A DNA stretch of 64,000 nucleotides from an uncultured Candidatus Saccharibacteria bacterium (GTDB lineage Bacteria > Patescibacteriota > Minisyncoccia > Phycocordibacterales > DATDWN01): positions 13,378 to 77,377 of the forward strand of contig CAYRRP010000003.1 of NCBI GenBank assembly GCA_964426735.1, given 5' to 3'. Numbering within the stretch: position 1 is the stretch's first letter; every line of letters begins with the position of its first letter. The notes beneath the pieces are model-generated. The model saw only the letters and a list, made by a program, of their open reading frames with translations. It did no database searches and had not been told where the DNA came from. Made by a program: the position numbers and the translations under genes. This document shows, piece by piece, positions 1 through 64,000 of this stretch.

Positions 1-119
1 TCTCCCTCGAATTTTACTCGTCGTCACTCGTAAAATTCTGGGCACCGGAATCGCGACAAGCGCTGCTGCACTTGTAGACCGCGATTCCGTTCGAGCCCCA
101 ACGTAAAGCTCCGCTTTAC
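1..119 (-). ncRNA. tRNA-linked structured repeat element, copy A (truncated by window edge)
   Basis: Minus-strand reading gives hairpin GUAAAGC-GGA-GCUUUAC, then CGGAAUCGCG..CGCGAUUCCGGUGCCCAGA, hairpin with loop GAGUGACGACGA, then AUUCGAGGGAGA. Shares core and architecture with copies at 2154, 19599, 34741. Lies downstream of tRNA-Asp on same strand. Confidence 0.45.
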
Positions 120-120
120 T

Positions 121-175
121 TCACTCGCGCAAATAAAAAAGACACCTTACGGTGCTTTTTATTTGCGCGAGTGAT
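121..175. terminator. 19-bp perfect inverted repeat (TCACTCGCGCAAATAAAAA / TTTTTATTTGCGCGAGTGA) with inner GCACC..GGTGC hairpin and T-tract
   Basis: Direct inspection. Right arm is the 3' acceptor end of the minus-strand tRNA-Asp, so the tRNA 3' end is duplicated in inverted orientation. Inner hairpin plus U-run resembles an intrinsic terminator. Confidence 0.5.
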
Positions 176-239
176 GGGGCTCGAACCCACGGCCTCGTCC
201 GTGACAGGGACGCGCTCTAACCAGCTGAGCTACACCCGC
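166..239 (-). tRNA. tRNA-Asp (anticodon GTC)
   Basis: Reverse complement GCGGGTGTAGCTCAGCTGGTTAGAGCGCGTCCCTGTCACGGACGAGGCCGTGGGTTCGAGCCCCATCACTCGCG: 7-bp acceptor, D-arm GCTC/GAGC, anticodon loop CTGTCAC, T-loop TTCGAGC. CCA not encoded. Confidence 0.85.
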
Positions 240-341
240 AATATTTGCTTAACTAACCAAAACAGCTACCCTCTGCAATATTTGCTTAACTAACCAAAAC
301 AGCTACCCTCTGCAATATTTGCTTAACTAACCCTAAATACA
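238..341. repeat. 38-bp tandem direct repeat, ~2.7 copies (GCAATATTTGCTTAACTAACCAAAACAGCTACCCTCT)
   Basis: Two exact copies plus a partial third between two minus-strand tRNA genes. No intervening unique spacers. Confidence 0.8.
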
Positions 342-397
342 ACCAACTCAACCTATTATACATAAAATTGTATAATTTCAAAGAGGTTTCTATTTTG

Positions 398-468
398 TGT
401 CGATGAATGGAATCGAACCATTGTCTAAGGCTTATGAGTCCTTCGTTCTACCATTGAACTACACCGAC
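398..468 (-). tRNA. tRNA with CAT anticodon (Met elongator or Ile2/lysidine type)
   Basis: Reverse complement GTCGGTGTAGTTCAATGGTAGAACGAAGGACTCATAAGCCTTAGACAATGGTTCGATTCCATTCATCGACA: acceptor with G5-U68, D-arm GTTC/GAAC, anticodon loop CTCATAA, T-arm AATGG-TTCGATT-CCATT. G1-C72 pair and no GGG/CCC anticodon stem, so not initiator-like. Confidence 0.7.
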
Positions 469-525
469 AATATACACATATACATGTGCACACTACTATA
501 ACCTAAAAATTGGAAATACTCAAAC

Positions 526-1971
526 CTACTGCACCATATTCAACTTCTCTCGAGTCTTTGGTCCCACCTGTCCATACCCTGCTTGCCCACTTTTTGCAAG
601 ACCATATTTTACCTGAAATCGTCCGACTGCCTTCTGTGTTGCTGGACCAAAATACCCAGAGACCGTACCTTCGGGATACACCGCTTTATCTGTAGCCAAG
701 AATTTTTGCAACTCAGTAACATCCGCATTTCGAGTGCCCAGCTTGAGTAATTTTGTAAATAGAAATTTTTTTCTTGTAGCTGTATTTTGTATTGTGGTCA
801 CTGTTGTAGTAGCCGCACTTAACACAGATGTTGTCTGTTGTGGTATATACCCTTTTGGATACACGGTAACAAACACTTTTTGAGTATATATACCATCAAA
901 TCCTCCTCCTGGAAGTTGTGGGTACAATGTAAACGTTACGGTTTTTATGTCAGATGTAGTATTCATAAATGCTACCGTAGTACTACTATTTGGAAGATAC
1001 CCAACTTCTGAAATAATTTTATTACATGGAAACACTGAAGTACTTGTACTTGTTACAAAGGAAGCTGAAATACCTTCAACACAATCCATCTTCAACGTAA
1101 TAGCGTTTGTATACTTAGTCGACCAAAGGAGAGACACATTATCATCAGAAGCTACTTTTGGAGGAGTGGCTACGAAACTCAAAATCTGAGTTGGTGTAAT
1201 TTTTTCAGATCCCACATCAAAGATGATTGTCTCCGCATGAGTTTGATCATACGCACCATCGGTAATATACGGTAAAATAAGCATACTTGCAGAAGCAACA
1301 TCTACATTTTTATTCTTAAATACAAACACCATACTTCCTGACGGACTCTGTTTTGTTGAAAACATCGGAGTTCCACAAGGCAATGCTACAGAACCTCCTT
1401 CCAAAAACACACTTACACTGTCGACACAGCGAATACTAAAGTTTACACCATCGAGTTCTGTCGAAGTCCACTGTACAGTGGTTGTCGCACCCGAAGCTGT
1501 CGATGTTGCAGTGGTAAAAAATGAAGTGATAGGATAAGGCATCGTGAGCACTGATACACTACTACTCTGACCTACTGATGTATCTGTACCTGTTGAATCT
1601 TTTACGTAGAGTGTAAACGTGAGTAACTTTGTTGATCCGCTTGTATTCACAACAAAAAAACCAAGAGAATCTGATTCTTGTGTAGAAATAGTTGTTTTTG
1701 TATCACACGGAAACAAACTTCCATCTTGTTTTTTCACTTTTACACCAGGAACACATGAGACGATCAACGAAGCACCTGCGGCATCTGTCGCTGTCCACGC
1801 AACAGAGATAAGTTGCCCACTTGAGATAGTTGAGGGTGTTACTGTATACGATGTGATTTGTGGATTGGCAGCATGTGCGGTATGAGTAAAAAATAATGTA
1901 AAAAGAAAAAGAATTATTGTATATTTCATATATAAAATATAACACAAATACATAGTTGACACTGGGGACAA
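526..1971 (-). CDS. secreted Thr/Ser-rich surface protein with C-terminal peptidoglycan-binding-like domain
   Basis: N-terminal signal peptide (MKYTIILFLFTLFFTHTAHA). Long T/S-rich repeats. C-terminus LQKFLATDKAVYPEGTVSGYFGPATQKAVGRFQVKYGL resembles the PG_binding_1 fold. Confidence 0.5.
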   Translation of the reverse strand: MSPVSTMYLCYILYMKYTIILFLFTLFFTHTAHAANPQITSYTVTPSTISSGQLISVAWTATDAAGASLIVSCVPGVKVKKQDGSLFPCDTKTTISTQESDSLGFFVVNTSGSTKLLTFTLYVKDSTGTDTSVGQSSSVSVLTMPYPITSFFTTATSTASGATTTVQWTSTELDGVNFSIRCVDSVSVFLEGGSVALPCGTPMFSTKQSPSGSMVFVFKNKNVDVASASMLILPYITDGAYDQTHAETIIFDVGSEKITPTQILSFVATPPKVASDDNVSLLWSTKYTNAITLKMDCVEGISASFVTSTSTSVFPCNKIISEVGYLPNSSTTVAFMNTTSDIKTVTFTLYPQLPGGGFDGIYTQKVFVTVYPKGYIPQQTTSVLSAATTTVTTIQNTATRKKFLFTKLLKLGTRNADVTELQKFLATDKAVYPEGTVSGYFGPATQKAVGRFQVKYGLAKSGQAGYGQVGPKTREKLNMVQ

Positions 1972-2036
1972 TAGTGATCAATTTCATGATTAACACCTAG
2001 CATTTTTATGTTCTCTATGATATTCTTGTGCTACTA

Positions 2037-2105
2037 GCGGGGTGGAGTAATAGTAACTCACAAGGCTCATAACCTTGGGACCGGGGTGCAAATCCCTGCC
2101 CCGCA
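2037..2105 (+). tRNA. tRNA-Met-like (anticodon CAT), compact D-arm
   Basis: GCGGGGT acceptor pairing with GCCCCGC. D-stem GAGT/ACTC. Anticodon arm CAAGG-CTCATAA-CCTTG. T-loop TGCAAAT. Discriminator A. Short (about 69 nt), so the fold should be confirmed. Confidence 0.6.
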
Positions 2106-2110
2106 ACAAG

Positions 2111-2138
2111 AAAAAAATACAACAGAGTTGTATTTTGG
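2111..2138 (+). terminator. hairpin AAAAATACAAC-AGAG-GTTGTATTTT
   Basis: 10-bp stem with T-run, immediately after tRNA-Met. Confidence 0.4.
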
Positions 2139-2153
2139 GATTTGCAAGACGGA

Positions 2154-2254
2154 GCGGGGTACCCATCGAGCACGATGGGTCGCGAGTCGTGGTCAGAGAA
2201 TTTTTCGAGTGACGACGAGAAAAATATCTGTGACCAAATCCCTGCCCCGCAACA
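2154..2254 (+). ncRNA. tRNA-linked structured repeat element, copy B, embedded in a tRNA-like frame
   Basis: Starts GCGGGGTA (same as tRNA-Met 5' end). Then hairpin CCCAT-CGAGCACG-ATGGG, core CGCGAGTCGTGGTCAGA, hairpin with loop GAGTGACGACGAG. Ends GTGACCAAATCCCTGCCCCGCAACA, a direct repeat of the tRNA-Met 3' end at 2083-2108. Confidence 0.45.
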
Positions 2255-2258
2255 TGTA

Positions 2259-2291
2259 ACAAAAAACACCATACATTGTGGTGTTTTTTGT
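2259..2291. terminator. bidirectional intrinsic terminator AAAAAACACCA-TACATTG-TGGTGTTTTTTG
   Basis: Perfect stem flanked by A-run and T-run. Sits between plus-strand tRNA/element and the stop of the minus-strand gene ending at 2310. Confidence 0.6.
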
Positions 2292-2309
2292 TTGATATAA
2301 ACGCTCTAT

Positions 2310-3278
2310 CTATATAAACGAAAACTCTTTAAACACTTGTTCAAATAAACTAATAACTCTCCTTGCTTCTCGTTGAGTAAGTATAAAACTTGGATCATGA
2401 GCAATCTGATTTCTCACCTTATGCGCTTCCCATGCAAGATCAAGTGTATTGAAGTCACTTTTCTCTACCCCTTTCAATTTATCACCGATTGAATCCCCTT
2501 GTAGGTTCATAGTGTCGAGTAGTTCAGCGAGCATCATATCAGCTTCAATCACTGCAAGCCTCCATTCTGATTCATTATACGATTCAACATGCATTATAAC
2601 CTTATCCCAATTTTTATTTGTCGAAAGAGGAATTGAAATCGTCTCATCAGATACCTGATTGAGCTTCATCCTTATGTTATTTCTTACTCGAGTCAAGTCA
2701 TAGAGAATATATGCAATCATACCTGCAAATACTACAATAAGAAGCCATAGTATATATTTCATCCACCATGCAATCGTATGTAGGCCAAATAATATTCGTG
2801 TAACCAACGATGGTGTCCCTTCAACTAATGCAATATCTGATTCTTTCACCCATCCATCTGGGTCTTCCTCAAAATCAACATACCAGTATCGTTCACCATC
2901 AATAAATACCGGCCCTTGTTTGATTGTACCGCCAGATCGTTGATTCTGTGTACCTCGTTGTGTACCTCCTGGCTCAGTATACACAGCAACATCCGCCTCC
3001 ATCGCCACAACAGACGCACCAAGTGGACGAAGTGCTGATGCAACTGGACGAGTATACGAGTTGAGCAAATACCGCATCGTAAAACTTTTTCCGTTCAACC
3101 CTGAAACAAAATTGTTTGCTGATGTAAGTATTCCACCAAACAATGTCATAAATACAAATAACATGAAAAGCATCCCTGCGATTTCACGTAAAAAATTTGG
3201 TGCTTCCGCAGGTTTTTCTTCCGCCTTTGGTTTTGCATCCCCTTTTGGTTTATCGTCTTTTGGTTTTTCGTCAGCCAC
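2310..3278 (-). CDS. membrane protein with C-terminal HEPN-like domain (Rx4H motif)
   Basis: Lys/Glu-rich N-terminus, TM helix (~aa 35-60), ~110-aa loop, second hydrophobic block (ILFGLHTIAWWMKYILWLLIVVFAGMIAYILY). C-terminal ~120 aa contains AWEAHKVRNQIAHD, matching the HEPN Rx4-6H signature. No closer family recognised. Confidence 0.4.
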   Translation of the reverse strand: MADEKPKDDKPKGDAKPKAEEKPAEAPNFLREIAGMLFMLFVFMTLFGGILTSANNFVSGLNGKSFTMRYLLNSYTRPVASALRPLGASVVAMEADVAVYTEPGGTQRGTQNQRSGGTIKQGPVFIDGERYWYVDFEEDPDGWVKESDIALVEGTPSLVTRILFGLHTIAWWMKYILWLLIVVFAGMIAYILYDLTRVRNNIRMKLNQVSDETISIPLSTNKNWDKVIMHVESYNESEWRLAVIEADMMLAELLDTMNLQGDSIGDKLKGVEKSDFNTLDLAWEAHKVRNQIAHDPSFILTQREARRVISLFEQVFKEFSFI

Positions 3279-3343
3279 GTGAATAGATTAAAAGATTAAT
3301 GAACTATTTCATTATACAAGACTTTTAGATCCAAAAGAAACTT

Positions 3344-4762
3344 CTATTCTCCTAAGAAATCTTTACCTGCTTTAAAGAGATACTTCTCACCCATATGAGT
3401 TGCCATAAGTTGAATACCGAGAGGAAGCTCTGCATCACCGACTTTTGTTGTACCTGATGGAATAGAAAGTGCTGGAATACCTGCAATATTTGCAGTGACG
3501 GTAAAAATATCCGCAAGATACACGGAAAGCGGATCTTCTTTTTCTCCTATCTTCCATGCAGGCGCAGGAGTAGTCGGTGTAAGTACAATGTCAACAGACT
3601 GGAAAGCGGTTTTAAATTCCTCCTGGATAAGCGAACGTACAACTTCTGCTTTGCCATAAAATGAATCATAGTATCCTGCAGAAAGCACATATGTACCCAA
3701 GAGAATTCTTCGTCGTACTTCTTTTCCAAAACCAACACCTCGAGTCTTCATATAATCTTCGAGTAAATCTTTTCCATCTACATGAAGTCCGTATTTTACT
3801 CCGTCAAAACGAGCCAAGTTTGAAGATACTTCTGCAGGCATGAGAATATAGTAGACAGAAAGTGAAAGAGCAATATGCGGAAGAGAAATATCTTTTATTT
3901 CATAACCAAGTGATTTAAATTTCTCCACTGAAGTTTTGAAATTTTCTTTTACACTCTCATCGATTCCTTTTTCTTCCAACAGACTCCATGGCACACCGAT
4001 TGTAAGTGTTTTTTTATCTTCTACTTTCTCATAAGTAGATTCATCTACGGTAGTGCCATCATATGCATCTTTCCCTTTCATTGCATCAAAGAGTATCTCT
4101 GCATCACCTACTGTATATGTAATCGGACCAATCACATCAAGCGAAGAACCCATCGCCATAAGTCCGTGTCGAGAAATAGATCCATAGGTTGGTTTAAAGC
4201 CGACTACTCCACAAAATGCAGCAGGCTGTCGGACAGACCCACCCGTATCAGATCCGAGTGCTCCAAGTGCTAAGTGTCCAGCAACTGCAGCTACCGAACC
4301 ACCTGAAGATCCTCCAGCTACACGTGTCGTATCGACTGGATTTTTTGTTACACCAAAAGCCGAGTTTTCGGTCGAGCCTCCCATCGCAAACTCATCCATG
4401 TTTGCCCGCCCAAGAAACACAGCGCCTTGCGCTTTCAGTTTAGTGATCGCTGTTGCATCATATGGCGCAACATATCCTTCAAGAATCTTGGACGCAGCGG
4501 TAACCTTACGTCCTGTAATTAAAATATTATCTTTGATAGCAAGTGGAATACCGAGAAGTGGAGTTGACTCCCCTGCTTGTATTCTTTTGTCAGCAGCTTC
4601 TGCTTGAGCAAGTACATCATCATACACCTCAAGATATGCATTGAGTTCAGGGTTTTTCTTTTTGATCTCTTCTAGATATGCAGATGCAAGCTCAACCGCA
4701 GTTATTTCTTTACTGTCGAGCATTGTTCGAGCTTTTGTAATTGTGAGGTTTTTTAAATCCAT
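3344..4762 (-). CDS. gatA: Asp/Glu-tRNA amidotransferase subunit A
   Basis: Amidase signature GGSSGGSVAAVA and typical GatA N-terminus. Followed upstream by gatC. Confidence 0.9.
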   Translation of the reverse strand: MDLKNLTITKARTMLDSKEITAVELASAYLEEIKKKNPELNAYLEVYDDVLAQAEAADKRIQAGESTPLLGIPLAIKDNILITGRKVTAASKILEGYVAPYDATAITKLKAQGAVFLGRANMDEFAMGGSTENSAFGVTKNPVDTTRVAGGSSGGSVAAVAGHLALGALGSDTGGSVRQPAAFCGVVGFKPTYGSISRHGLMAMGSSLDVIGPITYTVGDAEILFDAMKGKDAYDGTTVDESTYEKVEDKKTLTIGVPWSLLEEKGIDESVKENFKTSVEKFKSLGYEIKDISLPHIALSLSVYYILMPAEVSSNLARFDGVKYGLHVDGKDLLEDYMKTRGVGFGKEVRRRILLGTYVLSAGYYDSFYGKAEVVRSLIQEEFKTAFQSVDIVLTPTTPAPAWKIGEKEDPLSVYLADIFTVTANIAGIPALSIPSGTTKVGDAELPLGIQLMATHMGEKYLFKAGKDFLGE

Positions 4763-4810
4763 AATGATATACGAATATGCGAATTAAATACTTACGAATG
4801 AATACGAATG
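4763..4810 (-). repeat. tandem ATTCGTA heptamer repeats (x4) between gatC and gatA
   Basis: Minus-sense reading: ATTCGTATTCATTCGTAAGTATTTAATTCGCATATTCGTATATCATT then ATG of gatA. Same heptamer recurs upstream of map and secY. Confidence 0.5.
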
Positions 4811-5092
4811 TTAGCCTAATATTTTTTTAACTTCCAAATAATTACCGTCTCGAGCAGGCGCATTGGTAAGGAGAGCTTCAGTGTACTCACCTTCTTTATT
4901 AAGTATTATGTCTTCTCGCATAACATTTCTCAAAGATGAGAGGGGTTTTACCGCCGTCTCAGATACTGAGGTAACCTGACTCACATAGCCCAAAATAGAC
5001 TCAATACTTTGAGCAAGCGCCTCTTTTTCTTCCTCAGATACTTTCATACGAGCAAGATCTGCAAGCTTTTCTATGTCTTTTTTCTCAATCAT
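4811..5092 (-). CDS. gatC: Asp/Glu-tRNA amidotransferase subunit C
   Basis: 93 aa with KVSEEEKEAL..SILGYV pattern typical of GatC. Directly upstream of gatA. Confidence 0.8.
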   Translation of the reverse strand: MIEKKDIEKLADLARMKVSEEEKEALAQSIESILGYVSQVTSVSETAVKPLSSLRNVMREDIILNKEGEYTEALLTNAPARDGNYLEVKKILG

Positions 5093-5130
5093 GTTCCTAT
5101 ACTACACTATTTTTTAGAATCCGTCAGGAA

Positions 5131-7616
<2,486 letters not shown>

Positions 7617-7617
7617 A

Positions 7618-8178
7618 TTATTGTGCCCAATTCCTTAATACAAGTGTCTGCGTATAATTTTTTGTTACATTTTGTGCTGTCCAGGATACCTGCACCACAA
7701 CAGACACTTCAGTGGCACTGATTGAAGTGATAGTTATTGATCGTTTATATTGAGTAGTTGATCCAGACACATATCCATATATACCTGAGGTGCTGTTGTA
7801 TAGCAAAGAAGGACATGATGCTGCTGTTGATGAACATGCAGTAATTGTGTTTGCAGCAACATCTACATAACATACTTTCCCGGTAGAACATGGATCACCT
7901 GCAACCTGAGCTACTCCCGTAAGCCATCCTACCGAACCTCCTGTTGCAAGTGCATTGATATGAGCAATTGCATTGGAATCTCTCCTGTGACGTATATATT
8001 CAAGTGCTTCATCAGCAAGATAATACGCAACTGTCTGATCTTCTGTAAAATTTGTTGCTCGCATCGCATTTGAAACCGCAGTAAATGTTGCCAAAATAGA
8101 AATCGACAAAATCGATACCGCTACAAGTACCTCTACCAATGTAAAACCATATATGTGTGTATGTCGTGTTGTATGCAT
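7618..8178 (-). CDS. prepilin-type minor pilin
   Basis: N-terminus GFTLVEVLVAVSILSI matches the prepilin cleavage/methylation motif (G/FTLxE). Confidence 0.7.
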   Translation of the reverse strand: MHTTRHTHIYGFTLVEVLVAVSILSISILATFTAVSNAMRATNFTEDQTVAYYLADEALEYIRHRRDSNAIAHINALATGGSVGWLTGVAQVAGDPCSTGKVCYVDVAANTITACSSTAASCPSLLYNSTSGIYGYVSGSTTQYKRSITITSISATEVSVVVQVSWTAQNVTKNYTQTLVLRNWAQ

Positions 8179-8179
8179 G

Positions 8180-8734
8180 TTATATATCGATCTTACGCTG
8201 AGACATCATCGTTTGCAGATTGAATATTGACTGGGTACTTGTCTGACTTCCTACAGTACCTGAGACAACCATCACTACTCGAGGTTGATATGCATCAGAT
8301 GGAGACGAGTTAAACACATAAAATGTTAATCGAGTAATTGTTGTTTCAGCGGAAGTAACCGGGCTCGATGCACCATTTACAGTCTTCATAATACGACCAC
8401 CGAGTAAACTGTACACAATAAGTGAACCTTCAGCAGAACGTATCGACAAAGAGTTTCCCCCACCACCACAATCAAGAGCTGGAGGCGGGTTTATAGTTGT
8501 AGATCCACAATAATAGTTGGTACCGAAACGCACCGTACGTGACATAGACTCCAGAGCGAAGCTTAAGTTATCCATCGCTGTTTTTTTAGTTTGAGATTTT
8601 GTATTGGTATCAAGTATACTCAATATCGAACCGAGACTTACCGTCATGATAATAATGAAGACAGACAAAGAAACCATAATTTCAATGAGCGTAAATCCAC
8701 GTTTTGTATTTTTTTTAAACAAGGTATGTGTCAT
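8180..8734 (-). CDS. prepilin-type minor pilin
   Basis: N-terminus KRGFTLIEIMVSLSVFIII prepilin motif. Confidence 0.7.
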   Translation of the reverse strand: MTHTLFKKNTKRGFTLIEIMVSLSVFIIIMTVSLGSILSILDTNTKSQTKKTAMDNLSFALESMSRTVRFGTNYYCGSTTINPPPALDCGGGGNSLSIRSAEGSLIVYSLLGGRIMKTVNGASSPVTSAETTITRLTFYVFNSSPSDAYQPRVVMVVSGTVGSQTSTQSIFNLQTMMSQRKIDI

Positions 8735-9354
8735 GGTATAACAGGTGTACTTTGAATCATAATTTGTCCAGACAAATAGTCTGTAAGTATATACATAAGT
8801 GTACCCCTCTGGTTTACAAGTTCAACATATGCAGTTTTCCATGGGCCACTTATTTCTGCTTTGTTTGTATCATGCACCTTAATCACTGGCTCTGGATTTG
8901 GACGTACATACGTCAACACTAAATATCGAGCTGATCCACTAAAACACGTAATTGTATCATTCATATATGCTGCACATATACGTCGCACACTTACCCCACC
9001 ACGTAATATAGATTTTTCTCGACATTCATCTGCACCAGTACATGCAGCAGCACCGTCATATTTTCTATCACCATTTGTGTCAGAGTAAATAAAAAAGTTT
9101 GTTGGAGTCTGCAGATCAAAGGCAATACCATATGGTTTATTAAAATCAGTACTTCCTGATTGAGTTTGTTTAATCGAAACTCCAAAACTTTGTGCTTGTC
9201 GCATTGCAAGAGACACTTCACCTGCTGCAGTTTGTAACGCGAGATCGTCATTAAATCGCCTGCTGTTAAAGGTAACCAAAAGTATGATAGCACTCATAAT
9301 ACTTGCTACCACAATAAGCTCGATTAATGTAAAACCTTTTGTATAGTTACGCAT
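8731..9354 (-). CDS. prepilin-type minor pilin (likely start at MRNYTKGFTLIEL)
   Basis: GFTLIELIVVASIMSAI prepilin motif. ORF-track start 9402 is probably an upstream extension. Confidence 0.7.
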   Translation of the reverse strand: MRNYTKGFTLIELIVVASIMSAIILLVTFNSRRFNDDLALQTAAGEVSLAMRQAQSFGVSIKQTQSGSTDFNKPYGIAFDLQTPTNFFIYSDTNGDRKYDGAAACTGADECREKSILRGGVSVRRICAAYMNDTITCFSGSARYLVLTYVRPNPEPVIKVHDTNKAEISGPWKTAYVELVNQRGTLMYILTDYLSGQIMIQSTPVIP

Positions 9355-10261
9355 TGAATAATTGTGCCAACCCCAACACATCAACCCGAGCAAACAAAAC
9401 AATCAATACTCCAATAATAAGAAAAGGTGCAAATGGTATTTCAGAATTTAGTTTAATTTTTTCTCGAGTGTACTGTGGAGCGAAGGTGCTTACTGCAACC
9501 ATTATAAGACCATAGAGTGCTCCTACCCAAAAACCAATCACAACTGCAGATAATCCAAACGGAAAACCAAGGAGCGCACCGATTCCGAAAGCAAGCTTTG
9601 CATCACCAAAACCCATCCACATGCCTTTTGAAACCCACCACAAAAATGCAAAAGGTGCTGCAACAAGTATCGGTGCACACAAGTTGAGCCAATCAGCAGT
9701 TGATGGAGGGATTGCAAACAAATATGTGAAAAACAACAACTTCGCTACTGCAAGGACGATGAAAGCATACACAAAACTATTTGGAATAATTTTATGTCGA
9801 ATATCGTATACAGATATGATTACTAATAATGAAACAACACAGAAATAATAAAATACGAGAAATACTGAGTACATCAACCCATCAGGAATACTTGCAAATA
9901 TATCGTAGAGACTAATCTGGCGATACACAACAGCTAAAAATAACAAAGCTGTAGTGAGTTCTACAAAAGGATACTGCCAAGATACTTTTGTTTTACAACT
10001 CCGACATCTACCCTTTTGAATAATAAAGCTCACAATAGGTATCAGTTCATACCATTGTAATTTTTTACCACACACAAAACACTGAGAACGTCCATGAGCA
10101 ACCGAGAGACCTGTATTATGTCGGTAAATAACAACATTTAAAAAACTACCAATAAGTGCTCCTGCGATTAATGCCCCAATAAAGAAAATTAACATCATGT
10201 ATACAGTATAATACAAAGTACACCTGTTTAAAGCTCTGTACTGTGCACAACAAAAAACCAC
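9347..10261 (-). CDS. pilD: prepilin peptidase (A24 family)
   Basis: CxxC...CRSCKTKVSWQYPFVEL zinc-finger loop between TM helices and multi-TM architecture typical of PilD/TadV. Real start is probably near MMLIFFIGALIAG. Confidence 0.8.
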   Translation of the reverse strand: MVFCCAQYRALNRCTLYYTVYMMLIFFIGALIAGALIGSFLNVVIYRHNTGLSVAHGRSQCFVCGKKLQWYELIPIVSFIIQKGRCRSCKTKVSWQYPFVELTTALLFLAVVYRQISLYDIFASIPDGLMYSVFLVFYYFCVVSLLVIISVYDIRHKIIPNSFVYAFIVLAVAKLLFFTYLFAIPPSTADWLNLCAPILVAAPFAFLWWVSKGMWMGFGDAKLAFGIGALLGFPFGLSAVVIGFWVGALYGLIMVAVSTFAPQYTREKIKLNSEIPFAPFLIIGVLIVLFARVDVLGLAQLFNA

Positions 10262-10297
10262 CTGAGAGGGTGGTTTTTTGTAACATGTATCAGTATA

Positions 10298-10732
10298 TTA
10301 CGATGCTGGACATACAGTGTTAGTTGACAATGCAGTGACTCTTGAAGTTGAGACTCCTGTACTATCAACACACCAGTACCCACCTGCTTTTAGAGGTACT
10401 GAGGCTGCCCATGCGGCACCCGCAGCTGCAACATTACAAACATCAGCAGTTGCTGTACCGTTGTATGCACTACTTGCTGCATTCAATGCGTTTGCAACAG
10501 TAGTATCTGCACATACACCACTACCTGCACCGGCAGTACCATAACTACCGTTTGTATCATAATACAACTCTGCTTGTGCTCTGATGTTGTTCAAGTTACT
10601 CTTGATTGCAGCATCAGCACCCTTTCCTCGTGCTGTGTTGAGAGAAGCAAGCACTACTGAAGAAAGAATACCGATAATCGCAATCACCACCAACAATTCA
10701 ATCAATGTAAAACCTTTGTTCAATTTAACCAT
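10298..10732 (-). CDS. pilA: type IV major pilin
   Basis: MVKLNKGFTLIELLVVIAIIGILSSVVLASLNTAR, a classic type IVa pilin N-terminus. 144 aa. Confidence 0.8.
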   Translation of the reverse strand: MVKLNKGFTLIELLVVIAIIGILSSVVLASLNTARGKGADAAIKSNLNNIRAQAELYYDTNGSYGTAGAGSGVCADTTVANALNAASSAYNGTATADVCNVAAAGAAWAASVPLKAGGYWCVDSTGVSTSRVTALSTNTVCPAS

Positions 10733-11022
10733 ATATGGTATTTATTCAAATAAAAACTTCTAATAAATAATTAATTATTTTGTATCGAGTACTCTCTTTA
10801 CTAGATACATGTTCGTGTAAAACGAATACCTATATTATACGTGACTCTCGGAGGAGATAAAACTCCCCTGTGGATAACCTACTTCTGTATGTTAGTCAAA
10901 AAATTAATCAGACGGATGCAGTTCGAGGCGCGAGTAAGGTTTTTGACCAAAATGTACTCGTGGTACATTGCGGGAAAAAACCGAGCGAAGCAACAAAGAA
11001 ATGCGCCGTATGTTTAATTTTT

Positions 11023-12234
11023 TTAGCCAGTAGAAGCGATGTTGTAGATAGGCATCAAAACCGACGCAAGCAAAATACCCACGCCCAAACCAAGAGAGAC
11101 GATCATGATCGGCTCAATCAACCCAACAAGAGTATCCACTGCATTTGTCACTTCTCTTTGATAAAATCGCGCAAGTGTTTTTAATATATTTCCCAGTTCA
11201 CCGGTTTCCTCACCAACCTTTATCATCTGCACCATCATACCGGGAATCTGACCTTCATATTGAGCAAATGAATTCGACAAAGACATACCACCTTTTACTG
11301 AATTCAGCGATGCTACCAACACAGCTTTATATACTTCATTGTCTACCACAGTAGATGTGATCTCAAGCGCACGCAACATCGGAATACCTGACAACACCAT
11401 TGTATTCATGTTATCAGCAATACGCGAGAGATAAAGTTTTCGATACAGGTCACCTACATAAGGTACTTCTAATTTTAATTCACCAACCCATCGAGCACCT
11501 TCTTCTGTTTGTGCATATCGATATACAACAAAACCCGCTATCACTATTCCAATTGCGATAAACACACCATAGCGTACAGCGAGATCAGAAAATGCAAGTA
11601 CAATTTTTGTATAAAAAGGTATCTCCTGCCCAGAATCTTTAATCATTAATGCAATCTTCGGAATAATAACGGTGAGCATCAAAATCATCACACCAATAAA
11701 TGTTGCGATCACGAATGCCGGATACACCAACGCACTCTTTGCTTTGGTGGTTACTTCATACGTACGATCGAGATAGTCTGCAAGGTAGTTAAACGTCTCA
11801 TCGAGTTTACCTGACTCTTCACCTGATCGAACCATGTTAACGTAAAAATCACTGAATATTTTAGGATGTTTACCTAATGACGCTGAAATACTCATACCTC
11901 CTTGAAGATCATCGGCGACTTCTGCGAGAGCTTTTCGTAATGTCACATTTTCCACTTGATCAGCAATCAACCTAAAAATACGCAATGCGGACACCTGAGC
12001 ATCAAACAATGTTGCCATCTGACGAGAGAGAATCACGATATCTTTATTTGATACCCCTGAAGAAAAATGGAGTTCTAGATCAAAAATACCCTTTTTTTCT
12101 TCCAATGGTCTTATGAAAGAAATAATAAGCCCTTGTTTTTGCAAAGAATTAATCGCAACATCAATATTTACAGCATCAAGTGTGCCTTCTTTTACCCCAC
12201 CCTGCTGATCAAGTGCTTTATATGTGTAAATCAT
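11023..12234 (-). CDS. pilC: type IV pilus platform protein PilC (GspF family)
   Basis: Duplicated GspF domains and three TM segments. Likely start MIYTYKALDQQGG. ORF-track start 12291 overlaps pilT. Confidence 0.85.
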   Translation of the reverse strand: MIYTYKALDQQGGVKEGTLDAVNIDVAINSLQKQGLIISFIRPLEEKKGIFDLELHFSSGVSNKDIVILSRQMATLFDAQVSALRIFRLIADQVENVTLRKALAEVADDLQGGMSISASLGKHPKIFSDFYVNMVRSGEESGKLDETFNYLADYLDRTYEVTTKAKSALVYPAFVIATFIGVMILMLTVIIPKIALMIKDSGQEIPFYTKIVLAFSDLAVRYGVFIAIGIVIAGFVVYRYAQTEEGARWVGELKLEVPYVGDLYRKLYLSRIADNMNTMVLSGIPMLRALEITSTVVDNEVYKAVLVASLNSVKGGMSLSNSFAQYEGQIPGMMVQMIKVGEETGELGNILKTLARFYQREVTNAVDTLVGLIEPIMIVSLGLGVGILLASVLMPIYNIASTG

Positions 12235-12241
12235 TGGTATA

Positions 12242-13300
12242 TTACAATAATCGCTCGAGTCCTTTTGAGTTCTGAGAAAACATGTATGCATTCTCTACTG
12301 TAATCTCCCCTGCTTTCACCAAATCTGACAATGTTCTGTTGAGATCAATCATACCGAGTTCTGACCCTGTTTCGATAACAGAATTGATTTCATGAATACG
12401 GTTTTCTCGAATAAGGTTTGCAACTGCGGGATTGTTAATCAACAGTTCATATGCTGGTATCATTCCTCCTGATATACGAGGAATGAGTCTTTGTGAAAAA
12501 ATACCGATCAGTGATGCTGAAAGTTGTACTCGGATTTGGTTTTGTTGTTCCGCAACAAACGAGTCGATAATACGTGCAACAGTTTGAGCAGCGGTATTTG
12601 TATGAAGTGTTGAAAACACCAAGTGTCCTGTCTCTGCGGCAGTCACTGCAGTTGATATGGTTTCTGGCTCACGCATTTCTCCGATCATGAGCACATCGAT
12701 ATCTTGTCTAAACACACCACGGAGTGCCGTATGAAAATCTGGTGTGTCCTCACGAACCTCTCGTTGTTCAACAAGTGACTTATCTGATTCAAACAGATAT
12801 TCAATCGGATCTTCGATAGTGATAATATGCTCAAGACGATGAGTGTTTATGTGTTGTATCAATGATGCAAGCGTTGTACTTTTACCCTGACCTGTCGGAC
12901 CTACCACCAAAAAGAAACCTTGTTGTTTGTTTGCAAATGTCTCCAAAATTGGAGGAAGGTTCAGTTCTTCAATTGTTTGGATTTTTTTAGGAATAAGACG
13001 AAGTGCAACACTCATCTTTCCAAGCTGAAAATACGCATTACCTCGCAGACGAACAATCCCTTTATGTTCATACGCAAAATCAACTTCATTTTCTTCAATG
13101 AATTTTTCTTTTTGCTTCTGACTCAGTAACTCATCAAGTATAGCTTTGATATCTGATCGAGTAAGTGCTTTATATTTTACCAATGGAACCAACGAGCTAT
13201 CGACTCTCATAATAGGAATGCGCTCTTCAGCAAGATGAAGGTCTGAAGCATTCTCTTGAACCAAATGATCAATTAACTCAGAGAGCATTTTATGTTCCAT
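12242..13300 (-). CDS. pilT: twitching-motility (retraction) ATPase
   Basis: Walker A GPTGQGKST, Asp box, His box. ~350 aa PilT-size. Confidence 0.85.
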   Translation of the reverse strand: MEHKMLSELIDHLVQENASDLHLAEERIPIMRVDSSLVPLVKYKALTRSDIKAILDELLSQKQKEKFIEENEVDFAYEHKGIVRLRGNAYFQLGKMSVALRLIPKKIQTIEELNLPPILETFANKQQGFFLVVGPTGQGKSTTLASLIQHINTHRLEHIITIEDPIEYLFESDKSLVEQREVREDTPDFHTALRGVFRQDIDVLMIGEMREPETISTAVTAAETGHLVFSTLHTNTAAQTVARIIDSFVAEQQNQIRVQLSASLIGIFSQRLIPRISGGMIPAYELLINNPAVANLIRENRIHEINSVIETGSELGMIDLNRTLSDLVKAGEITVENAYMFSQNSKGLERLL

Positions 13301-13301
13301 A

Positions 13302-13691
13302 TTATATTTTTTTACGCGTATTATAAACCTCGAGTACTTTCGTTACCACTTCAGACGGTATAGTCATCGCCTTAATAATAAAACCATCGATACCGAGTTT
13401 TTCAGCTTTCTCTTCATCATCTGCCTGGTTGGTAAGCATGATAATTGTCGATGTTGAAGCCAACTTTTCTGCCCGAATAATTTCAAGAAGAGCGAGACCG
13501 TCCATTGTCGGCATAATAATATCAAGCAAAATTATATCAGGTGTATACCCTTCTCGTAATCGCTGAAGTGCGACACTACTCCCATTTGCAGTTTCAACCT
13601 CAAGTCCACTTTTCTGAAATTTTACTGCATACATATCAAGCAAAAAACGATCATCATCAACTAAGAAAATTTTTGTTTTGGTATCAGTCAT
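13302..13691 (-). CDS. receiver-only response regulator (CheY/PilH-like)
   Basis: DDD...DIILLDIIMPTMDGL...K receiver signature. 129 aa, embedded between pilT and pilB. Confidence 0.8.
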   Translation of the reverse strand: MTDTKTKIFLVDDDRFLLDMYAVKFQKSGLEVETANGSSVALQRLREGYTPDIILLDIIMPTMDGLALLEIIRAEKLASTSTIIMLTNQADDEEKAEKLGIDGFIIKAMTIPSEVVTKVLEVYNTRKKI

Positions 13692-13721
13692 AATAATTAG
13701 AATATCGTTAGTCTTAGTATA

Positions 13722-15452
13722 CTATAGTGCATTTACTTCTTCAAAAGGAATTTCTCGTTTCATTGCCTTAAGAATCGCATCTTCTTTCATTGTAATCATA
13801 CCTTTGCTTCGAGCAACACGTGCAATCTCTGGTTCTGTTGGGTTTTTCAAAATAACACCTTCAATATCTTTGTCTATTTCCAACACCTCCATCACCGCAC
13901 GTCGCCCTCGAACACCATTTGGACAATCTGTTGTTGGTGCAATACCGTACACCTCCTTACTAAACTCCAATGTATCTCGAAACTCCGAAGGTAAATCTTC
14001 GAATTGTTTCGTAATCATTAGTTCAATACCACCCTCAATAGGAATCGGTGTTCCTGATCCTGGACAAAGCACAGACACAAGACGCTGTGCCATGGCAAGG
14101 ATCAGTGTCGGCGCAATCAAATACGGATCAACACCCATATCAATAAGACGAGGAATTACGCCAATTGCTGAGTTGGTGTGGATTGTTGATAACACCAAGT
14201 GACCAGTAAGCGCAGCTTGAATCGCAAGCTGTGCTGTTTCTTTATCTCGAATCTCTCCCACCATGATAACGTCAGGGTCTTGACGAAGTGTGGTACGCAA
14301 ACCAGATGCAAATGTATAATCAATCTCTGGTCGTACTTGAGATTGAGACATGCCTTCAATGTTATACTCGATAGGATCTTCAAGTGACAATACATTTTGA
14401 CGCTCACGATCCATCTCCATGAGCATCGAGTACAATGTCGATGTTTTTCCTGAACCTGTAGGTCCTGAAATCAGAATGAGTCCATATGGACGAGCAAGTG
14501 CGCGACGTATACGATCAAGATTGTACTGACTTAACCCAAGATCATCGAGTTTTTTTACTCCTTTTTCCTGATCCAAAAGTCGCATCACCACTTTTTCTCC
14601 GAAGTATGTAGGAAATGTAGATACACGAAAATCTATTTTTCTTCCTTCGATACGCGCAGTAAAACGACCGTCTTGTGGTTTACGTTTTTCATCGAGACGC
14701 ATATTACACAAAATCTTGATACGCGCTACCACTGCAGAATGCACCTTATAGGGAAGGACGAGACTTGTAGTAAGTACACCGTCAACACGAAAACGAACTT
14801 TTACACTTTCTCGCTGTGGCTCTATATGTACGTCCGATGCACTCCCATCAGTTGCATATCGCAAAATCGTCGCCACAATCTTTGTTACGGGAGCGTCTTC
14901 AGTTATTTTTTCATTTGTAACACTTTCTGGCTCCAGCTCTTCTTTCTTGGCACCATCTTTTTGAGCAGCCTCCGCATCAGTCTTCAATTCAATCTCAAGT
15001 TCATTGAGTGCCTTGTTCACCTCACCAGATAATCCTTTGTATGAACCGATAATACGATCAAAATCAAACTGAGAAATGAGAAATACCTTGTACGGCATAT
15101 TCACCTTTGATGCAATGAAGTTGAGCGCATCACGACCCTCTATATTATCAGGATCTGTAATACCAACTTCAAGCACACCATCTGATACAGCAATTGGTAC
15201 AAACTTATAATATCGCGCAGAGTCTTCTGGAATATACTCAAGTACACTCATCGGAACTTCCACGTTTTCGAGTGATCGTGTAGGGATTTCCAAATATTCC
15301 CCTTTTGCATTAAGGATATCCGACGCATTGATTCCACGACGCAATAACACCTGTTCAACAGGCACACCTTTTTGATTTGCTTCTTGTTCGATTAAAGGAG
15401 CATCATCTTTTGAAATAAGATTTTTTTCAACTAAAATTTCGAGTATATTCAT
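13722..15452 (-). CDS. pilB: type IV pilus assembly ATPase PilB (GspE family) with N-terminal GSPII_E_N domain
   Basis: Walker A GPTGSGKTST, tetracysteine-like CPGSG region, N-terminal secretin-system domain. Confidence 0.9.
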   Translation of the reverse strand: MNILEILVEKNLISKDDAPLIEQEANQKGVPVEQVLLRRGINASDILNAKGEYLEIPTRSLENVEVPMSVLEYIPEDSARYYKFVPIAVSDGVLEVGITDPDNIEGRDALNFIASKVNMPYKVFLISQFDFDRIIGSYKGLSGEVNKALNELEIELKTDAEAAQKDGAKKEELEPESVTNEKITEDAPVTKIVATILRYATDGSASDVHIEPQRESVKVRFRVDGVLTTSLVLPYKVHSAVVARIKILCNMRLDEKRKPQDGRFTARIEGRKIDFRVSTFPTYFGEKVVMRLLDQEKGVKKLDDLGLSQYNLDRIRRALARPYGLILISGPTGSGKTSTLYSMLMEMDRERQNVLSLEDPIEYNIEGMSQSQVRPEIDYTFASGLRTTLRQDPDVIMVGEIRDKETAQLAIQAALTGHLVLSTIHTNSAIGVIPRLIDMGVDPYLIAPTLILAMAQRLVSVLCPGSGTPIPIEGGIELMITKQFEDLPSEFRDTLEFSKEVYGIAPTTDCPNGVRGRRAVMEVLEIDKDIEGVILKNPTEPEIARVARSKGMITMKEDAILKAMKREIPFEEVNAL

Positions 15453-15467
15453 ACGTAATGTATAGAG

Positions 15468-15809
15468 TTACGGCCGACTAGTGCTTGCAACCGGTGATGT
15501 ACTTTGACCTTGAAACGTACCTTCAAACAGATTTGATCTTCCTGGAGCATCAGTCGGGAGCGGAACTGACTGATCGACGAGATTAGTCCATGCGGTTGAT
15601 GTGAAAAAATCTCCATCGATACTTGCTTGTTGCATTTTGTTTAACAACAACAATATATCAGTGGTAGCTTGATCAGATACCACTTCATTGCCTACCAACG
15701 TAGGATCAATCACGACAGTATCCTTACCTTTAAACTGGTAAAACAAGAACGCTACAAGCGATATAAGGAAAATAGTAACTAATGTTTTGTTTTGTTTAAG
15801 TGATTGCAT
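15468..15809 (-). CDS. small membrane-anchored protein in pilus cluster (PilP-like?)
   Basis: Single N-terminal TM helix. Position between pilO-like gene and pilB. No specific motif. Confidence 0.3.
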   Translation of the reverse strand: MQSLKQNKTLVTIFLISLVAFLFYQFKGKDTVVIDPTLVGNEVVSDQATTDILLLLNKMQQASIDGDFFTSTAWTNLVDQSVPLPTDAPGRSNLFEGTFQGQSTSPVASTSRP

Positions 15810-15810
15810 A

Positions 15811-16392
15811 TTAGTTCATCCAATAGCTATCTAATGTAATTTTAAACGTCAACCGTGACGAAGTAGTTTTATCTGTCGATACAGAACTATCGATGGTTAC
15901 TTTCTTAATATCCAACAATTGCAAATTTTTCTCTAAATCCGCAAGAAAGACCACTAGATCTTTATATTGACCCTCAGTGGCAAAATCGAATTCAACAACT
16001 TTATAGGGAGACTCTGAGACAACAACTTCCACTGTAGGATCGATAATACCGGTAGTCATCTCAGATGTTTCTTTTTTGTCTGCAAAAGAAAAATCTTTTA
16101 CCAACATACTGTGTCGTAATGCAATCGCATTGATATCTGCAGTAAGCTTAATCGGGTTATATTGTTTTGGCACAACCTTATTTACTTTTTCTAACTCATC
16201 TGACGGAATCGCTTCGTATTGTGCCACCAAAGAATCTCGAATCTCTTTGAGTTGCTGAGCTTTTTGTTGAGCATCCTTAAGCTCCTGATTTTTCATTTTC
16301 AAATCACTTGTTGTCTGCCACTGTGGCCACGTATAAAGATAGACAATAATGAACGCTCCTATGATACATAATAATGAGGTGAGTTTTTTCAT
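15811..16392 (-). CDS. PilO-like inner-membrane pilus alignment protein
   Basis: N-terminal TM, coiled-coil region (QELKDAQQKAQQLKEIRDSL), size and synteny after pilN-like. Confidence 0.4.
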   Translation of the reverse strand: MKKLTSLLCIIGAFIIVYLYTWPQWQTTSDLKMKNQELKDAQQKAQQLKEIRDSLVAQYEAIPSDELEKVNKVVPKQYNPIKLTADINAIALRHSMLVKDFSFADKKETSEMTTGIIDPTVEVVVSESPYKVVEFDFATEGQYKDLVVFLADLEKNLQLLDIKKVTIDSSVSTDKTTSSRLTFKITLDSYWMN

Positions 16393-16395
16393 GGC

Positions 16396-17019
16396 TTATA
16401 GCATGTATTTAGAAATCATAGATACTGTTTGAATTTTATTGCTATACATCACAACATCAGGATTCAGGATTGCTTTTATGGTTGTCTGCACAGCACCTTT
16501 ATCAGAAAGCACTACTTTAGAGAACGTTACGTCTTTGAACATATCTGACTCGAGAAAAATCTTTGCTTGCTGAGCCCATGCAGCATAACTCTGTGCCTCT
16601 CCTATAATGGTTACCACTACATTTCCCTGGGAATCTCGTGTGAATGTAAACGATGTAAATCGTACAGTAGGAAGTGTTTCTTTTTCAAACAACTGAAACA
16701 CAGGAGAGACGACTTTGTGTTCGGTAAGAAGTGTACGGATAGATTTTAGCTGATCTGAGATGAGAAGTATTTTTTCATTATCAGGTGATTCAAACGCTTT
16801 ACGCGCCTCACGTAATGCAGTATTTGAAGCTTCAATTTGTGATTTGAGATAATAATTGAAAGCAAACACTCCTCCTGATGCGAGTAGTGAACCAATAAGC
16901 ACAACAAGAGCGAAAGTGCTCAAAATATTAAAAGATACTCGTGGACTTGATCCAAGAGATGAATTCCCACTTGGAATAGGTGCCTTTGGTATAAACGATG
17001 TTTGAAACTTTGGTTCCAT
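16396..17019 (-). CDS. PilN-like inner-membrane pilus alignment protein
   Basis: Single TM after short cytoplasmic N-terminus, coiled coil, synteny downstream of pilM. Confidence 0.4.
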   Translation of the reverse strand: MEPKFQTSFIPKAPIPSGNSSLGSSPRVSFNILSTFALVVLIGSLLASGGVFAFNYYLKSQIEASNTALREARKAFESPDNEKILLISDQLKSIRTLLTEHKVVSPVFQLFEKETLPTVRFTSFTFTRDSQGNVVVTIIGEAQSYAAWAQQAKIFLESDMFKDVTFSKVVLSDKGAVQTTIKAILNPDVVMYSNKIQTVSMISKYML

Positions 17020-17160
17020 GTGCTTGTGTGATAAAAGTAGCGCTCTCTATCTCTGAGCGTATACAACATTCATATTCTATTATAGACCAGAAGTATGAGT
17101 TAACCAATACAAAACAGTGGATTACTTTTATATAGAAACACGAGATGAGCCCATCGCTAC

Positions 17161-18297
17161 TTATTCCAATTCTTGCAATCTTCGAAGTGCGAGACCGAGT
17201 GCTACTGCAAACTGAGGACCTGTTTGTTTGAGCACTTCATCAAGAAATGCTGGAGTGATTACTTTTGAAAATGGATCTCCTCCACGCACCTCTGTTTGAA
17301 AACTTTTTTGTGCAAGTGGCTCAAGACCTTTGAGTGATGACCCTCCCCCTACCAACAATACTTTGTGTATATTTTTATTATATTTTTTCTCGTACGTGAG
17401 AATAACCCGATTTGCTTCAGTAAAAAGAAAATCGAGTGTGAGTCTGATAATGTTGGCAACACTTACACCATCTGGAGTTGTATCGATCAAACCAAATTGA
17501 CGTTTCATCACTTCCGCTTTATCCATCTCTATGCCAAATGATTTTGATATAGCTGAGGTAATATTTTGGGATCCACGGTTGATAGTGTGTGACATACGGA
17601 GAATACCTCGTTCAACAATAAATAATTTTGTTGTTGCGGCACCCATATCAAAAATCATCATGGGTGCAATTGTTTGATCGAGCACAGAACGCATTGAACT
17701 AAATATTTCAATTTCAAAAAATGACGTGCTTAAATTATTTTTTGCAGCAATATCTCCATAGCGAGACAACATATCATTATGTATTGCGACCAACAATATA
17801 TCTTGCATCGGAATCTTGCGTTGCACAGGAACACCGGGGATAGGCATCGAAGCATCTTCAGGAAGCGGATCGAGTTTATCTTTTGGAATCACAGACCAAT
17901 CTAAAGAAACTTCTGAAATAGGGACTGGGATATATTTACGCGCTTCAATAGGGATCATGTTGATTAACTCCTTTTGTGACACAATCGGCATTTCAATCAC
18001 AGTCATCAAACTTGATGAATACGGGATTGCAATACCTGCAAGATTGGTGGTGATATTCACTTCTTTTTCTACCAACAAATCATGTAATGCTTGGATGATT
18101 TTATCTTGAGTAAGATTTGTAGCTTGACCCACTGAAACTCCAGCATATGGCCCCAGAGAAAGCTCTCCGTATGTTTCGAGAAGTGCTTGAGAACCTTTTT
18201 TACGAAGCTGTACGACTTTAATAGATGATGATCCTATATCAACACCAATAACACTTTGATTTTTTTTACCAAATAAATTGTCTAGAAAAGAAACCAT
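17161..18297 (-). CDS. pilM: type IV pilus assembly ATPase-like actin-fold protein
   Basis: N-terminal IGVDIGSSSIKVVQL actin/FtsA-like phosphate-1 motif. ~378 aa. Head of the pilM-N-O-B cluster. Confidence 0.8.
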   Translation of the reverse strand: MVSFLDNLFGKKNQSVIGVDIGSSSIKVVQLRKKGSQALLETYGELSLGPYAGVSVGQATNLTQDKIIQALHDLLVEKEVNITTNLAGIAIPYSSSLMTVIEMPIVSQKELINMIPIEARKYIPVPISEVSLDWSVIPKDKLDPLPEDASMPIPGVPVQRKIPMQDILLVAIHNDMLSRYGDIAAKNNLSTSFFEIEIFSSMRSVLDQTIAPMMIFDMGAATTKLFIVERGILRMSHTINRGSQNITSAISKSFGIEMDKAEVMKRQFGLIDTTPDGVSVANIIRLTLDFLFTEANRVILTYEKKYNKNIHKVLLVGGGSSLKGLEPLAQKSFQTEVRGGDPFSKVITPAFLDEVLKQTGPQFAVALGLALRRLQELE

Positions 18298-18331
18298 AAG
18301 AGTATTATTATATCATACATAATTATACACT

Positions 18332-18985
18332 ATGATTTACTCTCTCAAAAATATCTTTTCTACAGTTATAGATTGGATATTCCCTCCTCGAAAAAGTGAA
18401 GGTGTTGCTACAAAACTTACTTATGAACACATAATCTCTCTTCCTAAACCTCACAACAATCTACCTCCAGATACGTATGCATTATATTCATACAAAAATC
18501 CTTTGGTTACCTCTCTTATATGGGAAATTAAATATCATAAAAACAATACAGTTCTTTCTCTTATCGCACCTTCTCTTGCAGACTTGATACAGGACGAATA
18601 TATGGAAAAAGCATTATTTACCCACTGGGACAGATGTTTGTTGCTACCTGTACCAAGCACTAAAAAACACATGCGAGATCGTGGTTATGCTCACACTGAG
18701 TTTATATGTGAAAAACTCATCACACTCCTCCCACCAGAAATCACCTACACACCTCACGTACTCATAAAAACAGTAGACACTCCCCTGCAACACAAACTAC
18801 ACGATCGAGATACTAGACTCAATAATCTCAAAAACACTCAAACAGTTGTTGGTATAATCCCTCCACATACTGCAGTTATACTGATTGATGATGTGACCAC
18901 AACAGGTGCAACCCTCGTCGAATCACGCCGAGCACTCACAGATGCAGGTGTAAAAGATATCTTTGCATTTACCATAGCGCACTGA
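18332..18985 (+). CDS. comFC: competence protein ComFC-like phosphoribosyltransferase
   Basis: C-terminal type I PRTase motif VILIDDVTTTGATL. Size and divergent placement next to the pilus locus. Confidence 0.75.
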   Translation: MIYSLKNIFSTVIDWIFPPRKSEGVATKLTYEHIISLPKPHNNLPPDTYALYSYKNPLVTSLIWEIKYHKNNTVLSLIAPSLADLIQDEYMEKALFTHWDRCLLLPVPSTKKHMRDRGYAHTEFICEKLITLLPPEITYTPHVLIKTVDTPLQHKLHDRDTRLNNLKNTQTVVGIIPPHTAVILIDDVTTTGATLVESRRALTDAGVKDIFAFTIAH

Positions 18986-19035
18986 TGTGATAAAGTTTGA
19001 AAGTCTTAAGTATTTACATTACTTGACAAACACGA

Positions 19036-19127
19036 GGAGCTGTGTCAGAGTGGTCGAATGTCCCTCTTTGCTAAAGAGGCAGGCCCGTTAAAAGGCCTCG
19101 AGGGTTCGAATCCCTCCGGCTCCGCCA
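19036..19127 (+). tRNA. tRNA-Ser (anticodon GCT)
   Basis: GGAGCTG acceptor, anticodon arm CCTCT-TTGCTAA-AGAGG, long variable arm CAGGCCCGTTAAAAGGCCTC, T-arm GAGGG-TTCGAAT-CCCTC, encoded CCA. Confidence 0.85.
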
Positions 19128-19140
19128 ATACCACAGATTT

Positions 19141-19455
19141 ATGGAGAAAGAGGAACATAATAACAACCCACATATGTACGACACCCCAAATAATCTTATT
19201 AAAAAAGAGGGTGACTTTTTTCGTAACATGACTTTGTCCACTACACAAAGACCCTTATCATTACGAATATTTATTACAATCTTTTCCATACTAATTTTAG
19301 TTTTGCCTGGCATAACATTCACCATGCTATCAATAGTCCCAATAAGCGGCTATAACACCCCTCTTGTTAGCCGAGTGGCTGGATTAGTGATGGGAATATT
19401 TTTTATAACTCTTGGCATATCAATTATCAGTAAAAATATTAAAAAATCTTCTTAA
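19141..19455 (+). CDS. small two-TM membrane protein (hypothetical)
   Basis: Two hydrophobic helices (ILILVLPGITFTMLSIVPI, LVMGIFFITLGISII). No SD. Start uncertain. Confidence 0.3.
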   Translation: MEKEEHNNNPHMYDTPNNLIKKEGDFFRNMTLSTTQRPLSLRIFITIFSILILVLPGITFTMLSIVPISGYNTPLVSRVAGLVMGIFFITLGISIISKNIKKSS

Positions 19456-19508
19456 GAACTATAATTTTATATACTAAAACACAAAAATGGGTTATATTTA
19501 TCCACATT

Positions 19509-19598
19509 GGAGGAATCGCATAGCGGCCTAGTGCAGCGGTTTACTAAACCGCCATACTCGAAAGAGTATCGAGAGTTCGAATCTCTCTTCCTCCGCCA
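19509..19598 (+). tRNA. type II (long variable arm) tRNA; anticodon loop TTACTAA parses as ACU (Ser-like, unusual A34)
   Basis: GGAGGAA acceptor, D-arm GCAT/GTGC, anticodon stem GCGGT/ACCGC with 7-nt loop TTACTAA, variable hairpin ATACTC-GAAA-GAGTAT, T-arm GAGAG-TTCGAAT-CTCTC, encoded CCA. A second Ser(GCU) tRNA exists at 19036. Confidence 0.6.
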
Positions 19599-19800
19599 AA
19601 AAATCGTATTTGGGCGATTTTGCGTGAGAGAGAATACTCTGCTGTTAGCAGAGTATGTCGAGATTCGAACAACGGAGCGATTCTTGTTTTAACAAAAACA
19701 GGACGCGAGTCGGTGCCCAGACTAAAAATTTCTGACGAGAAATTTTTAAGTCGAGGGAGAAACTCTCACTCTCTCCGTATTGACAATTTAGTATCGGATG
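19599..19800 (+). ncRNA. tRNA-linked structured repeat element, copy C
   Basis: Hairpin AAAATCG..CGATTTT, hairpin ATACTCTGC-TGTTA-GCAGAGTAT, TTCGAACAACGGAGCGATTC, hairpin TGTTTT-AAC-AAAACA, core CGCGAGTCGGTGCCCAGA (19704-19721), stem AAAAATTTC-TGACGA-GAAATTTTT, AAGTCGAGGGAGA. Directly follows the tRNA at 19509-19598. Confidence 0.45.
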
Positions 19801-19820
19801 ACCTGAATACCTTATTGACA

Positions 19821-19852
19821 GAAAATCCGCATCACGCGGATTTTTCTTGTTC
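19821..19852 (+). terminator. intrinsic terminator AAAATCCGC-ATCAC-GCGGATTTTTCTT
   Basis: 9-bp GC-containing stem plus T-tract. Closes the tRNA-plus-element transcription unit. Confidence 0.6.
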
Positions 19853-19869
19853 CAAGTCCTTATGTAATT

Positions 19870-20274
19870 TTATTTACCCGCGAAAGGGTCTTTGTTGTCA
19901 TCAAGACCTAATTCTTCAAATTGATCGTGGGCAATAATCTGTGCCACCCTCTTCTCTTTCGATTTTTCCTCGAGGTTACCATCTTTTATCACCCAAACCG
20001 CAGAACCAAGATCCCAACCAGCTAAGTCGTTTCCGAATTTTCGCTTCAGGAAATCAGTTGTTTTGTCATGATATGCTTTGTATGCTTCATCATTCTTGTC
20101 AGTACCCAAGTCGTAAGTAAACCCTATACCATTTTGATCTTTTGATACTTTTCTAATATAGAGTTGGAGATATTTTGGATCGTCTGCCCATTTTTCCGCG
20201 ACTTCTCCAAGGTCTTTTTGAGAAATTTTGTCGCTAAATTTCCACAGACCCATAATCCAATTTTTTTCTTGCAT
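19870..20274 (-). CDS. hypothetical protein (134 aa)
   Basis: ORF with balanced composition. No recognisable motif. No SD. Confidence 0.4.
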   Translation of the reverse strand: MQEKNWIMGLWKFSDKISQKDLGEVAEKWADDPKYLQLYIRKVSKDQNGIGFTYDLGTDKNDEAYKAYHDKTTDFLKRKFGNDLAGWDLGSAVWVIKDGNLEEKSKEKRVAQIIAHDQFEELGLDDNKDPFAGK

Positions 20275-20500
20275 TTTAATGAATGAAATTAAAAGAAACG
20301 TGAATAATGAAAGGAAAGGAACAGGTTAATAGTACCGAGATTTTACAATTTGTCTATTTTTTAATGATGACCCGAGTACCCCAAAAGGTTTCGGAAAATA
20401 TGCTAAAATACCCTTGTGTTACCTCACTTGATTGACACTTAACACGAGTGGTCCGCAGTTTTGAACGCAGTGAAAAACTGCGGCGTGACACTAGCTACAT

Positions 20501-20983
20501 ATGAACTTAATAAAGTTATTAAAAGAAGAAAAAATAATAAAGTTTGGAGAATTTACTTTACGAAGTGGAATTAAATCTAATTACTATTGTGATATAAAAA
20601 GAGCATTAGGTAACCCACTCATACTAAAAGTCATCACAAACCAATTAGCTAGTATTGTTCCTAAAAAAGTTACTTGTATAGCCGGATCTGGTTACGGTGG
20701 TATAGTTCTAGCGTCTCTTGTGTCTCAAAAAATAAATATCCCTCTTGTTCTGGTCAGAGATAAAATCAAAAATCATGGAACTAAAAAAATGATAGATGGA
20801 TATGTGCCAAACAAAAAAGATATTATTTGCATTATCGATGATGTATTTACAACAGGTAGCAGTATTAGCGATACAAAAAACAAGTTAACTGAAACAAAAG
20901 TTAAGTTTGTTAAACCTATTGTTGTTTTAGACAGATCATCTAAAAAGGATGTTTTTAGTTTGATTATCGATAAAGATATATAA
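20501..20983 (+). CDS. pyrE: orotate phosphoribosyltransferase
   Basis: N-terminal FGEFTLRSGIKSNYYCD and PRTase motif IICIIDDVFTTGSS, characteristic of OPRTase. Confidence 0.7.
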   Translation: MNLIKLLKEEKIIKFGEFTLRSGIKSNYYCDIKRALGNPLILKVITNQLASIVPKKVTCIAGSGYGGIVLASLVSQKINIPLVLVRDKIKNHGTKKMIDGYVPNKKDIICIIDDVFTTGSSISDTKNKLTETKVKFVKPIVVLDRSSKKDVFSLIIDKDI

Positions 20984-21004
20984 GTAACCAGTGTACCTCA
21001 AGAA

Positions 21005-21550
21005 ATGCGTTACAGTATACTTCATCAATCTTTAACACAAAACACCATGAACAAACCAGTTTTTATACAACCACCAGGTTTTCTTGCTCGTCTTGGAGAC
21101 GTATTACTTACACCATTTATGTACCTGTTTTCCGGTACGTTCAAAGAAACACCTCAGCGTACACATGTATGGAACAGTATTCGGTTTTCAGATCAAGAGG
21201 TATCTCATTTTGATACTGAACAAATGGTACAGTGCGGTGGTATCTCTGGTGCAATACGTCAAGTTAATCAAATCCCAATATTCCACCTCCCTGTTCTCGG
21301 AGGATGGCGTGACTATGTAGTACTTGAACCCGTAAATTACAAATCTACCTGGAATATCGGGTGGAATATTTCTGGAACAACAGGAGCATCACGTTTTGTA
21401 TTACAAGGTCCTGTACGTATACTTGTAGGACCAAAAGCCATTTGTTTTTTTGGTATCAATACACAAACAGGAGAACAAATACCTATCAGGAAAATTGCAG
21501 TCGGTCGTATTGGAAAAGGTGGTGAATATGCACAAATTCCACTGTTATAA
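21005..21550 (+). CDS. hypothetical protein (181 aa)
   Basis: ORF only. No motif recognised. Confidence 0.35.
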   Translation: MRYSILHQSLTQNTMNKPVFIQPPGFLARLGDVLLTPFMYLFSGTFKETPQRTHVWNSIRFSDQEVSHFDTEQMVQCGGISGAIRQVNQIPIFHLPVLGGWRDYVVLEPVNYKSTWNIGWNISGTTGASRFVLQGPVRILVGPKAICFFGINTQTGEQIPIRKIAVGRIGKGGEYAQIPLL

Positions 21551-21551
21551 T

Positions 21552-22436
21552 CTACCCTTCAAACGCCTCCTCCAACTTTTTAATATCAAATTTCTTCATC
21601 TTCATAAATGCTTCGGTGACTCGAGCAATTTGTTCCTTTGTTCCAGAAGAAAGCATTTCTGTCATACGCACTGGCACCACTTGCCATGGCACGCCAAACT
21701 TATCATTCAACCACCCACACTGAACTTCTGCACCTCCATCGGTTAACTTTTCCCAATAATAATCAACTTCCTCTTGATCTTTACAATTCACCACAAAAGA
21801 GATCGCTTGATTGAATGTCAGTGGACTTTTTTTACCACTATCTAGTACTGCAAACCGTGTACCATCGAGCATAAAACCTGCGTGTTTTGTGTGAGCACGA
21901 TCGTCATCGACCGGCTCTGTACCATCATATGGTGTCACATAATCAACATGAGAATTTTTAAATATTCCTGTATAAAAATCGACAGCTTCTTTTGCCCTAC
22001 CACATACATCACCACAAAACATAAGTGTTGATACGATTTTTTCTTCTGGCTTTTTTCCATCCATACACAACACCTGCCACGATACACCATATTTATCTTG
22101 TCCCCAACCAAATTTTTGCGCAAAATCATATGAATCAAGAGGCATTAATTCTTTTCCCTCTTTGGTAATCTTTTGCCACAAATCATCCGCTTCATCAGTA
22201 GTATCGCAATTGATAATAAAAGAAATTGTTGGGTTAAACGGTAAATATGGACCCGTTGTCATAAGATCGAACTGTTGTCCATATATGTACATGCTTTTCA
22301 TCTGCACATGACCAGACGGTGTATTATCCAACTTACCATCACCTCCTCCAGTTACATCAGGAAAGATTGATGCATAATACGAAATAATCTGATCGATATC
22401 TTTTTCAAACCATAAAAATGGGACTATTGTTTTCAT
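21552..22436 (-). CDS. tandem VOC/PhnB-like (3-demethylubiquinone-9 3-methyltransferase-fold) protein
   Basis: Two repeats beginning PFLWFEKD / TLMFCGDV with conserved aromatic/Gly pattern of glyoxalase/PhnB-like domains. Confidence 0.6.
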   Translation of the reverse strand: MKTIVPFLWFEKDIDQIISYYASIFPDVTGGGDGKLDNTPSGHVQMKSMYIYGQQFDLMTTGPYLPFNPTISFIINCDTTDEADDLWQKITKEGKELMPLDSYDFAQKFGWGQDKYGVSWQVLCMDGKKPEEKIVSTLMFCGDVCGRAKEAVDFYTGIFKNSHVDYVTPYDGTEPVDDDRAHTKHAGFMLDGTRFAVLDSGKKSPLTFNQAISFVVNCKDQEEVDYYWEKLTDGGAEVQCGWLNDKFGVPWQVVPVRMTEMLSSGTKEQIARVTEAFMKMKKFDIKKLEEAFEG

Positions 22437-22593
22437 ACGATTAACTATATCAAAGAATGTTCTATTTGTTTAAAATCTATATTACTTCCACTCAACCTAT
22501 TATCTTTCAAAGATGTACCTACCGCACTTTTTTACACCTGAAAGACCTCATACCTGCTATACTTACACAGGTTATTTCTAACACCACACCACC

Positions 22594-23061
22594 ATGAAAA
22601 AAACAATGATCTTAATCGTACTACTTGTATTACTTGCTAGTGAAGGTTTTTACATCTTCAACACAAGAACCACTCCTCCTCCATCACTTCCACAGAACAT
22701 AACAACACTGACCTACACAGACACAACACACAACTTTAGTCTCGAACTACCTAAAGACTGGAAAGGATATACTCTAGTACCGGGAACTATACAATTTGGA
22801 GAAATAATCACTCTCCGTCATCCACTGTGGACCAAGGAGAATCCATACATGGACATCCCTATCCTTATATATCCAATCGCACAATGGCAAGTATGGGAGA
22901 AAAATAATTTTGAAGGCTACCCTACCGCAGCACCAATGGGTCCAACCGAGCGAGGAAGAAATGCAAAGTATGTATTTGCAACCGCTCCTCGATATAACTA
23001 CAGTTTTGCACCTGGTTGGGAGACAGTGGATACAATTGTTGAAAGCTTAAAAGGTTTCTAA
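22594..23061 (+). CDS. secreted hypothetical protein
   Basis: Signal peptide MKKTMILIVLLVLLASEG. No other motif. Confidence 0.4.
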   Translation: MKKTMILIVLLVLLASEGFYIFNTRTTPPPSLPQNITTLTYTDTTHNFSLELPKDWKGYTLVPGTIQFGEIITLRHPLWTKENPYMDIPILIYPIAQWQVWEKNNFEGYPTAAPMGPTERGRNAKYVFATAPRYNYSFAPGWETVDTIVESLKGF

Positions 23062-23127
23062 CCTATCCAATTTATATTAAAAAATGAAATCCCTTCCGTG
23101 CTCTGACCACGAAAGGGATTTTGAAAA

Positions 23128-23910
23128 CTATTTACGAACCAAATTGATGGATTCTAACAGGAAAGCTTTTGCCATCTCCTCGTCCATAGGATCAAGAGCG
23201 TTGCCACTAGGTCGAAGCCAGCTCTGAGCGTCGAAGCTCAGTTTTCGATATTTTCGGACCAGATCCTTAATTGGATCCAACCTTCCTGGACCAAGACCAC
23301 CAGCCACCACAACATCAAGCCACGGAAGTTGCCCGTAAATTTGCTCAATAAAAGGTTCAAGGAAACCAGGATGCAGCTTCTGCCCTGTCCCCATACTCAA
23401 ATCAAGAAGTACATGCGTCACAACCCCCTCGTAGGACCGAAGCCTACGAACAAGTTCGTGAGGATTATCGTTGATTTCCTTAAATGCATCTTTTCCCACC
23501 TGAAGGATCACCTCTAGATCGGTTTTAACAGACTCTCGAATTGCACCGGCAATCGCCTTCTCGTCTGGCCAAATCATGTCGAGTTGGAGTGCATTCATAC
23601 CCATACCACCGAAACCAATAGCTCTTTCCAAATCACATTGAATTGCAGGATCTTCGCGATAATCAGCATAGTGAAGACAGTTCATTGTCTCAGGGGATTG
23701 AAGGTAGAAAATATCCTTAATCTTCTCATTCTTTGGAACTGCACTTGTCCATTTACATGTAATTCCACGGAGAGTCTTATTCGTCATCATAACCCCAATA
23801 TGAAATCTTCGGTTAAGACCCAGTGGTTGGTTTCCGTACCAGAAGCTGAGCATACGCTCGACTTGATCTGGATTCATAAAATCATTCACTCCAATATAAG
23901 GAGTCGCCAT
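23128..23910 (-). CDS. TIM-barrel phosphate-binding enzyme, PRAI (TrpF)-like (uncertain)
   Basis: C-terminal VVVAGGLGPGRLDPI resembles the phosphate-binding AGGL segment of PRAI/ribulose-phosphate-binding barrels. Weak overall. Confidence 0.3.
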   Translation of the reverse strand: MATPYIGVNDFMNPDQVERMLSFWYGNQPLGLNRRFHIGVMMTNKTLRGITCKWTSAVPKNEKIKDIFYLQSPETMNCLHYADYREDPAIQCDLERAIGFGGMGMNALQLDMIWPDEKAIAGAIRESVKTDLEVILQVGKDAFKEINDNPHELVRRLRSYEGVVTHVLLDLSMGTGQKLHPGFLEPFIEQIYGQLPWLDVVVAGGLGPGRLDPIKDLVRKYRKLSFDAQSWLRPSGNALDPMDEEMAKAFLLESINLVRK

Positions 23911-23972
23911 CTAATTTTCACCTCTCTCTACCCTAGAGTCTACTTATTTTTTGACACAAGTCCAGATTGATT

Positions 23973-24635
23973 TCATTTCCAATCAATTTCAGGAAGATTG
24001 TGTTTCTTCAAGTATTCATTTGCCTTACTAAAGTGCCTACACCCAAAAAATCCACTGTACGCTGAAAATGGAGACGGATGTGCTGCTTCGAGTACGAGAT
24101 GTTTGCTGCGATCAATAATTTTTCCTTTTTCTTTTGCATAGTTTCCCCACAAAAGGAACACGAGATGTTCTTTTTGTTCTGAAAGTGCTTGTACTGCTTT
24201 GTCAGTAAAATTCTCCCACCCTACTTTCTGATGTGAACCTGGAGAGGATGCTCGCACTGTCAGTGTTGCATTAAGGAGAAGTACTCCCTGTGAAGCCCAA
24301 CGCGAAAGATCTCCATCACGAAGTGGAGTTACACCAATATCACTTTCAATTTCCTTGAAAATATTCTGGAGTGATGGAGGAAGTGGTATTCCCGTATGCA
24401 CAGCAAATGACAAGCCATTCGCCTGCCGTGCACCATGATACGGGTCTTGTCCGAGAACTACTACTTTCACCTCATCAAAAGGACACAAATCAAATGCACG
24501 AAAAATATCCTTTGGTGGTGGGTAAACTACAGACGAAGCGTATTCTTTTTTTACAAAAGCTGAAAGGGTTTTGAAATATGTTTTTTCTACTTCGTCCCTT
24601 AAAACCTTTTTCCACGATTCTTCTATTTTTAACAT
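23973..24635 (-). CDS. ung: uracil-DNA glycosylase family 1
   Basis: Water-activating loop VLGQDPYH, LLLN, and HPSPFSA His-loop. All canonical UNG motifs. Confidence 0.9.
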   Translation of the reverse strand: MLKIEESWKKVLRDEVEKTYFKTLSAFVKKEYASSVVYPPPKDIFRAFDLCPFDEVKVVVLGQDPYHGARQANGLSFAVHTGIPLPPSLQNIFKEIESDIGVTPLRDGDLSRWASQGVLLLNATLTVRASSPGSHQKVGWENFTDKAVQALSEQKEHLVFLLWGNYAKEKGKIIDRSKHLVLEAAHPSPFSAYSGFFGCRHFSKANEYLKKHNLPEIDWK

Positions 24636-24659
24636 AGTATTTCTGCTATATTATATCGT

Positions 24660-24917
24660 ATGAATATAAAAACAATTATTATTGTATGTATCCTTATTGC
24701 TCTTGTTGCCACTGGATATATCTTTTATCCTAAAAAACCCACAGTGAATCCTATCGTTCCAGGACGAAATGATGACAGCACCTTTTGTACCGCTGACGCA
24801 AAAGAATGTCCTGACGGATCATATGTGGGTCGCCAAGGACCAAACTGTGAATTCGCAGAATGTCCACCTGTAGTAAAAAAGAATCCTCCTGAACCAGGCA
24901 CACCAGAGCTTGAATAA
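24660..24917 (+). CDS. small membrane-anchored Cys-containing protein
   Basis: N-terminal TM (IIIVCILIALVATGYIFY) followed by Pro/Cys-rich ectodomain (4 Cys). Confidence 0.3.
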   Translation: MNIKTIIIVCILIALVATGYIFYPKKPTVNPIVPGRNDDSTFCTADAKECPDGSYVGRQGPNCEFAECPPVVKKNPPEPGTPELE

Positions 24918-24951
24918 CAATACACCACCGATACTATCGGTGGTGTATTGT

Positions 24952-25701
24952 TTACTTGCAATGTTCTACAAAGTAAATCATTGCCTCTCTCATAAACTCA
25001 GCCATGCGCGAATGGTATTTATTCAAGTTCTTTTTGAATCGCTCATCTGCGACATACATTTCTGCCAAACCTCGATACATCTCCAGATTTGGTTCGTAGA
25101 AGGTACGAAGTGAATTGTAGTGCTCTGCGATCATGGCTTGCACCTCTTTATCCTCAGGACCTTTTGGTATCAGGGTCGCGAGTTTTTTCATAAAGACATC
25201 GCCTTGTTCGGCAATTCTTTTATAATCTTCTTTAGTCCAGTTCTTGGTGCGTTCTTTAGATTGTTTCCAGGCATCAGTATTCCCCCATCGCTCTTTGGCT
25301 TCTGCTTCATAACTTTCCATCTCTTCTTTAGTGAGACCTCCATAGAGCTCCTCATCTTTCATTTCTTTTTTATCGTTCATAGATTTAATTGTTTTATCCA
25401 CCGTAGCTAATAATTTCTCGATTCTTTTTTTCTTGAGTGTGAACATATGTCTCTGATCCAACAGCGCTTTTTTTGGATCATAGGTTTTAGAGAGCATCAT
25501 CTTTTTAATATCTTCAAGACTAAACTCGAGCTCTTTGAAAAAGAGAATCTGCTGAAGCCGTACGAGCTCAGCTTTTGTGTAATATCGGTATCCATTCGAC
25601 TTTGTGAATGCAGGCGACAAAAGCCCGATTTCATCGTAGTAATGAAGTGTCCGGACAGAAACCGATGCTAATGTCGCTAATTGTTGAATGGTGTATACCA
25701 T
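24952..25701 (-). CDS. MerR-family transcriptional regulator with TipAS-like effector domain
   Basis: N-terminal MerR HTH (YTIQQLATLASVSVRTLHYYDEIGLL), coiled-coil linker, ~140-aa C-terminal TipAS-like domain. Confidence 0.8.
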   Translation of the reverse strand: MVYTIQQLATLASVSVRTLHYYDEIGLLSPAFTKSNGYRYYTKAELVRLQQILFFKELEFSLEDIKKMMLSKTYDPKKALLDQRHMFTLKKKRIEKLLATVDKTIKSMNDKKEMKDEELYGGLTKEEMESYEAEAKERWGNTDAWKQSKERTKNWTKEDYKRIAEQGDVFMKKLATLIPKGPEDKEVQAMIAEHYNSLRTFYEPNLEMYRGLAEMYVADERFKKNLNKYHSRMAEFMREAMIYFVEHCK

Positions 25702-25749
25702 AATCTTACTACTCTAGCATAAACTATGACGTAACGTAATAGTCAAGAG

Positions 25750-25859
25750 ACTAGCCTCTTCATATAGACCTTTTTGGAGCACGGATATTTTTCTGCTGAA
25801 AAATTCCTCAAGTCTCGGCTACCCGCCTTGCGAAGTCTCCAAAAAGCTCTACATGAAGA
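25750..25859. promoter_or_regulatory. 27-nt imperfect inverted repeat pair separated by ~56 nt in the merR-glycosylase divergent intergenic region
   Basis: AGCCTCTTCATATAGACCTTTTTGGAG ... CTCCAAAAAGCTCTACATGAAGAGGCT, with only 2 mismatches between arms. Confidence 0.35.
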
Positions 25860-25910
25860 GGCTTTCATACTCATTGATTTCCGTTATTAAGATAAGATAC
25901 ACTTCCCTGT

Positions 25911-26762
25911 ATGAACTTGGGTCAATTCAAAAAAACTATTTGGGACTATTATAAAAAGAATGGCCGGCACGATTTGCCGTGGCGTCCGCCTACACTAAAG
26001 TTTCTGCGCGATAAAAAAACACTCGATCCGTACAAGATTCTTATTTCAGAAGTCATGCTCCAACAAACTCAAGTACCGAGAGTGATCGAGAAATACAAAA
26101 GTTTTTTGAAAAAGTTTCCGACTGTGGAAGTGCTTGCAAAAGCATCACTCAAAGATGTACTCCTGGAGTGGCAAGGACTTGGGTACAATCGCCGGGCAAA
26201 GTATTTGAAACTCTGTGCAGAAAAAGTGGTTAATACTTTTAATGGAACATTTCCTAGGGATTTCAAAACACTTACTACTCTTCCAGGCATCGGTCCGGCA
26301 ACCGCAGGCGACATTCTCGCTTTTGCATACAACATTCCTGTCCCCGTCATCGAAACCAACATCCGCTCTGTATTCATCCACTTCTTTTTCCCCGAGGGTA
26401 CCCCTCGGGGAGTTCACGATCGTGATTTGTTACCAATTATTGAAAAGACACTACCAACTTTGCCCTATATCAGACACAGGGGCATTAGAGAATGGTACTG
26501 GGCACTTTTTGACTATGGCGCATTCCTGAAGCAGACTCGAAACCCGAATACCCAGAGCAAACACTATGTGAAGCAGTCCTCTTTCAAAGGATCAAACCGA
26601 GAGAAACGTTCGCAGATTTTAAAATTAATTTTGACGGGAGGAAAAAGTGAAAAAGAAATTATGAAAGCGCTCGGATACGAGAGTGACGTGGTGCAGAAAA
26701 ACCTAGAACAAATGCTAAAAGAAAATTTAATTAAAAAAGAGAAAGGTAAATTTTTTGTATAA
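25911..26762 (+). CDS. HhH-GPD base-excision glycosylase (MutY/Nth family)
   Basis: LISEVMLQQTQV, helix-hairpin-helix LPGIGPATAGDILAFAY with catalytic Asp region. No obvious C-terminal 4Cys cluster. Confidence 0.7.
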   Translation: MNLGQFKKTIWDYYKKNGRHDLPWRPPTLKFLRDKKTLDPYKILISEVMLQQTQVPRVIEKYKSFLKKFPTVEVLAKASLKDVLLEWQGLGYNRRAKYLKLCAEKVVNTFNGTFPRDFKTLTTLPGIGPATAGDILAFAYNIPVPVIETNIRSVFIHFFFPEGTPRGVHDRDLLPIIEKTLPTLPYIRHRGIREWYWALFDYGAFLKQTRNPNTQSKHYVKQSSFKGSNREKRSQILKLILTGGKSEKEIMKALGYESDVVQKNLEQMLKENLIKKEKGKFFV

Positions 26763-26960
26763 GAAAAGAGAACCATATTACAGGTTCTCCATTTTTTTAT
26801 CTCATATTTTTTATATCAGAATACAGACTATCGCCCTTCGCCAGCGCTTGCGCATCGGCGGCCGACCAGACAGGGTCGGCGACTGTGGTCTGCGTTCGCT
26901 TTCGCGACGCTCGCCCTACGTCGTTGACCGGACGTAGACGGTTGGGCTAAACTCTCTGGA

Positions 26961-27221
26961 CTAACGACTCTGACGAGTACGCATGGTCCACAGGGTCTTA
27001 CGTAAGGCTCTGCCCGTGAAGTCCCAAACTCGTTGAGGTTCGGAAGCAAACACGACCCAAAAAATCTCGTCACCGTCCGCATCGCGGCTGGTTAAACCCG
27101 ATTCTCTGGCAAGAGCCATAACGTCCTTCGCCTTTTCACCCCCTTCGACAACAACGACCTGATGGCCGTTGATTCCTTTATTTCTAGGGAAGGTTGCGAC
27201 TGGGCTATAGTCTGTATACAC
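26961..27221 (-). CDS. small GC-rich ORF P1 (86 aa, GTG start) with own promoter and SD
   Basis: Local GC much higher than flanks. Minus-sense upstream TTGACA-17-TAATAT then AAAGGAG 6 nt before GTG. Followed by ~170 nt GC-rich untranslated tail. Confidence 0.4.
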   Translation of the reverse strand: MYTDYSPVATFPRNKGINGHQVVVVEGGEKAKDVMALARESGLTSRDADGDEIFWVVFASEPQRVWDFTGRALRKTLWTMRTRQSR

Positions 27222-27275
27222 CTTGAACTCCTTTCTGTGATTAATATTAACATACTATATTTTTTTGTCAAGTAC
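27222..27275 (-). promoter_or_regulatory. sigma70-like promoter (TTGACA/TAATAT) plus SD AAAGGAG for P1
   Basis: Read on minus strand: GTACTTGACAAAAAAATATAGTATGTTAATATTAATCACAGAAAGGAGTTCAAG-GTG. Confidence 0.4.
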
Positions 27276-27315
27276 TTTTTTATACCACTATAAACCGCTA
27301 TACTGAGGGCTATAT

Positions 27316-29478
27316 ATGAACCCGCTTTCCCTCATCGAAAAAGAAATACGTGTACTCGATGCACACAGACGAGCTCTTCATAAGCTTGGCATACGTACCG
27401 TCGAAGATATGCTCTATCACTTCCCTGTGCGCTATGGCGACACGGCGGAAATCAAAAATATTCAAAGCCTCACTCCTGGCGAAGACGCAGTGGTGTTTGG
27501 AAGAATCTCAGGACTTAAAACAAGTAAAGCGTTTGTCAAAAAGACGCCGATGTCTGATGCTACACTTTCGGACGAAACAGGTCGTATCAAGATTGTATGG
27601 TTCAACCAACCATACATCGCAAAGATGCTCTCTGATGGGGCGATAGTGCGCGTCCAAGGAAAAGTAACGCTGCGAAAAAAAGATGAGAGTCTCTATTTTT
27701 CAAACCCGAAAATAGAGATTGCAAATAAAATACCGACAGGTGTCGGCTCAAGTCTTTTTGGTGCTGACGGAGAGGAACACAACCTCTACCCCGTATATCC
27801 CGAAAGCAAAGGAGTGACTTCAAACTGGATGTATCATGCAGTCGAGCGTATTTTTAAATCAGGCACCCTTGATCTGCTCCCTGACCCACTTCCGCAATAT
27901 CTCCTTGATACGTATCACCTCCCCGATCTTAAGACTGCGATGATTTGGATCCATGCTCCCAAAAAAGAGTCGGACGCGATAGCGGCGCGCAAGCGTTTTG
28001 CCTTTCAGGAAATATTTACGATCCACTTACGCAAAGAACAAGAAAAACTCACCTGGCAGAAAAACCAGGCGTTTGTGATAAACACCAACAAGAAAAAAGT
28101 TATGGAATTCATGAAAACATTTCCCTTTGAAGCAACTGACGCTCAGAAAAAAGCAATCGACACGGTACTTTCTGACTTTACTCGAGGCTTTCCGATGTCT
28201 CGCCTTCTCGAAGGAGATGTGGGTTCTGGGAAAACTGCAGTTGCAGCAGCGACTGTGTTTTCAGTCGTCACCTCTCGACCAAATGGAAAGGACTTCGGAA
28301 ATCTCCAGGTTGCCTACATGGCTCCGACTGAAATCCTTGCAAAGCAGCAGTTTGAAAACTTCATCGCTTTCTTTCGAGGCACCGGAATTCAAGTTGGTCT
28401 CATTACCGGAAGTGGTTGTAAAAAGTTTCCATCTAAAACCGATCCATCATCATCGACTTCAATTTCTAAAGCCCAGCTTTTGAAATGGATTAAGAATGGA
28501 GAGATACCTATCGTAGTCGGTACTCATGCGCTTGTCTACAAAAGTGTAGAGTTCAAACACCTTGCCTTTGCGGTGATCGACGAGCAACATCGCTTCGGAA
28601 CACTCCAGAGACAAAAGCTCACAACAAAAAATGATCTCGCACCCCACCTGCTTTCAATGACTGCAACTCCAATCCCTCGCACACTTTCCCTCACCCTCTA
28701 CGGTGATCTTGACCTTTCAATTCTTGATCAAATGCCAGTCGGACGAAAACCAATCATCAGCAAGATAGTGTTGCCACACGAGCGAACATCGACCTATGAA
28801 GAAATTAAAAAAGAACTTCGTGCAGGAAGACAACTTTATGTCATCTGTCCTCGTATCGAAGAAGTAGACCCGACCAAAGAAAATGCAGTGATAGCAAAGT
28901 CAGTGACTGAAGAAGCAAAACGTCTCAAAGCAGAAGTATTCCAGGATTGGAGTATTGGAATACTCCACAGCAAAATGACACCCGGCGATAAAGAAAAAGT
29001 GATGAGTGAATTTGCCGAACATAAAACAGATATTTTGGTTGCAACGTCGGTGGTGGAAGTGGGAGTTAATGTCCCAAATGCCACAATGATTATCATTGAA
29101 GGTGCAGAGCGTTTCGGACTTTCTCAACTTCATCAACTCCGTGGACGCGTGATCCGCTCAAACCACCAAGCATACTGTTATGTCTTTACTGAAAGCACCG
29201 GAGAAAAGACAAAAGAGCGTATGAAAGCGCTGGTTACCGCCAAAAATGGTTTCGAGCTCGCAGAGTTTGACCTCCAAGCACGTGGTGCAGGACAACTCTA
29301 CGGACAAAAACAATGGGGTGTTGGAGATTTGGCGATGGAAGCATTGCAAAATATTAAACTTGTGGAAGCGAGCCGTACTGAAGCACGAAAACTTGTGACT
29401 GATGACCCTGATTTAAAAAAATATCCCCTCCTCAAACAAATCATCGAGTCTGAAGTAGATAAAATACACTTTGAATAA
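27316..29478 (+). CDS. recG: ATP-dependent DNA helicase RecG
   Basis: N-terminal wedge domain, Walker A GDVGSGKT, DEQHRFG (DEQH box), helicase C motifs QLRGRVIR. Confidence 0.9.
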   Translation: MNPLSLIEKEIRVLDAHRRALHKLGIRTVEDMLYHFPVRYGDTAEIKNIQSLTPGEDAVVFGRISGLKTSKAFVKKTPMSDATLSDETGRIKIVWFNQPYIAKMLSDGAIVRVQGKVTLRKKDESLYFSNPKIEIANKIPTGVGSSLFGADGEEHNLYPVYPESKGVTSNWMYHAVERIFKSGTLDLLPDPLPQYLLDTYHLPDLKTAMIWIHAPKKESDAIAARKRFAFQEIFTIHLRKEQEKLTWQKNQAFVINTNKKKVMEFMKTFPFEATDAQKKAIDTVLSDFTRGFPMSRLLEGDVGSGKTAVAAATVFSVVTSRPNGKDFGNLQVAYMAPTEILAKQQFENFIAFFRGTGIQVGLITGSGCKKFPSKTDPSSSTSISKAQLLKWIKNGEIPIVVGTHALVYKSVEFKHLAFAVIDEQHRFGTLQRQKLTTKNDLAPHLLSMTATPIPRTLSLTLYGDLDLSILDQMPVGRKPIISKIVLPHERTSTYEEIKKELRAGRQLYVICPRIEEVDPTKENAVIAKSVTEEAKRLKAEVFQDWSIGILHSKMTPGDKEKVMSEFAEHKTDILVATSVVEVGVNVPNATMIIIEGAERFGLSQLHQLRGRVIRSNHQAYCYVFTESTGEKTKERMKALVTAKNGFELAEFDLQARGAGQLYGQKQWGVGDLAMEALQNIKLVEASRTEARKLVTDDPDLKKYPLLKQIIESEVDKIHFE

Positions 29479-29483
29479 ATAAG

Positions 29484-29516
29484 AAACCGCCGTGTCTGAA
29501 AAACTCGGCGGTTATA
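29484..29516 (+). terminator. intrinsic terminator AAACCGCCG-TGTCTGAAAAACT-CGGCGGTT
   Basis: GC stem right after the recG stop codon. Confidence 0.5.
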
Positions 29517-29551
29517 CAATCTAAAATCATTGATTGGTTGTTTAGTTCACA

Positions 29552-29896
29552 TTAGTTTACTGTAACTTTTTTAGCACCTTCGATAAAATTGAGTGCCTCA
29601 GCTATCATTTCCATGTCAAGCTCAAATCCAGGTATTTCACAATGAGCTTCGTTTAGATTCATAATGACTGTTTGCACTTCAGGTATAACTAACTCATCTG
29701 CATCTGGCAACAGAGATGCATCAATTTGAGAACGAAGTATTTTCGCATCTGCTGGTGTGATAACGGAATGCTTAAGTCCACTTTCAACCATATATCGTGC
29801 GTAAGGTTTAGACCAGACTACAAAATACTCACCTGTCGAGTTAGTAATCTTGGCAAAACGGCCACAAGATGAGACCTCTAATTTTGCTAATCCCAT
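29552..29896 (-). CDS. hypothetical protein (114 aa)
   Basis: ORF only. Confidence 0.35.
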   Translation of the reverse strand: MGLAKLEVSSCGRFAKITNSTGEYFVVWSKPYARYMVESGLKHSVITPADAKILRSQIDASLLPDADELVIPEVQTVIMNLNEAHCEIPGFELDMEMIAEALNFIEGAKKVTVN

Positions 29897-29926
29897 TTGA
29901 CATCTTCCTTTCCAAATTGAACACTA

Positions 29927-30817
29927 ATGTATTTTTTGAAAAAGCACAAGAGTATGATATACATATCATTCATGCATTTTAGAATTCTCAAAAAAATTGG
30001 ATTTGTTCTTTTAATTATCTTCGCACTTATCGGCGCAGGTTTTACAGGAATGTATTTTGCAATCAAATGGGGCTGGACAAATACTCGCGGAGCGATTGAT
30101 ATGCAACGTGATGCATTTCTTCAAAGCGGCAAAGCTCAGACTGCAAATGTTATCGGAGCTACTCCGGAAAAAAAATATTGGCAAACCACAGAAGAATGGT
30201 ACGTGTTGAAAAATGCACTCACGAAAGACAAAGCAGTCCTCTATAGAGCAGCGTCAGCGTCTGGTGTATCCCCTCGCCTTATCGCATCACAGCTTGTAGT
30301 AGAACAACTTCGCATGTTTAATTCAGATCGCGAATCATACAAAAAGTTTTTTTCACCACTAAAGATTCTTGGTAGCCAGACTCAATTCTCTTGGGGCGTT
30401 ATGGGTATCAAACGCGAGACAGCACTGGTGATAGAAAAAAATCTCAAAGACACCGCCTCTCCGTATTACCTCGGTGCACAATACGAACACCTCCTTGATT
30501 TCCATACAACAGATATAGAAAACGAACGATTTGCTTTTATGACAAATCAGCATGATCACTATGGAAGCTACCTCTACGCAGGATTGTACTTACGACAATT
30601 TATGCAGCAATGGAAATCTGCAGGTTTTGATATATCAAAACGAGTAGATATTTTAGCCACACTCTATAACATCGGGTTTAATGGATCAAAACCAAATGCG
30701 AACCCACAGTCAGGTGGCGCACAAATCACAATCGGCAACAGAACATATAGCTTTGGCTCTCTTGCTCAAGAGTTTTATGATTCAAATGAACTTTTGGATG
30801 AGTTTCCGAGAAACTAA
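29927..30817 (+). CDS. membrane-anchored hypothetical protein (296 aa)
   Basis: N-terminal TM helix (IGFVLLIIFALIGAGFTGMYFAI) and large C-terminal domain of unknown function. Confidence 0.35.
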   Translation: MYFLKKHKSMIYISFMHFRILKKIGFVLLIIFALIGAGFTGMYFAIKWGWTNTRGAIDMQRDAFLQSGKAQTANVIGATPEKKYWQTTEEWYVLKNALTKDKAVLYRAASASGVSPRLIASQLVVEQLRMFNSDRESYKKFFSPLKILGSQTQFSWGVMGIKRETALVIEKNLKDTASPYYLGAQYEHLLDFHTTDIENERFAFMTNQHDHYGSYLYAGLYLRQFMQQWKSAGFDISKRVDILATLYNIGFNGSKPNANPQSGGAQITIGNRTYSFGSLAQEFYDSNELLDEFPRN

Positions 30818-30835
30818 TTTAGTTTTGTGGTCACT

Positions 30836-30890
30836 CGAAAAATTCCTCGACCTGGACTCGAACCAGGGACCAATTTATTATGAAAATCTC
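30836..30890 (-). ncRNA. tRNA-like 3' fragment fused to partial copy (E) of the tRNA-linked element
   Basis: Minus-sense GATTTTCATAATAAATTGGTCCCTGGTTCGAGTCCAGGTCGAGGAATTTTTCGAGTGACCAC. Has a T-arm CCTGG-TTCGAGT-CCAGG, then GTCGAGG and GAATTTTTCGAGTGAC matching the element hairpin-3 sequence of copy B. Confidence 0.3.
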
Positions 30891-30894
30891 AGAG

Positions 30895-30966
30895 TCCACC
30901 CACCACGACTCGAACGTGGGACCCCCGAGGTATAAGCTCGATGCTCTAACCAACTGAGCTATGGGT
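30895..30966 (-). tRNA. tRNA-Ile (anticodon TAT)
   Basis: Reverse complement CCACCCATAGCTCAGTTGGTTAGAGCATCGAGCTTATACCTCGGGGGTCCCACGTTCGAGTCGTGGTGGGTGGA: acceptor CCACCCA/TGGGTGG, D-arm GCTC/GAGC, anticodon loop CTTATAC (UAU), T-arm CCACG-TTCGAGT-CGTGG. Confidence 0.65.
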
Positions 30967-31019
30967 GGACTCTATTATTTTCAAAACAAAATCTATATAA
31001 GCTCGAGTCACGAGTCAAA

Positions 31020-31117
31020 ATCTACTGACTTTGCTTGCAACCCCGCCTCGCACCGTCGTGCTCCGGCCTTGCGAGCCGATAACATCGACTCTCACTCTAC
31101 CAACTGAGCTACACGCG
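31020..31117 (-). ncRNA. tRNA-like 5' half (CCGCGTG-TA-GCTCAGTTGGTAGAGT...) with aberrant 3' portion; possible pseudo-tRNA or intron/insert-containing tRNA
   Basis: Canonical acceptor and D-arm at 31089-31117 (minus). No matching T-arm or acceptor 3' strand found within 100 nt. Confidence 0.25.
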
Positions 31118-31156
31118 GATATGTTATAATTAAGACCAACTTAAAGTAACATAAAT

Positions 31157-31411
31157 ATGAACAAAAATAAACTTTGGTTTAAAGCAAAAATGTACGGATG
31201 GGGTTGGCAACCGACTTCATGGGAAGGATGGGCTGTGCTCGCACTCTATATTACAGCAATATGGATTAATGCTCGAAACATTGATTTCTATGCACATTCT
31301 GCAAGCGACACTCTTATCAATGGAGTGATCCCTTTGGTTATCAATACCATTTATTTACTGATTATTTGTTACTGTCGAGGTGAAAGACCTCGATGGAGAT
31401 GGGGTAAATGA
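31157..31411 (+). CDS. small membrane protein (84 aa)
   Basis: Two hydrophobic segments. Trp-rich N-terminus. Confidence 0.3.
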   Translation: MNKNKLWFKAKMYGWGWQPTSWEGWAVLALYITAIWINARNIDFYAHSASDTLINGVIPLVINTIYLLIICYCRGERPRWRWGK

Positions 31412-31417
31412 GATTAA

Positions 31418-31458
31418 TACAAAAGCCTAGCGGACAAAGCTACATCCGCTAGGCTTTT
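31418..31458. terminator. strong bidirectional terminator AAAGCCTAGCGGA-CAAAGCTACA-TCCGCTAGGCTTTTTTT
   Basis: 13-bp stem with flanking A/T runs. Confidence 0.6.
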
Positions 31459-31459
31459 T

Positions 31460-31642
31460 TTAGTTAATACCATCGACCGACACCTCGTCAATCGATTGAA
31501 ATTGTTTACCACAACTACGGCAAACAAAGACACCATCCCGAAAAAAGACTTCGCCGGCACAGTCCTCGCCCCGCCGGTATGGCTCAGCACAGAAACCAAT
31601 CCTTTCCATGCAATACCCAACGAGAGAGCCCTCGACAATGGT
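31460..31642 (-). CDS. small zinc-ribbon protein P2 (61 aa from MTIVEG) with own promoter and SD
   Basis: Cys pairs GYCMERIGFC and VCRSCGK. AGGAAGGAGG 7 nt upstream of ATG. Elevated GC. Confidence 0.45.
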   Translation of the reverse strand, partial: TIVEGSLVGYCMERIGFCAEPYRRGEDCAGEVFFRDGVFVCRSCGKQFQSIDEVSVDGIN

Positions 31643-31645
31643 CAT

Positions 31646-31720
31646 TAACGATCCTCCTTCCTTTACCAAGATATCAATACGTTCCCTAAATTGTCAACTA
31701 AACACTACACCTACAGGTGT
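31646..31720 (-). promoter_or_regulatory. hairpin, TTGACA/TGATAT promoter and SD for P2
   Basis: Minus-sense AACACTACACCTGTAGGTGTAGTGTT hairpin, then TTGACAATTTAGGGAACGTATTGATATCTTGGTAAAGGAAGGAGGATCGTTA-ATG. Confidence 0.4.
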
Positions 31721-31765
31721 AGTGTTAGAACTTTTACAAGCAACATTGGTTAAATTTTGGAAGTT

Positions 31766-33706
31766 TTACACTTGGTGCTCAATGTCTAATTTCTTTTTAA
31801 CCGTAACCCCATGAGCAACCAACAGCGTTTCGAATTCATCACGTTCCATTGTCTCTGTTTCCATCAGACGTTTAGCGATCGCATCAAGAAGTTTTTTATT
31901 TGCTTCGATTGTTGTTTTTGCTTTCTCCTCAGCCTCTTTCATAATCTTTGAAATTTCTGCATCCACTTCCGCTGCTACTTTTTCAGAATATCCTTCAGAC
32001 TCTACTCCCCGACCAAATAACACTTTTCCTCCACTTCCCTCCAGTGCTATTGGCCCAAGCTTATCTGACATACCGTACTTAGTCACCATATCTCGCGCGA
32101 GTGCAGTCGATACCTGGAGATCATTTGATGGTCCTGTAGTCAAATCATCAAACATCATTTTCTCTGTCACATACCCACCGAGCGAGACTGCTATGTCATC
32201 GAGAAATTCTTTTCGAGACTGGAGTTTTTTATCTTCAATAGGAAGCTTGAGTACATATCCTGCTGCACGTCCTCGAGAAATAATCGAAATCTTATGCACC
32301 GGATCAGCATATGAAAGAAGTGATGCAAGTACCGCATGCCCTGCTTCATGATAAGCTGTGATTTCTTTTTCTTTCTTTGAAAGAATATGACTCTTTCGCT
32401 CAGGCCCAAGCATCACCTTTTCGATAGAGCGAATCAGGTCGTACTGAGAAATCTTGGTACGATTTTCTCGTGCTGCCAAGATCGCTCCTTCATTCATGAG
32501 TGAGTATAAGTCTGCACCAGAAAATCCTGGTGTACGCTCTGCTATTACTTTTATATTTACATCTTCTGCAAACGGTTTCTTTTTTGCATGAACATTAAGA
32601 ATTGCTTCTCGATCATCTCGGTCAGGAAGATCAAGTGTCACTCGACGATCAAAACGTCCCGGTCGAAGGAGTGCCGGATCAAGTACATCTGGTCTGTTGG
32701 TCGCTGCCATGACGATCACTTTTTCATTTGGCTCAAAACCATCCATCTCTACGAGGATTTGGTTTAAGGTCTGCTCTCGCTCATCATTGCCCCCACCCGC
32801 ACCGACTCCTCGCACGCGTCCTACCGCATCGATCTCATCAACGAAAATAATTGCCGGAGAATTTTTCTTTGCCATCATAAAGAGATCTCGAACACGAGAT
32901 GCTCCCACACCCACGAACATTTCTACGAATTCAGATCCAGAGATTGAAAAGAATGCAACACCTGCCTCCCCTGCTACCGCACGAGCAAGGAGTGTCTTTC
33001 CGGTACCTGGTGCTCCCATCAGAAGGATTCCTTTTGGAATACGTGCACCGATTTCAAGAAACTTCTTTGGATTTTTTAGAAAGTCCACAATTTCTGAAAG
33101 CTCTTCCTTTGCTTCTTTTGCACCAGCCACGTCTTTAAAAGTTACTCGCTGAGAGCTGTCGTTTGGATCGATCATACGAGCTTTTGACTGTCCGAAAGTA
33201 AATGCTTGTGCTCCTGCACCTTTCACCTGTCGAGTCATGTACCAGATGAAAAGAAGGACGAAAATAATCGGGACAAGAAGTGGAGCGAGATTCATCACCC
33301 AGTATCCAAACCCTGATTCATTTTTGATATCTACTTTTACTTTTCCAAGCTCCGCCGGAGTAGTACCGTAGTTTGAAAGTGTATCAGTGAGTGCAGTACC
33401 CTCTTCTTTTTTAGTAAACTTCTTATCACCATTTGCATACACCATATCGAGTGAGTCACCCTTTACCACGATCTCAGTCACCTGCCCCGCCTTAATATCA
33501 AGTGCAAGCTGTGAAAGCGGAATTTCTGTCGTTGTACTTTTTTTCCCACTTAAAAAAGAATACACACCTGAAAGAAGGAGGAAAATCAAAAGTATAGTAG
33601 CAACATAATTAAAAACAGATACTTCACCAGGACCTTTTTGCTCAGGCACTTTCTTTTGCATATTCTTTTTATCTTTGTTTTTTGGTGGTTTAGTGTTTGG
33701 ATTCAT
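31766..33706 (-). CDS. ftsH: ATP-dependent zinc metalloprotease FtsH
   Basis: Two N-terminal TMs, AAA Walker [18 protein letters not shown] zinc site. Confidence 0.9.
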
Positions 33707-33763
33707 GGGGGTATTATAGCGTATTTAGGTGATGAAATACATCATTTCTGCTAGACTAGAGAC

Positions 33764-34207
33764 ATGAGCCTTATTACAAACAAAAAAATCCATTTTAATT
33801 ATGAGATTACCGAGACAATACCTGCCGGTATTGAGCTTTTTGGCTTTGAAGTAAAATCATTACGTAATGGACAAGGTTCTCTCGACGGCTCATATGTGAC
33901 CGTGCGCGGCGGCGAAGCATTTGTGATCGGTATGCAAATCCCAGCATATCAAGTCGGAAATACACCGAAAGAGTACGATCCACTTCGTAATCGCCGACTC
34001 CTCCTCAACAAAAAGGAGATTGCTCGATTGGGAGAGATAGAATCACGAAAGGGATTGACAATAGCACCTATTTCAGTGTATAATAAAGGCAAGGTTTTGA
34101 AGGTAGATCTCGGTATTGCGACTGGTAAAAAGAAGTTTGATAAACGTGAGACTACAAAGAAACGAGAAGTCGACCGCAATACCCGAAGAGAGTTTGTTGA
34201 TCGATAG
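33764..34207 (+). CDS. smpB: SsrA-binding protein
   Basis: Conserved SmpB core (GIELFGFEVKSLR...NRRLLLNKKEI) and basic C-terminal tail. Confidence 0.85.
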   Translation: MSLITNKKIHFNYEITETIPAGIELFGFEVKSLRNGQGSLDGSYVTVRGGEAFVIGMQIPAYQVGNTPKEYDPLRNRRLLLNKKEIARLGEIESRKGLTIAPISVYNKGKVLKVDLGIATGKKKFDKRETTKKREVDRNTRREFVDR

Positions 34208-34245
34208 TAAAATTGAGTACATTGAAAAGAGAAACCCGAGTCCCA

Positions 34246-34702
34246 ACTTGCTCAGAATATTTCTGATCAAATTGGGGGTGCCAGGTTTTGACATAGTCTG
34301 CATCCGTTCGCGCACTACAGAGTTCCAGTCAACTCTTTAAACATCTGGAAACTATACGTGTAAACAATACTGTTGCACGAGCAAAAGCTTCTGTTTCTCC
34401 ATATTTTGGAGTTAACAACTTTGCTTTCTCTTACGCACGAGCTTAATTTAAGTTTCGTCCCTAGGAGGGGGTGATACATCCGATATCTCATACGATGTCT
34501 CATTCATATAACTGTGAGGTCCGGTCACTTCCCTGTTTCAGGTTGTGACCTAAAAAATGAAACTCGCCTTTTTCTTGTTTTGTTTGTTTTATAGAGAAAA
34601 AGTCTAAACGTTAAAACATTCTATGTAGTGTAGACCCGTTCGTATTCTCTCTATGCACGTGGCTTCGATGTCACCACTTCCACAAATTACAAAAAAAACT
34701 GC
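34246..34702 (+). ncRNA. ssrA: candidate tmRNA (ssrA), 3' end uncertain
   Basis: Immediately downstream of smpB. 5' end GGGGGUGCCAGGUUUUGACAUAG matches the tmRNA acceptor-plus-GGxUUCGAC consensus. Possible 3' strand CACUUCC+A gives G3-U70. T-loop-like UUCGAUG at 34669-34675. Possible tag ORF ...GVNNFAFSYARA-stop around 34405-34440. Confidence 0.45.
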
Positions 34703-34733
34703 TCAAGGCAGTTTTTTTGTAATTTGTGGAAGT
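34675..34733. terminator. 26-bp perfect inverted repeat with A8/T8 tracts and loop TCAAGG
   Basis: CTTCCACAAATTACAAAAAAAACTGC-TCAAGG-GCAGTTTTTTTTGTAATTTGTGGAAG. Left arm overlaps the putative tmRNA 3' end. Confidence 0.6.
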
Positions 34734-34740
34734 GAGCAAA

Positions 34741-34866
34741 GCGGAGCTTTGCGTGTGCATCGAAGCCAACGGAGCGAGGGCTCCCATCACCAGATGGGAC
34801 CGCGAGTTGGTGCCTAGACTTTTCCGAGCGACGGCGAGGAAAAAGTCGAAGGTTCAATGTCACCAT
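34741..34866 (+). ncRNA. tRNA-linked structured repeat element, copy D1
   Basis: Hairpin GCAAAGC-GGA-GCTTTGC (compensatory to copy A GTAAAGC/GCTTTAC), AACGGAGCGA, hairpin CCCATC-ACCA-GATGGG, core CGCGAGTTGGTGCCTAGA, stem with loop GAGCGACGGCGAG, AAGTCGAAGGTTCAATGTCACC. Confidence 0.4.
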
Positions 34867-34879
34867 TAAAAACATGTTT

Positions 34880-35068
34880 TGCGAGTGGTATTGAAACGGC
34901 GGAACGATTCCTGATTTAGCAAAATCAGGACGTGAGCCGGTGAGAAGTGATGTTATCACTTCGCAAGACCTTGCCAGAATTTTTCAGAGCAAAGCGAATG
35001 AAAAAATCGACAAGGTGTACTGTTCCTGTAAGGAAACCAGACACTCAGTCGAAGGTTCAATGCCACCA
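34880..35068 (+). ncRNA. degenerate tandem second copy (D2) of the element, with an insertion
   Basis: AACGGCGGAACGATTC, hairpin CCTGATTT-AGCA-AAATCAGG, CGTGAGCCGGTG..CCAGA with inserted hairpin AGTGAT-GTTA-TCACT. Ends CAGTCGAAGGTTCAATGCCACC. Confidence 0.35.
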
Positions 35069-35074
35069 CCTCTC

Positions 35075-35128
35075 TATCTATTGACAAAAGGTATTAGTGC
35101 TATATAATTTTACAAGGAAAGGATAATC
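35075..35128 (+). promoter_or_regulatory. consensus sigma70 promoter (TTGACA-16-TATAAT) and SD GGAAAGGA for P3
   Basis: CTATTGACAAAAGGTATTAGTGCTATATAATTTTACAAGGAAAGGATAATCC-ATG. Confidence 0.5.
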
Positions 35129-35129
35129 C

Positions 35130-35612
35130 ATGACTCAGAATTGGAACGACGCCGCTGCACGATATCAAGCTGCGAATCGTCAAAAGCTACGAGAACAACT
35201 GGTGCAGGCAACTCCCGTTGCATTACCGGCACCTAAGCCCGATAACTCCCTGGAAATCGCACAGGCTGCAACAGATCTACATACATTTATGAGATCTGAA
35301 GAAGGAAGATCTGCTCTCGCACTCCTACAAGAGAGCCGCCGGCATTTCATTTTTGGTGAAGATAGTGATGGTGGAGGTTATGGTACTGTCTACTATCTTG
35401 ATGGAACAGGTCTCCATCGCTCCATCGAAGCGATGGGTATGTGGGTTGCCTACAGCAAGGAGGTGGCAAAACCAAAAATAAGCAGTATTACTGCCCACGA
35501 GGCCGTGACTGCTGCTGTTGAGAATGGGCGGAAAAAACCCAGTGAAATCATCTCCTGGCTCCGCGCCGAACTCGACAAGATCGCCGCAGCCGCACCCCAA
35601 CCTGAACCCTAA
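35130..35612 (+). CDS. hypothetical protein P3 (160 aa), GC-rich, Ala/Pro-rich termini
   Basis: Elevated GC. Canonical promoter, SD and GC-rich terminator, unlike neighbouring housekeeping genes. Confidence 0.45.
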   Translation: MTQNWNDAAARYQAANRQKLREQLVQATPVALPAPKPDNSLEIAQAATDLHTFMRSEEGRSALALLQESRRHFIFGEDSDGGGYGTVYYLDGTGLHRSIEAMGMWVAYSKEVAKPKISSITAHEAVTAAVENGRKKPSEIISWLRAELDKIAAAAPQPEP

Positions 35613-35616
35613 CCGT

Positions 35617-35655
35617 TCCCCCCGCCGAAAGCCGCCGCGCTCTCGGCGGCTTTCT
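35617..35655 (+). terminator. GC-rich intrinsic terminator GAAAGCCGCCG-CGCTCT-CGGCGGCTTTC + TTTATT
   Basis: 11-bp GC stem followed by a T-run. Confidence 0.6.
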
Positions 35656-35718
35656 TTATTCCAAAACCTTTACATATCAAAAAAATACTGTATAGTATTT
35701 TAAGAAAGGATACTAAAT

Positions 35719-36447
35719 ATGAAATTCCTCTTAATCGGAGGACTTGGTGACAGTATCAAGTCATTTGACCCTTGGATGCGTGCACTAAACAAGAATCGAG
35801 GTGGGTACCGCTATATCCCGGTTACTGTATCCGGAGATACGGGGTTTTCCCACCGAATACAAACTCTGAAGAAAGCTTTGGATGAAGAGGTTGATCCTGT
35901 CTGCATCATCGGTCAGTCCGCCGGAGCACTGGCTGCACTTATGGTCGCAAGCGACAATCCAAAAATGGTAAAAGGAGTTATTGCGGTCAGTCCCGCAATG
36001 CCGAAGGGTATTTCACCTTTGAGTGTGCCCTTGCTTTCGGTCATGTGGAAGTATTACTATCACATGAGAATGAGTCATCTCATCGAGGTGACAGCAAAAG
36101 ACTATACAAAACTTGCTCTCAACAACGTTTCAAATCCAGACACCCTCTTGGCAAACCGCCAGAAAATTTCAGGACGAGAAGCGTATGAACTCACTGCTGA
36201 CTCACGTCCAGCACTTGCAGGAATACGGTTTCCCGTGGTGCATATATATGGGACAGAGGACAGATGGGTAAATCCCAGAGTACAAACGGAGTTGTTTAGA
36301 CTTCTTGGTGGATGCAAATCACTTATCACAGTATCTGGTGCTGGTCACATGCCTGCACATCACCCAGAAAAAGGTGCTATGGTGGTGAACGCAACACTCA
36401 ACAAACTCAAAGACCTTATTACCTTCTGTGGTGGAGCCAGGACATGA
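35719..36447 (+). CDS. alpha/beta-hydrolase (esterase/lipase-like)
   Basis: Nucleophile elbow IGQSAGAL (GxSxG). Late Asp/His (GAGHMPAHHPE). Own promoter TTTACA-16-TATAGT and SD AAGAAAGGA. Confidence 0.7.
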   Translation: MKFLLIGGLGDSIKSFDPWMRALNKNRGGYRYIPVTVSGDTGFSHRIQTLKKALDEEVDPVCIIGQSAGALAALMVASDNPKMVKGVIAVSPAMPKGISPLSVPLLSVMWKYYYHMRMSHLIEVTAKDYTKLALNNVSNPDTLLANRQKISGREAYELTADSRPALAGIRFPVVHIYGTEDRWVNPRVQTELFRLLGGCKSLITVSGAGHMPAHHPEKGAMVVNATLNKLKDLITFCGGART

Positions 36448-36526
36448 TGTCCTGGCTCGCTTTTTTTACTTGACCTAAGTTTTAATCTACTATATTATAG
36501 TACTATATCTTAGTAACATAAAAACT

Positions 36527-36745
36527 ATGACGACAATCACTGTACCCCTTAATACAGCACTTAATGAATTCATTAATGAACAAGTAAAGCTGGGTAAAGT
36601 ACCCAATAAAGCTGAGCTTGTTCGTGCTGCAATTATTAAATATAAGGAGGACGCACTCATTACTGAGCTCCTCAAGGCAAAACAAGAAGCAAAAGAAGGT
36701 AAACTCTTTACCGGAGATTTAGATGTACTTGCAAAGCGCTTTTAA
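36527..36745 (+). CDS. ribbon-helix-helix (CopG/ParD-like) antitoxin
   Basis: 72 aa. N-terminal beta-strand TTITVPLNTALNEF then two helices. Immediately upstream of a RelE/ParE-like gene with 9-nt spacing. Confidence 0.6.
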   Translation: MTTITVPLNTALNEFINEQVKLGKVPNKAELVRAAIIKYKEDALITELLKAKQEAKEGKLFTGDLDVLAKRF

Positions 36746-36754
36746 CAAGCCTCT

Positions 36755-37021
36755 ATGCTTACCATTTTTTACACTCCTAATTTTATTCGCAGATACAAAC
36801 ATCTTGATCCTGCTTTACAAGGCGAGGTTAAAGATAAGATTGAGTCATTTCGAACTATTAAGAATCATTTAAAGCTCAAGGTACACAAACTAAAAGGATC
36901 ACTCGATAATACGTACGCTTTTTCTGTGAACTTTAAGGTGCGAATTATTTTTGAATACCAGAAAAACAAGAAAAACATAAACCTGTTGTATGTTGGTAGT
37001 CATGATGAATTATATGCTTAA
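36755..37021 (+). CDS. RelE/ParE-family toxin
   Basis: 88 aa. Pattern KVHKLKGSLDNTYAFSVNFKVRIIFEY...LLYVGSHDELY typical of RelE/ParE/YoeB toxins. Confidence 0.65.
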   Translation: MLTIFYTPNFIRRYKHLDPALQGEVKDKIESFRTIKNHLKLKVHKLKGSLDNTYAFSVNFKVRIIFEYQKNKKNINLLYVGSHDELYA

Positions 37022-37040
37022 GAAGATGTATACTTAACCT

Positions 37041-37703
37041 ATGGAACATCTCAAAAGAAACATCACTATCACCCTCTTTGTTGCAGCTGCAGGACTTATT
37101 GGTTTTGTATTATTTTACACTCCACCTGCTCCACAAAAACAAAACAATATACTTCCCGGCGAACCACTACAGTACACCTACTCTTCAGAAGATATCTCTT
37201 TCACCTATCCTGCATTTTTAACATTAGATACAAAAGATAGCATAGTCTCACTTCACCATGAGATACCGTATGAAAACAATGGTGCTTGTGACATGGTAGG
37301 AGAATGGGTGTTACACAAAAATCTCACTGATTTTCATGTCACTATTCGTATTGCATCAACATCACTCGTACACACAGTACAACAAATGAGTCCATACATC
37401 CCTGAAGAAAATTTCGATGGTGATGTACTCAAGGTAAACCCTGGTTTTATTGATGCATTCGAAATCGGAGCACTCAAAGGATTTATGATTTACGAAGGAG
37501 CCGAAGGGTGTGGTATGACAACTTACTACTTCCCTGTTTCAAACAACCGAACACTTATGATTCAAAAAGAATCGATACAAGCTCTTTCGGGTGTACGTGG
37601 ACAAGAAGAAATACAGAGGATATTAAAAATACCTGGATCTATCGCACCAAGTGTTTCAAATAAAATTTTTGAGGAAATTATTACTTCACTTATAATCAAA
37701 TGA
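37041..37703 (+). CDS. secreted/membrane-anchored hypothetical protein (220 aa)
   Basis: N-terminal TM/signal (ITITLFVAAAGLIGFVLFY). No motif. Confidence 0.35.
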   Translation: MEHLKRNITITLFVAAAGLIGFVLFYTPPAPQKQNNILPGEPLQYTYSSEDISFTYPAFLTLDTKDSIVSLHHEIPYENNGACDMVGEWVLHKNLTDFHVTIRIASTSLVHTVQQMSPYIPEENFDGDVLKVNPGFIDAFEIGALKGFMIYEGAEGCGMTTYYFPVSNNRTLMIQKESIQALSGVRGQEEIQRILKIPGSIAPSVSNKIFEEIITSLIIK

Positions 37704-38113
37704 TGCCTTTATTTTTTAGTGCTCTTATGTTTATTTCTTGTATCGTAGGCTACGGTGCAGTAATTGCAATCGACACTGCTGGGCTTTTTTGGATTTTTAA
37801 AAAACGCTCAATGGATTTTGTCTATCAAATGACCGGTATTACCCAGCCACTGATCTGGCTTGGGTGGAGCGGTATCACAATCGGTCTCCTTGGCACCCTT
37901 TCTTTTACTCCTCTTACCCCACTTACCACCTACCAGTTCATCCTCCTCGGTATTCTTGGTCTCAATGGTATATTTTTACAGATAACCAAGAAAAAACTTA
38001 ACCTCACCAATCCTTCGCAAAAACTCCCCATTTTCTCGATATTTCTCGCAACTGTCATATCTCAAACAAGCTGGATTACTTTCCTTGCTCTCCAGTTCAT
38101 ACGCACTCTGTAA
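37700..38113 (+). CDS. polytopic membrane hypothetical protein (137 aa)
   Basis: Four hydrophobic helices. Overlaps previous gene by 4 nt. Confidence 0.35.
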   Translation: MMPLFFSALMFISCIVGYGAVIAIDTAGLFWIFKKRSMDFVYQMTGITQPLIWLGWSGITIGLLGTLSFTPLTPLTTYQFILLGILGLNGIFLQITKKKLNLTNPSQKLPIFSIFLATVISQTSWITFLALQFIRTL

Positions 38114-38177
38114 AACTTGTGTTTTTCTTTAAAAATGGTATTCTTACTCCATAATTTTAGTAATTTAAATTGAACAT

Positions 38178-38687
38178 TTGAGCACAAACGTACGTATAAA
38201 TCATCAAATCCAGGCACCAGAACTTCGAGTACTTCTCGAATCAGGAGATAACCTTGGGGTTTTAAGTCGAGCTGATGCATTAGACAAGGCTCGAGAGCTT
38301 GGTTTGGACCTTATTGAAATATCACCAAAAGCTATTCCACCGGTTGCAAAAATCATGGATTATGGTAAATTTCAATACACTGAAAACAAGAAGCTCAAGG
38401 TAGCAAAAGCCAAAGCTCACGCTGTTGAAGTGAAGAACATTCAAATCAAAATCGGTACAGGAGACCATGATTTGGAGCTTAAGGCTAAAAAAGCTTCAGA
38501 ATGGCTCTCTGCAGGTCACCGAATCAAAGTAGACCTCTTTCTTCCAGGACGATCAAAGTACATGGATGAGAAGTTTCTCCGAGAACGAATGGATCGAGTA
38601 CTTAAACTCATCACGGTTGAATTCAAAATTGCAGATCCTGCAAAAAAGAGTCCTAAAGGCCTCAGTGTCATAATCGAGAAAGCATAA
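38178..38687 (+). CDS. infC: translation initiation factor IF-3
   Basis: [54 protein letters not shown]. True start may be an upstream non-ATG codon, as usual for infC. Confidence 0.85.
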   Translation: MSTNVRINHQIQAPELRVLLESGDNLGVLSRADALDKARELGLDLIEISPKAIPPVAKIMDYGKFQYTENKKLKVAKAKAHAVEVKNIQIKIGTGDHDLELKAKKASEWLSAGHRIKVDLFLPGRSKYMDEKFLRERMDRVLKLITVEFKIADPAKKSPKGLSVIIEKA

Positions 38688-38691
38688 AAAC

Positions 38692-38877
38692 ATGAAAACA
38701 AACAAATCATACACAAAACGACTTAAGGTTACTAAAACAGGAAAAATCTTAGCTCGAGCAAAAGGTCAAAACCACTTCAATGCAAAGGTATCTGGACGAG
38801 GTAATCTTGCAAAGAAAAACTCACAGAACTTCCCTATGAGTAACAAGGAGATCACCCGATTCCTTCCGAATGCATAA
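38692..38877 (+). CDS. rpmI: 50S ribosomal protein L35
   Basis: MKTNKSYTKRLKVTKTGKILARAKGQNHFNAK. Position between infC and rplT. Confidence 0.85.
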   Translation: MKTNKSYTKRLKVTKTGKILARAKGQNHFNAKVSGRGNLAKKNSQNFPMSNKEITRFLPNA

Positions 38878-38884
38878 TAAATCA

Positions 38885-38992
38885 AAGGATTAAAGTAGTA
38901 GGATTAAAGATTAAAGAATAAGAAAATTCAAAAAACTCTTAAATCCCATTCATTAATCCAGAATCTTTAATCATTAATCCAATTCAACTAAC
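38885..38992 (+). repeat. GATTAAAG / TTAATCC short tandem repeats in the rpmI-rplT spacer
   Basis: GGATTAAAG x3 then CATTAATCCAGAATCTTTAATCATTAATCCAATTCAACTAAC-ATG. Same repeat unit occurs upstream of ndk (42244-42292). Confidence 0.4.
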
Positions 38993-39337
38993 ATGACACG
39001 AGTAAAGAAAGGCGTTAACGCGCTTAAATCAAGAAAGAATACACTCCGAATGGTAAAAGGTTACCGAAACGGACGAGGCTCAAAACAGCGACAAGCGTTT
39101 GAGGCTATTTCTCATGCAGGTACCTATGCGTTTGCACACCGACGAGATAAAAAAGGTGATGCTCGACGACTCTGGAATGTAAAGATTTCATATGCAGCAA
39201 AGGAACTCGGTACGTCATACAGTAAACTCATGGGAGGTTTGATCAAGAAAAACATTCTTCTCGACCGAAAGATTCTCTCTACCCTCGCTCTCGAAGCACC
39301 TGAGACGTTCAAGAAAATTGTAGCTATGGCAAAATAG
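38993..39337 (+). CDS. rplT: 50S ribosomal protein L20
   Basis: MTRVKKGVNALKSRKNTLRMVKGYRNGRGS...AFAHRRDKK. Confidence 0.9.
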   Translation: MTRVKKGVNALKSRKNTLRMVKGYRNGRGSKQRQAFEAISHAGTYAFAHRRDKKGDARRLWNVKISYAAKELGTSYSKLMGGLIKKNILLDRKILSTLALEAPETFKKIVAMAK

Positions 39338-39361
39338 TTTACAGTAGACAGCTATCAGTCA

Positions 39362-39392
39362 TTAGAAAAACCGGCAGATGCCGGTTTTTTGT
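39362..39392. terminator. bidirectional terminator AAAAACCGGCA-GATG-CCGGTTTTTTG
   Basis: Between convergent rplT (+) and RNase J (-). Confidence 0.6.
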
Positions 39393-39395
39393 TAT

Positions 39396-40763
39396 CTAAC
39401 AATCCAACACATAAGGTCTCCCTCTTTGTGGATACAGCGCATCTACATCGAGATAGTCTCGGAGTCTCTGCACTAAGAAAAGTGATGCCTTAGGCTCCCC
39501 CATCACCACAAATACTTTCTTTACTGTATGAGCAGTATCAGCAATCATATCGATTAAATGTTCACTATCTTTGTGAGATGAATATCCTGTAATCATTTCA
39601 ATACGTGCACGGACAGGAATTTTTACATTCTGAATTATAAGTTCTTTCGGAGCTTCTTGTATTGCTCGCCCGAGTGTACCAACCGCCTGATAACCCATCA
39701 ACAGTATGGTATTTTTTGGATCTGGCAAATAATTCATTTCATGAAATACCACTCGCCCACCGGATGACATACCCGACCCTGCAATAATAATTTTTGGACT
39801 TGCTTCTTCGAGTAAAGATTTTGATTCTTTTCCATCTCGCACAATACGTAGTTTAGGAAAATTAAAAATATCATCTCCACCTTTAATCTCTTTTTGCACC
39901 CCTTGATTAAAATACTTTGCTGTATGTTTGTATATGTCAGTAACTTTCAATGCAAGCGGAGAATCCAAAAAAACAGGTACGGAAGGAATCTGTTTTTCTT
40001 CCACCAGATTATTTATTTCATACAAAATAACCTGCGTACGTTCGAGTGAAAAAGCAGGGATGACAATAGTCCCGCCACGAGCAATACCTTCTATAAGAAT
40101 TCTCTTAAACTTTGCATCACGATCTTCTTTTGATTCATGATTTCTATCACCATATACACTATCCATAACAACATAATCAACGTCTGTAATTTTTTCTGTA
40201 TCTCGCAAAATTGGTGTTGGAGAATTACCTGAATCTCCTGTGAAAAGAATCTTTTTGGTTCCATAAGTAAATTCAAACATAGAAGAACCGAGAATATGCC
40301 CCGCATCTTTAAGAAAGACAGAAAATTCATCGTTTATTTTTGTATGAGTATGATATGGAATCGTACGCCAATGAGAAAGAGCTTTATCTAAATCATCTTG
40401 TTCATACAGTGGAGCTTCTTGTTTTTCTCGTCTATTTTGCTCCATAATCTTTAGCGCATCAGTGAGCATTACCCGAGCAATCTCTTTGGTTTCTGGTGTA
40501 GAAAACAAGGAACCTGTAAATCCGTCACGAAATAGCTTAGGAATTTTACCGATATGATCCATATGTGCATGGGTGATAAAACCATAATCTATCTCACCAA
40601 GATTATACGGGAAGTCAGCTGTATTTTCTTGATCTGCCTCAGGTACCCCCTGTAGAAGACCACAGTCGACAATAAATGCGGAGTACTCCCCTCTTACCAA
40701 GAAGTTTGCACCCGTAACAGCACCTACGCCTCCCCAAAATGTAATTTCAAGTTTCTTAGACAT
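39396..40763 (-). CDS. rnj: ribonuclease J (metallo-beta-lactamase/beta-CASP RNase)
   Basis: HxHxDH motif FITHAHMDHIG, beta-CASP region, ~455 aa. N-terminal LEITFWGGVGAVTGAN. Confidence 0.85.
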   Translation of the reverse strand: MSKKLEITFWGGVGAVTGANFLVRGEYSAFIVDCGLLQGVPEADQENTADFPYNLGEIDYGFITHAHMDHIGKIPKLFRDGFTGSLFSTPETKEIARVMLTDALKIMEQNRREKQEAPLYEQDDLDKALSHWRTIPYHTHTKINDEFSVFLKDAGHILGSSMFEFTYGTKKILFTGDSGNSPTPILRDTEKITDVDYVVMDSVYGDRNHESKEDRDAKFKRILIEGIARGGTIVIPAFSLERTQVILYEINNLVEEKQIPSVPVFLDSPLALKVTDIYKHTAKYFNQGVQKEIKGGDDIFNFPKLRIVRDGKESKSLLEEASPKIIIAGSGMSSGGRVVFHEMNYLPDPKNTILLMGYQAVGTLGRAIQEAPKELIIQNVKIPVRARIEMITGYSSHKDSEHLIDMIADTAHTVKKVFVVMGEPKASLFLVQRLRDYLDVDALYPQRGRPYVLDC

Positions 40764-41151
40764 TCTTCTTCTCTAAGTTATGCACATATACACTACCACA
40801 TACTGCACCCAGCGTATCCATAACAATATCCATACCAGTGTCCGCCCAATATTCAACTGATGCAAGGTTGGTAACACCAATAATGAGTTCAAAGTATTCC
40901 CATACCAAACCAACAAGGACTGTAAATACTACTCCAAGGATAAGCTTTTCTGTATAAGAAAGTGCTGACTTAAAAAGTGACAGTGCCCAAAAGAAAAAGA
41001 GTGCAACAAAAAGACCTCCAAGAAAGTGCATAACCATATCAAACCAAATCACAGTCCAAAAGAGATAGAGCTTGTACGCGATAGCATTTAATGCTCCTAC
41101 AATGAAAAGAACCCAGAACATCGCTCGAAAGAGTGTACTTTTTTGCATATA
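40756..41151 (-). CDS. small polytopic membrane protein (VanZ-like?)
   Basis: Likely start MQKSTLFRAMFWVLFIV. Four hydrophobic helices. ORF-track N-terminal extension to 41289 is probably non-coding. Confidence 0.4.
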   Translation of the reverse strand, partial: YMQKSTLFRAMFWVLFIVGALNAIAYKLYLFWTVIWFDMVMHFLGGLFVALFFFWALSLFKSALSYTEKLILGVVFTVLVGLVWEYFELIIGVTNLASVEYWADTGMDIVMDTLGAVCGSVYVHNLEKKNV

Positions 41152-41217
41152 GATAATAATACCCTGAAAAGAGGCTAAATTCAAAACATCTCTCTGTATA
41201 CAAAAAGTCCCAAAATT

Positions 41218-41345
41218 GAGTAAGGTCGCGTATAAATTTTGGGAAATGTTCGTAGACGTACTTGTCGTACGGCGAAGAATATTTTCCAAAATTTAGACGA
41301 TGAGATTGCTCAATTTTGGGACTTTTAGTAGGGTCGCGGTATACT
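41218..41345 (-). repeat. terminator-module repeat family F, copy F1 (AGGTCGCGTATAAA - long hairpin with GACGTAC..GTACG core - TTTAGACGATGAGATTGC...GGTCGCGGTATAC)
   Basis: Shares flanks and palindromic core with copies at 44465, 57118 and 53230. Confidence 0.4.
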
Positions 41346-41589
41346 TCCTAAGTTAAAAACTTAGGTGGGTGCCCGCACAATGGAATGTTGCAGCTTTCGC
41401 CCCGCGATTTCATTAAATATAAGGCTCCCTAAAAAATGGTTAGCTAGAAAATATACAGCAACCCTATGTGCATTATACTCTTATAAATAAGTTCCGCAAC
41501 TTAACTCTTAGGCATATAAACTTTCATAATCTAGATGCAGTTCTAGGAGAAAATTTGAAAATGCGAGAAGCCTTACTTTCGGTAAGGTG

Positions 41590-41637
41590 ACGAGAATTTT
41601 TAATTTTTCGACAACGAAATGCGCTAGATTTGGAAGT
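41590..41637 (-). repeat. partial F-family 3' module (GCGCTAGATTTGGAAG) abutting the ndk stop codon
   Basis: AAATTTGGAAG motif 2-8 nt before stop, as after tuf and secY. Confidence 0.35.
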
Positions 41638-42243
41638 TTACTCAAGAATTCCGTCTAAGTTGACGTCATACAATATTTCGTCCTGAACAAGACGATACGA
41701 TAGTATTTCCTCTGGTTTAAACCACAATGCAATTTCTTTTTCTGCTTCATCCACTGTACCTGATGCATGCACGAGATTTCGCACTGAGCGACTGTCTGTA
41801 TCTGAAAGTTCATATGAGTCAAGAACAAAATCCCCTCGGATTGTCCCTATATCTGAAGAAAGTGGTTCCGTTCCTCCGGTTATCTTTCGTACAATAGCAA
41901 CCGCATGAGCACCCTGCCATACAAGTGCAACAACCGGACCTGAAGACATGTATTCTTTAAGTCGACCGAGTATTCTTTGACTCGCTTCAAGAGGATCCTC
42001 TGTAGGTGGAGTTAATCCTTTTTCATGATAACTTTTAATTGTTTTTTCTCCTGCCTTACGTCTCCACTCTGGGTCAACCGTATAATGCTTTTCAACCATC
42101 TCTTCGGTCGGGATAAGCATTTTTGAACCCACAAGTTTGAGACCGATTCGTTCATATCGTTTGATAAGCTCTCCTATTAGACTACGCTGTACTCCATCTG
42201 GTTTTATTATCACCAACGTTTTTTCTTGTTTTGGATGCATCAT
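41638..42243 (-). CDS. ndk: nucleoside diphosphate kinase (long form)
   Basis: LVIIKPDGVQRSLIGELIKRYE..., GPVVALVWQG, HASGTVDEAEKEI (active-site His region). Confidence 0.85.
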   Translation of the reverse strand: MMHPKQEKTLVIIKPDGVQRSLIGELIKRYERIGLKLVGSKMLIPTEEMVEKHYTVDPEWRRKAGEKTIKSYHEKGLTPPTEDPLEASQRILGRLKEYMSSGPVVALVWQGAHAVAIVRKITGGTEPLSSDIGTIRGDFVLDSYELSDTDSRSVRNLVHASGTVDEAEKEIALWFKPEEILSYRLVQDEILYDVNLDGILE

Positions 42244-42292
42244 GAGGATTAAAGATTAAAGGATTAATGATTAAGGAATAATGCGATAAAAA
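42244..42292 (-). repeat. TTAATC-type tandem repeats upstream of ndk
   Basis: Minus-sense TTAATCATTAATCCTTTAATCTTTAATCCTC-ATG. Confidence 0.4.
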
Positions 42293-43060
42293 TTAACGAG
42301 TAAGGACAATAGGTTCACCTTCAGTGATTACGACAGTATGCTCTGCATGCGCTGCCCACGATCCATCTTTTGTTTTATACGTGTACCCATCTTTTGCAAG
42401 TACTATTTTATCTCCTCCGAGAGTAAGCATTGGCTCAATCGCAATCACCATACCTGGTACTAATTTCTCACCTTGCCCCTTTTGACCCTCATTGGGAACA
42501 TACGGGTCTTCATGTACTGTATAACCCACTCCGTGGCCCGCCAGGCTCTCAGGTAGGCCATACCCGAGTGAACGAGCGTATGAGCCGATTGCATAGCTTA
42601 TATCGCCAATATGAGCCCCACCACGAGCTTCTTTAATACCCCGAGCAAGCGCCTCTTCGGTGTGAGCGATGAGCTTTCGCTCCCTCTCACCCACTTCCCC
42701 TACACCAACCGTAATCGCACTATCTGTAATCATCCCTTTATGTGTAAGCCCAAGATCGAGAGTAACCACATCTCCTTCTTTTAGAATCTGAGCATCTTCG
42801 TTTGGAATACCATGCACAATCTCATCATTGATAGAAACACATAACGCTGCTGGATACGCACGTTTTGCACCTCGTGGTGTGTAATGTAAAAATGCACCTT
42901 TATCTCCACCCTCTTTAATGAGTTCCCGGGCTTTATCTTCAAGTGTTTGTGTACTCACTCCAGGGGCTACTATTTTTCTAAGCTCACGCAAAATGAAAGC
43001 ATGACGAGCGCCACCTTCTTTGAGGATTTCTATTTCTTCTGGTTTTTTGATTCGAATCAT
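42293..43060 (-). CDS. map: methionine aminopeptidase type I
   Basis: Pita-bread fold motifs: HGIP, D...D metal ligands (VVTLDLG, DSAITVGVG), HTEE, E at C-terminus. Confidence 0.9.
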   Translation of the reverse strand: MIRIKKPEEIEILKEGGARHAFILRELRKIVAPGVSTQTLEDKARELIKEGGDKGAFLHYTPRGAKRAYPAALCVSINDEIVHGIPNEDAQILKEGDVVTLDLGLTHKGMITDSAITVGVGEVGERERKLIAHTEEALARGIKEARGGAHIGDISYAIGSYARSLGYGLPESLAGHGVGYTVHEDPYVPNEGQKGQGEKLVPGMVIAIEPMLTLGGDKIVLAKDGYTYKTKDGSWAAHAEHTVVITEGEPIVLTR

Positions 43061-43116
43061 AAATATACGAATATACGAATGGGATGCTTACGAATAGATA
43101 CGAATACATTCAAACA
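43061..43116 (-). repeat. ATTCGTA / TACGAAT repeats upstream of map
   Basis: Minus-sense CATACGAATCAACGAATAG..TATTCGTATCTATTCGTAAGC..ATTCGTATATTCGTATATTT-ATG. Confidence 0.4.
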
Positions 43117-43719
43117 CTATTCGTTGATTCGTATGTTTAACTTCTCCATAATCTCTTTGTTTACCTCTTCGATCGTTTGTTCACCATTGATATCGAGCAC
43201 CCGGTATGCAGGGTTATCCCTGAAGTACTGGATTGCCGAAACAACCTCTGTATCAAACCACTCTAACCTTTTTTTGATTTCTGACAACTCATCATCAGAG
43301 CGCCCTCGCTCAAGAGCTCGTGCCATAGACCATTCATTTGATGTATTAATAATGATCACTGCAACATTTTTTCGTTTATAAAACTGTAGTGCAGTATCGA
43401 GAATCGGTGACTCGTACCGGCGTCGACAAAGACCGTCAAACACAAGATGCTCGTCTCCAGTGAAATTCTCCACCAGAAACGAAGTCCAGAGCCACACTGG
43501 CATAAATGGCGGCATAAGCCCTCCCGTCTCCATCACTTCTTTTGTCAGCCGAGCTGAATGATTATCTCGAACAATAAACTCACGAAGTTTTTGTCCAGTC
43601 TCGAGATACAAACACTCTCGCTGCGAATCATTTGTTTTCAAATACTCCATAAGAAGCTGTGCCTGGGTACCTTTCCCCGACCCCGCTCTCCCAAAAAGCA
43701 ATATGGTTTGTGGTGTCAT
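43117..43719 (-). CDS. adk: adenylate kinase
   Basis: P-loop GRAGSGKGTQA, LID-less short form, 200 aa. Two ACTTTCGAC direct repeats upstream. Confidence 0.9.
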   Translation of the reverse strand: MTPQTILLFGRAGSGKGTQAQLLMEYLKTNDSQRECLYLETGQKLREFIVRDNHSARLTKEVMETGGLMPPFMPVWLWTSFLVENFTGDEHLVFDGLCRRRYESPILDTALQFYKRKNVAVIIINTSNEWSMARALERGRSDDELSEIKKRLEWFDTEVVSAIQYFRDNPAYRVLDINGEQTIEEVNKEIMEKLNIRINE

Positions 43720-43761
43720 GAGTATAGTATAGTCGAAAGTGTAAAAAGTCGAAAGTTTGTA

Positions 43762-43806
43762 AGCTCAGGAAAATATAAAAAAGATCCTTCATTTTGTCCC
43801 ATACTA
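43762..43806. terminator. long hairpin AGATCCTTCATTTTGTCCCATAC-TAG-TATGGGGAACGAAGGATCT
   Basis: About 20-bp imperfect stem downstream of P4. Confidence 0.5.
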
Positions 43807-43841
43807 GTATGGGGAACGAAGGATCTTCTGATAGATCAACA

Positions 43842-44315
43842 CTAAACGATGCCCGTGAACAGACGCCAACCTGGAGCATAGAACATTGTAATATGACTTG
43901 GTATTTCTACCTTCCAACACTGCAGAATGTCGTCCCATGTGACTTCTGACCACCAATTATCTGCACAAAAGATATTGATGCCATACGTAGTTAAGGAACC
44001 AAGTTCCCCACAAGGCTGACGATTGATCAATTCCTTGATAGCACCGCACACTTCGGAAGGAGCGAGGTGTTTTATACCACCAGACACCTTGAATGCTTCT
44101 TGCATTTCATCAATCATACAGTGCTCGACTACGTTAAACTGATTGAGTTTAATCCGTGTACCGTTACGCAACGCCGTAGCCGTGCCATGCCGTTGTCTAA
44201 AATAATCCCCAACCCTCAACCCTAATCGGGTCTGATAATAGGTTTTAGGATCGTAATTCCCGGAGACGACAATTTCAATATCATCCCCTTTTTCCACTTT
44301 CCTGCTCATACTCAT
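43842..44315 (-). CDS. hypothetical protein P4 (157 aa) inserted between secY and adk
   Basis: Breaks the otherwise universal secY-adk adjacency. Elevated GC. Own TTGACA-16-TATAAT promoter and AAGGGG SD-like element. Confidence 0.4.
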   Translation of the reverse strand: MSMSRKVEKGDDIEIVVSGNYDPKTYYQTRLGLRVGDYFRQRHGTATALRNGTRIKLNQFNVVEHCMIDEMQEAFKVSGGIKHLAPSEVCGAIKELINRQPCGELGSLTTYGINIFCADNWWSEVTWDDILQCWKVEIPSHITMFYAPGWRLFTGIV

Positions 44316-44329
44316 AACTACCCCTTTTC

Positions 44330-44365
44330 AAACAGTTTCCACCTAGGATTATATAGTTATATTAT
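44330..44365 (-). promoter_or_regulatory. sigma70-like promoter for P4
   Basis: Minus-sense CTATTGACAGGTAATAATATAACTATATAATCC. Confidence 0.45.
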
Positions 44366-44389
44366 TACCTGTCAATAGTACCGATTACA

Positions 44390-44425
44390 CAAAATCCCCT
44401 TTTTTGAGGGGATTTTGTGTTTTGA
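44390..44425. terminator. terminator AAAATCCCC-TTTTTTGA-GGGGATTTTGTG
   Basis: Perfect 9-bp stem with flanking T/A runs. Confidence 0.6.
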
Positions 44426-44464
44426 AAACTAGATATTATGTGGTTACGAACTTTCACAATTTCT

Positions 44465-44576
44465 CCGAGGTCGCGGATAAAATATGGAAAGGGACCGGAG
44501 ACGTACTTACTGGTACGATGAGGACCATTTCCAGATTTTAGCCGATGAGATCGGTGAAATTTGGAAGTTCTGTTGT
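44465..44576 (-). repeat. terminator-module repeat family F, copy F2, directly after the secY stop
   Basis: GAGGTCGCGGATAAAATATGGAAAGGGACC-GGAGACGTACTTACTGGTACGATG-AGGACCATTTCCAGATTTTAGCCGATGAGATCGGTGAAATTTGGAAG. Confidence 0.45.
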
Positions 44577-45848
44577 TTAATACTCCCTAATAGAAACTTG
44601 AGCGTCGATTTTTTTGATAAGATCAATAACTACGGATACCGCAATCAAAAGCGCAGTACCTCCTACTGAAACCGCTGTAATACCAGTGAGTCCTCTGATT
44701 GCCAACGGAAGAATTGCAATCACGCCGAGGAACAATGCTCCGATAAGAGTCAGTCGAGTAAGAGTTTTCGCAATATGTTCAGAGGTTGGAGTACCTGGAC
44801 GTACACCCGGAATAAACGCTCCGTTTTTCTGAAGATTTTTTGAAATCTGATCAGGATCAAAGGTTACCGCTGTATAGAAGTATGTGAAGATAAATACAAG
44901 GAAGAAATATGCAATCGCATACACCCATGAGTTTGAGATAAATGTATTCAATGCAGTTGCAACATTTTTAATTGCAGGATAATCAACATTTGCAAGAAAC
45001 TGAGATATGATTTGTGGGAATAGCAATATTGCTGATCCAAAGATAATCGGCATAACACCAGCTTGATTCATACGAAGTGGAAGATATGTTGATGTACCAC
45101 CATATACTTTCATACCACGTACTTGTTTTGCATACGTGACCGGAATCGGACGCTCTGCTTCGGTGACCACTACCACAAGAACAACTACAACAATAGCGAT
45201 AATTGCAAAAAGTGCATAGAGTGGAAGTTGTACAGGATCAAATACATATGCAAGTTGAGAAATAGCTGTTGGAAGTTGTGACACGATACCTGCAAAAATG
45301 ATAAGTGATACACCATTTCCAATACCGTATTCAGTGATCAATTCACCAATCCACATCAGAAGCATCGATCCAGCAGTAATAACCGCGAGATTAACCATCA
45401 AATCAAACGGTGCCATTGACGCAATAACATTCTGAGATTCAAGAAGTTTAATCAAGCTAAATCCCTGAATCAGTGCAAAAGGTATTGCAAGCATACGTCC
45501 ATATTGGGCAAACTTTCGACGACCCGCATCCCCTTCTTCTTGATACATCTCTTTCAATCGTGAAGACATTACGGTAAGCAACTGCATAATGATAGATCCT
45601 GTAATATATGGACCCACACCAAGCATCACGATAGACAACTGTGAAAGACCACCTCCAGAGAACAAGTTGAGGAGTCCGAGAAATTCACTATTTGCAAACA
45701 AAGAAGTAAGTGCTGATTGATCTACACCAGGGATAGGGATAATAGCAAGAAAACGAAACACAACAAGTGCGCCAAGTGTGAACAAAATTCGTGTACGAAG
45801 AGCTTTGTCTTGTAATACGAGTCCGAATTTATAGAAAAAGTTTTTCAT
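44577..45848 (-). CDS. secY: preprotein translocase subunit SecY
   Basis: Ten-TM profile, conserved LGVGPYITGSIIMQLL and plug/hinge regions. Follows rplO. Confidence 0.9.
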   Translation of the reverse strand: MKNFFYKFGLVLQDKALRTRILFTLGALVVFRFLAIIPIPGVDQSALTSLFANSEFLGLLNLFSGGGLSQLSIVMLGVGPYITGSIIMQLLTVMSSRLKEMYQEEGDAGRRKFAQYGRMLAIPFALIQGFSLIKLLESQNVIASMAPFDLMVNLAVITAGSMLLMWIGELITEYGIGNGVSLIIFAGIVSQLPTAISQLAYVFDPVQLPLYALFAIIAIVVVVLVVVVTEAERPIPVTYAKQVRGMKVYGGTSTYLPLRMNQAGVMPIIFGSAILLFPQIISQFLANVDYPAIKNVATALNTFISNSWVYAIAYFFLVFIFTYFYTAVTFDPDQISKNLQKNGAFIPGVRPGTPTSEHIAKTLTRLTLIGALFLGVIAILPLAIRGLTGITAVSVGGTALLIAVSVVIDLIKKIDAQVSIREY

Positions 45849-45965
45849 GAAATTAATATACGAATATGTGAATCATACGAATTTACGAATGAATACGAAT
45901 GAATGCTTTTGAATGTGCTTTATTCGTAGCTATTCGTAAGTTTTTCATTCGTATATTTCGTATAT
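45849..45965 (-). repeat. TACGAAT and ATTCGTA repeats (both orientations, about 9 units) in rplO-secY spacer
   Basis: Minus-sense ...TACGAAATATACGAATGAAAAACTTACGAATAGCTACGAATAAAG...ATTCGTATTCATTCGTAAATTCGTATGATTCACATATTCGTATATTAATTTC-ATG. Confidence 0.4.
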
Positions 45966-46406
45966 CTATACTACCACTTTACCACCAATTGCCTCAATTT
46001 TAGCCTTGGCAGAAAGAGAAAGAGCGCAACCAGATACAGTAACCTTTTTAGTAATATCACCGGTTGAAAGAATCTTTACTTGAGGCTTCTTACCGTAGAT
46101 TGTTGTAATCACGCCTTTTGCAACAAGAGTTGCTGGAGTTACTTTGTCTCCATTTGAAAATGCATTTGAAATAGATTCAAGTGTAACAGGCACATATGCA
46201 CTCTGAATTGATGTGTTGATATTTACACCTCGTCCTCGAAGCTTAGGAACTCGTTTAATAAAATCTCGAAGTTCTGGTCTCTTTTTGTGACCAGCTCGTG
46301 CATTTTGACCTTTTGTTCCACGACCAGCAGTTTTAGCTTTAACACCCCCACGACCGATCTGTCGTGATTTCTTATTTTTATGTGTTCTCTTTAGTGTGTT
46401 TAACAT
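45966..46406 (-). CDS. rplO: 50S ribosomal protein L15
   Basis: Gly/Arg/Lys-rich N-terminus (GRGGVKAKTAGRGTKGQNARAG). Directly follows rpsE with no rpmD. Confidence 0.9.
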   Translation of the reverse strand: MLNTLKRTHKNKKSRQIGRGGVKAKTAGRGTKGQNARAGHKKRPELRDFIKRVPKLRGRGVNINTSIQSAYVPVTLESISNAFSNGDKVTPATLVAKGVITTIYGKKPQVKILSTGDITKKVTVSGCALSLSAKAKIEAIGGKVVV

Positions 46407-46423
46407 GGCAGTGTAATTAAGTA

Positions 46424-46975
46424 TTATTTAGCTCTGAGAGTTGAGAGTGCCTTGATAGCAGCCTTTGCATTGTTTACCTTATTTTTACTTCGTGAAAAAA
46501 GTTTTGAACCAACTTCCTTTACTCCTGCAAGCTCAAGTACAGTACGCACAGATGAACCCGCGAGAATTCCCTTTCCTGGCGCTCGCATAATAGATACCTG
46601 TGATCCAGAAAACTTTGCAAACACCTCATGAGGAATTGAGTGATTCTTTGTAAGAGGAATCTTAATCATATTTTTCTTTGCATCACGTGCAGCTTTGTCG
46701 ATTGCAAGTGGAGTATCAGTTGCTTTTCCTTGTCCTACACCTACCTTACCTTTTCGATCACCTACCACAACAGCAACAGAAAAACTAAATCGTCGTCCTC
46801 CAGTTACCACTCGGGTTACACGTCGAATACTGATGATTTTTTGATCAAATTCTGGTTTAACTCGAGGTTCTCGAGAATCTCTTCGATCACGATTTGGTTT
46901 TCGTGCACCTCGCTTATCTTTTGATCCAGCATCTGCCGGAGCAGCCTGTGTATGTGATTTAATTTCTTCTGTCAT
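46424..46975 (-). CDS. rpsE: 30S ribosomal protein S5
   Basis: S5 dsRBD and C-terminal domain (GRRFSFSVAVVVGDRKGKVGVGQGKA). N-terminal basic extension. Confidence 0.9.
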   Translation of the reverse strand: MTEEIKSHTQAAPADAGSKDKRGARKPNRDRRDSREPRVKPEFDQKIISIRRVTRVVTGGRRFSFSVAVVVGDRKGKVGVGQGKATDTPLAIDKAARDAKKNMIKIPLTKNHSIPHEVFAKFSGSQVSIMRAPGKGILAGSSVRTVLELAGVKEVGSKLFSRSKNKVNNAKAAIKALSTLRAK

Positions 46976-46987
46976 AGTAATTATAAA

Positions 46988-47338
46988 TTAAAATACGAGT
47001 CCCCCTTCACGAGCACCATCGGCAACAGCTTTAATATTTCCTGTGTAGATAAAACCGCCTCGGTCAAACACAACAGTTTCAATATGTTTTGCTTTTGCTT
47101 TTGTAGCAATCTCACGACCAACAGCAAACGCTTTTTCAGAAAGAGTCTTACCTTTTACTGTTTTCGTATGTGCAGACACAAGAGTTATCCCTTTTGAATC
47201 ATCGATCAGTTGTGCTCCCACATGCTGATTTGATTTAAATACCGCCAATCGAGGACGAGTTTCTGTACCAGAAACCTTCGCTCTGATTCGAAGCTTTCGT
47301 CGGATTCGTTGTGCTGTTTTGGAAATTTTTGTGTTCAT
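46988..47338 (-). CDS. rplR: 50S ribosomal protein L18
   Basis: [32 protein letters not shown]...[19 protein letters not shown]. Confidence 0.9.
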
Positions 47339-47418
47339 ATGATTAGTCGTTAGTCACAAGTCAGTAGTCTTTAGGAATGCATTTACTGTATTCTATTGAC
47401 TATTGACTGTTACCTATC
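47339..47418 (-). repeat. GACT/AGTC-rich intercistronic repeat family R, copy R1
   Basis: TTAGTCGTTAGTCACAAGTCAGTAGTCTTTAGGAATGCATTT... Related to copies at 47953, 49303, 49692, 52600, 55141. Confidence 0.45.
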
Positions 47419-47952
47419 TTATGCTGACTTTTTACCTTGCTTACGCTTGATAACCTCCCCTTCGTATCGAAGACCTTTGCCTTTATATGGCTCTGGCTTT
47501 TTCCAATCTCGAACCATTGCAGCAAATGCTCCTACCTCTTCTGTATTTATACCAGAAATAGTAATAACATTTTTCTCAGCTGTCACCTTTAGAGATGCAG
47601 GAATATCAATATGTACTGGATGTGAGAATCCAAGAGCAAGTACAAGCTGTGTACCTTTTACTTCAGATTTGTATCCAATACCTTCAAGAATAAGTTTTTT
47701 GACGAATGGTGTATGTACACCATTGATCATATTGGTGATATGTGACCCATATGTTCCCCACAATGCTCTGTTTGCAATTGTTTCTTTTACTGGTGCGAGT
47801 GTGATTGACTCTGGAGTAATAGTAAGTGCAACTTGGTCAGAAAAATTCTTTGAGAGTGACCCTTGTGGACCCTTTACAGTGAAAAGACCTGAAGTAAATG
47901 TAACTTCTGTTCCCTTCGGTATGGTAATTATTTTTTTTCCTATACGTGACAT
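47419..47952 (-). CDS. rplF: 50S ribosomal protein L6
   Basis: MSRIGKKIITIPKGTEVTFT... two L6 domains. Confidence 0.9.
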   Translation of the reverse strand: MSRIGKKIITIPKGTEVTFTSGLFTVKGPQGSLSKNFSDQVALTITPESITLAPVKETIANRALWGTYGSHITNMINGVHTPFVKKLILEGIGYKSEVKGTQLVLALGFSHPVHIDIPASLKVTAEKNVITISGINTEEVGAFAAMVRDWKKPEPYKGKGLRYEGEVIKRKQGKKSA

Positions 47953-48034
47953 ATAATTTTTTTAGTCGTTAGTTTACAGTCTTTAGTCCTTAGAAATGCT
48001 TTTGTATTTCCTGTAGACTATTGACTGCTATCTT
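47953..48034 (-). repeat. repeat family R, copy R2
   Basis: TTTAGTCGTTAGTTTACAGTCTTTAGTCCTTAGAAATGCTTTTG... Confidence 0.45.
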
Positions 48035-48466
48035 CTACCATAACGTACACAACGCTTCTCCTCCGACCTTTTCTTTTCGAGCAACCTCATCAGAAATCAC
48101 TCCTTTTGGAGTTGAAATCACCATGATACCATACCCATTTTTTACTGGTCTGATTTCATTTGCTTTGATGTATACTCGTTTTGAACTTTTTGAAACTCGC
48201 TTTACTCCTCGAATCTTTGGTGAACCATCTGATTCGTATGCAAGAGTTACCTCAATATACTTAATTACTTTTTTTCCTTTCTTTGTAGCACCTTTAATGA
48301 AACCTGTTTTTGCAAGTACATCAAGAATCGCCATCTTAAGTTTAGAGTATGACAACACAACAGTTTCCTTGCGGACCTGCCCTGCGTTGTATATCTCATT
48401 AATCATTGCTGCAATTGGATCTGTCATATTATTTCGTTGGGAGTATTTCAGGCCAAGAGGGCCCAA
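48035..48466 (-). CDS. rpsH: 30S ribosomal protein S8
   Basis: MTDPIAAMINEIYNA...GFIKG... typical S8. Real start about 48424. Confidence 0.9.
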   Translation of the reverse strand: MGPLGLKYSQRNNMTDPIAAMINEIYNAGQVRKETVVLSYSKLKMAILDVLAKTGFIKGATKKGKKVIKYIEVTLAYESDGSPKIRGVKRVSKSSKRVYIKANEIRPVKNGYGIMVISTPKGVISDEVARKEKVGGEALCTLW

Positions 48467-48469
48467 AAC

Positions 48470-48655
48470 TTACCACGATGATTTTTTAATACCTGGGATT
48501 TTACCCTCATTGGCAAGCTCGCGGAAGCAGATACGGCAGAGATCAAAATCTCTCATATATCCATGCTTTCGACCACATCGAAAACATCGGTTTACTTTTT
48601 TAGTTGTAAACTTAGCCTTCTTTAATGATCGTGCGATTACTGATGTTTTTGCCAT
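48470..48655 (-). CDS. rpsZ: 30S ribosomal protein S14 type Z (zinc-binding)
   Basis: 61 aa with [23 protein letters not shown], a C4 zinc ribbon. Confidence 0.85.
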
Positions 48656-48729
48656 TGTGTGATTAATTTGCTTATGTAAAGCTTGGGTCTCATCCTAACA
48701 GGATTGAGTTCCCAAGTCAAACCTCCTTT

Positions 48730-49302
48730 TTACTTCTTTTTTGCTGCCTTAACCTTTGGATATCCTTCATCTTTTTTGAAAGGAAAACCGAGGTGAGTAA
48801 GGAATGCTTTTGTTTCAAGTGGATTTGAAATATTTGTACCCACTGTTACCGCAAGCCCGAACACATCCTTAAGTTCCTCATCTGCTGACTCAGGGAAAAT
48901 AGTGTTTTCTTTAATACCGAGAGTATAGTTACCCATTTCATCAATACCTTTTGCAGAGATACCACGGAAGTCTTTTGTTCGAGGAAGCGCGATGTTGAGG
49001 AGTCTTTCAAGAAAATCATACATTCGTTTTCCTCGGAGAGTAATCTGAATACCCACAGTATCTCCTTGTCGAACTTTAAACGCAGCAACTGACTGTTTTG
49101 CACCTTTTTTTACAGGTTTTTGACCAGTAATATCAGCAAGTCTGTTGTATGTATGCTCTATTTTTTTCTTATCTTTAAACGATCCTACTCCAGCAGAAAC
49201 AACCACCTTTGAAATTTTTGGTGCCTGCATAGCGTTCTTATAGCCAAACTCTCCTTTGAGAGCTCCGTATGCCTTTTCTACTTTGTCTTTAATGTGTTCC
49301 AT
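48730..49302 (-). CDS. rplE: 50S ribosomal protein L5
   Basis: KNAMQAPKISKVVVSAGVG...FDGRGNYTLGIKE... L5 signature. Confidence 0.9.
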   Translation of the reverse strand: MEHIKDKVEKAYGALKGEFGYKNAMQAPKISKVVVSAGVGSFKDKKKIEHTYNRLADITGQKPVKKGAKQSVAAFKVRQGDTVGIQITLRGKRMYDFLERLLNIALPRTKDFRGISAKGIDEMGNYTLGIKENTIFPESADEELKDVFGLAVTVGTNISNPLETKAFLTHLGFPFKKDEGYPKVKAAKKK

Positions 49303-49385
49303 GTTTTTGTAATAAGTCTTTAGTCATCAGTCACAAGTCTTTAGTAATGCATTCTCTGTATACTGTCGACTGATGACTGTTATCT
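49303..49385 (-). repeat. repeat family R, copy R3 (about 95% identical to R4)
   Basis: TAATAAGTCTTTAGTCATCAGTCACAAGTCTTTAGTAATGCATTCTCTGTATACTGTCGACTGATGACTGTTATC. Confidence 0.55.
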
Positions 49386-49712
49386 TTATATCGTGTTTCC
49401 CGACTTCTGAGCCACTCGAACTTTTTTTCCATCTATAATCTTTTTTGCAATCCTTGTACCCTTACCTGTCTTCGGATCTACAAGAAGAACATTTGAAGCG
49501 TGTACCGGAAGATTCTTTTCTACAACCTGTCCTTTCTCACCACTTCGTCGAGCTCGAACGTGTACCTTTGCTATATTTATTCCTGTTACCAAGATTTTTC
49601 CTTCACGTGGAAGTACCCGAGCAATCGTACCTGTTTTGCCCTTATCTTTTCCAGTAATCACTATTACTTTGTCGTCTTTTTTTAATTTCATATAAATTAA
49701 GTCTTTAGTCAT
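49386..49712 (-). CDS. rplX: 50S ribosomal protein L24
   Basis: KOW motif MKLKKDDKVIVITGKDKGKTGTI. Real start about 49691. Confidence 0.9.
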   Translation of the reverse strand: MTKDLIYMKLKKDDKVIVITGKDKGKTGTIARVLPREGKILVTGINIAKVHVRARRSGEKGQVVEKNLPVHASNVLLVDPKTGKGTRIAKKIIDGKKVRVAQKSGNTI

Positions 49713-49771
49713 GAGTCACAAGTCTTTAGTAATGCATTTCCTGTATACTGTCGACTGATGACTGTCTACTT
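49692..49771 (-). repeat. repeat family R, copy R4
   Basis: TAAATTAAGTCTTTAGTCATGAGTCACAAGTCTTTAGTAATGCATTTCCTGTATACTGTCGACTGATGACTGTCTAC. Confidence 0.55.
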
Positions 49772-50143
49772 CTATACCACCTCAGGTGCTAGAGAGATAA
49801 TCTTTTGATACCCCGCATCACCGATTTCTCGTGGAATTGGACCGAATACACGACCAGCTACTGGTTCTTTCTTTTCTTTTGAAACAATAACCACTGCATT
49901 TTCATCGAATCGAATATAAGATCCATCTTTTCGTCGAAATGGTGCTTTTTGTCGAACAACAACTGCGTACAATACATCTTTCTTCTTTGCACCTTTTCGT
50001 GGTTCTGCTTTTTGAACAGAGAGTACAACCATCTCACCCAATCGCGCATATCGCTTTTTTGAACTTCCAAGTACTTTGAAAATTCGCCCGATCTTTGCTC
50101 CGGTGTTATCTGCGATTTTTACAATTGATTGAGGCTGAATCAT
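49772..50143 (-). CDS. rplN: 50S ribosomal protein L14
   Basis: MIQPQSIVKIADNTGAK...VVRQKAPFRRKDGSYIRFDENA. Confidence 0.9.
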   Translation of the reverse strand: MIQPQSIVKIADNTGAKIGRIFKVLGSSKKRYARLGEMVVLSVQKAEPRKGAKKKDVLYAVVVRQKAPFRRKDGSYIRFDENAVVIVSKEKKEPVAGRVFGPIPREIGDAGYQKIISLAPEVV

Positions 50144-50149
50144 ATAATT

Positions 50150-50419
50150 TTATTTAGTTACAATAACGAAATGCTTATCTTTTGAAATTGGTCGAGTTTC
50201 TTTTATCTCTACCTTGTCCCCTACCTTATGAGCATTTCCTGCGTCATGCGCTTTAAAGCGTTTACTGATCTGCATGAATTTACCATATTTTGGATGTTTT
50301 ACAAATCGGTTTACGAGTACTACCACAGTATCTTTCATTTTATCAGACACAACAACACCAGTAAGGATTCTTCCCTGTTCTGATTTCTCTGTATGTGGTT
50401 GTATTTTTTTTGTTGCCAT
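50150..50419 (-). CDS. rpsQ: 30S ribosomal protein S17
   Basis: GRILTGVVVSDKMKDTVVVLV...HPKYGKF...AHD..N...GD.V.I.E.RPISK. Confidence 0.9.
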   Translation of the reverse strand: MATKKIQPHTEKSEQGRILTGVVVSDKMKDTVVVLVNRFVKHPKYGKFMQISKRFKAHDAGNAHKVGDKVEIKETRPISKDKHFVIVTK

Positions 50420-50425
50420 ACTATT

Positions 50426-50601
50426 TATTTTACGTTAATTGCAGTCAAAATTCGTGCAATATCCTTTCGGATTGCATACCCTTCTTTTATATTTTTAACC
50501 TTACTACCAGCAACAGAAAAACGGAAATTTCGAAGTGCCACTCGTTTTTCACCGAGGAGAGCTTTCAATTCTTTTTCTGTTTTATTTTTAAAATCTTTCA
50601 T
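50426..50601 (-). CDS. rpmC: 50S ribosomal protein L29 (58 aa; below ORF-track length cutoff)
   Basis: Minus-strand translation MKDFKNKTEKELKALLGEKRVALRNFRFSVAGSKVKNIKEGYAIRKDIARILTAINVK between rplP and rpsQ. Confidence 0.7.
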
Positions 50602-50611
50602 AAACTCTGTA

Positions 50612-51028
50612 TTATCGTGCTACTACTTTAGATTTAATAGGAAGTTTTGTTCCTGCTTTTCGAAGTGCTTCTTTTGCAATCGCTTCAGTTACGCCATCGA
50701 TTTCGAAGATGATTCGTCCTGGAAGCACTGGTGCTACATATGCAAACAAATCTCCTTTTCCTTTACCGAGCTTTACTTCGGCTGGTTTTCGAGTGATTGG
50801 CATATCAGGGAAAATTCGAATCCATACCTTTCCTGTCTTACCCATAGCTCGTGAAAGCACTTTTCGTGCAGCTTCAATCTGATTTGATCGAATACGTGCA
50901 TCAGTTGTTGCTTTAAGTCCAAATGAACCAAACGCAAGTGTTGCGCCACGTGTCGCCGTACCAATACGAGACGTATTTCGTCTCATGGTATGCCATTTTC
51001 GATATTTTACTTTTTTAGGTAGCAACAT
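50612..51028 (-). CDS. rplP: 50S ribosomal protein L16
   Basis: MLLPKKVKYRKWH..RG...G.FGLKA...RI...QIEAAR. Confidence 0.9.
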   Translation of the reverse strand: MLLPKKVKYRKWHTMRRNTSRIGTATRGATLAFGSFGLKATTDARIRSNQIEAARKVLSRAMGKTGKVWIRIFPDMPITRKPAEVKLGKGKGDLFAYVAPVLPGRIIFEIDGVTEAIAKEALRKAGTKLPIKSKVVAR

Positions 51029-51038
51029 ATACGTTTAG

Positions 51039-51695
51039 TTATTTAGCAAAGATTTCTCCCTTATATATCCACACTTTGATACCAATCGCTCCGTATGGAA
51101 GACGTGCAGGATATGCTGCATAGTCTACATCAGCTCGAAGAGTTTGAAGTGGAATTCGACCTTTTTTCATCTTTTCCTGTCGTGCCATAGAGGCCCCTCC
51201 AAGACGACCTGAAAGTTCGATTTTAACTCCAAGCACATCTCGGTTAGCCATTACCTTTTCGATAATCTGCTTCCCTACTCGTCGGAAAGGCATACGTTTC
51301 TCAAGACCTTCTGCAATCATGTGTGCCACGATTGTTGCATTTGTTTCTGGAGATTTTACTTCTTTGATGTCGATTTTTACTTCACCACCTGATACAAGGT
51401 TTTTCTTAGCCATGAATGCCAAAATCTCATCTCGAAGTTTTGTAGCACCTTCACCTGATCGTCCGATGATAGCACCTGGTCGTGAAGTTTCAATCATAAT
51501 TCGAAGTGCTTTTTCACTTCGTTCCATTTGAATGTCAGCCACATACTGACCTCGCATTTTCTTTTCAAGAAATTCGCGAATAAGCACATCACTCTTCAAG
51601 AACTCCTTGAATTTACTTTTCACGCCAAACCATCGAGATTTCCAATCTCTGATGATTCCAAGTCTATGTGAATATGGGTGTACTGTGTGTGACAT
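51039..51695 (-). CDS. rpsC: 30S ribosomal protein S3
   Basis: KH domain and C-terminal domain: GIIRDWKSRWF...GVKIELSGRLGGA. Confidence 0.9.
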   Translation of the reverse strand: MSHTVHPYSHRLGIIRDWKSRWFGVKSKFKEFLKSDVLIREFLEKKMRGQYVADIQMERSEKALRIMIETSRPGAIIGRSGEGATKLRDEILAFMAKKNLVSGGEVKIDIKEVKSPETNATIVAHMIAEGLEKRMPFRRVGKQIIEKVMANRDVLGVKIELSGRLGGASMARQEKMKKGRIPLQTLRADVDYAAYPARLPYGAIGIKVWIYKGEIFAK

Positions 51696-51696
51696 A

Positions 51697-52137
51697 TTAT
51701 TCGTTTGTTTTTACAGTTTTTGTTGTTTTCTTTTTTGTAACCTTCTTTTCTGCAACAACTTCTGCCTTCTCTTCCATAACAACCTTAGTCTTCTTTGCTT
51801 TCGGAAGAACTTCCTCAAGTGTAATAGAAATCATACTTGTTCGCTTTCGGATAGGGTGAGCTGAACCACGCGCTGCAGGCATTCGTCGGTAAAGAGTCTT
51901 ACCACTGTTTACTTCCACAGTTTTTACTACCAAGTTTTCAGTAGGCATTGATTGTGCTTTTGCGTTTGCAAGAGCCGATTCGATGAGTTTCTTAATAGGG
52001 TCAGATGCTCGTTTTTCTGTAAACTGCATTGAAAGAATAGCATCTGCTACTTTTTTACCACGTACGAGATCAGCAACTACACGAACTTTTCGTGGAGACT
52101 GTCGAAGATTTGAAAGTGTAGCGGATGCTTTTGCCAT
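51697..52137 (-). CDS. rplV: 50S ribosomal protein L22
   Basis: MAKASATLSNLRQSPRKVRVVADLVRGKKVADAILSMQF. Lys-rich C-terminal extension. Confidence 0.9.
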   Translation of the reverse strand: MAKASATLSNLRQSPRKVRVVADLVRGKKVADAILSMQFTEKRASDPIKKLIESALANAKAQSMPTENLVVKTVEVNSGKTLYRRMPAARGSAHPIRKRTSMISITLEEVLPKAKKTKVVMEEKAEVVAEKKVTKKKTTKTVKTNE

Positions 52138-52146
52138 AATATTAAA

Positions 52147-52491
52147 TTATTTTTTCTTAGCGTCAGGAGCTGCTTTAGATGCTTTTGCAGCAGCAATTTC
52201 AGACTCTTTCTTTTTAATTTCGAGCTCTTTCTGCATCTTACCTCCGTGTTTAAGGAATTTCTTTGTAGGAGAAAATTCGCCCAATCGGTGCCCTACCATA
52301 TCTTCAGTAACCAATACTTCAATATGAGTTTTACCGTTGTGTACGCCAAAGTTGAAGCCTACCATTTCAGGAGAGATAACACATGCTCGTGACCAAGTCT
52401 TAATAACCCCAGTTTCAATAGGTTTTTTACCCTCAATCTTTTTGAGAACTCGTGGGTCTACATATGGTCCTTTGTGTGATGATCGTGTCAT
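52147..52491 (-). CDS. rpsS: 30S ribosomal protein S19
   Basis: [18 protein letters not shown]...[18 protein letters not shown]. Basic C-terminal extension. Confidence 0.9.
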
Positions 52492-52814
52492 GAATTGATT
52501 AAAAAAATACTCTTTTTTGTAAGAGGTAGTAAAACCTTAAACAAAAACTAGATGTAAGAGAAAAACTCTCACGTGCGCTCTATACTATACAAAATGAGGC
52601 AATATGTCAAACGTTTAGTAAGCAGTCACAAGTCAATAGTCTGCAGTATAAAAACTGAAATCCTAAAAAGGAGAAAACGGTCAATAATATGACAATTCTA
52701 CGTAATACTGCAGGAATATAACAAAATCCGCCCCCTTCGAGGCAGATTTAGGTGTAATTTGAAGTAAAAATAAGAGCGACCTTTCCCCTCTGGGAACTGC
52801 CGCTCTCATCGACA

Positions 52815-53141
52815 CTAGCGATTAGTTCTGGTATTAATACCCAATTCTTCGTACATTGAAGCCAAGCAATCCATATTTCTTCCATAATCTGGGTCGCCGC
52901 AGATTTCTGGATGTTGATACGAATAATGCTTTTCGTACTGTTTATCGAGGATGTTGAGAGCTTCTTCAAGCTTACCACCCTCTTGAGCAAAAACACAAAG
53001 ACTGCCGATTGCAACTTGGCCTTTAAAGCAAAATTTGTCGACGAGTATCTCCACTCTCCCGATACATTCCGCAGGAATCTTGCCTCGTAAAAACGCCTGC
53101 ATTCTGACATCTAGATTTGAAAGCGTTGTTATTGTGTCCAT
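52815..53141 (-). CDS. hypothetical protein P5 (108 aa) inserted between rplB and rpsS
   Basis: Interrupts conserved rplB-rpsS adjacency. Elevated GC. Upstream terminator hairpin, TTGACA-type promoter and AGGAGG 4 nt before ATG. Confidence 0.4.
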   Translation of the reverse strand: MDTITTLSNLDVRMQAFLRGKIPAECIGRVEILVDKFCFKGQVAIGSLCVFAQEGGKLEEALNILDKQYEKHYSYQHPEICGDPDYGRNMDCLASMYEELGINTRTNR

Positions 53142-53145
53142 TGGA

Positions 53146-53215
53146 CCTCCTTTTACACCTTATAATACTGATTCAAAATGTCAAACAAAAAACACCCTTT
53201 CGGGTACTTTTTGTT
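53146..53215 (-). promoter_or_regulatory. terminator hairpin, promoter and SD for P5
   Basis: Minus-sense AAAAAGTACCCGAAAGGGTGTTTTTTGTTTGACATTTTGAATCAGTATTATAAGGTGTAAAAGGAGGTCCA-ATG. Confidence 0.45.
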
Positions 53216-53229
53216 AAAACCAATTAAAT

Positions 53230-53290
53230 TGCTTCAGATGCTAGGCGGACGAGGGATTTGGGTCGAGACGTACTGAACGTACGGCGAGAA
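53230..53290 (-). repeat. F-family hairpin core (GGGATTTGGGTCGAGACGTACTGAACGTACGGCGAGAATCAAATCC) downstream of rplB
   Basis: Same GACGTAC...GTACGGCG palindromic core as F1 and F2, in a 7-bp outer stem. Confidence 0.35.
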
Positions 53291-53337
53291 TCAAATCCTG
53301 AAGTCCAACAACGCAGATGGAGTAATTTTATTGTGTT

Positions 53338-54180
53338 TTACTTTCGCTTGCCTACTTTACGGCGGGAAACTATGTGCTTATTAGAATATTTCTTAGGAGT
53401 TCGAGTCTTCTGTCCCTTACCTGTCGGTCGTCCGTATACAGACACTGCTCGACGTCGTCCTCGGCCCTGTCGGCCTTCTCCACCTCCGTATGGGTGGTCT
53501 ACTGGGTTCTGAGCTGTACCTCGCACTGTTGGTCGGATACCGAGCCATCGTGAACGTCCTGCTTTACCGAGGTTTACAAGTCGATTTTCATCGTTTGCTA
53601 CTTCACCTACTGTAGCGTATGCAGTATCTTTTACTTTTCGCACTTCAGATGAAGGCATTTTGAGATCTACATATCCTGCGTCTTTAGCGATAAGTTCAAT
53701 GTAACTTCCTCCAGATCGAGCAAGCTTTGCTCCTCCTTGTGGTTTTACTTCTACGTTATAGATAAATGTACCAATAGTAATATCTTTAAGTGGTAGTCGG
53801 TTTCCAGTCTTTACTTCTGCGTTTGGAGCAGTGATGTATGTATCCCCCACTTTTGCACCCTTAGGAAGAAGAATGTATCGCTTCTCACCATCTTTGTATA
53901 CTGCAAGACCGATAAATCCTGATCGGTTTGGATCGTACTCTACAGTTTTTACTGTGTATGGAATATTGATTTTGTTGTACACGAAATCAATTTCTCGGAA
54001 GAGTCGCTTGTGTCCTGCTCCCTTGTGACGGGTAGTAATCACACCCTGGTTGTTTCGCCCTACTGATCGTTTGAAACCTCGTGTGAGTGACTTTACAGGC
54101 TTTGCGGTAGTCAAAACTGCACCGTAGTTGATCGATGTCATGTTTCGACGTGATGGGGTTGTTGGTTGGTATCGTTTCAT
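53338..54180 (-). CDS. rplB: 50S ribosomal protein L2
   Basis: KRYQPTTPSRR...GRNN.G.IT.RH.GGGHKR. C-terminal GGGEG..GRG. Confidence 0.9.
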   Translation of the reverse strand: MKRYQPTTPSRRNMTSINYGAVLTTAKPVKSLTRGFKRSVGRNNQGVITTRHKGAGHKRLFREIDFVYNKINIPYTVKTVEYDPNRSGFIGLAVYKDGEKRYILLPKGAKVGDTYITAPNAEVKTGNRLPLKDITIGTFIYNVEVKPQGGAKLARSGGSYIELIAKDAGYVDLKMPSSEVRKVKDTAYATVGEVANDENRLVNLGKAGRSRWLGIRPTVRGTAQNPVDHPYGGGEGRQGRGRRRAVSVYGRPTGKGQKTRTPKKYSNKHIVSRRKVGKRK

Positions 54181-54190
54181 ATTATTGATA

Positions 54191-54472
54191 TTACATTACC
54201 TCAATAGTTTGACCTTTCTTAAGGTATACGTACGCCTTTTTGATACCTTTTTTAAAACCTACTTTTCCTCGTACAAATACTTTTTTCTGAGGATTTGTTA
54301 CGGTTGTAACTTTTACTGGAGATACTTTGTAGATTTCTTTTACTGCTTTGATCACATCTGTCTTTGTTGCGTGTTTTGGAATCTCAAATGCGTACACTGA
54401 AGATTCTGACTTAAGCGCAGCTTTTTCTGTGATACGTGGTCGCAATAATACTGTTTTAAGATCTGCTTTCAT
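54191..54472 (-). CDS. rplW: 50S ribosomal protein L23
   Basis: LLRPRITEKA...YAFEIPKHATKTDVIKAVKEIYKV. Confidence 0.9.
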   Translation of the reverse strand: MKADLKTVLLRPRITEKAALKSESSVYAFEIPKHATKTDVIKAVKEIYKVSPVKVTTVTNPQKKVFVRGKVGFKKGIKKAYVYLKKGQTIEVM

Positions 54473-54477
54473 GATAG

Positions 54478-55140
54478 TTATGCAAGTTTAGAAGTAACTG
54501 TTGAAAGAGACTCGTTTGGATTCTCGATAACAACATACTTATATTTCATCAAATCGACAGGGTTGATGTTTCGGATTTCATCCACTTCAACATTGCTGAA
54601 GTTACCAAAGCTTTTCTTTGTAGTTACACTGTCTTTTGAAAGTGCGATCCATGCTGAGTTTTTCTTTTTTGAAAGGATATCAGTAAAACCTGTGATTTTT
54701 GAGAAAGATGAAAGAGTTCCTTTTGCGTCTTTTGCTTTTGGAGCAGAGAAATTCAAAGAATCTACGAAAAGGATGTGTCCTTTCTTAAATTTAGCTGAAA
54801 GGATAGTATACAAAGCTTTTGCTTTCATTTTCTTATTTACCTTTCGAGTATAGTCTTTTTCATTTCGTGGGCCATGAGTAACACCTCCACCTACCCAGAT
54901 AGGAGATCGAGTTGATCCATGTCGTGCACGCCCTGTTCCCTTTTGTTTCCAAGGTTTCTTTCCACCTCCAGATACTTCACCTCGGTTTTTAGTGTGAGCA
55001 ACAGGTGTTCGAGCACTTGATTCCATTGATACAACAACTTGGTGAACCAAGTCAGCATTCCATTTAAGACCAAACACGCTCTCTGGGAGAGTTATTGTTC
55101 CTGCTGTTTTACCTGTTTGTGTGTAAATATTTGCTTCCAT
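54478..55140 (-). CDS. rplD: 50S ribosomal protein L4
   Basis: GGGKKPWKQKGTGRARHGSTRSPIWVGGGVTHGP. Confidence 0.9.
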   Translation of the reverse strand: MEANIYTQTGKTAGTITLPESVFGLKWNADLVHQVVVSMESSARTPVAHTKNRGEVSGGGKKPWKQKGTGRARHGSTRSPIWVGGGVTHGPRNEKDYTRKVNKKMKAKALYTILSAKFKKGHILFVDSLNFSAPKAKDAKGTLSSFSKITGFTDILSKKKNSAWIALSKDSVTTKKSFGNFSNVEVDEIRNINPVDLMKYKYVVIENPNESLSTVTSKLA

Positions 55141-55230
55141 GATTTTTAAATTTAGTCATTAAAGTCTATCAAGTCTTTCAAGTCCATAAAGTCGGGTGCA
55201 TTTGGCATCTAACTTGATGGACTTTTGACT
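55141..55230 (-). repeat. repeat family R, copy R6 (rplC-rplD spacer)
   Basis: TTTAGTCATTAAAGTCTATCAAGTCTTTCAAGTCCATAAAGTCGGG...GACTTTTGACTTTATGAACCTTTGACTTC. Confidence 0.4.
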
Positions 55231-55845
55231 TTATGAACCTTTGACTTCTACTAGTGTTCCTCGGCGTCCTGCTACAGCACCTCGAATAAAGATTTCTCCT
55301 GCTTCTACGTCAATACCTGCGATAGTAAGACCACCTGTAGTGATACGATCACCTCCAGTTCGTCCTGCCATTCGTTTTCCTTTTGCTACACGTCCTCCGT
55401 CTCGTCCTCCACCTCCAAGAGATCCTGGCTCTCGCTCTGAGTGTTTCTGTCCGTGTGATCGAGGTCCTCCGTGGAAACCATGTCGCTTAACACCTCCCTG
55501 GAAACCTTTTCCTTTTGAGATAGAAGATACGGTTACACCGTCTCCTGCTGAAAATGTTGAGATATCGATAATATCCCCTACTTTGTATTCACCTCCTTCA
55601 ATTCGGAACTCTTTGATGTGAGCAAATGAACCAAGTTCTTTTACATGACCTTTTACTGCCTTTGAGATGTTCTTTGGGTTTCGAGAACCAAAACCAACCT
55701 GTACAGCAGTATAACCATCTTTTGAAAGATTCTTAACCTGAGTGATTACATTAGGACTTGTTTTGATAACAGTCACCGGATGCACTACGCCCGCGTCGTC
55801 GAAGATTTGGGTCATATTCTGTTTTGTTCCGAGGATGAATTTCAT
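55231..55845 (-). CDS. rplC: 50S ribosomal protein L3
   Basis: Likely start MKFILGTKQNMTQIFDD. FSAGDGVTVSSISKGKGFQGGVKRHGF. ORF-track start 55920 is an extension. Confidence 0.9.
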   Translation of the reverse strand: MKFILGTKQNMTQIFDDAGVVHPVTVIKTSPNVITQVKNLSKDGYTAVQVGFGSRNPKNISKAVKGHVKELGSFAHIKEFRIEGGEYKVGDIIDISTFSAGDGVTVSSISKGKGFQGGVKRHGFHGGPRSHGQKHSEREPGSLGGGGRDGGRVAKGKRMAGRTGGDRITTGGLTIAGIDVEAGEIFIRGAVAGRRGTLVEVKGS

Positions 55846-56041
55846 ATGATTATTATATTGATTTTGAAGACATTTTTCGGACAGTAATGAGAAAAGGTTT
55901 TTCTCAACATTGCCCATCACTAGTCCTCATAAAAAATAGCCTAAATGGCGATTTGGCAATACTAGCAGATAATGATTTTTATTTCAAGGGGTATAGATAC
56001 AAAAAGAGGTTTGCAAAAGCAAACCTCTCCGAAGCAGACTT

Positions 56042-56311
56042 TCACTCTGTAATAGGACAATTTTGCCCCGTCAGGTACCCACCTCCAAGCAACCATCCGG
56101 TAGGACCAAGCTCCACTATACCAGTACAGACGCACCCTTGGTTTTGACACGTACCTACATGAGTACCGACGTCAAGTCGAAACTCATTAGGAATTACTAC
56201 CCAGGCACCAATTTGGTGCCCAAGTCGAGCAGAAGCATCTTCTACTCTTTTACGACGTCTTTCATCGTCTGGATTTAAAACCATTTTTTCCAAACAGCCT
56301 CCTATACTCAT
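56042..56311 (-). CDS. small Cys-rich hypothetical protein P6 (80-89 aa) inserted between rpsJ and rplC
   Basis: Breaks the rpsJ-rplC adjacency. GC-rich. AGGAGG lies inside the first 6 codons, 13 nt before an internal ATG (MVLNPDD). Motif CQNQGCVCTG. Flanked by terminator hairpins. Confidence 0.35.
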   Translation of the reverse strand: MSIGGCLEKMVLNPDDERRRKRVEDASARLGHQIGAWVVIPNEFRLDVGTHVGTCQNQGCVCTGIVELGPTGWLLGGGYLTGQNCPITE

Positions 56312-56372
56312 ATAAGCACATATTTATATATTTGAAAACAAAAACCACCCTTTCGGGTAGTTTTTGTGTATA

Positions 56373-56756
56373 TTAGATGATTTTTACATCAATATTAACA
56401 CCAGATGGTAGAGAGAGATTTGTGAGTGATTCCATAATCTTTGGGGTCGGATTAAGGATATCAATCAATCGCTTATGAGTTCTCATTTCAAACTGCTCTC
56501 GAGCGTTTTTATACACAAACGAAGCTCGGTTTACTGTGTATTTCTTGATCTCAGTTGGAAGTGGGATTGGACCCAAAACCTTTGCATCGTATCGAAGAGC
56601 AGTATCCATGATCTGTCGTACTGAGATATCGAGTACTTTGTACTCATATGCTCGTACTCGGATTCGCAATTTAGAAATTGCATCCTCTTTTGCAGCTTTT
56701 TTAGGAGCCTTTTTTGTTGTTGTTTCTTTCGTTGCCATTACGGAGTAGCTTACCAA
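56373..56756 (-). CDS. rpsJ: 30S ribosomal protein S10
   Basis: RIRVRAYEYKVLD...PIPLPT..KKYTVNRASFVYKNAREQFEMRTHKRLIDI. Confidence 0.9.
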   Translation of the reverse strand: MVSYSVMATKETTTKKAPKKAAKEDAISKLRIRVRAYEYKVLDISVRQIMDTALRYDAKVLGPIPLPTEIKKYTVNRASFVYKNAREQFEMRTHKRLIDILNPTPKIMESLTNLSLPSGVNIDVKII

Positions 56757-56774
56757 ACAATTAAACTATTGGCA

Positions 56775-56815
56775 AGTAAGCGAAAACCCGCACGAAGACA
56801 AAGTCTTCGTGCGGG
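56775..56815. terminator. terminator CACCCGCACGAAGAC-TTTG-TCTTCGTGCGGGTTTTCG
   Basis: 15-bp stem between P7 and rpsJ. Confidence 0.5.
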
Positions 56816-56820
56816 TGACT

Positions 56821-57010
56821 TTAAAGAGGTGTTTTGAGTCTTTCTGTGTACTCCTTAAGGGCAGCATCCGCAACCCCAGCAGCAACACTCGCAACATCTT
56901 CAGGGTACACATACCGCTGTCCTAAGGGACGACTCAAGTTACTGTTGCTCAACACAGCACACAGAACCCGAAGCCAAATCTCTGACCCTTCTTGAGTATG
57001 AATCGACATA
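56821..57010 (-). CDS. small hypothetical protein P7 (63 aa from MSIHTQEG) between tuf and rpsJ
   Basis: Own TTGACA-16-TATATT promoter and AGGAG 8 nt before ATG. Elevated GC. Confidence 0.4.
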
Positions 57011-57014
57011 TTTT

Positions 57015-57085
57015 TTCTCCTCTTTTGAATATACAATATTTGCATTTTATGTCAACAAAAAACCACCCGAAGATGGTTTTTTGTT
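57015..57085 (-). promoter_or_regulatory. terminator hairpin, promoter and SD for P7
   Basis: Minus-sense CAAAAAACCATCTTCGGGTGGTTTTTTGTTGACATAAAATGCAAATATTGTATATTCAAAAGAGGAGAAAAAAT-ATG. Confidence 0.45.
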
Positions 57086-57117
57086 TGACACTACGAAAGT
57101 TAAGAATCGGTTTCAAA

Positions 57118-57235
57118 TTTGAGACAAGGTCGCGGATAAAGCAAAAACCAATTCCGGAGGTGTACATGTGGTACATTGACGGAATTGGTTTTTGTCTTTA
57201 GCCGATGAGATTGGCCAAATTTGGAAGCGCTGTGG
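57118..57235 (-). repeat. terminator-module repeat family F, copy F3, directly after the tuf stop
   Basis: AAGGTCGCGGATAAAGCAAAAACCAATTCCG-GAGGTGTACATGTGGTACATTGAC-GGAATTGGTTTTTGTCTTTAGCCGATGAGATTGGCCAAATTTGGAAG. 15-bp outer stem with compensatory differences versus F1 and F2. Confidence 0.45.
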
Positions 57236-58432
57236 TTATGCCACTATCTTAGTAACAACACCTGCGCCAACAGTCTTACCTCCCTCTCGAATCGCAAATC
57301 GAGTATTGTCCTCAAGCGCAACTGGAGCAATCAATTTAACTTTGAATGTTGCTGTGTCTCCTGGCATAACCATTTCAACACCTTCTTTCAAAGTCACATC
57401 TCCGGTAACGTCTGTAGTTCGGATGTAGAACTGTGGTTTGTAACCTGAGAAGAATGGAGTATGTCGTCCACCTTCTTCTTTCTTAAGAACGTAAACCTCA
57501 GCTTCGAATTCTGTATGAGGATTTACTGATTTTGGTTTAGCAAGAACCTGTCCTCGAGAAATATCTTCTTTCTTCGCACCTCGGAGAAGAATACCTGCGT
57601 TGTCTCCTGCTTGTCCTGAATCGAGTGATTTGTTGAACATTTCGATACCAGTCACAGTAAACTTAGTGATATCCTTGAGACCAACGATTTCGATTTCTTC
57701 ACCTACTTTGATAACACCTCGTTCGATACGTCCTGTTACCACTGTTCCTCGTCCCTCAATAGAGAAGATGTCTTCTACTGGCATAAGGAATGGTTTATCC
57801 AAATCTCGTTCTGGCATTGGAATATATGTATCGAGTGCATTTGCTAGCTCCAATACTTTCTTTGACCATTCATCGTTGTTATCTGCTGCTTCGAGAGCTT
57901 TGAGTGCTGATCCTCGGATAACTGGTGCGTTATCACCATCAAATCCGTTCTTTGAAAGGAGCTCTCGAACTTCAGCTTCTACAAGGTCGATAAGATCATT
58001 ATCTGGTACCATGTCGCATTTGTTCAAAAATACGATAATCTTTGGTACACCCACTTGTTTTGCCAAAAGTACGTGTTCTCGAGTCTGAGGCATCGCACCG
58101 TCTGTAGCCGCTACCACAAGCACTGCACCGTCCATCTGAGCAGCACCAGTAATCATGTTTTTAATGTAGTCAGCGTGACCTGGCGCATCGATGTGAGCGT
58201 AGTGTCGAGTTGGTGTTGAGTACTCGTTGTGAGAAAGCGCAATAGTAATTCCTCGTGCTTTTTCTTCTGGAGCTGAGTCGATTTCACCTACTCCTTTGAT
58301 TTTAGATGAATATCCTTCTCCTGCTCGACCAAGTACGGTCAAGATAGCCGCTGTTAATGTTGTCTTACCGTGGTCAACGTGTCCAATGGTACCTACGTTG
58401 AGGTGTGGTTTTGATCGATCAAAATCTGCCAT
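57236..58432 (-). CDS. tuf: elongation factor Tu
   Basis: [29 protein letters not shown]. Full-length 398 aa. Confidence 0.95.
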
Positions 58433-58602
58433 ATATTTATATAAATTATACGTATAAAATTACTAATAATTGCCATTTTGGAAACTCCAAAAACTTGACA
58501 CTCGAGAGAAGCCAAATTTTGGGAACTTCTGCAAAACATCACCTGCGGGCGATGCCAATAAATATAAACGAAATAGGCACAAGAGTCAAACGAAATAGGA
58601 GC

Positions 58603-58890
58603 TTATATCAATATATCTGCTTTCAATTTTGCAACTTCTTCTTTTAAGAGGAGTGTAAAGGTTGGAATTTTGCGTTCAAGAAAAAGTACCACATCTTCAG
58701 GAGTGGTTGCATCTTCATTGAGAAGCAGATCGAACTCATCTTGCTCAACATCCGAGAGAATATCAAGAGAGCGCACTAAAATCGCTTGGTATATCAAGCG
58801 TCCAATACGATCAACCATGTCTATTTGCTCTTCTTGAGGTAAGTCACCAAGTCCCCATTCAGATACTATGTCTTTTGATAAAGGATTCAT
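58603..58890 (-). CDS. small acidic hypothetical protein (95 aa)
   Basis: ORF immediately downstream of the giant gene, pI clearly acidic. No motif. Confidence 0.35.
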   Translation of the reverse strand: MNPLSKDIVSEWGLGDLPQEEQIDMVDRIGRLIYQAILVRSLDILSDVEQDEFDLLLNEDATTPEDVVLFLERKIPTFTLLLKEEVAKLKADILI

Positions 58891-58891
58891 A

Positions 58892-61800
58892 TTATTTTTT
58901 CAGTTTAAAGAACTTGATATTCTTTTCCATTGCCTTTTTAGCCTCATCAAATGCAAGCTCAAAATTAGTCTTCCCGGCAGCACTGAATATAGATTTCTCT
59001 CTACCTATCTCATATTGATGACCAAATGCACCATCTACAAGCTGTGTACTACCGATTCTTTGTCCATTAAGTAATACCGTAATATCGTCACCTTTCTGGA
59101 ATATATCGATTTGACCTCCTTTATACTGCACAGGGAGATGATAGTCAAACAAGCTTTTTCTCACCGAGTCATCAAGTGACGCCAGTGTTCTTGTAAAAAA
59201 CTTTGCATATTCCTTACGAATTGAGGCATCCTCGCTAAACTGATACTCTGATTTAAGTGGCATTTTACCCCTCACAATATCTTCTATATTTTTAAAATCA
59301 GGTGACGGTATTGCAATTTCAACACCATATGAAGTGATTGCTGCAATTTTTCCATGTTGCTCAAGTATTGCTGTTTGTGGTGACACTGAAGAATCAATAG
59401 TACTGTTTTTTTCAACAAGAGATGCTCCAGTAGTCGCAGTATCTGCAGCAAGAGATTCTTTTGATACTGATGATATTTTTAATTCTGGAACATGTTCTGT
59501 TACAGGCTGTGCAGTTACGGGTGATACTGCCTGAGGAATATTTTTTGTAACTACAGGTTTTTCTGTATCTACTAATTCCACTGAAGTAACCTTACCATCC
59601 GCATCAAACATTTTTCCTGCATATGGTTTTACTACCCCATTACTGTTCATCAATATTTCCGGTTTCCCGCTACCATCAGGCACCAAAGAGAGATTTCCTT
59701 CTGCATCAATTGCAAGTTGTTCCCCTTGAAAACGAAAAGCGCTCTCCGCAACCTGACCTGGTTTAAAAAGACCCAAGTCAATAGCAATCTTTTGAGAAGA
59801 TTGTGCAAAAAGTTTTTCAAGAGCTGGAGTAAGTTTCTGACCTGCTACTGCACGTTTCAATGTATCGATAGTATCAATAAATCCTTTACTTGAAAGTTCT
59901 ACCTCAACCGGGTTTACTGACACAGGAGCAACTTGTTCAACAGCAGACATGGTTGTTTTTTCAAGTGGAGCTTTTTGTGCAGGAGCATCCTCTTTAATTA
60001 ACTTATTCCACCACGAAGATTTTGTTGTGGTCGGAGTATCGACAGAAGCATGTGGAGTTGTGAGCGTATCATGCATAGCGTTTATCCCTACACCAGTACC
60101 GATAGATGTAGCACCTCCTGCTGCAACCATAAGCGCAGCCTTTTTCAAACGATCACGTTTTGCTTGTATTTCTGCTTCTGATTCATACACCTCGAAATCT
60201 CCAATCTTTTCGTCTTGTTGTGTATCATCAATTGTTGCAAAATTTTTCAACGCTTTTTCCTTTTCGACAAGCATCTTTTCTCGCTGTTGTTTATCTACAA
60301 CAGACCCAGCAAGCTTTGCCCCCATCACACCAGTGAGACCACGCGCCGCTCGCATAGATGCAGTTGCAGCAAAACCTCCTACACCACCTGAGACAAGAGA
60401 AAAGAATGCTGAGGATAGTGCAACACGTGCCACAACAGGCAACCGTGCCCATTTATCCATAGATTTCGCTATAATACCTTTCTCTTTTTCAGGGATAGCT
60501 TCTGCGATCAGTGCCGTGAGTGCGTCTCGCTCTTTTTTAAACTGCTCCATTACTCCGACATCAAGATGTCTTACTGATTTTTTCTCGATAATAGAAAATT
60601 CATGTGATCGAGAAGTTGTTTCCTCTACCTCAACATGACGACGTGCAATAAAATTTCTTAATGCACGACCTGCATCTATGTATTCTTTTTTAGCACTGAG
60701 ATACGCTTGATCTATATCCCCTTCAGCATCAGGACGTCGTTTAGACGGAACACCGAGTTCAGTCATGATTTTCTCATACACTTTCTTACTTGCACGAATC
60801 TTTTCTTTACGAAGAGCTTCTTGTGCTGCAAAGTTTTTAAGTGACTCTTCCAGTTTAGACGAAAGCTCTTTTTCTATATTTTCTGACTGTTCTTGGGTTA
60901 TTGGACCTGCTGGCTCTTGATACGCAGGGTCAAGAAATTGACGTGCTGCATTTTGAGAAATATCAATCCGCTGAGCCTTAAGCGCAGCTTCACTTACGCG
61001 TTCATCAAGTGTTTTTTGTCGTGGAACAACAGAAGGTTGCACGTATACATTTTTACTCGTTGTATTATTTAAAAGATTGCTCAGATTTTCTTTTGTAACG
61101 TCATCCAACACATCGGATGTTTTAATTAATAGTTCCGCTTGCTCTTTTGTAATATTTTTATCTCTCAGTGAGTATATGAGAATAGAAAGAACGGCTGGTC
61201 TTTCCATAGTCTCTTTCATTTTTTCCAACTCATCTATCACTTGACCAGGCACCTCAAACTCCTGAGTTTTTTCAACATTTTTTGTAATACGTGGTGTTTT
61301 AATTATCTGGTAACCTGTCTCAGTTTTGATTCCCAGACCTTCTTTAACCAATAAATCTAATACATACTTAACAAGCTCGGTATTTTCTTTATTAATAACA
61401 CCCCCTACAGATCGAATATAATTTTCTGGAGTTAGAGGTAACTTATTTCCCTGAGCATCTTCGAGATTTTGAGCTGCCCAATTTTCAGCACCAATACGAA
61501 TACCATCTTTCATCATTGCTTCAATTGATGAAGGATTTGTTTTGTTTTCATAGGGTTTTATAAGGTCTGCTACGGTACGAGCATCTTTTTCCTTTTGCTG
61601 TTGTATAACATCTTCTTGAGTACCCTGCTCTTCATGAACACTTTGCATTAGATATGAATACTCACTTGGAGATACGACTCCTTCAATGAGGGGTAGATTT
61701 TTAATAATATCCTCAATTGTTTCGCCATCAACTTTAAAACGAAAAAATGTTTTTAATTTTGTTATTACACTTTTTTGTTCAGCATATTTGTGTATCAAAT

Positions 61801-62692
61801 TATTAAACGCTGTGACCACCTTTTCATACGCAGAATGCTTAGGTTTTTCTGCCATACGAGGATCCATCATCAATGCACGATCTACCTTTGATTGAATCTT
61901 ACCTTTCAACGTTTCATCAGTCATATGAGGATGCATCATAAATGCATTATCCACTTTGGCTTCAGTGTTATATTGTGAAGCATCGTCAACTGTTTTTTTT
62001 GATTGAGTTAGTGAAGGATGTAAACCGAGTTGACCTAAAAACGCTTCACCCGAAGAATCTATCCCCTCAATATTTCCTTTGTTTACTATATCCTCAACCC
62101 ACGAAGCCCCGTTTGCCAAACTTTCCTTCACTCGCTCGGTGCGTGAAGGAAATTGCTCTGAACGATCAGAACCTCCAATAAAACCAAAAGCTGGCATAAA
62201 TGTTCCATTTTCACCACTCTTTAAAAGATTTCTATCCAACAGACTTTCGAGCGCCCTATTGATACGTATACGAAGATTTGACCTTCTTCCAGAACGAGGA
62301 TCTCCTTCGCCTTTATTTCGTAAGATTGTATTAATAATCTGATCAGGTGTGAGCGGAGTCTTTCTTGTAATACTCATAACCTCTTTTTCTATATCAGAAA
62401 TTGGAGACTGTCCTGCAGTAATTTCTACAGGCTTTGATTCATTTTTTTGTATAGGTTGAACAGGAACACGTATTGGGACTATTTTTTTAGGAAGAGTAGA
62501 TACCTTATCATTCAAAATTTTTCTAGATTCTTCTGAGGCTTGTGTGATCCCTTGTTTAATTTCTTGTTCTTCCAACACACCAAAAGGACTTTTGGCTCCT
62601 GTATCTTCGAGCATTTCCGCAAGCTCTTTCAGATATTTTTCACGATCGGGGTTAAGTGGTTCTCTTTCGTATATTTTCTGAGAATCTTCCAT
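58892..62692 (-). CDS. giant hypothetical protein (1266 aa) with central pair of TM helices
   Basis: Continuous ORF. Glu/Lys-rich regions. Two hydrophobic helices near aa 745-800 (ALSSAFFSLVSGGVGGFAATASM / AALMVAAGGATSIGTGVGINAMH). No recognisable catalytic motif. Lies between fusA and tuf. Confidence 0.5.
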   Translation of the reverse strand: MEDSQKIYEREPLNPDREKYLKELAEMLEDTGAKSPFGVLEEQEIKQGITQASEESRKILNDKVSTLPKKIVPIRVPVQPIQKNESKPVEITAGQSPISDIEKEVMSITRKTPLTPDQIINTILRNKGEGDPRSGRRSNLRIRINRALESLLDRNLLKSGENGTFMPAFGFIGGSDRSEQFPSRTERVKESLANGASWVEDIVNKGNIEGIDSSGEAFLGQLGLHPSLTQSKKTVDDASQYNTEAKVDNAFMMHPHMTDETLKGKIQSKVDRALMMDPRMAEKPKHSAYEKVVTAFNNLIHKYAEQKSVITKLKTFFRFKVDGETIEDIIKNLPLIEGVVSPSEYSYLMQSVHEEQGTQEDVIQQQKEKDARTVADLIKPYENKTNPSSIEAMMKDGIRIGAENWAAQNLEDAQGNKLPLTPENYIRSVGGVINKENTELVKYVLDLLVKEGLGIKTETGYQIIKTPRITKNVEKTQEFEVPGQVIDELEKMKETMERPAVLSILIYSLRDKNITKEQAELLIKTSDVLDDVTKENLSNLLNNTTSKNVYVQPSVVPRQKTLDERVSEAALKAQRIDISQNAARQFLDPAYQEPAGPITQEQSENIEKELSSKLEESLKNFAAQEALRKEKIRASKKVYEKIMTELGVPSKRRPDAEGDIDQAYLSAKKEYIDAGRALRNFIARRHVEVEETTSRSHEFSIIEKKSVRHLDVGVMEQFKKERDALTALIAEAIPEKEKGIIAKSMDKWARLPVVARVALSSAFFSLVSGGVGGFAATASMRAARGLTGVMGAKLAGSVVDKQQREKMLVEKEKALKNFATIDDTQQDEKIGDFEVYESEAEIQAKRDRLKKAALMVAAGGATSIGTGVGINAMHDTLTTPHASVDTPTTTKSSWWNKLIKEDAPAQKAPLEKTTMSAVEQVAPVSVNPVEVELSSKGFIDTIDTLKRAVAGQKLTPALEKLFAQSSQKIAIDLGLFKPGQVAESAFRFQGEQLAIDAEGNLSLVPDGSGKPEILMNSNGVVKPYAGKMFDADGKVTSVELVDTEKPVVTKNIPQAVSPVTAQPVTEHVPELKISSVSKESLAADTATTGASLVEKNSTIDSSVSPQTAILEQHGKIAAITSYGVEIAIPSPDFKNIEDIVRGKMPLKSEYQFSEDASIRKEYAKFFTRTLASLDDSVRKSLFDYHLPVQYKGGQIDIFQKGDDITVLLNGQRIGSTQLVDGAFGHQYEIGREKSIFSAAGKTNFELAFDEAKKAMEKNIKFFKLKK

Positions 62693-62933
62693 GTGTATAT
62701 TGTATCTCGGTATCGACTAACGACGCAATGAAAAACTCTCCTTTTTGTGTACAAAAAACAAAACTGACATTTTCTGTCAGTCTTGTTTTTTTAATTAAGA
62801 TAGTGCTGCACTAAAGCATTCAGACTTGGATGAAATCCGAGGCGGACGAAGAAAATAATGTGAGCCTGCCTAAGTGCGCAGGTGAACATTATTTTACTGA
62901 AGTCCAACAAAGGAGTTCGCCAAGTATGGATGC

Positions 62934-64000
62934 TTACTTTCGAGATTCGACAATAGTCTTCTCAACGTTTGGTGGTACCACTTCGTAATGATCAAATTCC
63001 ATAGTCACCGATCCACGACCCTGTGTCATAGAACGAATATCTGTGGTATATCCAAACATTTCTGATAGAGGAACTTTTGCTTTGATAACTTTCAAACCAA
63101 ATCGCTCTTCCATACCTTCAATCTGTCCTCGTTTTGATGAAAGCGAACCAGTTACATCACCCATAAACTGCTCTGGCATTACCGCTTCTACCTTCATAAT
63201 AGGCTCAAGGATAACAGATTTTGCTTTCTTTGCTGCTTCCTGGAATGCCTGAGATGCTGCAATCTTATATGCAATTTCAGATGAGTCCACGTCGTGGTAT
63301 GAACCAAATGTAAGTTCACATGATACGTTTACCATCTTGTATCCTGCAACAATACCTCGATCCATTGCTTCTTTCACACCTTTTTCTACTGCAGGGATGA
63401 ATTCTTGTGGAATCACACCTCCTTTAATAGAGTCAATGAATTCAAACTCATCGTATCGCTTCACGTTTTTAGCAACTTTCTCACCTTCTGCAAGTGGCTC
63501 AAGTGGTTTGATAGAAATCTTAACATGACCGTATTGACCTTTACCTCCTGTTTGCTTGATGTATTTATGTTCAGCTTCAGCAGAACCAAGAATAGTTTCT
63601 CGATATGCTACCTGTGGCTTACCGATATTCACTTCAACACCAAACTCTCGTTTCATACGATCAACCATGATTTCAAGATGGAGTTCACCCATACCAGAAA
63701 TAATAGTTTCTCCTGTTTCAGTGTTTGATGAGATACGGAATGTCGGATCTTCATCTCCAAGTTTTTTAAGCGCCATACCCATTTTCTCCTGGTCAGCTTT
63801 TGTTTTAGGTTCGATTCGCAAAGATACCACTGGTTCTGCAAACTTAATCGGGTCAAGAATAATTGGTTTTGTCTCATCACAGAAAGTATGAGATGTTTTT
63901 GCATTTTTGAGACCTACCGCAGCTGCAATTTCTCCTGCATACACTTTCTTCACCTCTTCTCGATCATTTGCCTGAAGTCGTACGATACGTCCAAGGCGCT
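62934..64000 (-). CDS. fusA: elongation factor G, C-terminal part (gene continues beyond window end)
   Basis: EF-G domains III-V: [36 protein letters not shown] open to the window edge. Confidence 0.9.

Follow-up and report, generated by a model that had tools for sequence, protein, structure and literature searches.

In this study, we describe a family of small (~120–190 nt), protein-less elements located at the 3' ends of tRNA and tmRNA genes, of which five copies lie in a 64,000 nt stretch of DNA (the window) from an uncultured Candidatus Saccharibacteria bacterium. Selection acts on the fold of the element as read on the tRNA-sense strand, and the family is restricted to the Patescibacteria (CPR), with the exception of one MAG labelled Flavobacteriaceae. 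We favour, with moderate confidence, the explanation that it is a non-autonomous cassette which targets tRNA 3' ends for insertion and is cotranscribed with the tRNA, since direct repeats often end exactly at the tRNA end, arrays occur in either order, an empty site exists and one insertion lies within an operon.

Copies in the window

A sequence-only reading of the window had reported repeated structured elements, and these are real: a covariance model applied without filters to the full window recovers exactly five copies (E 3e-34 to 3e-11; Table 1), the first score below them being 5.8 bits, and the core string CGCGAGTYGGTGCCYAGA occurs twice where 0.03 occurrences are expected by chance. 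All five lie downstream of a tRNA or tmRNA gene on the same strand, as had been claimed, with tRNA-Asp, tRNA-fMet, tRNA-Ser(ACT) and tmRNA as hosts. Most tRNA genes of the window, and its tmRNA gene, are closely followed by an element. A sixth item, previously listed as a fragment of the family (30836–30890, minus strand), is undetected by the model and is a scrambled remnant rather than a copy, in which 16 nt match the long stem of copy B exactly and lie next to the 3' part of another tRNA, comprising its T arm (CCTGG/CCAGG) and acceptor. The starts of the elements also had to be moved further 5', because the anti-tRNA arm is part of the element.

The inverted repeat of the tRNA-Asp 3' end noted earlier for copy A was recovered: 121–139 and 156–174 are 100% complementary, 89–100 is the exact reverse complement of tRNA-Asp 175–186, and the hairpin at 132–164 is the apex of a long palindrome of tRNA-Asp 3' end and anti-tRNA arm. 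Copy B is indeed framed by a duplicated tRNA-Met segment, a 20 nt direct repeat at 2089–2108 and 2235–2254, the latter being a copy of tRNA nt 56–76, and its anti-T arm is the reverse complement of 2087–2096. In copy C, 19660–19670 is the reverse complement of 19575–19585, and copy D contains the inverted repeats 34662–34697/34712–34747 and 34660–34670/34758–34768. The 3' arm of copy E is 95% identical to that of copy D, and the subtype of copy E recurs behind tmRNA at three other loci (L031, L036 and L069).

Table 1. Elements in the window, their parts and their host genes
Feature	Position	Strand	Parts	Evidence or remark
tRNA-Asp(GTC), host of copy A	165–239	−		ARAGORN; Rfam tRNA 66.3 bits
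A/U-flanked, bidirectional terminator-like hairpin between tRNA-Asp and copy A	132–164	−		Inverted repeat
Copy A, whole	1–131	−	Anti-acceptor 121–131; small hairpin 101–120; anti-T 89–100; core 1–88	3' arm outside window start
Copy A, model match	1–100	−		cmsearch 44.8–52.7 bits; truncated by window start
tRNA-Met(CAT), initiator-like (tRNA-fMet), host of copy B	2036–2107	+		ARAGORN; Rfam
Copy B, whole, variant type	2109–2254	+	Hairpin 2114–2136; anti-T arm 2137–2146; core 2147–2234; direct repeat 2 2235–2254	cmsearch; repeats; orthologues in L060, L101
Copy B, model match	2136–2256	+		65.9 bits, E 1.6e-19
tRNA-Ser (anticodon ACT), host of copy C	19509–19598	+		ARAGORN; Rfam tRNA 50.1 bits
Copy C, whole	19599–19779	+	Hairpin 19599–19621; anti-acceptor 19622–19633; small hairpin 19634–19656; anti-T 19659–19670; core 19671–19761; tRNA-like 3' arm 19762–19779	cmsearch
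Copy C, model match	19659–19779	+		111.8 bits, E 3e-34
Scrambled remnant downstream of tRNA-Ile(TAT) 30894–30968	30836–30890	−		Sequence reading
smpB, precedes tmRNA gene	33764–34207			SmpB Pfam match
tmRNA gene, host of copies D and E	34274–34685	+		Rfam RF00023 61.3 bits
Copy D, whole	34686–34866	+	Terminator hairpin 34686–34723; anti-acceptor 34724–34734; small hairpin 34735–34754; anti-T 34755–34767; core 34768–34851; tmRNA-like T-arm/acceptor copy 34852–34866	cmsearch; inverted repeats
Copy D, model match	34756–34874	+		77.8 bits, E 2.5e-23
Copy E, whole, tandem second element, different subtype from D, composite	34867–35068	+	Type-1-like 5' half 34886–34940; inserted hairpin; 'type 2' motif 35013–35032; 3' arm 35047–35068	cmsearch
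Copy E, model match	34886–34967	+		40.2 bits; degenerate, composite, extends to ~35068

Shared architecture and covariation

On the tRNA-sense strand, the element consists of an A/U-flanked hairpin, a 5' arm reverse-complementary to host tRNA nt 53–64, a core, and a 3' arm repeating tRNA nt ~57–76 in direct orientation, often with a 2 nt bulge. In many copies the reverse complement of the acceptor 3' strand stands ahead of the anti-T arm, and a small hairpin is inserted between the two, precisely at the acceptor/T-stem boundary. The core comprises a helix with tandem G.A pairs, C(G/A)AC-G-GA-GCG / CGC-GA-GU(C/U)G, a variable hairpin with an AGCA-type loop, a GUG junction, and a long stem, rich in A/U, that contains a bulged A, ends in a GACG loop and closes via CCY-A-GNC / GNC-GR-RGG. 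The 5' arm pairs with the 3' arm, and therefore the sense strand forms a three-way junction, whose closing helix copies the acceptor/T-stem minihelix of the adjacent tRNA. The 5' arm follows non-palindromic T-loop variants (GGGAAUCGGAC for UCCGAUU, CAGGCUUGAAC for UUCAAGC); the 3' arm matches the tRNA exactly from T-loop nt 57–60 on, and in at least eight loci this identity ends no more than 2 nt from the tRNA end, like att identity blocks. A second, unrelated core family has the same arm design. The architecture first read from the window described the elements but missed that the arms are an inverted and a direct copy of the T-loop-to-3'-end segment of their own tRNA.

The fold held up in the preset test for covariation in a larger alignment (48 sequences, 20 modelled pairs): 97.6% of the cells are paired, compensatory double changes occur in 19 of the 20 pairs, none of 500 shuffles reached the observed values and slid controls collapse. 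Both stem examples given earlier, GCAAAGC/GCUUUGC versus GUAAAGC/GCUUUAC and CCCAGAC..GUCGAGGG versus CCUAGAC..GUCGAAGG, are correct. Of 48 copies, 42 have a more stable fold on the sense strand than on the reverse complement, with a mean difference of 4.6 kcal/mol, and the modelled pairs include 26 G.U versus 3 A.C, indicating strand-specific folding. Where 3' arms have drifted (L029, L110, L066), changes outside the stretch paired with the 5' arm are arbitrary, and those within it are C-to-U only, so that G.U is retained, which argues for selection on the closing helix.

Distribution

Confinement of the family to this contig, for which a test had been set in advance, does not hold, as many Patescibacteria MAGs and metagenome contigs carry it; 60 copies were found beyond the window, giving 65 model matches overall, with 15 tRNA isotypes and tmRNA as hosts. 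Covariation and this wide spread support the earlier proposal of a tRNA-linked ncRNA or a mobile module at tRNA 3' ends. Every genome-collection match with a taxon label comes from a Patescibacteria MAG, save the one labelled Flavobacteriaceae (L052); three MAGs (5 loci) among these matches carry no taxon label. Thirty-eight of the 65 matches follow a co-oriented ARAGORN tRNA at a distance of at most 120 nt, 10 lie behind tmRNA and 6 are later members of tandem arrays. The remaining 11 comprise 6 at contig ends or beside masked sequence, one located 1.45 kb from its tRNA (L113), three without a recognisable upstream tRNA (L052, L242, L256), and L069 7465–7584, which has no ARAGORN gene upstream and is assigned to none of these classes. 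The impression that the element is unlike known RNA families was borne out in that no family in Rfam 15 matches it, and no description of it was found in the literature searched.

Evidence for insertion and transcription

The orthologous tRNA-fMet site is empty in L043 and occupied in the window, L060 and L101. At L070 the original 4 nt spacer and then the next tRNA come after the distal repeat, marking an insertion within an operon; the next tRNA begins 4–16 nt past the element in L070, L248 and L265, and with such a placement inside tight tRNA operons the element must be transcribed. Tandem arrays contain different subtypes in either order, tmRNA-D-E in the window, L031 and L069 and tmRNA-E-D in L036, with further arrays at L102, L011, L060 and L263. 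At L113, a cargo-bearing insertion of 1.45 kb separates the tRNA from an older element, and decayed copies are represented by window copy E, the sixth item (F) and L001. These observations suggest that the element is both transcribed and inserted. Searches inside the elements and next to them yielded no recombinase, so the mechanism of mobilisation is one that we infer and mobilisation itself is unproven; across 33 loci, no recurrent proteins were found except syntenic housekeeping genes.

According to the cassette model, the unit would have entered the tRNA gene between its T-loop and its 3' end, like tRNA-targeting integrative elements, supplying a replacement 3' end and the hairpin, while the original 3' end would be displaced to become the distal repeat. 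As it is non-autonomous, the cassette would require mobilisation in trans, and the recombination machinery would recognise the conserved core, along with the helix that the inverted and direct tRNA copies form, as a folded single strand, like integron attC sites or CTX-phage attP(+). Alternatively, the same structure may be a tRNA-like processing scaffold for the transcript. Thereafter, copies may persist vertically, decay, exchange modules by gene conversion or be lost via recombination between the direct repeats.

Several points count against insertion. If the crossover is in the T-loop, the putative attP (..GGGAGA) differs from attB (..GGUUC) to its left, whereas known T-loop integrases use the symmetric T-stem; tRNA-targeting elements are not known to have an inverted tRNA copy; and one integrase usually has one tRNA target, while more than 15 tRNAs are used here. 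Retargeting is unexplained under the insertion reading, as both arms would need to change for a new tRNA. Much of the pattern is consistent with vertical descent: elements that are orthologous between genomes and sit at the same tRNA align end to end (e.g. L015 versus L030, 75–80%), gene conversion can account for cores shared within one genome (L015/L038; window copies A and B), and perfect tandem units (L263, L004) could stem from unequal crossing-over. In the thermodynamic optimum of the read-through transcript the 5' arm pairs with the tRNA itself, which would come at a cost to the host.

Alternative explanations

A serious rival, although one we consider rather unlikely, is a resident, host-useful tRNA-like ncRNA that is co-transcribed with the tRNA and works as a partner specific to it, for instance as chaperone, decoy or sensor of this cognate tRNA or as a tRNA scaffold by which a payload RNA is stabilised. 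The repeats would then serve mimicry or pairing rather than being insertion scars, patchiness would be due to loss and arrays to duplication, and RNase P and RNase Z would release the RNA because its closing helix mimics the acceptor/T-stem minihelix. Phylum-wide purifying selection on structure on the transcribed strand and obligatory transcription within tRNA operons agree with such a role, as do the invariant unpaired or non-canonical motifs (tandem G.A, GUG, GACG), the branch hairpin exactly at the acceptor/T-stem junction and the one scaffold common to two core families. Same-tRNA orthologues are moreover conserved across genomes, with the 5' arm kept while the neighbouring hairpin sequence drifts, and 3' arms are fully tRNA-identical even in diverged orthologues (L038/L116). 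However, a terminator-like hairpin precedes most copies, and occupancy is patchy, with 40 of 74 tRNA/tmRNA genes occupied in loci that were selected for carrying a copy and 1 of 6 in locus L248. Subtype arrays in either order, decayed copies and the empty L043 site also speak against a resident RNA; in addition, the element leaves the T-loop of the tRNA unmimicked and erases the G.U identity pairs of the acceptor, and we can name no function for it.

It is improbable, in our estimation, that the element is a guide-bearing mobile RNA whose 5' arm (anti-T with or without anti-acceptor) pairs with the tRNA gene or tRNA and directs insertion, carried out either by an enzyme acting in trans or by the core of the RNA itself, as in IS110 bridge RNAs or the EBS/IBS pairing of group II introns. 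This idea would account for a 5' arm that complements T-loop nt 53–56, missing from its own 3' arm, crosses the repeat boundary at nt 56/57 and tracks tRNA-specific variants, for near-identical cores with different arms in one genome (L005a/b) and for the more than 15 tRNA targets; as nt 53–61 are near-universal, hopping between tRNAs would need few guide changes, fixed by heteroduplex repair. We know of no precedent, however, for a 100 nt RNA inserting into DNA. The search for an associated recombinase, reverse transcriptase or nuclease gave none, gene conversion can account for the core sharing, and repeats ending exactly at the tRNA 3' end suit a carried replacement end over a target-site duplication. 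Group II introns, furthermore, are reported to be absent from Patescibacteria (PMC13011429).

We regard as very improbable a small self-cleaving or self-splicing ribozyme or intron in the T-loop, with the 5' arm as internal guide and the 3' arm as 3' exon, even though group I introns are known to occupy the T-loop of tmRNA (PMC13011429). The guide-like arm adjoins the conserved junction and, on our reading of the sequence, tandem G.A pairs flanking a helix resemble hammerhead cores, but no Rfam ribozyme or intron model matches up to E 10, the core is much smaller than group I introns, and the upstream tRNA is already complete, which makes splicing unnecessary. The junction strands also fit none of the known hammerhead, twister, pistol or hatchet consensus sequences.

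Disfavoured and hardly credible are inert scars, that is attR-side remnants of larger, mostly deleted prophages or integrative elements from tRNA genes, although tRNA 3' ends are integration hot spots here (the L113 island; a foreign tRNA fragment at 30846–30873 in the window) and direct tRNA-3'-end repeats flank the elements. One compact architecture with precise ends is seen 65 times, its stems showing compensatory substitutions and G.U pairs that are strand-specific; the elements are free of gene remnants, and no true matches were found in the 2.9 million viral contigs of IMG/VR.

Comparison with known systems

Read as insertion cassettes, the elements share with tyrosine-integrase elements of tRNA and tmRNA genes (T-loop sublocation) and with integrase-less CIMEs the insertion in the 3' part of the gene, a carried 3'-end copy that leaves the gene intact, direct repeats that begin in the T-loop and end with the tRNA, tandem accretion, and both empty and occupied sites. 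They differ in measuring only 120–190 nt without an integrase or any gene, in adding an inverted copy of the tRNA 3' end, in having a conserved, covarying, strand-specific fold, and in that one family uses more than 15 different tRNAs and no mimic of the T-stem 5' strand stands to the left of the repeat. With integron attC and CTX-phage attP(+) sites they have in common stems that conserve structure over sequence, a strand-specific fold and an imperfect hairpin of inverted repeats with small bulges; in CTX, two inverted target-like sites enclose a ~90 nt spacer, much as the inverted and direct arms enclose the core here. The cassettes lack the R''/R' GTTRRRY consensus, however, any link to IntI or Xer would be hypothetical, the core has long invariant blocks and RNA-typical non-canonical motifs, and tRNA genes take the place of attI or dif as targets.

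Like MITEs (Correia/NEMIS, RPEs), the cassettes are small and non-coding with terminal inverted repeats, their transcripts fold into hairpins, and genomes hold many copies; unlike in MITEs, the inverted repeats are the 3' end of the adjacent tRNA rather than a fixed transposase-binding sequence, placement is strictly site-specific and co-oriented, and an internal three-way junction is conserved. The coaxial acceptor/T-stem minihelix, branched at the junction, recalls tRNA-like structures (the tmRNA domain, YrlA/Y RNA modules, viral TLS), and the elements are plausible substrates of RNase P, RNase Z or CCA-adding enzyme. Here, though, a 95 nt core replaces the T-loop, and the helix copies the neighbouring tRNA, not a generic one, with a 5' strand that is a perfect complement, so that the G.U identity pairs are lost. 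In contrast to IS110/IS1111 bridge (seek) RNAs and TnpB/IscB omega RNAs, the cassettes adjoin no recombinase or nuclease gene, show no Rfam or sequence similarity to these RNAs, and form a three-way junction with terminal arms rather than two internal guide loops or a scaffold with one guide; they do resemble them as element-encoded structured RNAs with sequence complementary or identical to the flanking target, a likeness which would make targeting programmable.

Copies of the element in the window

The elements downstream of the tRNA and tmRNA genes form a real, strand-specific and covarying family. A covariance model of the element (R1), built from 34 copies, was run on the window with filters off and gave five matches, with nothing else above 5.8 bits, which bears out the claim of the sequence-only reading that multiple copies are present. 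The core string occurs twice in the window against an expectation of 0.03. As had also been claimed, every copy in the window lies 3' of a tRNA or the tmRNA gene on the same strand, and the two repeats described earlier are exact: copy B, at tRNA-fMet, is framed by a direct repeat of a tRNA-Met segment (2089-2108 and 2235-2254), and the 3' end of tRNA-Asp recurs in inverted orientation beside copy A (121-139 with 156-174 and 89-100 with 175-186). The stretch 30836-30890(-), which had been taken for a fragment of a copy, is none; it consists of a 3' fragment of another tRNA and 16 nt identical to the long stem of copy B. This orphan fragment (30846-30873(-)) comprises a variable region, a T arm (CCTGG/CCAGG) and the acceptor strand TCGAGGA and mismatches the adjacent tRNA-Ile, which suggests an older integration or rearrangement at the site. 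The window itself has a GC content of 0.40, six tRNA genes and one tmRNA gene, and a housekeeping content that includes smpB followed by the tmRNA, ftsH, type IV pilus genes and ribosomal proteins. Among the loci fetched from Patescibacteria MAGs and metagenome contigs (designated L plus a number), its nearest relatives are Parcubacteria and Zambryskiibacteria MAGs, since the tmRNA loci L031 and L069 are near-identical to its own.

Positions of the R1 matches in the window and of the second core family
Feature	Locus	Position	Strand	Remark
Copy A	window	1-100	-	R1 match, truncated at window edge
Copy B	window	2136-2256	+	R1 match
Copy C	window	19659-19779	+	R1 match
Copy D	window	34756-34874	+	R1 match
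Copy E	window	34886-34967	+	R1 match; continues to about 35068
Second core family	window	35013-35032		nested in copy E
Second core family	L015	560-760	-	
Second core family	L018	1780-1799	-	
Second core family	L030	250-420		
Second core family	L245	8496-8515		
Second core family	L263	5230-5606	-	two perfect 160-nt tandem units behind tRNA-Ser(GCT)

Fold of the core

According to RNAalifold and R1 the core folds as a three-way junction. In the helix P2, C(G/A)AC-G-GA-GCG pairs with CGC-GA-GU(C/U)G, and the G or A before ACGG covaries with the C or U in GAGUYGG (26 G-C and 7 A-U pairs). In the subtype represented by copy E both half-helices of P2 are changed (GGC/GCC and ACG/CGU), with the bulged G and the tandem G.A pairs kept. 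P3 is the variable hairpin, usually with an AGCA-type loop, and the junction sequence is GUG. At the base of P4, CCY-A-GNC forms the opening strand and GNC-G(A/C)-RGG the closing one, with covariation at the Y-R and N-N pairs. The helix extends into a long stem rich in A/U, which contains a bulged A and ends in a GACG loop, and a second tandem G.A often lies beneath this loop. The arrangement is not that of a kink-turn, in that tandem GA/GA lies between covarying helices but the bulge is a single G and not three nucleotides.

The earlier proposal that selection acts on the structure holds at the level of single pairs. In an alignment of 48 sequences, which was fitted to R1 and therefore somewhat inflates the figures, 97.6% of the cells are in standard pairs and 19 of the 20 pairs are changed on both sides. 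None of 500 shuffled controls of the 48 sequences reached the observed covariation values, pairing fell to 27-49% when the partners were shifted by 1-3 columns, and the same compensatory pairs are present in a plain MAFFT alignment. It is the tRNA-sense strand that folds in this way. Its minimum free energy is better than that of the reverse complement in 42 of the 48 copies, by a mean of 4.6 kcal/mol, and the modelled pairs include 26 G.U against 3 A.C. These results, together with the absence of a T-stem or cloverleaf from the reverse complement, led to the rejection of a reversed tRNA and of an opposite-strand gene.

The tRNA-matched arms

The ends of the element are inverted and direct copies of the 3' segment of the host tRNA. 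On the 5' side, P2 is preceded by 12 nt that are reverse-complementary to nt 53-64 of the tRNA to which the element belongs; arms reading GGGAAUCGGAC stand next to tRNAs that have a UCCGAUU T-loop, and arms reading CAGGCUUGAAC adjoin tRNAs with a UUCAAGC T-loop. The arm follows these non-palindromic variants and is therefore an inverted copy rather than a degenerate direct one. A direct tRNA duplicate that has degenerated and taken up an insertion in its T-loop could thus be discarded, also because acceptor G.U pairs become A-U. Ahead of the 5' arm, many copies have a segment that is reverse-complementary to the acceptor 3' strand, and a small hairpin that is conserved in part (consensus A-GCAAAnC...GnUUUGC-G); this hairpin stands between the anti-acceptor and anti-T segments and therefore exactly at the acceptor/T-stem boundary. 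The anti-acceptor segment runs into the complement of the genomic trailer and not into UGG, which excludes a retrovirus-like primer-binding site for a mature tRNA.

On the 3' side, the GGGA of the core leads into a stretch that repeats the tRNA in direct orientation, beginning at T-loop nt 57-60 and ending at the discriminator. The match extends even to nt 57-59, where all four of the four elements beside UUCAAGY T-loops have AAAG and not GAGA or GAAA, and in about half of the copies two extra nt, an A and then a pyrimidine, follow nt 59. When paired, the two arms form a closing helix with the same acceptor/T-stem stack as the neighbouring tRNA. A long palindrome runs from the tRNA 3' end through the hairpin in between to the 5' arm, and the 3' arm is a direct repeat of the tRNA 3' end. 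Where 3' arms have drifted (loci L029, L110 and L066), the stretch paired with the 5' arm contains only C-to-U changes, by which pairing is preserved as G.U, and the unpaired acceptor part has substitutions of every kind; this small sample supports the view that the closing helix is under selection. In the thermodynamic optimum of a transcript of tRNA plus element, the 5' arm pairs with the tRNA itself. Co-transcriptional folding would need to favour pairing within the element for the closing helix to form.

Distribution and linkage to tRNA genes

A scan of one genome per species for 185,579 species with the pattern ACGGAGCG-N18-34-CGCGAGTYGGTG gave at least about 35 true elements, and a stricter pattern found 17 further elements in metagenome contigs. 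With the exception of three MAGs that have no taxon label and one contig assigned to a Flavobacteriaceae bin, the family is restricted to Patescibacteria among the genome-scan matches listed, the true ones being labelled as Patescibacteria, Parcubacteria, Saccharibacteria, Zambryskiibacteria, Taylorbacteria or Minisyncoccia MAGs; the other matches are chance occurrences in high-GC genomes. In 2.9 million viral contigs the strict pattern produced three identical chance matches in a high-GC coding region, on which basis a phage-borne attP module was rejected, and no element was among the loci listed from a looser scan of viral contigs. Several genomes have two or three loci at different tRNAs, such as Ala, Thr and Tyr in the genome SF2_12.

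Thirty-eight of 65 R1 matches lie at most 120 nt downstream of a same-strand tRNA called by ARAGORN, 10 follow a tmRNA and six are second or third members of tandem arrays. A further six are at contig ends or beside masked sequence, one is 1.45 kb from its tRNA, three have no recognisable upstream tRNA, and one (L069 7465-7584), without an upstream ARAGORN gene, was left unclassified. Fifteen tRNA isotypes are used in addition to tmRNA. Occupancy is high but partial, with 40 of 74 tRNA/tmRNA genes occupied in loci that were chosen for holding a copy, and isotypes that are occupied in one genome may be free in another.

A hairpin and a tRNA-3'-like end, in which neither ARAGORN nor Rfam recognises a tRNA, stand upstream at three loci (L256 6360-6480(-), L242 1125-1353(-) and L052 926-1000(-)). 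The first two have the block ACAGTTCTRAYNTCCTCCACTA in common just before the acceptor 3' strand, and these may be intron-containing or otherwise interrupted tRNA-His or tRNA-Asp genes.

Inheritance, transcription and signs of insertion

The family is transcribed at least in operon contexts and undergoes gain, loss and array formation in tandem. At three loci (L070, L248 and L265) the next tRNA begins 4-16 nt past the element, and the element must therefore be transcribed. Vertical persistence is seen at tRNA-Ala, where L015 and L030 align throughout at 75-80% across both tandem units and are therefore orthologous, which excludes independent insertion. Four tRNA-Thr(GGU) loci have common flanking genes and have kept the 5' arm, next to which the hairpin retains its form although its sequence has diverged. 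In the tRNA-Tyr orthologues L038 and L116 the P3 differences are compensated and the 3' arm is identical to the tRNA in both. Single modules are also shared within genomes: P3 is identical and P4 different between L015 and L038, and one P4 sequence is common to copies A and B and the remnant F beside tRNA-Ile(TAT). Such sharing fits gene conversion through conserved blocks, and for this reason we do not accept within-genome identity of cores as proof of transposition.

The direct repeats, of variable length (15-63 nt overall, 20 nt for copy B), start at T-loop nt 57-60 and end at most 2 nt from the tRNA 3' end in at least eight loci (L043, L038, L119, L098, L061, L102, L047 and L080); repeats of 41-63 nt occur where units are in tandem (L009, L071 and L085). 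These boundaries fit those of integrators at tRNA genes that restore the gene with their own copy of its 3' end. At the initiator tRNA locus, compared in four syntenic related genomes, L043 has the tRNA and terminator only and is thus empty, whereas the window, L060 and L101 have a B-type element. In L070 the element lies within a tRNA operon: the proximal repeat copy is followed by the element's own A6/U6 hairpin, and the distal repeat by the original AAAA spacer and then tRNA-Thr(CGT). Tandem arrays mix subtypes in both orders, tmRNA-D-E in the window, L031 and L069 against tmRNA-E-D in L036, and the array in L102 has three units. A second core family, with the helix ACCUGU/ACAGGU followed by GUACnGnnYCnGUAAG, is built with arms of the same design, down to the small hairpin and the 2-nt insertion (see table).

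At one locus (L113 4854-6306) a 1.45-kb segment separates tRNA-Ser(UGA) from an older element whose arms match that tRNA. It contains two unannotatable ORFs, a trypsin-like gene fragment and a 242-aa ORF without a Pfam match, and at its far end, just before the element, a diverged tRNA 3' copy (CCCACACTCCCCGCA). The segment has the look of a decayed island that had integrated at this tRNA.

Discussion

No description of the element was found in the literature searched. At gathering thresholds, Rfam 15 recognised only tRNA and tmRNA in the window and four loci, and when copies C, D and E were searched at E-values as high as 10, nothing came up but spurious matches to miRNA or sRNA hairpins on the terminator palindrome, which rules out a known RNA family. 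The elements contain no ORF. Neither the comparison of 33 loci nor Pfam searches of 30 neighbour and window proteins gave a recombinase, transposase, reverse transcriptase or nuclease linked to them, and all-against-all clustering of the ORFs from the 33 loci gave no recurrent neighbour beyond syntenic housekeeping genes; a linked recombinase was rejected on this basis.

We favour, with an even balance of belief and doubt, the reading that the element is a non-autonomous cassette. Such a cassette, without an enzyme of its own, would insert into the T-loop-to-3'-end segment of a tRNA gene, restore the tRNA and then persist. The folded arm helix and conserved core might be its recognition or recombination substrate, by analogy with attC or CTX attP(+), or alternatively a putative tRNA-like processing scaffold. 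The element behaves like tRNA-targeting integrative elements of the tyrosine integrase type, with which it has in common direct repeats that run from the T-loop to the tRNA 3' end, and a site, tRNA-fMet, that exists both with and without the element; however, these carry an integrase gene or have a demonstrable one in trans, and none was found in the element or its neighbours in the 33 loci. MITEs are equally tiny and gene-less and have fixed terminal inverted repeats, a target-site duplication of fixed length and a cognate transposase; inverted arms are present here, though tRNA-derived and varying with the host tRNA, the repeat length is variable, and no transposase was found. The R''/R' boxes of integron attC sites (RYYYAAC/GTTRRRY) are absent from the consensus, so that the strand-specific fold and its bulges are comparable to attC by analogy only. 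We file the element with site-specific elements at tRNA genes or with tRNA-like RNAs.

That it is instead a resident, functional tRNA-like RNA seems to us rather doubtful, though it deserves consideration beside the transcription and orthologous persistence described here. A tRNA-like structure has an acceptor/T-stem minihelix with a T-loop and is processed by RNase P/Z or the CCA-adding enzyme. The element has a minihelix and a branch at nt 65/66 as predicted from sequence, the core stands in the place of the T-loop, and the Rfam tRNA model does not match. It is unlikely that the element and the second core family are a new, Patescibacteria-specific class of programmable mobile cassettes without protein genes, guided by structure or RNA. 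In such a scheme a three-way-junction nucleic acid would bear antisense and sense copies of the tRNA T-loop-to-3'-end segment and might use them for insertion behind any tRNA or tmRNA gene, either in the role of a guide or by mimicking the target duplex in folded form; the near-universal T-loop sequence could permit hopping between tRNA species. A guide-bearing mobile RNA is likewise improbable; in it the tRNA-matched 5' arm would serve as the guide. IS110 bridge RNAs are encoded beside a DEDD/Tnp recombinase gene and have two internal loops that carry target and donor guides; the element has no adjacent gene and is a three-way junction with terminal arms. A small ribozyme or intron with putative catalysis is very improbable; copies C-E have no Rfam match to group I introns or small self-cleaving ribozymes even up to E=10. 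A paper on group I introns in Patescibacteria tRNAs (PMC13011429) deals with introns of the anticodon loop. Inert integration scars would account for direct repeats and hardly for covarying pairs, and we give this explanation next to no credence.

If confirmed, these findings would mean that a major phylum with tiny, streamlined genomes has, behind its tmRNA gene and a large part of its set of tRNA genes, a structured element matched to each tRNA. As a compact, gene-less unit of about 100 nt, it would be a candidate for insertion at tRNA genes in a site-specific and perhaps reprogrammable manner, or alternatively may be a natural tRNA-scaffolded small RNA. R1 is usable as a phylum marker. Prediction of tRNA genes, the calling of att sites and prophage boundaries, and assembly will all be led astray by the duplication of tRNA 3' ends and by the long palindromes. 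The assemblies at L004 and L005 are masked by N runs or broken exactly at tandem element arrays, and element repeats probably fragment Patescibacteria MAGs at tRNA genes.

A route is also opened to the study of how far tRNA operons tolerate large structured spacers. The apparent operon spacer between tRNA-Asp(-) and tRNA-Met(-) in the window contains three tandem 37-nt repeats (238-348), two identical and the third 78% identical. Directly after copy E there is a near-consensus promoter (TTGACA, 17 nt, TATAAT; 35082-35110), which precedes a 160-aa ORF (35130-35612) without a Pfam match. A tRNA-Ser with the anticodon ACT recurs in several Patescibacteria genomes (window 19509-19598, L005 5498-5585 and L263 2993-3080), each time with an element beside it; an unmodified A34 would be unusual for a bacterial tRNA.

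Follow-up and report, generated by a model that had tools for sequence, protein, structure and literature searches.

The window, a 64-kb stretch of DNA, carries smpB and a tmRNA gene, followed on the same strand by repeats of the tmRNA 3' end and a series of accessory genes. The first part of this locus contains the following features.

33764-34207, plus strand: smpB, encoding the SsrA-binding protein (a listed ORF; NCBIfam SmpB, 160 bits, cut-off 130)
34274-34685, plus strand: ssrA, a one-piece, full-length tmRNA gene (Rfam RF00023, 61.3 bits)
34655-34676, plus strand: motif copy 1, formed by the T-arm of the tmRNA itself and the start of its acceptor 3' strand
34675-34734, no strand assigned: long near-perfect palindrome, terminator-like and bidirectional (inverted repeats I1 and I3)
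34736-34752, plus strand: small hairpin GCAAAGC-GGA-GCTTTGC, read from the sequence
34753-34871, plus strand: element D1 (covariance model R1, 84.3 bits, E 1.5e-24)
34844-34865, plus strand: motif copy 2, the direct copy closing D1
about 34872-35072, plus strand: element D2, a long composite form (partial R1 match at 34883-34986, 42.5 bits)
35047-35068, plus strand: motif copy 3, the direct copy closing D2

The smpB and ssrA genes are an ordinary pair. An earlier sequence-only reading of this DNA had placed smpB at these coordinates, as the NCBIfam match bears out, and had located ssrA where the Rfam model now puts it. The check with tmRNA models that it proposed gave a full-length Rfam match, spanning model positions 1-374 and above the gathering score of 47, but no call from ARAGORN, which missed the gene. 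The 5' end, GGGGGTGCCAGGTTTTGAC, had been correctly recognised, although it begins 66 nt past the smpB stop codon, rather than the 39 nt originally given. Read from the sequence, the acceptor pairing is GGGGGUG/CACUUCC, with G3.U70, the T-arm is GTGGC-TTCGAT-GTCAC (34659-34674), and the tag frame at 34381-34446 encodes AKASVSPYFGVNNFAFSYARA before its stop, resembling the tags that ARAGORN reads in relatives. The full-length match, tRNA-like domain, tag frame and adjacent smpB are those of a tmRNA acting with SmpB; the sole differences are a 6-nt T-loop and a CCA that is not encoded.

All three of the related 3'-end motifs noticed in that reading are present. Copy 1 has 68% identity over 22 nt to the downstream repeated motif, in which TCGAAGGTTCAATGYCACCA occurs exactly at both 34846-65 and 35049-68 (chance expectation 0.01). 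In the palindrome, the left arm is formed by the acceptor 3' strand of the tmRNA, and the right arm has GTGGAAGTG, antisense to that strand, at its end; within the palindrome, behind the tmRNA, a terminator-like site is predicted on both strands (34692-34718). The small hairpin separates the anti-acceptor segment of D1 from its anti-T-arm segment, and has counterparts in relatives and in other element copies.

Each of motifs 2 and 3 forms the 3' end of a structured element, and the two elements adjoin. In D1, the tmRNA T-arm is present as an inverted copy (34755-34767), within which 34758-68 is 100% complementary to 34660-70, followed by the arms S3/hpA (about 34766-34812) and S2/P2 (about 34811-34852) and by the direct copy; RNAfold gives -44.8 kcal/mol (z -3.2) and a predicted three-way junction. 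D2 has the inverted copy GTGGTATTGAAAC (34885-34897), an S3/hpA arm (34897-34940), an additional hairpin (34944-34962) and a second conserved module (34956-35042; alignment A4), which includes a hairpin with a UGUAA loop, the direct copy coming last. Its predicted fold reaches -72.1 kcal/mol (z -7.2), and the second module is 92.6% paired, against 69%, in a MAFFT alignment. No promoter-like site was predicted for either element.

The accessory genes lie beyond D2, in the interval between ssrA and infC.

35081-35654, plus strand: P3 cassette (consensus promoter 35081-35108, ORF 35130-35612, terminator 35627-35654)
35669-36458, plus strand: alpha/beta-hydrolase cassette (promoter-like site 35669-35696, ORF 35719-36447, terminator 36434-36458)
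36527-37021, plus strand: putative type II toxin-antitoxin pair (ParD/RHH-like 36527-36745, RelE/ParE-like 36755-37021)
37041-37703 and 37700-38113, plus strand: two ORFs of 220 and 137 aa

The hydrolase assignment is upheld by Pfam Hydrolase_4 (50 bits against a cut-off of 27). In the suggested toxin-antitoxin pair, the RelE-like toxin matches PHROG 1213 over its full length (43.3 bits; RelE/StbE 24.2 against 27.9), whereas its ParD/RHH-like partner is weak (ParD 21.5 against 46.2). Genes with promoters of their own had also been proposed, and consensus-like sites do precede P3 (160 aa; promoter agreeing at 12/12 positions), the hydrolase and the antitoxin gene (36470-36498), while terminator-like hairpins follow the tmRNA, P3 and the hydrolase. 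Profile searches found no family match for P3 or the 220-aa and 137-aa ORFs; the last two had been called membrane proteins, which suits 37700-38113, whose translation looks strongly hydrophobic, but not 37041-37703, whose translation does not.

Comparison with relatives, as the sequence-only reading had recommended, supports the view that the ssrA-infC interval is a variable hotspot. Among 35 syntenic relatives it measures 643-7963 nt, its gene content varies even between relatives with SmpB proteins 86-95% identical, and it holds restriction-modification, Fic, Panacea-antitoxin and HATPase genes. The ORF at 37700-38113 is conserved beside infC in the related loci L001-L003; the P3 cassette is absent from L001 and present in L002, and the toxin-antitoxin pair is missing from L002 and L003. 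GC content is 0.46-0.53 across P3 and the hydrolase, against 0.35-0.44 nearby. The accessory genes share this interval, but the D1 and D2 repeats do not delimit them.

D1 and D2 belong to a wider family. The covariance model R1, built from D1-like copies, had 50 matches in 1.25 Mb, comprising this window and 80 related Patescibacteria loci; five lie inside the window, including cargo-less copies behind three tRNA genes.

2133-2253, plus strand: copy behind tRNA-Met (2036-2107; R1 100.1 bits), with the exact 19-nt direct repeat AAATCCCTGCCCCGCAACA at 2087-2105 and 2236-2254
19656-19776, plus strand: copy behind tRNA-Ser(ACU) (19509-19598; R1 93 bits)
1-103, minus strand: copy behind tRNA-Asp (165-239, minus strand; R1 59.6 bits), running off the window edge, such that the match lacks its 3' end

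Nearly all matches are found 20-80 nt past a tRNA or tmRNA gene on the same strand; most R1 matches are at 26-80 nt from it and end in an 11-21-nt exact copy of that gene's 3' end. Metagenomes added at least 113 loci beyond the R1 set (113/120 hits of a pattern scan were confirmed by nhmmer); there, a tRNA gene precedes 121/141 elements, and about 40 anticodons are represented. The orientation of an element is always that of its gene. Occurrence is patchy: most orthologous tRNA-Ile and tmRNA loci lack the element, and degenerate remnants exist. Bare att scars were considered for the repeats and rejected, as these are the ends of a conserved, covarying element family behind about 40 anticodons. 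Rfam holds no family matching the elements, and searches of Rfam and the literature found no description of them.

Family elements measure 110-200 bp. In fresh copies, the order from 5' to 3' is the gene, a small hairpin, an exact inverted copy of the T-loop-to-3'-end segment, a conserved two-hairpin body and an exact direct copy of the tail. In the R1 alignment, 83.7% of cells are paired, against 55.2% when shuffled, and the covariation score is 0.55 against 0.16 (at most 0.13 with partners slid), with double changes in 35/35 pairs; an independent RNAalifold analysis of a MAFFT alignment found covariation in 17/18 pairs. While the helices covary, the loops and junctions GGAGCG, CGCGAG, GAGYGACGRCGAG and UGUAA are invariant, and over 150 independent loci have the body of about 85 nt, with these same helices and loops, placed between the inverted copy and the direct one. 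Over 114 distinct copies, G.U pairs outnumber A.C mismatches by 57:2 in the sense strand and 37:19 in the antisense strand; G.U pairs account for only about 3% of all pairs. The longest exact inverted match is on average 11.2 nt long (6.2 nt in the control) and always terminates at position 53 (..TCGAAC). Among 46 copies with a decayed direct repeat, the inverted copy retains its match to the upstream gene in 31 and fits the decayed repeat better in 10, indicating selective retention of the inverted copy.

Several comparisons bear on the order of events. The present tmRNA T-arm is of the TTCGAT type, fully complementary to the D1 inverted copy at 34758-68, whereas the direct copies of both D1 and D2 carry TTCAAT, like the L002 tmRNA; the D2 inverted copy, when reverse-complemented, reads GTTTCAATACCAC, identical to the T-arm of the L002 tmRNA. 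Tracing these alleles fits successive events, with the newest nearest the gene. The original suggestion that the motif copies are nested is supported, and they are displaced duplicates of the tmRNA tail. L002 lacks D1, and the boundaries of this absence are precise. In L055, an additional proximal unit lies behind tRNA-Ser(ACU), and its direct repeat continues seamlessly into the flank that directly follows this gene in the window. Exact tandem units occur in L184, L191 and L166. Such presence and absence differences could instead reflect deletion between repeats.

The explanation we favour, at about even confidence, is that D1 and D2 are stacked members of a family of structured elements whose insertion target, in the ultra-small Patescibacteria, is the T-loop-to-3'-end segment of tRNA and tmRNA genes. 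We infer that they are miniature insertion units lacking an integrase. An incoming unit would bring a new gene tail, thereby leaving the gene intact, and the old tail would be pushed downstream as a direct repeat, to decay later. Each new insertion at the intact gene would shift older units outwards, giving here the order tmRNA, D1 (younger), D2 (older); hence this stacking would produce the triplicated motif. Recombination between the gene tail and a direct copy might then duplicate or delete whole units. The acting form would be single-stranded and tRNA-sense in polarity, whether as RNA or as top-strand DNA; we favour a folded DNA hairpin, the stem of which would reproduce the target gene segment for a recombinase or transposase acting in trans and not encoded nearby. 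A motif scan of the window and searches of the island ORFs found no such enzyme, nor was one enriched around 113 metagenome copies, and three exact patterns found no free, circular or phage-borne form in IMG/VR. Also counting against insertion units are the inverted and direct copies matching about 40 different tRNAs within one family, and the copies, such as winMet and L233, with no convincing terminator between gene and element (a terminator-like hairpin occupies that gap in only 41/106); the sense-strand bias and conserved loops are equally expected of a transcribed RNA.

Several known systems resemble this proposal in part. Integron attC sites and the CTX-phage attP(+) hairpin used by XerCD are folded single-strand recombination sites, and the stem of the CTX hairpin forms a duplex copy of the chromosomal target. 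They resemble the present elements in conserving structure over sequence, in a length of about 60-150 nt, in having one active strand, and in arrays that grow at a fixed site and can include units without an ORF. However, neither an IntI gene, a GTTRRRY core nor a dif-like site was seen with the present elements, which target a tRNA T-loop/acceptor segment and have a branched two-arm body with invariant loops, and for which no enzyme was found. IS200/IS605-type elements, their miniature derivatives and omega or right-end RNAs show strand- and orientation-specific insertion beside a short conserved motif, which would here be the GGTTC of the T-loop; subterminal hairpins, and a structured scaffold followed by about 20 nt equal to the flank, are further likenesses. 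No TnpA or TnpB gene lies near the present elements, though, and Rfam's IS605-type RNAs do not match them. Moreover, the element restores the target beside the motif, and therefore a nuclease guide would target itself. Integrative elements of tRNA and tmRNA genes (phage-type tyrosine integrases, Prochlorococcus tycheposons) share the gene's 3' part as target, the gene kept intact by an element-borne tail with the old tail left as a direct repeat, and a variable accessory region beside ssrA. In these systems, repeated integration stacks partial-tRNA repeats in nested order, the most recent closest to the gene, and remnants decay (bioRxiv 10.1101/2020.12.28.424599), which the present elements share. 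Nevertheless, the present units span only 110-200 bp, without an integrase and usually without cargo, form one family with a conserved body behind about 40 tRNA species, and add an inverted target copy and a covarying two-hairpin body.

A classical integrase-borne island in the ssrA 3' end, with the motifs as its attL/attR-type sites and the hydrolase, toxin-antitoxin pair and neighbours as cargo, was the original interpretation. Although tRNA and tmRNA 3' ends are well-known integration sites, and the interval's variable length, the genes it holds in relatives and the locally raised GC content would suit such an island, we consider it improbable. Both extra motifs lie upstream of every accessory gene, with no further motif copy or R1 match between P3 and infC, and the proposed search for an integrase was negative for the island ORFs, for the 64-kb window when scanned with a tyrosine-recombinase motif, and for those ORFs that were tested in the intervals of relatives. 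The cargo-less copies behind tRNA-Met, tRNA-Ser and tRNA-Asp here, and the range of about 40 tRNA species elsewhere, are also unlike the output of one site-specific integrase. There may be no element at all, only neutral, palindrome-driven replication errors, such as fold-back or a switch of template, at the terminator that follows the gene: long palindromes that take in the final bases of these genes are common behind them, the succession of gene tail, inverted copy and direct copy is what a double template switch would yield, and the exact tandem units mark the region as recombination-prone. This is very improbable, and close to refuted, because random errors cannot explain a covarying body conserved at so many independent loci; the selective retention of the inverted copy also opposes it.

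Alternatively, the elements may be functional RNAs made with or next to tRNA or tmRNA, in which 12-20 nt antisense to the T-loop, T-stem and acceptor 3' strand form a guide on a conserved, protein-binding scaffold. The target of such RNAs might be the cognate tRNA, or the gene for it, with roles in processing, modification or regulation, or as a decoy, while the direct copy would mask the guide in cis or be a by-product. We judge this rather unlikely. D1 and D2 lie behind the strong tmRNA terminator, without a predicted promoter-like site, and a terminator-like hairpin separates gene and element in 41/106 copies. Furthermore, the patchy distribution and degenerate remnants mean the element is not essential, the G.U share is low, and the decaying direct repeats and nested arrays need DNA-level insertion anyway. 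Conversely, the strongly covarying helices and invariant loops, the G.U to A.C bias towards the tRNA-sense strand, the constant orientation, and the antisense segment kept despite decay of the direct copy all favour a functional RNA, as does a strong terminator behind the element, instead of the gene, in winMet, L196, L182 and L236. Finally, the tRNA-Ser(ACU) copy is about 92% identical to its L055 ortholog (manual count), with a compensatory stem change, even though the SmpB proteins of the window and L055 are only 67% identical.

The repeats beside ssrA that a sequence-only reading had taken for nested attachment-site duplications belong to a family of hairpin elements trailing tRNA and tmRNA genes, a point which that partly correct reading had missed. 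Its smpB gene at 33764-34207 is borne out (SmpB family score of 160 bits, with the cut-off at 130), and the genome is that of a Paceibacteria-like member of the Patescibacteria, with its closest SmpB relatives in the MAGs L001 and L002, at 95% identity, and L003, at 86%. The tmRNA also lies where ssrA had been placed, with a full-length match to Rfam RF00023 at 34274-34685 (model positions 1-374; 61.3 bits, above the gathering score of 47), although 66 nt, rather than the 39 nt claimed, separate its start from the smpB stop codon. Of the tools run to define the gene's ends, Rfam placed both and ARAGORN made no call, likely because the T-arm, GTGGC-TTCGAT-GTCAC (34659-34674), has a T-loop of 6 nt instead of 7. 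The acceptor stem of 7 bp, GGGGGUG/CACUUCC, includes a G3.U70 pair, and the tag frame at 34381-34446 encodes AKASVSPYFGVNNFAFSYARA*, resembling the tags read by ARAGORN in relatives. The 6-nt T-loop (TTCGAT) also occurs in the equivalent genes of L001 and L003, where the tmRNAs were called by Rfam and missed by ARAGORN.

The three related motifs described around this gene are real, and comprise the tmRNA's own T-arm and 3' end (34655-76) and two downstream copies. The 20-mer TCGAAGGTTCAATGYCACCA, to which the tmRNA's end is similar, recurs exactly at 34846-65 and 35049-68, against a chance expectation of 0.01. These two extra motifs (34844-65 and 35047-68) form the 3' ends of two neighbouring structured elements, D1 and D2, which are listed below with the other matches in the window to R1, a covariance model of D1-like copies.

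Trailing elements in the window
34753-34871, plus strand: element D1, starting 68 nt past the tmRNA end; 84.3 bits against R1
about 34872-35072, plus strand: element D2, directly behind D1; 42.5 bits against R1 on its 5' half
2133-2253: R1 match behind tRNA-Met
19656-19776: R1 match behind tRNA-Ser(ACU)
1-103, minus strand: R1 match behind tRNA-Asp

D1 and D2 align with each other over their full length, and each contains the tmRNA's T-loop-to-3'-end segment twice, once inverted and once direct. In D1, the inverted copy (34758-68) is complementary to tmRNA positions 34660-70 and the direct copy is TTCAATGTCACCA; in D2, the inverted copy lies at 34885-97 and the direct copy is TTCAATGCCACCAC, both direct copies being partly decayed. 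Single-sequence folding closes each element with a stem of its inverted and direct copies, at -44.8 kcal/mol (z -3.2) for D1 and -72.1 kcal/mol (z -7.2) for D2. Parts of D2 have homologues in related genomes at sites away from ssrA. The window contains four copies of the 5' module CGGAGCG...CGCGAG, against 0.05 expected, each just 3' of a tRNA-type gene: tRNA-Met, tRNA-Ser(ACU) and, twice, the tmRNA.

Built from 15 copies, R1 found 50 matches in the window and 80 SmpB loci (1.25 Mb in total). D1 and D2 fit this family, sharing its covarying S3/hpA and S2/P2 arms, the helices of the element body, and its junctions, GGAGCG...CGCGAG...GGUGCC/GGGGUC. RNAalifold applied to a MAFFT alignment recovered the S3, inner, hpA and P2 helices, 17 of whose 18 pairs carry compensatory changes. 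In the 50-sequence R1 alignment, 83.7% of cells were paired against 55.2% in shuffled alignments, the score for covariation was 0.55 against 0.16 shuffled and at most 0.13 with slid partners, and double changes affected all 35 of 35 pairs; as this alignment was fitted to R1, these figures are biased towards structure, though the margins are large nonetheless. The 3' half of D2, or second module, consists of helix S2, hairpin P2, a GUACUG linker and a hairpin of 4-5 bp with an invariant UGUAA loop, and was found at 16 other places, either alone or linked to tRNA genes. Its plain MAFFT alignment was 92.6% paired against 69% shuffled, and scored 0.41 against 0.09 for covariation. At permissive thresholds (E<=10), Rfam searches with D1/D2, the stand-alone second module and a fresh metagenome copy left the elements unmatched, returning only the tmRNA, tRNAs and hairpin noise, and full-text literature searches found no description of hairpin elements trailing tRNA or tmRNA genes. 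The trailing hairpin elements are a widespread, conserved family, described neither in Rfam nor in the literature searched.

Where it stands alone, the second module is a structured unit of roughly 90 nt preceded by a covarying hairpin, with the layout GCAAGACCUUG, hairpin, AAGGUGUACUG, UGUAA-loop hairpin. A terminator of its own accompanies the module in some copies, and several lie close to tRNA-Ile.

Stand-alone second modules
L013 19094-19180
L042 13022-13108, minus strand
L002 4526-4612
L019 15400-15486, minus strand

The tie to tRNA genes extends across the family. Most R1 matches at SmpB loci lie 26-80 nt 3' of a tRNA or tmRNA gene on the same strand, or in tandem behind a first unit, and many end in an exact copy of 11-21 nt of the preceding gene's 3' end. 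A metagenome scan with a 23-base gapped pattern returned at least 120 stretches; among the matches listed, 113 were confirmed by nhmmer and yielded 141 elements, 121 of which follow a tRNA gene, spanning about 40 anticodons and all amino-acid classes. Fresh copies share one order: the tRNA gene, an 18-80-nt gap containing a hairpin that is small or terminator-like, the inverted copy, the body, and the direct copy. The inverted copy is exact, running from gene position 53 to 66-76 and always ending ..TCGAAC, while the direct copy, preceded by the conserved body, repeats the gene exactly from position 56/57 through its 3' end, with 0-8 nt more. At its longest, the exact inverted match is 11.2 nt on average, compared with 6.2 nt once tRNAs are exchanged between loci. 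Whole units are duplicated exactly in tandem at L184 (two copies), L191 (three) and L166 (two); contigs L158 and L159, from the same strain, have identical layouts, and therefore reveal no micro-variation.

Comparison of alleles suggests how such copies may arise. The inverted copy of D1 is perfectly complementary to the current tmRNA T-arm, of TTCGAT type, whereas its direct copy carries TTCAAT, as does the tmRNA of L002, a locus which lacks D1 with precise boundaries; the inverted copy of D2 complements the L002 T-arm exactly. L055 has an extra proximal unit behind tRNA-Ser(ACU), the direct repeat of which runs into the flank found directly after tRNA-Ser(ACU) in the window. The distal unit common to both is about 92% identical by hand count, including a compensatory stem change, where SmpB identity is only 67%. 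The D1 and D2 allele types, the extra unit of L055 and the absence of D1 from L002 point to a moving block that would consist of a new tail, a hairpin, the inverted copy and the body, with the direct copy representing the old tail, displaced. This agrees with the 46 elements in which the direct copy has decayed: in 31 of them the inverted copy has kept its match to the upstream gene, with 10 showing the opposite. Simple target-site duplication is disfavoured, as the inverted copies of D1 and D2 correspond to the upstream, incoming allele and the direct copies to an older one. Reverse transcription from a mature tRNA, by analogy with a primer-binding site, was rejected: neither copy contains CCA where the gene does not encode it (the window tRNA-Met copy, L077 and L181), and the copies are therefore derived from the gene rather than from the mature tRNA.

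Downstream of the elements, the island between ssrA and infC comprises, in order, P3 (160 aa), an alpha/beta hydrolase, a ParD/RHH-like and RelE-like pair, a 220-aa ORF and a 137-aa ORF. The hydrolase assignment holds (Pfam Hydrolase_4, 50 bits against 27; Abhydrolase_6, 43.2 against 26.3). In the putative type II toxin-antitoxin pair, the candidate toxin matches a RelE-like PHROG family over its full length at 43 bits, with Pfam and NCBIfam scores just under their cut-offs; the ParD/RHH-like candidate antitoxin has weak matches only, and the order of the two genes fits an antitoxin-toxin layout. P3 and the 220-aa and 137-aa ORFs match no family in Pfam, PHROG or NCBIfam, the 137-aa ORF looking like a membrane protein. 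Of the claim that these genes have their own promoters, what stands is that consensus-like promoters and terminators accompany most of them. A conserved terminator-plus-promoter unit, CCGCCGAAAGCCGCCG...CGGCGGCTTTC...CCTTTACNTAT...TATAGTATTTT, recurs between single-gene cassettes 3' of ssrA in close relatives.

Terminator-plus-promoter units
Window 35615-35718
L001 4345-4450
L002 8345-8455 and 8705-8760
L003 4590-4650

The comparison with relatives that had been proposed found differing accessory gene content: L001 lacks D2, P3 and the 3' half of D1; L002 is without D1 and the putative toxin-antitoxin pair, and contains one extra small ORF; and L003 has two other ORFs. The distance from smpB to infC varies between 643 and 7963 nt (median 3035) over 35 syntenic loci, and the relatives' intervals carry a restriction-modification pair, Fic, a Panacea antitoxin, an HATPase_c_3 protein and a LexA-like gene. 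The differing gene sets and this range of distances therefore identify a variable accessory hotspot next to ssrA, consistent with known tRNA and tmRNA hotspots (bioRxiv 10.1101/2020.12.28.424599).

An integrase-borne island at ssrA should likewise vary in cargo among relatives, as is the case in L001-L003, and the tail duplications are indeed nested at an insertion hotspot. However, such an island would be expected to contain its integrase and to have its cargo flanked by 3'-end repeats, whereas both tail repeats here lie upstream of all cargo genes, with none near infC, and the six island ORFs matched no tyrosine or serine recombinase family in Pfam, PHROG or NCBIfam. Hence the nested duplications stand, but not the repeat-bounded island. 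At L079 (958-1790), the tmRNA is separated by a 156-aa ORF from a D-type element whose last 21 nt repeat the tmRNA tail exactly, indicating that cargo can sit inside a unit, although the window's arrangement differs; a short older-tail remnant, AATCTCCACAA, is also found there, ahead of the element's palindrome. A tyrosine-recombinase motif expression had no match in the 64-kb window and a single match across 80 loci (L024 12535-13419), not adjacent to any element, and no integrase turned up among ten ORFs of relatives' ssrA-infC intervals compared with Pfam. Clustering the 614 ORFs that lie no more than 3 kb from metagenome copies, at 113 loci among the matches listed, gave only housekeeping families and spurious ORFs overlapping the element. 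In IMG/VR, the exact 20-mer had no match, a gapped pattern had 74, estimated to be about chance level and none confirmed by the family HMM, and a loop pattern had three, unconfirmed, such that these three exact patterns found no phage-borne copy. The elements also differ from integron attC sites, which need an adjacent intI, absent from the island ORF and window motif scans, and which have RYYYAAC/GTTRRRY core sites, where the stems of D elements are tRNA-gene copies (GGTTCAATG here, not GTTRRRY). Unlike IS200/IS605 miniature elements or omega RNAs, they showed neither a recurrent TnpA/TnpB family among their neighbouring ORFs at the 113 listed loci nor an Rfam match (E<=10). Two types of neighbouring ORF recur, and each count may include ordinary tRNA-gene synteny: one within 3 kb of the element, with an N-terminus that we take to resemble a CCA-adding enzyme or poly(A) polymerase, at 9 of 113 listed loci (L243 487-2067, minus strand, and eight other metagenome loci), and a small ORF that we take to resemble a YraN-type (UPF0102) nuclease, near elements at 7 of 113.

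The elements could act as RNA or as single-stranded DNA. Per-sequence folding of two variable hairpins in 114 distinct copies gave 57 G.U pairs against 2 A.C mismatches on the tRNA-sense strand, and 37 against 19 on the antisense strand; the model-fitted alignment, at 73 G.U against 49 A.C, was uninformative on strand, and per-sequence folding was used instead. The G.U excess on the sense strand argues for an active form of sense polarity, which is compatible with RNA and with top-strand DNA alike. The remaining evidence is mixed. Of 106 copies, 41 have a terminator-like hairpin in the gap and 23 have one after the element. A strong tmRNA terminator precedes D1 and D2, for which no separate promoter is predicted. 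The elements are patchy among orthologous loci, and degenerate remnants exist, such as that behind tRNA-Ile at about 30840-30893. On balance we favour a selfish DNA-level unit with a folded hairpin mimicking its target, a reading to which we give an even chance. The sense polarity would equally suit a co-transcribed guide-like RNA, our second and less likely choice. More broadly, we tentatively suggest that the D elements may be an undescribed class of mobile or semi-mobile unit of candidate-phyla-radiation bacteria, recognising any tRNA or tmRNA gene by base-pairing of a built-in antisense T-loop-to-3'-end copy, whether as a folded ssDNA attachment site or a guide-plus-scaffold RNA, and served by a hypothetical enzyme.

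Genes for tRNA and tmRNA are classic landing sites of mobile DNA, and to our knowledge each agent targeting them has its own integrase and one target gene. The Patescibacteria element is tiny, integrase-less and defined by structure, lying behind tmRNA genes as well as tRNA genes of about 40 anticodons, with each copy fitted to its gene through the inverted and direct tail copies. If mobile, it points to targeting by base-pairing or by hairpin mimicry of the target, and to a new enzyme, and could account for the variable regions beside ssrA in reduced genomes. If RNA, it would be a widespread new non-coding class tied to tRNA biology, in a large and poorly understood part of the bacterial tree. 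Either way it merits annotation, such stretches currently passing for intergenic DNA, for spurious ORFs or for att scars.

Further observations concern the window's tRNA genes. Just 3' of tRNA-Ile(UAU) (30894-30968), at about 30840-30893 on the minus strand, is a diverged T-arm/3'-end copy, GGTCCCTGGTTCGAGTCCAGGTCGAGG, with compensatory T-stem changes and then a truncated P2-like hairpin; this stretch is probably a decayed unit of the trailing-element family. A weak R1 match lies at 30988-31082 on the minus strand. The tRNA-Ser(ACU) at 19509-19598 (plus strand), called by ARAGORN and below the Rfam tRNA threshold, adjoins tRNA-Ser(GCU) and is kept in at least seven related loci and two metagenome loci; A34 is unusual in a serine tRNA. 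Finally, about 2.5 copies of a 37-nt tandem repeat, AATATTTGCTTAACTAACCAAAACAGCTACCCTCTGC, occupy 241-335, between tRNA-Asp and tRNA-Met.

Follow-up and report, generated by a model that had tools for sequence, protein, structure and literature searches.

What are the long hairpin repeats that follow tuf, secY, ndk and rplB in the 64,000-nt stretch of DNA analysed here (the window)? The first-pass annotation grouped five of them as family F and regarded them as conserved terminator modules, possibly mobile or recombinogenic, or recognised by a protein or RNase. Sequence comparisons identify family F as a real and previously undescribed palindromic repeat of about 125 bases in CPR genomes.

Copies in the window and their structure

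The window contains three canonical type A copies (tuf, secY and 41.2 kb) and three type C-like copies (rplB, ndk and fusA), located as follows:

57108..57232, minus strand: type A element after tuf (tuf stop codon 57238-57236, spacer of 8 nt)
57211-57197 and 57140-57128, minus strand: core halves ATCTCATCGGCTAAA and TTTATCCGCGACC of the tuf element
44448..44572, minus strand: type A element after secY (secY stop codon 44579-44577, 7 nt to the first arm base)
41200..41330, minus strand: type A element at 41.2 kb, with a perfect 18-bp outer stem, adjoining no gene
about 41346-41331, minus strand: truncated core remnant GTATACCGCGACC, preceding the 41.2-kb element
41515..41637, minus strand: diverged type C-like element after ndk, starting directly at the ndk stop codon (41640-41638)
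53213..53334, minus strand: type C element after rplB (rplB stop codon 53340-53338), with edges taken from the empty site of a relative
62816..62933, minus strand: well-preserved type C element directly 3' of the fusA stop codon (62936-62934)

The search of the first 41 kb yielded no others. The description that had been given for all five annotated copies fits the three type A copies almost word for word, but the rplB and ndk copies, being type C, lack ATCTCATCGGCTAAA and TTTATCCGCGACC. The fusA copy is outside the annotated range of 41218-57235. The elements of tuf, secY, rplB and ndk immediately follow their genes, but the 41.2-kb element comes about 300 nt after ndk, with the ndk copy and the truncated remnant in between. 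The boundaries of the rplB element (TAAAAC / element / AAAAAG-terminator) have a 3-nt ambiguity caused by an AAC triplet.

The tuf element folds as RNA with a dG of -43.6 and a z value of -8.5 compared with shuffled sequence; the corresponding z values are -6.0 for the secY element and -9.4 for the 41.2-kb element. The diverged ndk element has a z value of -2.5 and is recognised by nhmmer with E = 1e-9.

Each copy forms a long, imperfect hairpin with about 50 paired positions, built up by variable outer arms (type A or B), a conserved core (F core or C core), an inner stem and an apical stem. The type A arms, CTTCCAnATTTGG and CAAATnTGAAAG, are conserved apart from their outermost bases, which covary, and they are common to type C, a sister type with similar arms and a different core. 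With the second arm type, B, included, the ends read TA[A/G]AAC...GTTTT[A] or GCTCGG...CCGAGC. The F core is nearly invariant and asymmetric, with the halves AATCTCATCGtCTAAAAT and ATTTTATaCGCGACCTT; this is partly an effect of the search pattern, in which the core was a requirement, and in the alignment of 116 copies the conservation extends past the bases fixed by the pattern. It goes well beyond the needs of a terminator, as the annotation had pointed out. The inner stem is hypervariable yet complementary and is capped by the small apical stem. The apical GACGTAC...GTACG palindrome that had been noted is present in the three canonical copies, but it is simply a covarying stem of 5 bp (CGTAC/GTACG in 44 copies, TGTAC/GTACA in 19, CTTAC/GTAAG in 7 and CATAC/GTATG in 7), and the double GTAC is found in 68 of the 116 copies. 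No longer element bounded by the arms, as an autonomous parent would be, was found. The Rfam covariance models gave no match at their gathering thresholds, only chance microRNA-like hairpin matches with E of about 1.

The observation that the outer stems differ in sequence and remain complementary holds for the whole alignment, and for the inner stems likewise. When 116 copies of 41 assemblies are compared, both partners have changed in 42 of the 53 pairs (773 cells). This level of covariation was reached in none of 500 shuffles, and the covariation score is 0.303 compared with at most 0.131 when the partners are slid. Pairing is kept through compensatory changes, such as an A-T to G-C double change in the tuf element among orthologous copies in relatives. 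Compensatory changes between orthologous copies could equally reflect a function of the RNA in the host.

The two strands do not fold equally well. In 117 of 119 copies the better fold belongs to the strand complementary to the mRNA, with a mean gain of 12.6 kcal/mol, and DNA energy parameters give the same direction of bias as the RNA folds. For example, the DNA folds of the tuf element are -37.8 on the plus strand and -29.3 on the minus strand, and those of the fusA element (117 nt, 62817-62933) are -23.6 and -18.1; the ndk element gives -41.1 on the plus strand versus -22.7 on the minus strand. Spacers without F display no such bias (63 versus 57). The fixed alignment columns contain 503 A·C cells versus 176 G·T cells, and much of the asymmetry comes from a few invariant positions, for instance the A·C in columns 32/110 of the alignment; such positions may represent loop bases without a partner and not wobble pairs. 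Within the variable inner stem, A·C outnumbers G·T by just about 2:1. It is the plus strand of the window that folds better, and this strand is taken as the leading-strand template because it has more C than G, the direction of replication being derived from GC skew only.

Insertion at stop codons and dispersal among genomes

Family F is an insertion that has been gained and replaced at precise points. The relative L118 has an exact empty site after rplB, where TAAAAC is followed directly by the AAAAAG-terminator. At the same nucleotide, type C is found in the window and in L119 and type A in L030, L035 and L052, and elements of both types precede the same AAAAAG(C/T)ACCC terminator start. After tuf, contigs with identical S10 have an element of type A, B or C ahead of one conserved terminator. 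Contig L137 carries an identical copy of the secY element and encodes an identical SecY. Orthologous operon spacers are empty and 10-15 nt long in some genomes and filled with F in others; many are empty or contain unrelated hairpins.

The 5' edge of F adjoins the stop codon in about 70-85% of the copies, and the distance from the end of the stop codon to the core is 18-28 nt (mode 21) in about 84 of 121 copies. No fixed distance was found on the 3' side. F has a single orientation and is positioned immediately 3' of a TAA/TAG motif with the 5' flank consensus TA[A/G]AAC, which usually is the stop codon of the gene itself, upstream of a pre-existing intrinsic terminator. The stop codons ahead of F are TAA (53), TAG (37) and TGA (4) compared with 571, 250 and 285 in the background, a strong depletion of TGA (p = 1e-7). 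The target is complementary to the 3' end of F, GTTTT[A], and the stop codon is therefore often pulled into the stem base. Target-site duplication, expected of MITEs derived from DDE transposons (a TA in Correia and IS630-type elements), was not seen: the empty and filled rplB sites give an ambiguity of just 1-3 nt, and no direct repeat is shared by the flanks of the type B copies that were compared. A tblastn search for Y1/RAYT-like transposases in about 0.9 Mb of flanking sequence and the window, with IS608 TnpA and Escherichia coli RAYT as queries, gave only chance-level matches, which is a weak test.

The copies are not confined to this region as a local duplication, since the F core recurs in at least 114 places in another 40 CPR assemblies. 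In total, 119 distinct copies come from 41 assemblies, of CPR type throughout except for two chance matches, and the best explanation is that F is endemic to Parcubacteria/Zambryskibacteria-type CPR genomes. The preceding genes are core genes, mostly highly expressed (EF-Tu, SecY, S7, S18, L2, L6, MreB and FtsZ-like), and the same genes bear an element in many genomes although the element type varies. A single inner-stem subfamily (at least 85% identical) is found after up to 11 gene families and occurs both with A arms and with B arms. Together with the empty site of the relative and the three types at tuf, this favours the mobile or recombinogenic alternative of the annotation. The copies of one assembly are diverse (mean pair identity 0.73), and 100 of the 119 copies have their nearest relative in another assembly. 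The age and diversity of the copies within single genomes differ from the pattern of an active REPIN population and fit with long-term retention under selection.

Possible host function, termination and gene capture

A rival reading is that of an RNA element in the 3' UTR, selected by the host as a shield of highly expressed mRNAs against 3' exonucleases or as a site for processing or binding (by RNase III or another protein reading the conserved internal loop), which would punctuate the long operons of translation genes into separately controlled units. A role as recognition site for a protein or an RNase is possible. The fixed orientation and position relative to the upstream stop codon, the recurrence on the same core and mostly highly expressed genes despite changes of type, and the core conservation beyond the search pattern are all in line with this, as are the age and diversity of the copies within genomes and the compensatory changes that keep their structure. 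However, the mRNA-sense strand is the one that folds worse, with invariant A·C mismatches, and the bias against TGA has no obvious reason at the RNA level. One relative has a working rplB site with no element, many orthologous spacers do without F, and the interchange of types A, B and C at one site argues against a specific sequence requirement of the host gene. A host-selected RNA element is considered rather unlikely.

The annotated role as intrinsic terminator of tuf, secY, ndk and rplB found no support. F has strong hairpins directly 3' of stop codons, and at the end of many type A copies stands GAAAGTTTT, a short run of T paired with the upstream AAAAC as in bidirectional terminators. 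Such hairpins downstream of genes, some with a short terminal T run, are a likeness to Rho-independent terminators and to terminator-like repeats such as SPRITE (mentioned in PMC10969869). Nevertheless, no copy has the pattern of a short GC-rich stem-loop followed by a T/U run; the stem base is AT-rich and the type B copies lack a T run. A scan of 40500-58500 gave 23 terminator-like sites, none of which is an F hairpin. Genuine terminators instead come after F, and four of the six window copies have a separate canonical one within about 0-40 nt downstream:

57055..57084, minus strand: canonical intrinsic terminator AAAAAACCATCTTCGGGTGGTTTTTT, downstream of the tuf element
44387..44420, minus strand: canonical terminator AAAATCCCCTCAAAAAAGGGGATTTTGTG, downstream of the secY element
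44375-44348, minus strand: consensus promoter TTGACA-16-TATAAT, 3' of the secY terminator
53186..53212, minus strand: canonical terminator AAAAAGTACCCGAAAGGGTGTTTTTTG, immediately 3' of the rplB element
62752..62790, minus strand: canonical terminator AAAAAACAAGACTGACAGAAAATGTCAGTTTTGTTTTTTG, 3' of the fusA element

The same arrangement is seen at many loci in other genomes. The tuf terminator is kept in 10 of 10 related contigs regardless of element type, and the empty rplB site of the relative has a terminator with the same AAAAAGCACCC start and a different stem-loop. Some copies are even found within operons, with the next ribosomal-protein gene directly behind them. F itself is not a terminator, and it is quite improbable that termination of these genes explains the family.

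A site for single-strand recombination, similar to the attC sites of integrons, could capture genes and would then mark the integration of small orphan genes in conserved operons. F does resemble attC in its location directly after the stop codon of an ORF, in the better fold of the bottom strand and in a structure conserved over sequence, with conserved boxes at the base and a variable terminal part. All six window copies, at five gene junctions, precede ORFs without a family match, and in a crude test the next ORF was non-conserved after 44 of 79 genes with F compared with 168 of 592 (odds ratio 3.2). Contigs that share an identical S10 or S19 are hypervariable in the tuf-rpsJ and rplB-rpsS slots. 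However, the orphan gene is located downstream of the terminator and does not adjoin F, the breakpoints of orphan insertion seem to be consistently away from F, and the orphan families reassort independently of element type. Element and orphan can also occur separately: the rplB-rpsS slot of L118 has an ORF (uncalled, seen by eye) behind a promoter-like sequence and an rplB stop codon without element, and an element without an orphan is found in L127, L030 and L137. The R''/R' consensus (RYYYAAC/GTTRRRY boxes), cassette arrays and an integrase are all absent, and F follows core housekeeping genes. Gene capture by an attC-like site is very improbable.

A protein-binding, restriction or methylation site in double-stranded DNA centred on the GTAC palindromes, suggested by the two apical GTAC sites in each canonical window copy, is hardly credible, given that the window shows no avoidance of GTAC (252 sites; observed/expected 0.85), that 48 of 116 copies (about 40%) have covarying stem variants in place of the double GTAC, and that covariation throughout F points to a single-strand structure and not to a duplex motif.

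Relation to known elements and proposed mobility

REPINs are REP doublets that form hairpins and are mobilised by RAYT transposases (Bertels & Rainey 2011, PMC3116915), and recognition of the target through complementarity to one element end has been proposed for them (PMC3116915). A RAYT is a Y1 HUH transposase, and its gene commonly has REPs on its flanks. F has the same general design as REPINs, with two conserved inverted halves and a less conserved spacer of about 55-70 nt in one long hairpin, in which compensatory changes are frequent. Both are extragenic, dispersed and non-coding without target duplication, and a single-strand intermediate is suspected for both. Unlike REPINs, the halves of F are only partly complementary because of the asymmetric core and are not small palindromes with a GTAG head; its copies are diverse (73% identity) and do not form a near-identical cloud round a master sequence; they strictly follow TAA/TAG stops in a strict orientation; and the hosts belong to CPR, not to Proteobacteria.

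ERIC elements are palindromic, co-transcribed and form RNA hairpins. F is comparable to them (ERIC/IRU of enterobacteria) and to the Correia elements of Neisseria (CREE) in being a palindrome of about 100-150 bp that is co-transcribed with its neighbours into RNA hairpins and whose ends can create outward promoters; Correia elements and F also share TA-containing targets. CREE are reported to be able to bind RNase III or to be cleaved by it (PMC2649163). F has no sequence similarity to either family. CREE duplicates its TA target and F does not. The terminal inverted repeats of CREE and ERIC are conserved, whereas the outermost stem of F covaries and its conservation is highest internally. Neither family has been described as having a stop-codon register or as avoiding TGA.

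F is also comparable to palindrome-associated elements derived from the IS200/IS605 family, which are single-strand elements with a Y1 transposase. IS608 inserts in a single orientation on the 3' side of a short specific motif, without target duplication and in a hairpin-dependent and strand-specific manner. In the same way F inserts 3' of TA[A/G]AAC in one orientation without duplication, with hairpin dependence and strand specificity. On the other hand, F folds better on the leading-strand template (judged from GC skew only), the opposite of the IS608 rule, under which the active strand lies on the lagging-strand template; F is one continuous hairpin of about 50 pairs, not two small subterminal hairpins; and no TnpA was seen in the flanks and window searched with the IS608 query, which is a weak test.

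Taken together, F is on balance probably a non-coding, structure-dependent insertion element, a palindromic interspersed repeat of REPIN/MITE-like kind that is endemic to CPR. The element would move as a folded single strand, with a putative enzyme reading the conserved core, and the strand that moves is probably the mRNA-complementary one of the DNA, whose fold is better by about 8-12 kcal/mol. Because F sits between stop codon and terminator, it would be transcribed into the 3' UTR as a weaker hairpin broken by A·C mismatches, where its effect might at most be to stabilise the mRNA or to have it processed. In some of the copies the 3' arm may provide a -35-like box to an outward promoter.

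A bolder and speculative reading, unlikely as it stands, is that F and its sister types represent a new kind of hairpin transposon. Such an element would home without duplication to the position 3' of TAA/TAG (TAAAAC-like), with its 3' end pairing with the target, it would travel as the folded bottom strand of the DNA, and it would be moved by a CPR enzyme that is not recognised as a transposase. If this is true, the arms, the core and the inner stem would be modules that are reshuffled by template switching between copies.

Copies, anatomy and distribution

Family F proved to be a true hairpin repeat, although not in a single form. The two conserved strings that the first-pass annotation ascribed to every copy after tuf, secY, ndk and rplB co-occur three times in the window, on the minus strand at 57.2, 44.5 and 41.3 kb. 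These type A stretches of about 125 nt each form a single long imperfect hairpin (z = -8.5, -6.0 and -9.4 versus shuffled sequence). The copies after rplB and ndk are true relatives, alike in general shape, arms and apex, but the two strings are absent from them and their core is a different one (type C). Other genomes have a further canonical form, type B. One more copy lay beyond the range first read:

62933-62816, minus strand: sixth copy, well-preserved type C, directly after fusA

A search of the window with nhmmer gave no copies beyond these six, so all six lie within the translation-gene cluster at 41-63 kb. The identities of tuf, rpsJ, secY, adk, map, ndk, rplB, rpsS, rplO and fusA were checked.

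Read in mRNA sense, the parts follow one another as stop codon, 0-8 nt, 5' outer arm (AACTTCCAnATTTGGCC in type A, GCTCGGGTCTTTTTCACG in type B), 5' core half (AATCTCATCG(T/G)CTAAAAT), an inner stem of about 20 pairs with nearly any sequence, a small internal loop (TCACC / GCCTC), an apical stem of 5 bp with its loop, 3' core half (ATTTTAT(A/C)CGCGACCTT) and 3' outer arm. Pairs were counted on the structure from per-sequence folds, and a first covariance model with only 11 pairs was set aside. The alignment of 116 copies has 53 drawable column pairs, 42 of which are changed on both sides (773 cells). This covariation was reached in none of 500 shuffles, and its score of 0.303 dropped to at most 0.131 once the partners were slid. 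The variable core base covaries as well, CGTC occurring with TACG, CGGC with TCCG and CGAC with TTCG.

A scan of one genome per species with the pattern TCATCGNCTAAA-N40-70-TTTATNCGCGAC matched at least 116 stretches. Two of these are chance matches; the others, at least 114 further copies in 40 other assemblies, show that the repeat is not restricted to this region. The assemblies are labelled Zambryskibacteria, Paceibacterota, Parcubacteria, Minisyncoccia or Patescibacteria and hold up to nine exact-pattern copies each among the matches listed. The pattern bases are invariant by construction because the search required them, but the core-adjoining bases AAT- and -CTT are at least 90% conserved although they lie outside it. 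About 20% additional, diverged copies were found at the same loci with nhmmer. No Rfam family matches F on either strand, nothing relevant was found in the literature on CPR repeats, MITEs and structured RNAs, and exact-protein look-ups with EF-Tu and Ndk found no contigs. A phage origin was rejected, as viral contigs had no matches. The plus strand contains CGATGAG, but a hammerhead or other ribozyme was also rejected because Rfam ribozyme hits are absent on both strands, and U4 and GAAA, which such a ribozyme requires, are missing from the core.

The window DNA is 80-88% identical to a Zambryskiibacteriota MAG (contigs L001 and L030) and to assembly CAZVIO01. Several F-bearing assemblies are labelled 'uncultured Saccharibacteria', and at least one of them (CAZVIO01, contig L035) has a ribosomal operon closely related to that of the window. 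Because that operon and the one of the Zambryskiibacteriota MAG are both up to 88% identical to the window, the label of CAZVIO01 (contigs L035, L010 and L131) looks wrong, and perhaps that of similar TPA records too.

Stop-codon register, insertion and folding strand

A same-strand ORF of at least 90 amino acids ends 18-28 nt (mode 21) 5' of the core in about 84 of 121 copies. The stop codon is thus at the edge of the 5' arm, and in most remaining copies the stop codon of a shorter ORF is found at the equivalent place. No comparable fixed distance to genes exists on the 3' side, which indicates that the orientation of F is set relative to the upstream gene. The upstream genes encode core proteins: S7, S18, L2, L6, L14, EF-Tu, SecY, MreB, FtsW, PBP, M23/LysM peptidases, DnaB and RRM proteins. 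The stop codons before F are TAA in 53 cases, TAG in 37 and TGA in four, compared with 571, 250 and 285 for other conserved ORFs at the same loci; TGA is thus rarer (p = 1e-7) and TAG commoner (p = 6e-4). The 5' flank consensus is TA(A/G)AAC, and where the real stop codon lies a few bases further upstream a second TAA or TAG is often found directly 5' of the arm. A K-turn, a C/D box and a read-through peptide were considered and rejected; the interval between stop codon and core does not keep a reading frame, so F is no extension of the coding sequence.

Comparison of related genomes shows how the element comes and goes. The rplN-rplX, rpsC-rplP, rplF-rplR and rplP-rpmC spacers are 10-15 nt long in some genomes, contain F in others and unrelated hairpin repeats in yet others. 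An empty site after rplB, GAAAG-TAA-AAC|AAAAAGCACCCC running into the terminator, is present in contig L118, whose S19 is identical to that of the window. At exactly this point type C is found in the window and in contig L119, and type A in contigs L030, L035 and L052, where it is followed by the same AAAAAG(C/T)ACCC terminator start. The junction is ambiguous by just 1-3 nt and target duplication is therefore absent. Duplication of a TA target is also rejected by the type B copies; many type A copies have a TAA...TTA appearance because the stem extends through the stop codon. At rplB the 3' end of both element types, GTTTT(A), complements the TAAAAC already present at the site.

After tuf, ten contigs with identical S10 have type A, B or C. 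One inner-stem subfamily (at least 85% identical) is found behind members of 11 gene families and is combined with A as well as B arms, and type A arms also surround other interiors, so the family is modular. Copies within one genome have a mean identity of 73%, and among the matches listed a copy usually has its nearest relative in a different genome. Together with a compensatory A-T to G-C change between orthologous copies downstream of tuf, this diversity means that the copies are old and structurally maintained, with no recent burst.

Of 119 copies, 117 fold better on the strand complementary to the mRNA, on average by 12.6 kcal/mol with RNA parameters; with DNA parameters the difference was 5.5-9 kcal/mol in the four window copies tested. 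Fixed alignment columns contain 503 A·C cells (G·U or G·T on the opposite strand) against 176 G·T cells, and a large share of the excess is due to three conserved positions, including an invariant one. Within the variable inner stem the alignment gives a ratio of about 2:1, and per-sequence folds give 196 G·U pairs antisense against 32 sense. Spacers without F have no such bias (63 versus 57), and the C-to-T bias expected on the leading (sense) strand is of opposite sign, so a general mutational bias was rejected as the cause, but other hairpin repeat families in the operon spacers of the window lean to the same strand. As C exceeds G throughout the plus strand of the window, the better-folding strand is presumed to be the leading-strand template. 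There is moderate evidence for selection of the structure on the bottom strand, or for selection of a weaker structure in the mRNA.

Neighbouring repeats and orphan genes

A second family of hairpin repeats occupies spc operon spacers on the minus strand (47339-47418, 47953-48034, 49303-49385, 49713-49771 and 52600-52660), after rplF, rpsH, rplX and rplN and upstream of rpsS. It has arms of AGTCA-like units around a AATGCATT centre, and its hairpins fold better on the plus strand. The units of relatives at these spacers are unrelated (ACGAAT, AAAGTC, GATTAAAG). A third family, of ACGAAT-unit hairpins, is found at 4767-4809, 43061-43116 and 45849-45965, for example after rplO and adk, and also in contigs L001 and L034.

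ORFs lying between conserved genes:

56824-57010: orphan ORF, 62-74 aa, between tuf and rpsJ
52815-53141: orphan ORF, 108 aa, between rplB and rpsS
43842-44315: orphan ORF, 157 aa, between secY and adk
58892-62692, minus strand: 1266-aa ORF between fusA and tuf, no NCBIfam match
58603-58890, minus strand: 95-aa ORF between fusA and tuf, no NCBIfam match

The first three each have their own strong promoter and terminator. Contigs with identical S10, S19 or SecY (L127-L137 and L118-L121) have other orphans or none in these slots, including ORFs of 62, 67, 76, 79, 84 and 153 aa and a reverse ORF of 208 aa, so at these points the most conserved operons contain hypervariable gene positions. The tuf gene normally lies directly 3' of fusA. 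At the fusA-tuf position the 95-aa ORF is kept in four relatives (contigs L030, L083, L021 and L086), and the 1266-aa ORF gave only partial tblastn matches (L030, L083, L110 and L021). In some copies of types A and B the 3' arm runs into a short conserved tail, (C/G)GATTCTT (57101-57107 in the window; type B in contigs L044, L077, L078, L091, L096 and L112), and the strain-specific orphan-gene insertion after tuf starts directly past it.

Between the two elements downstream of ndk lies a stretch of 190 nt (41331-41514, minus strand) with a promoter-like TTGCGG...TATAAT, a structured GC-rich part (GCGGGGCGAAAGCTGC...GCGGGCACCC), a hairpin of CCTAAG...CTTAGG and the truncated remnant of an F core (GTATACCGCGACC). 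It has no Rfam match and could be a small RNA or mere debris of another element. Nucleoside-diphosphate kinase models match ndk itself (41638-42243, minus strand, 201 aa) in two separate stretches, which suggests an insertion within the protein. A gene for a beta-CASP/metallo-beta-lactamase RNase (RNase J-like; 39396-40763, minus strand) lies just 3' of the transcription unit of the 41.2-kb element, and a tmRNA gene is at 34274-34685 on the plus strand. At 238-348, next to tRNA genes (166-239 and 398-468), a 37-nt unit occurs three times in tandem, with two identical copies.

Mechanism and rival explanations

F is a genuine and apparently undescribed family of palindromic insertion elements that is CPR-wide and has an unusual register to stop codons. 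Insertion is precise and oriented, 3' of a TA(A/G)AAC-like motif and without duplication; elements are replaced at the same site, are modular, maintain their pairing and are located between stop codon and terminator. The element would travel as a folded single strand with the asymmetric core as recognition feature. That so many insertions are at stop codons would reflect a TAR-containing target combined with selection, since in spacers of 10-40 nt the stop codon would be the sole TAR where insertion spares a downstream leader, promoter or terminator. In the mRNA, F would be a passenger hairpin that may stabilise the transcript or be processed.

REPINs have the closest architecture: their two halves are conserved and inverted, the hairpin spacer between them varies, and compensatory changes occur, but F has no master-sequence population. 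IS200/IS605 elements share the missing duplication, the strand specificity and the position, although compared with IS608 the folding strand of F is the 'wrong' one. Searches for a Y1/RAYT enzyme gave no matches in about 0.9 Mb of flanks and the window, a weak test with IS608 TnpA and E. coli RAYT sequences as queries. In function F comes closest to Correia and ERIC elements, co-transcribed palindromes that can create promoters. Correia elements can bind or be cut by RNase III, according to PMC2649163. F differs from Correia elements in that target duplication is absent.

A host function in the 3' UTR is unlikely but the serious rival, because F recurs behind the same highly expressed genes in copies that are old and conserved in structure. 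The mobile module, which the first-pass annotation had offered as one option, is favoured by the exact empty site after rplB in L118 and by the three element types at one tuf site.

The same annotation named the copies terminator modules, a reading that their place after the stop codon invites but that is improbable. A terminator pattern scan called no F hairpin, and after tuf, secY, rplB and fusA the order is stop codon, element and separate canonical terminator, an order that recurs in many other genomes. The terminator downstream of tuf, AAAAAACCACCnnnnGGTGGTTTTTTG, is kept in ten of ten related contigs regardless of the preceding element type. Two of the terminators in the window are followed by near-consensus promoters:

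57055-57028: TTGACA-16-TATATT, after the tuf terminator
44375-44348: TTGACA-16-TATAAT, after the secY terminator

Some copies lie within operons, a few tens of bases 5' of the next ribosomal-protein gene, and are often followed by an extended -10-like TGTGGTAAT about 17 nt past TTGnCn in the 3' arm, which is a resemblance to the consensus only. F is not a terminator module.

Gene capture of the attC kind is very doubtful; F resembles attC in strand specificity and position but has no attC boxes. The idea of F as a landing pad for orphan genes was weakened by a slot with an ORF but no element (L118), by elements without an orphan (contigs L127, L030 and L137) and by orphans that reassort independently of element type. 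That the apical GTAC palindrome is a DNA site for restriction or methylation is next to negligible, as it is simply the 5-bp apical stem, which in 40% of copies has another sequence (CTTAC/GTAAG, CATAC/GTATG or others), and the window shows no avoidance of GTAC.

CPR genomes are tiny, densely packed and usually described as repeat-poor, and the organisms cannot yet be grown alone. Nevertheless their most conserved operons (str, S10 and spc) are full of long hairpins that differ between close relatives, and the spacers adjoining F hold fast-changing orphan genes. For annotation, F hairpins should not be labelled terminators. The family is a handy marker for strain-level variation and a natural experiment on how a 125-nt 3'-UTR hairpin affects expression. 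Its chief interest is as a source of rapid variation within the most conserved operons and, through the invariant asymmetric core, as a concrete lead to a protein that may mobilise or recognise it.
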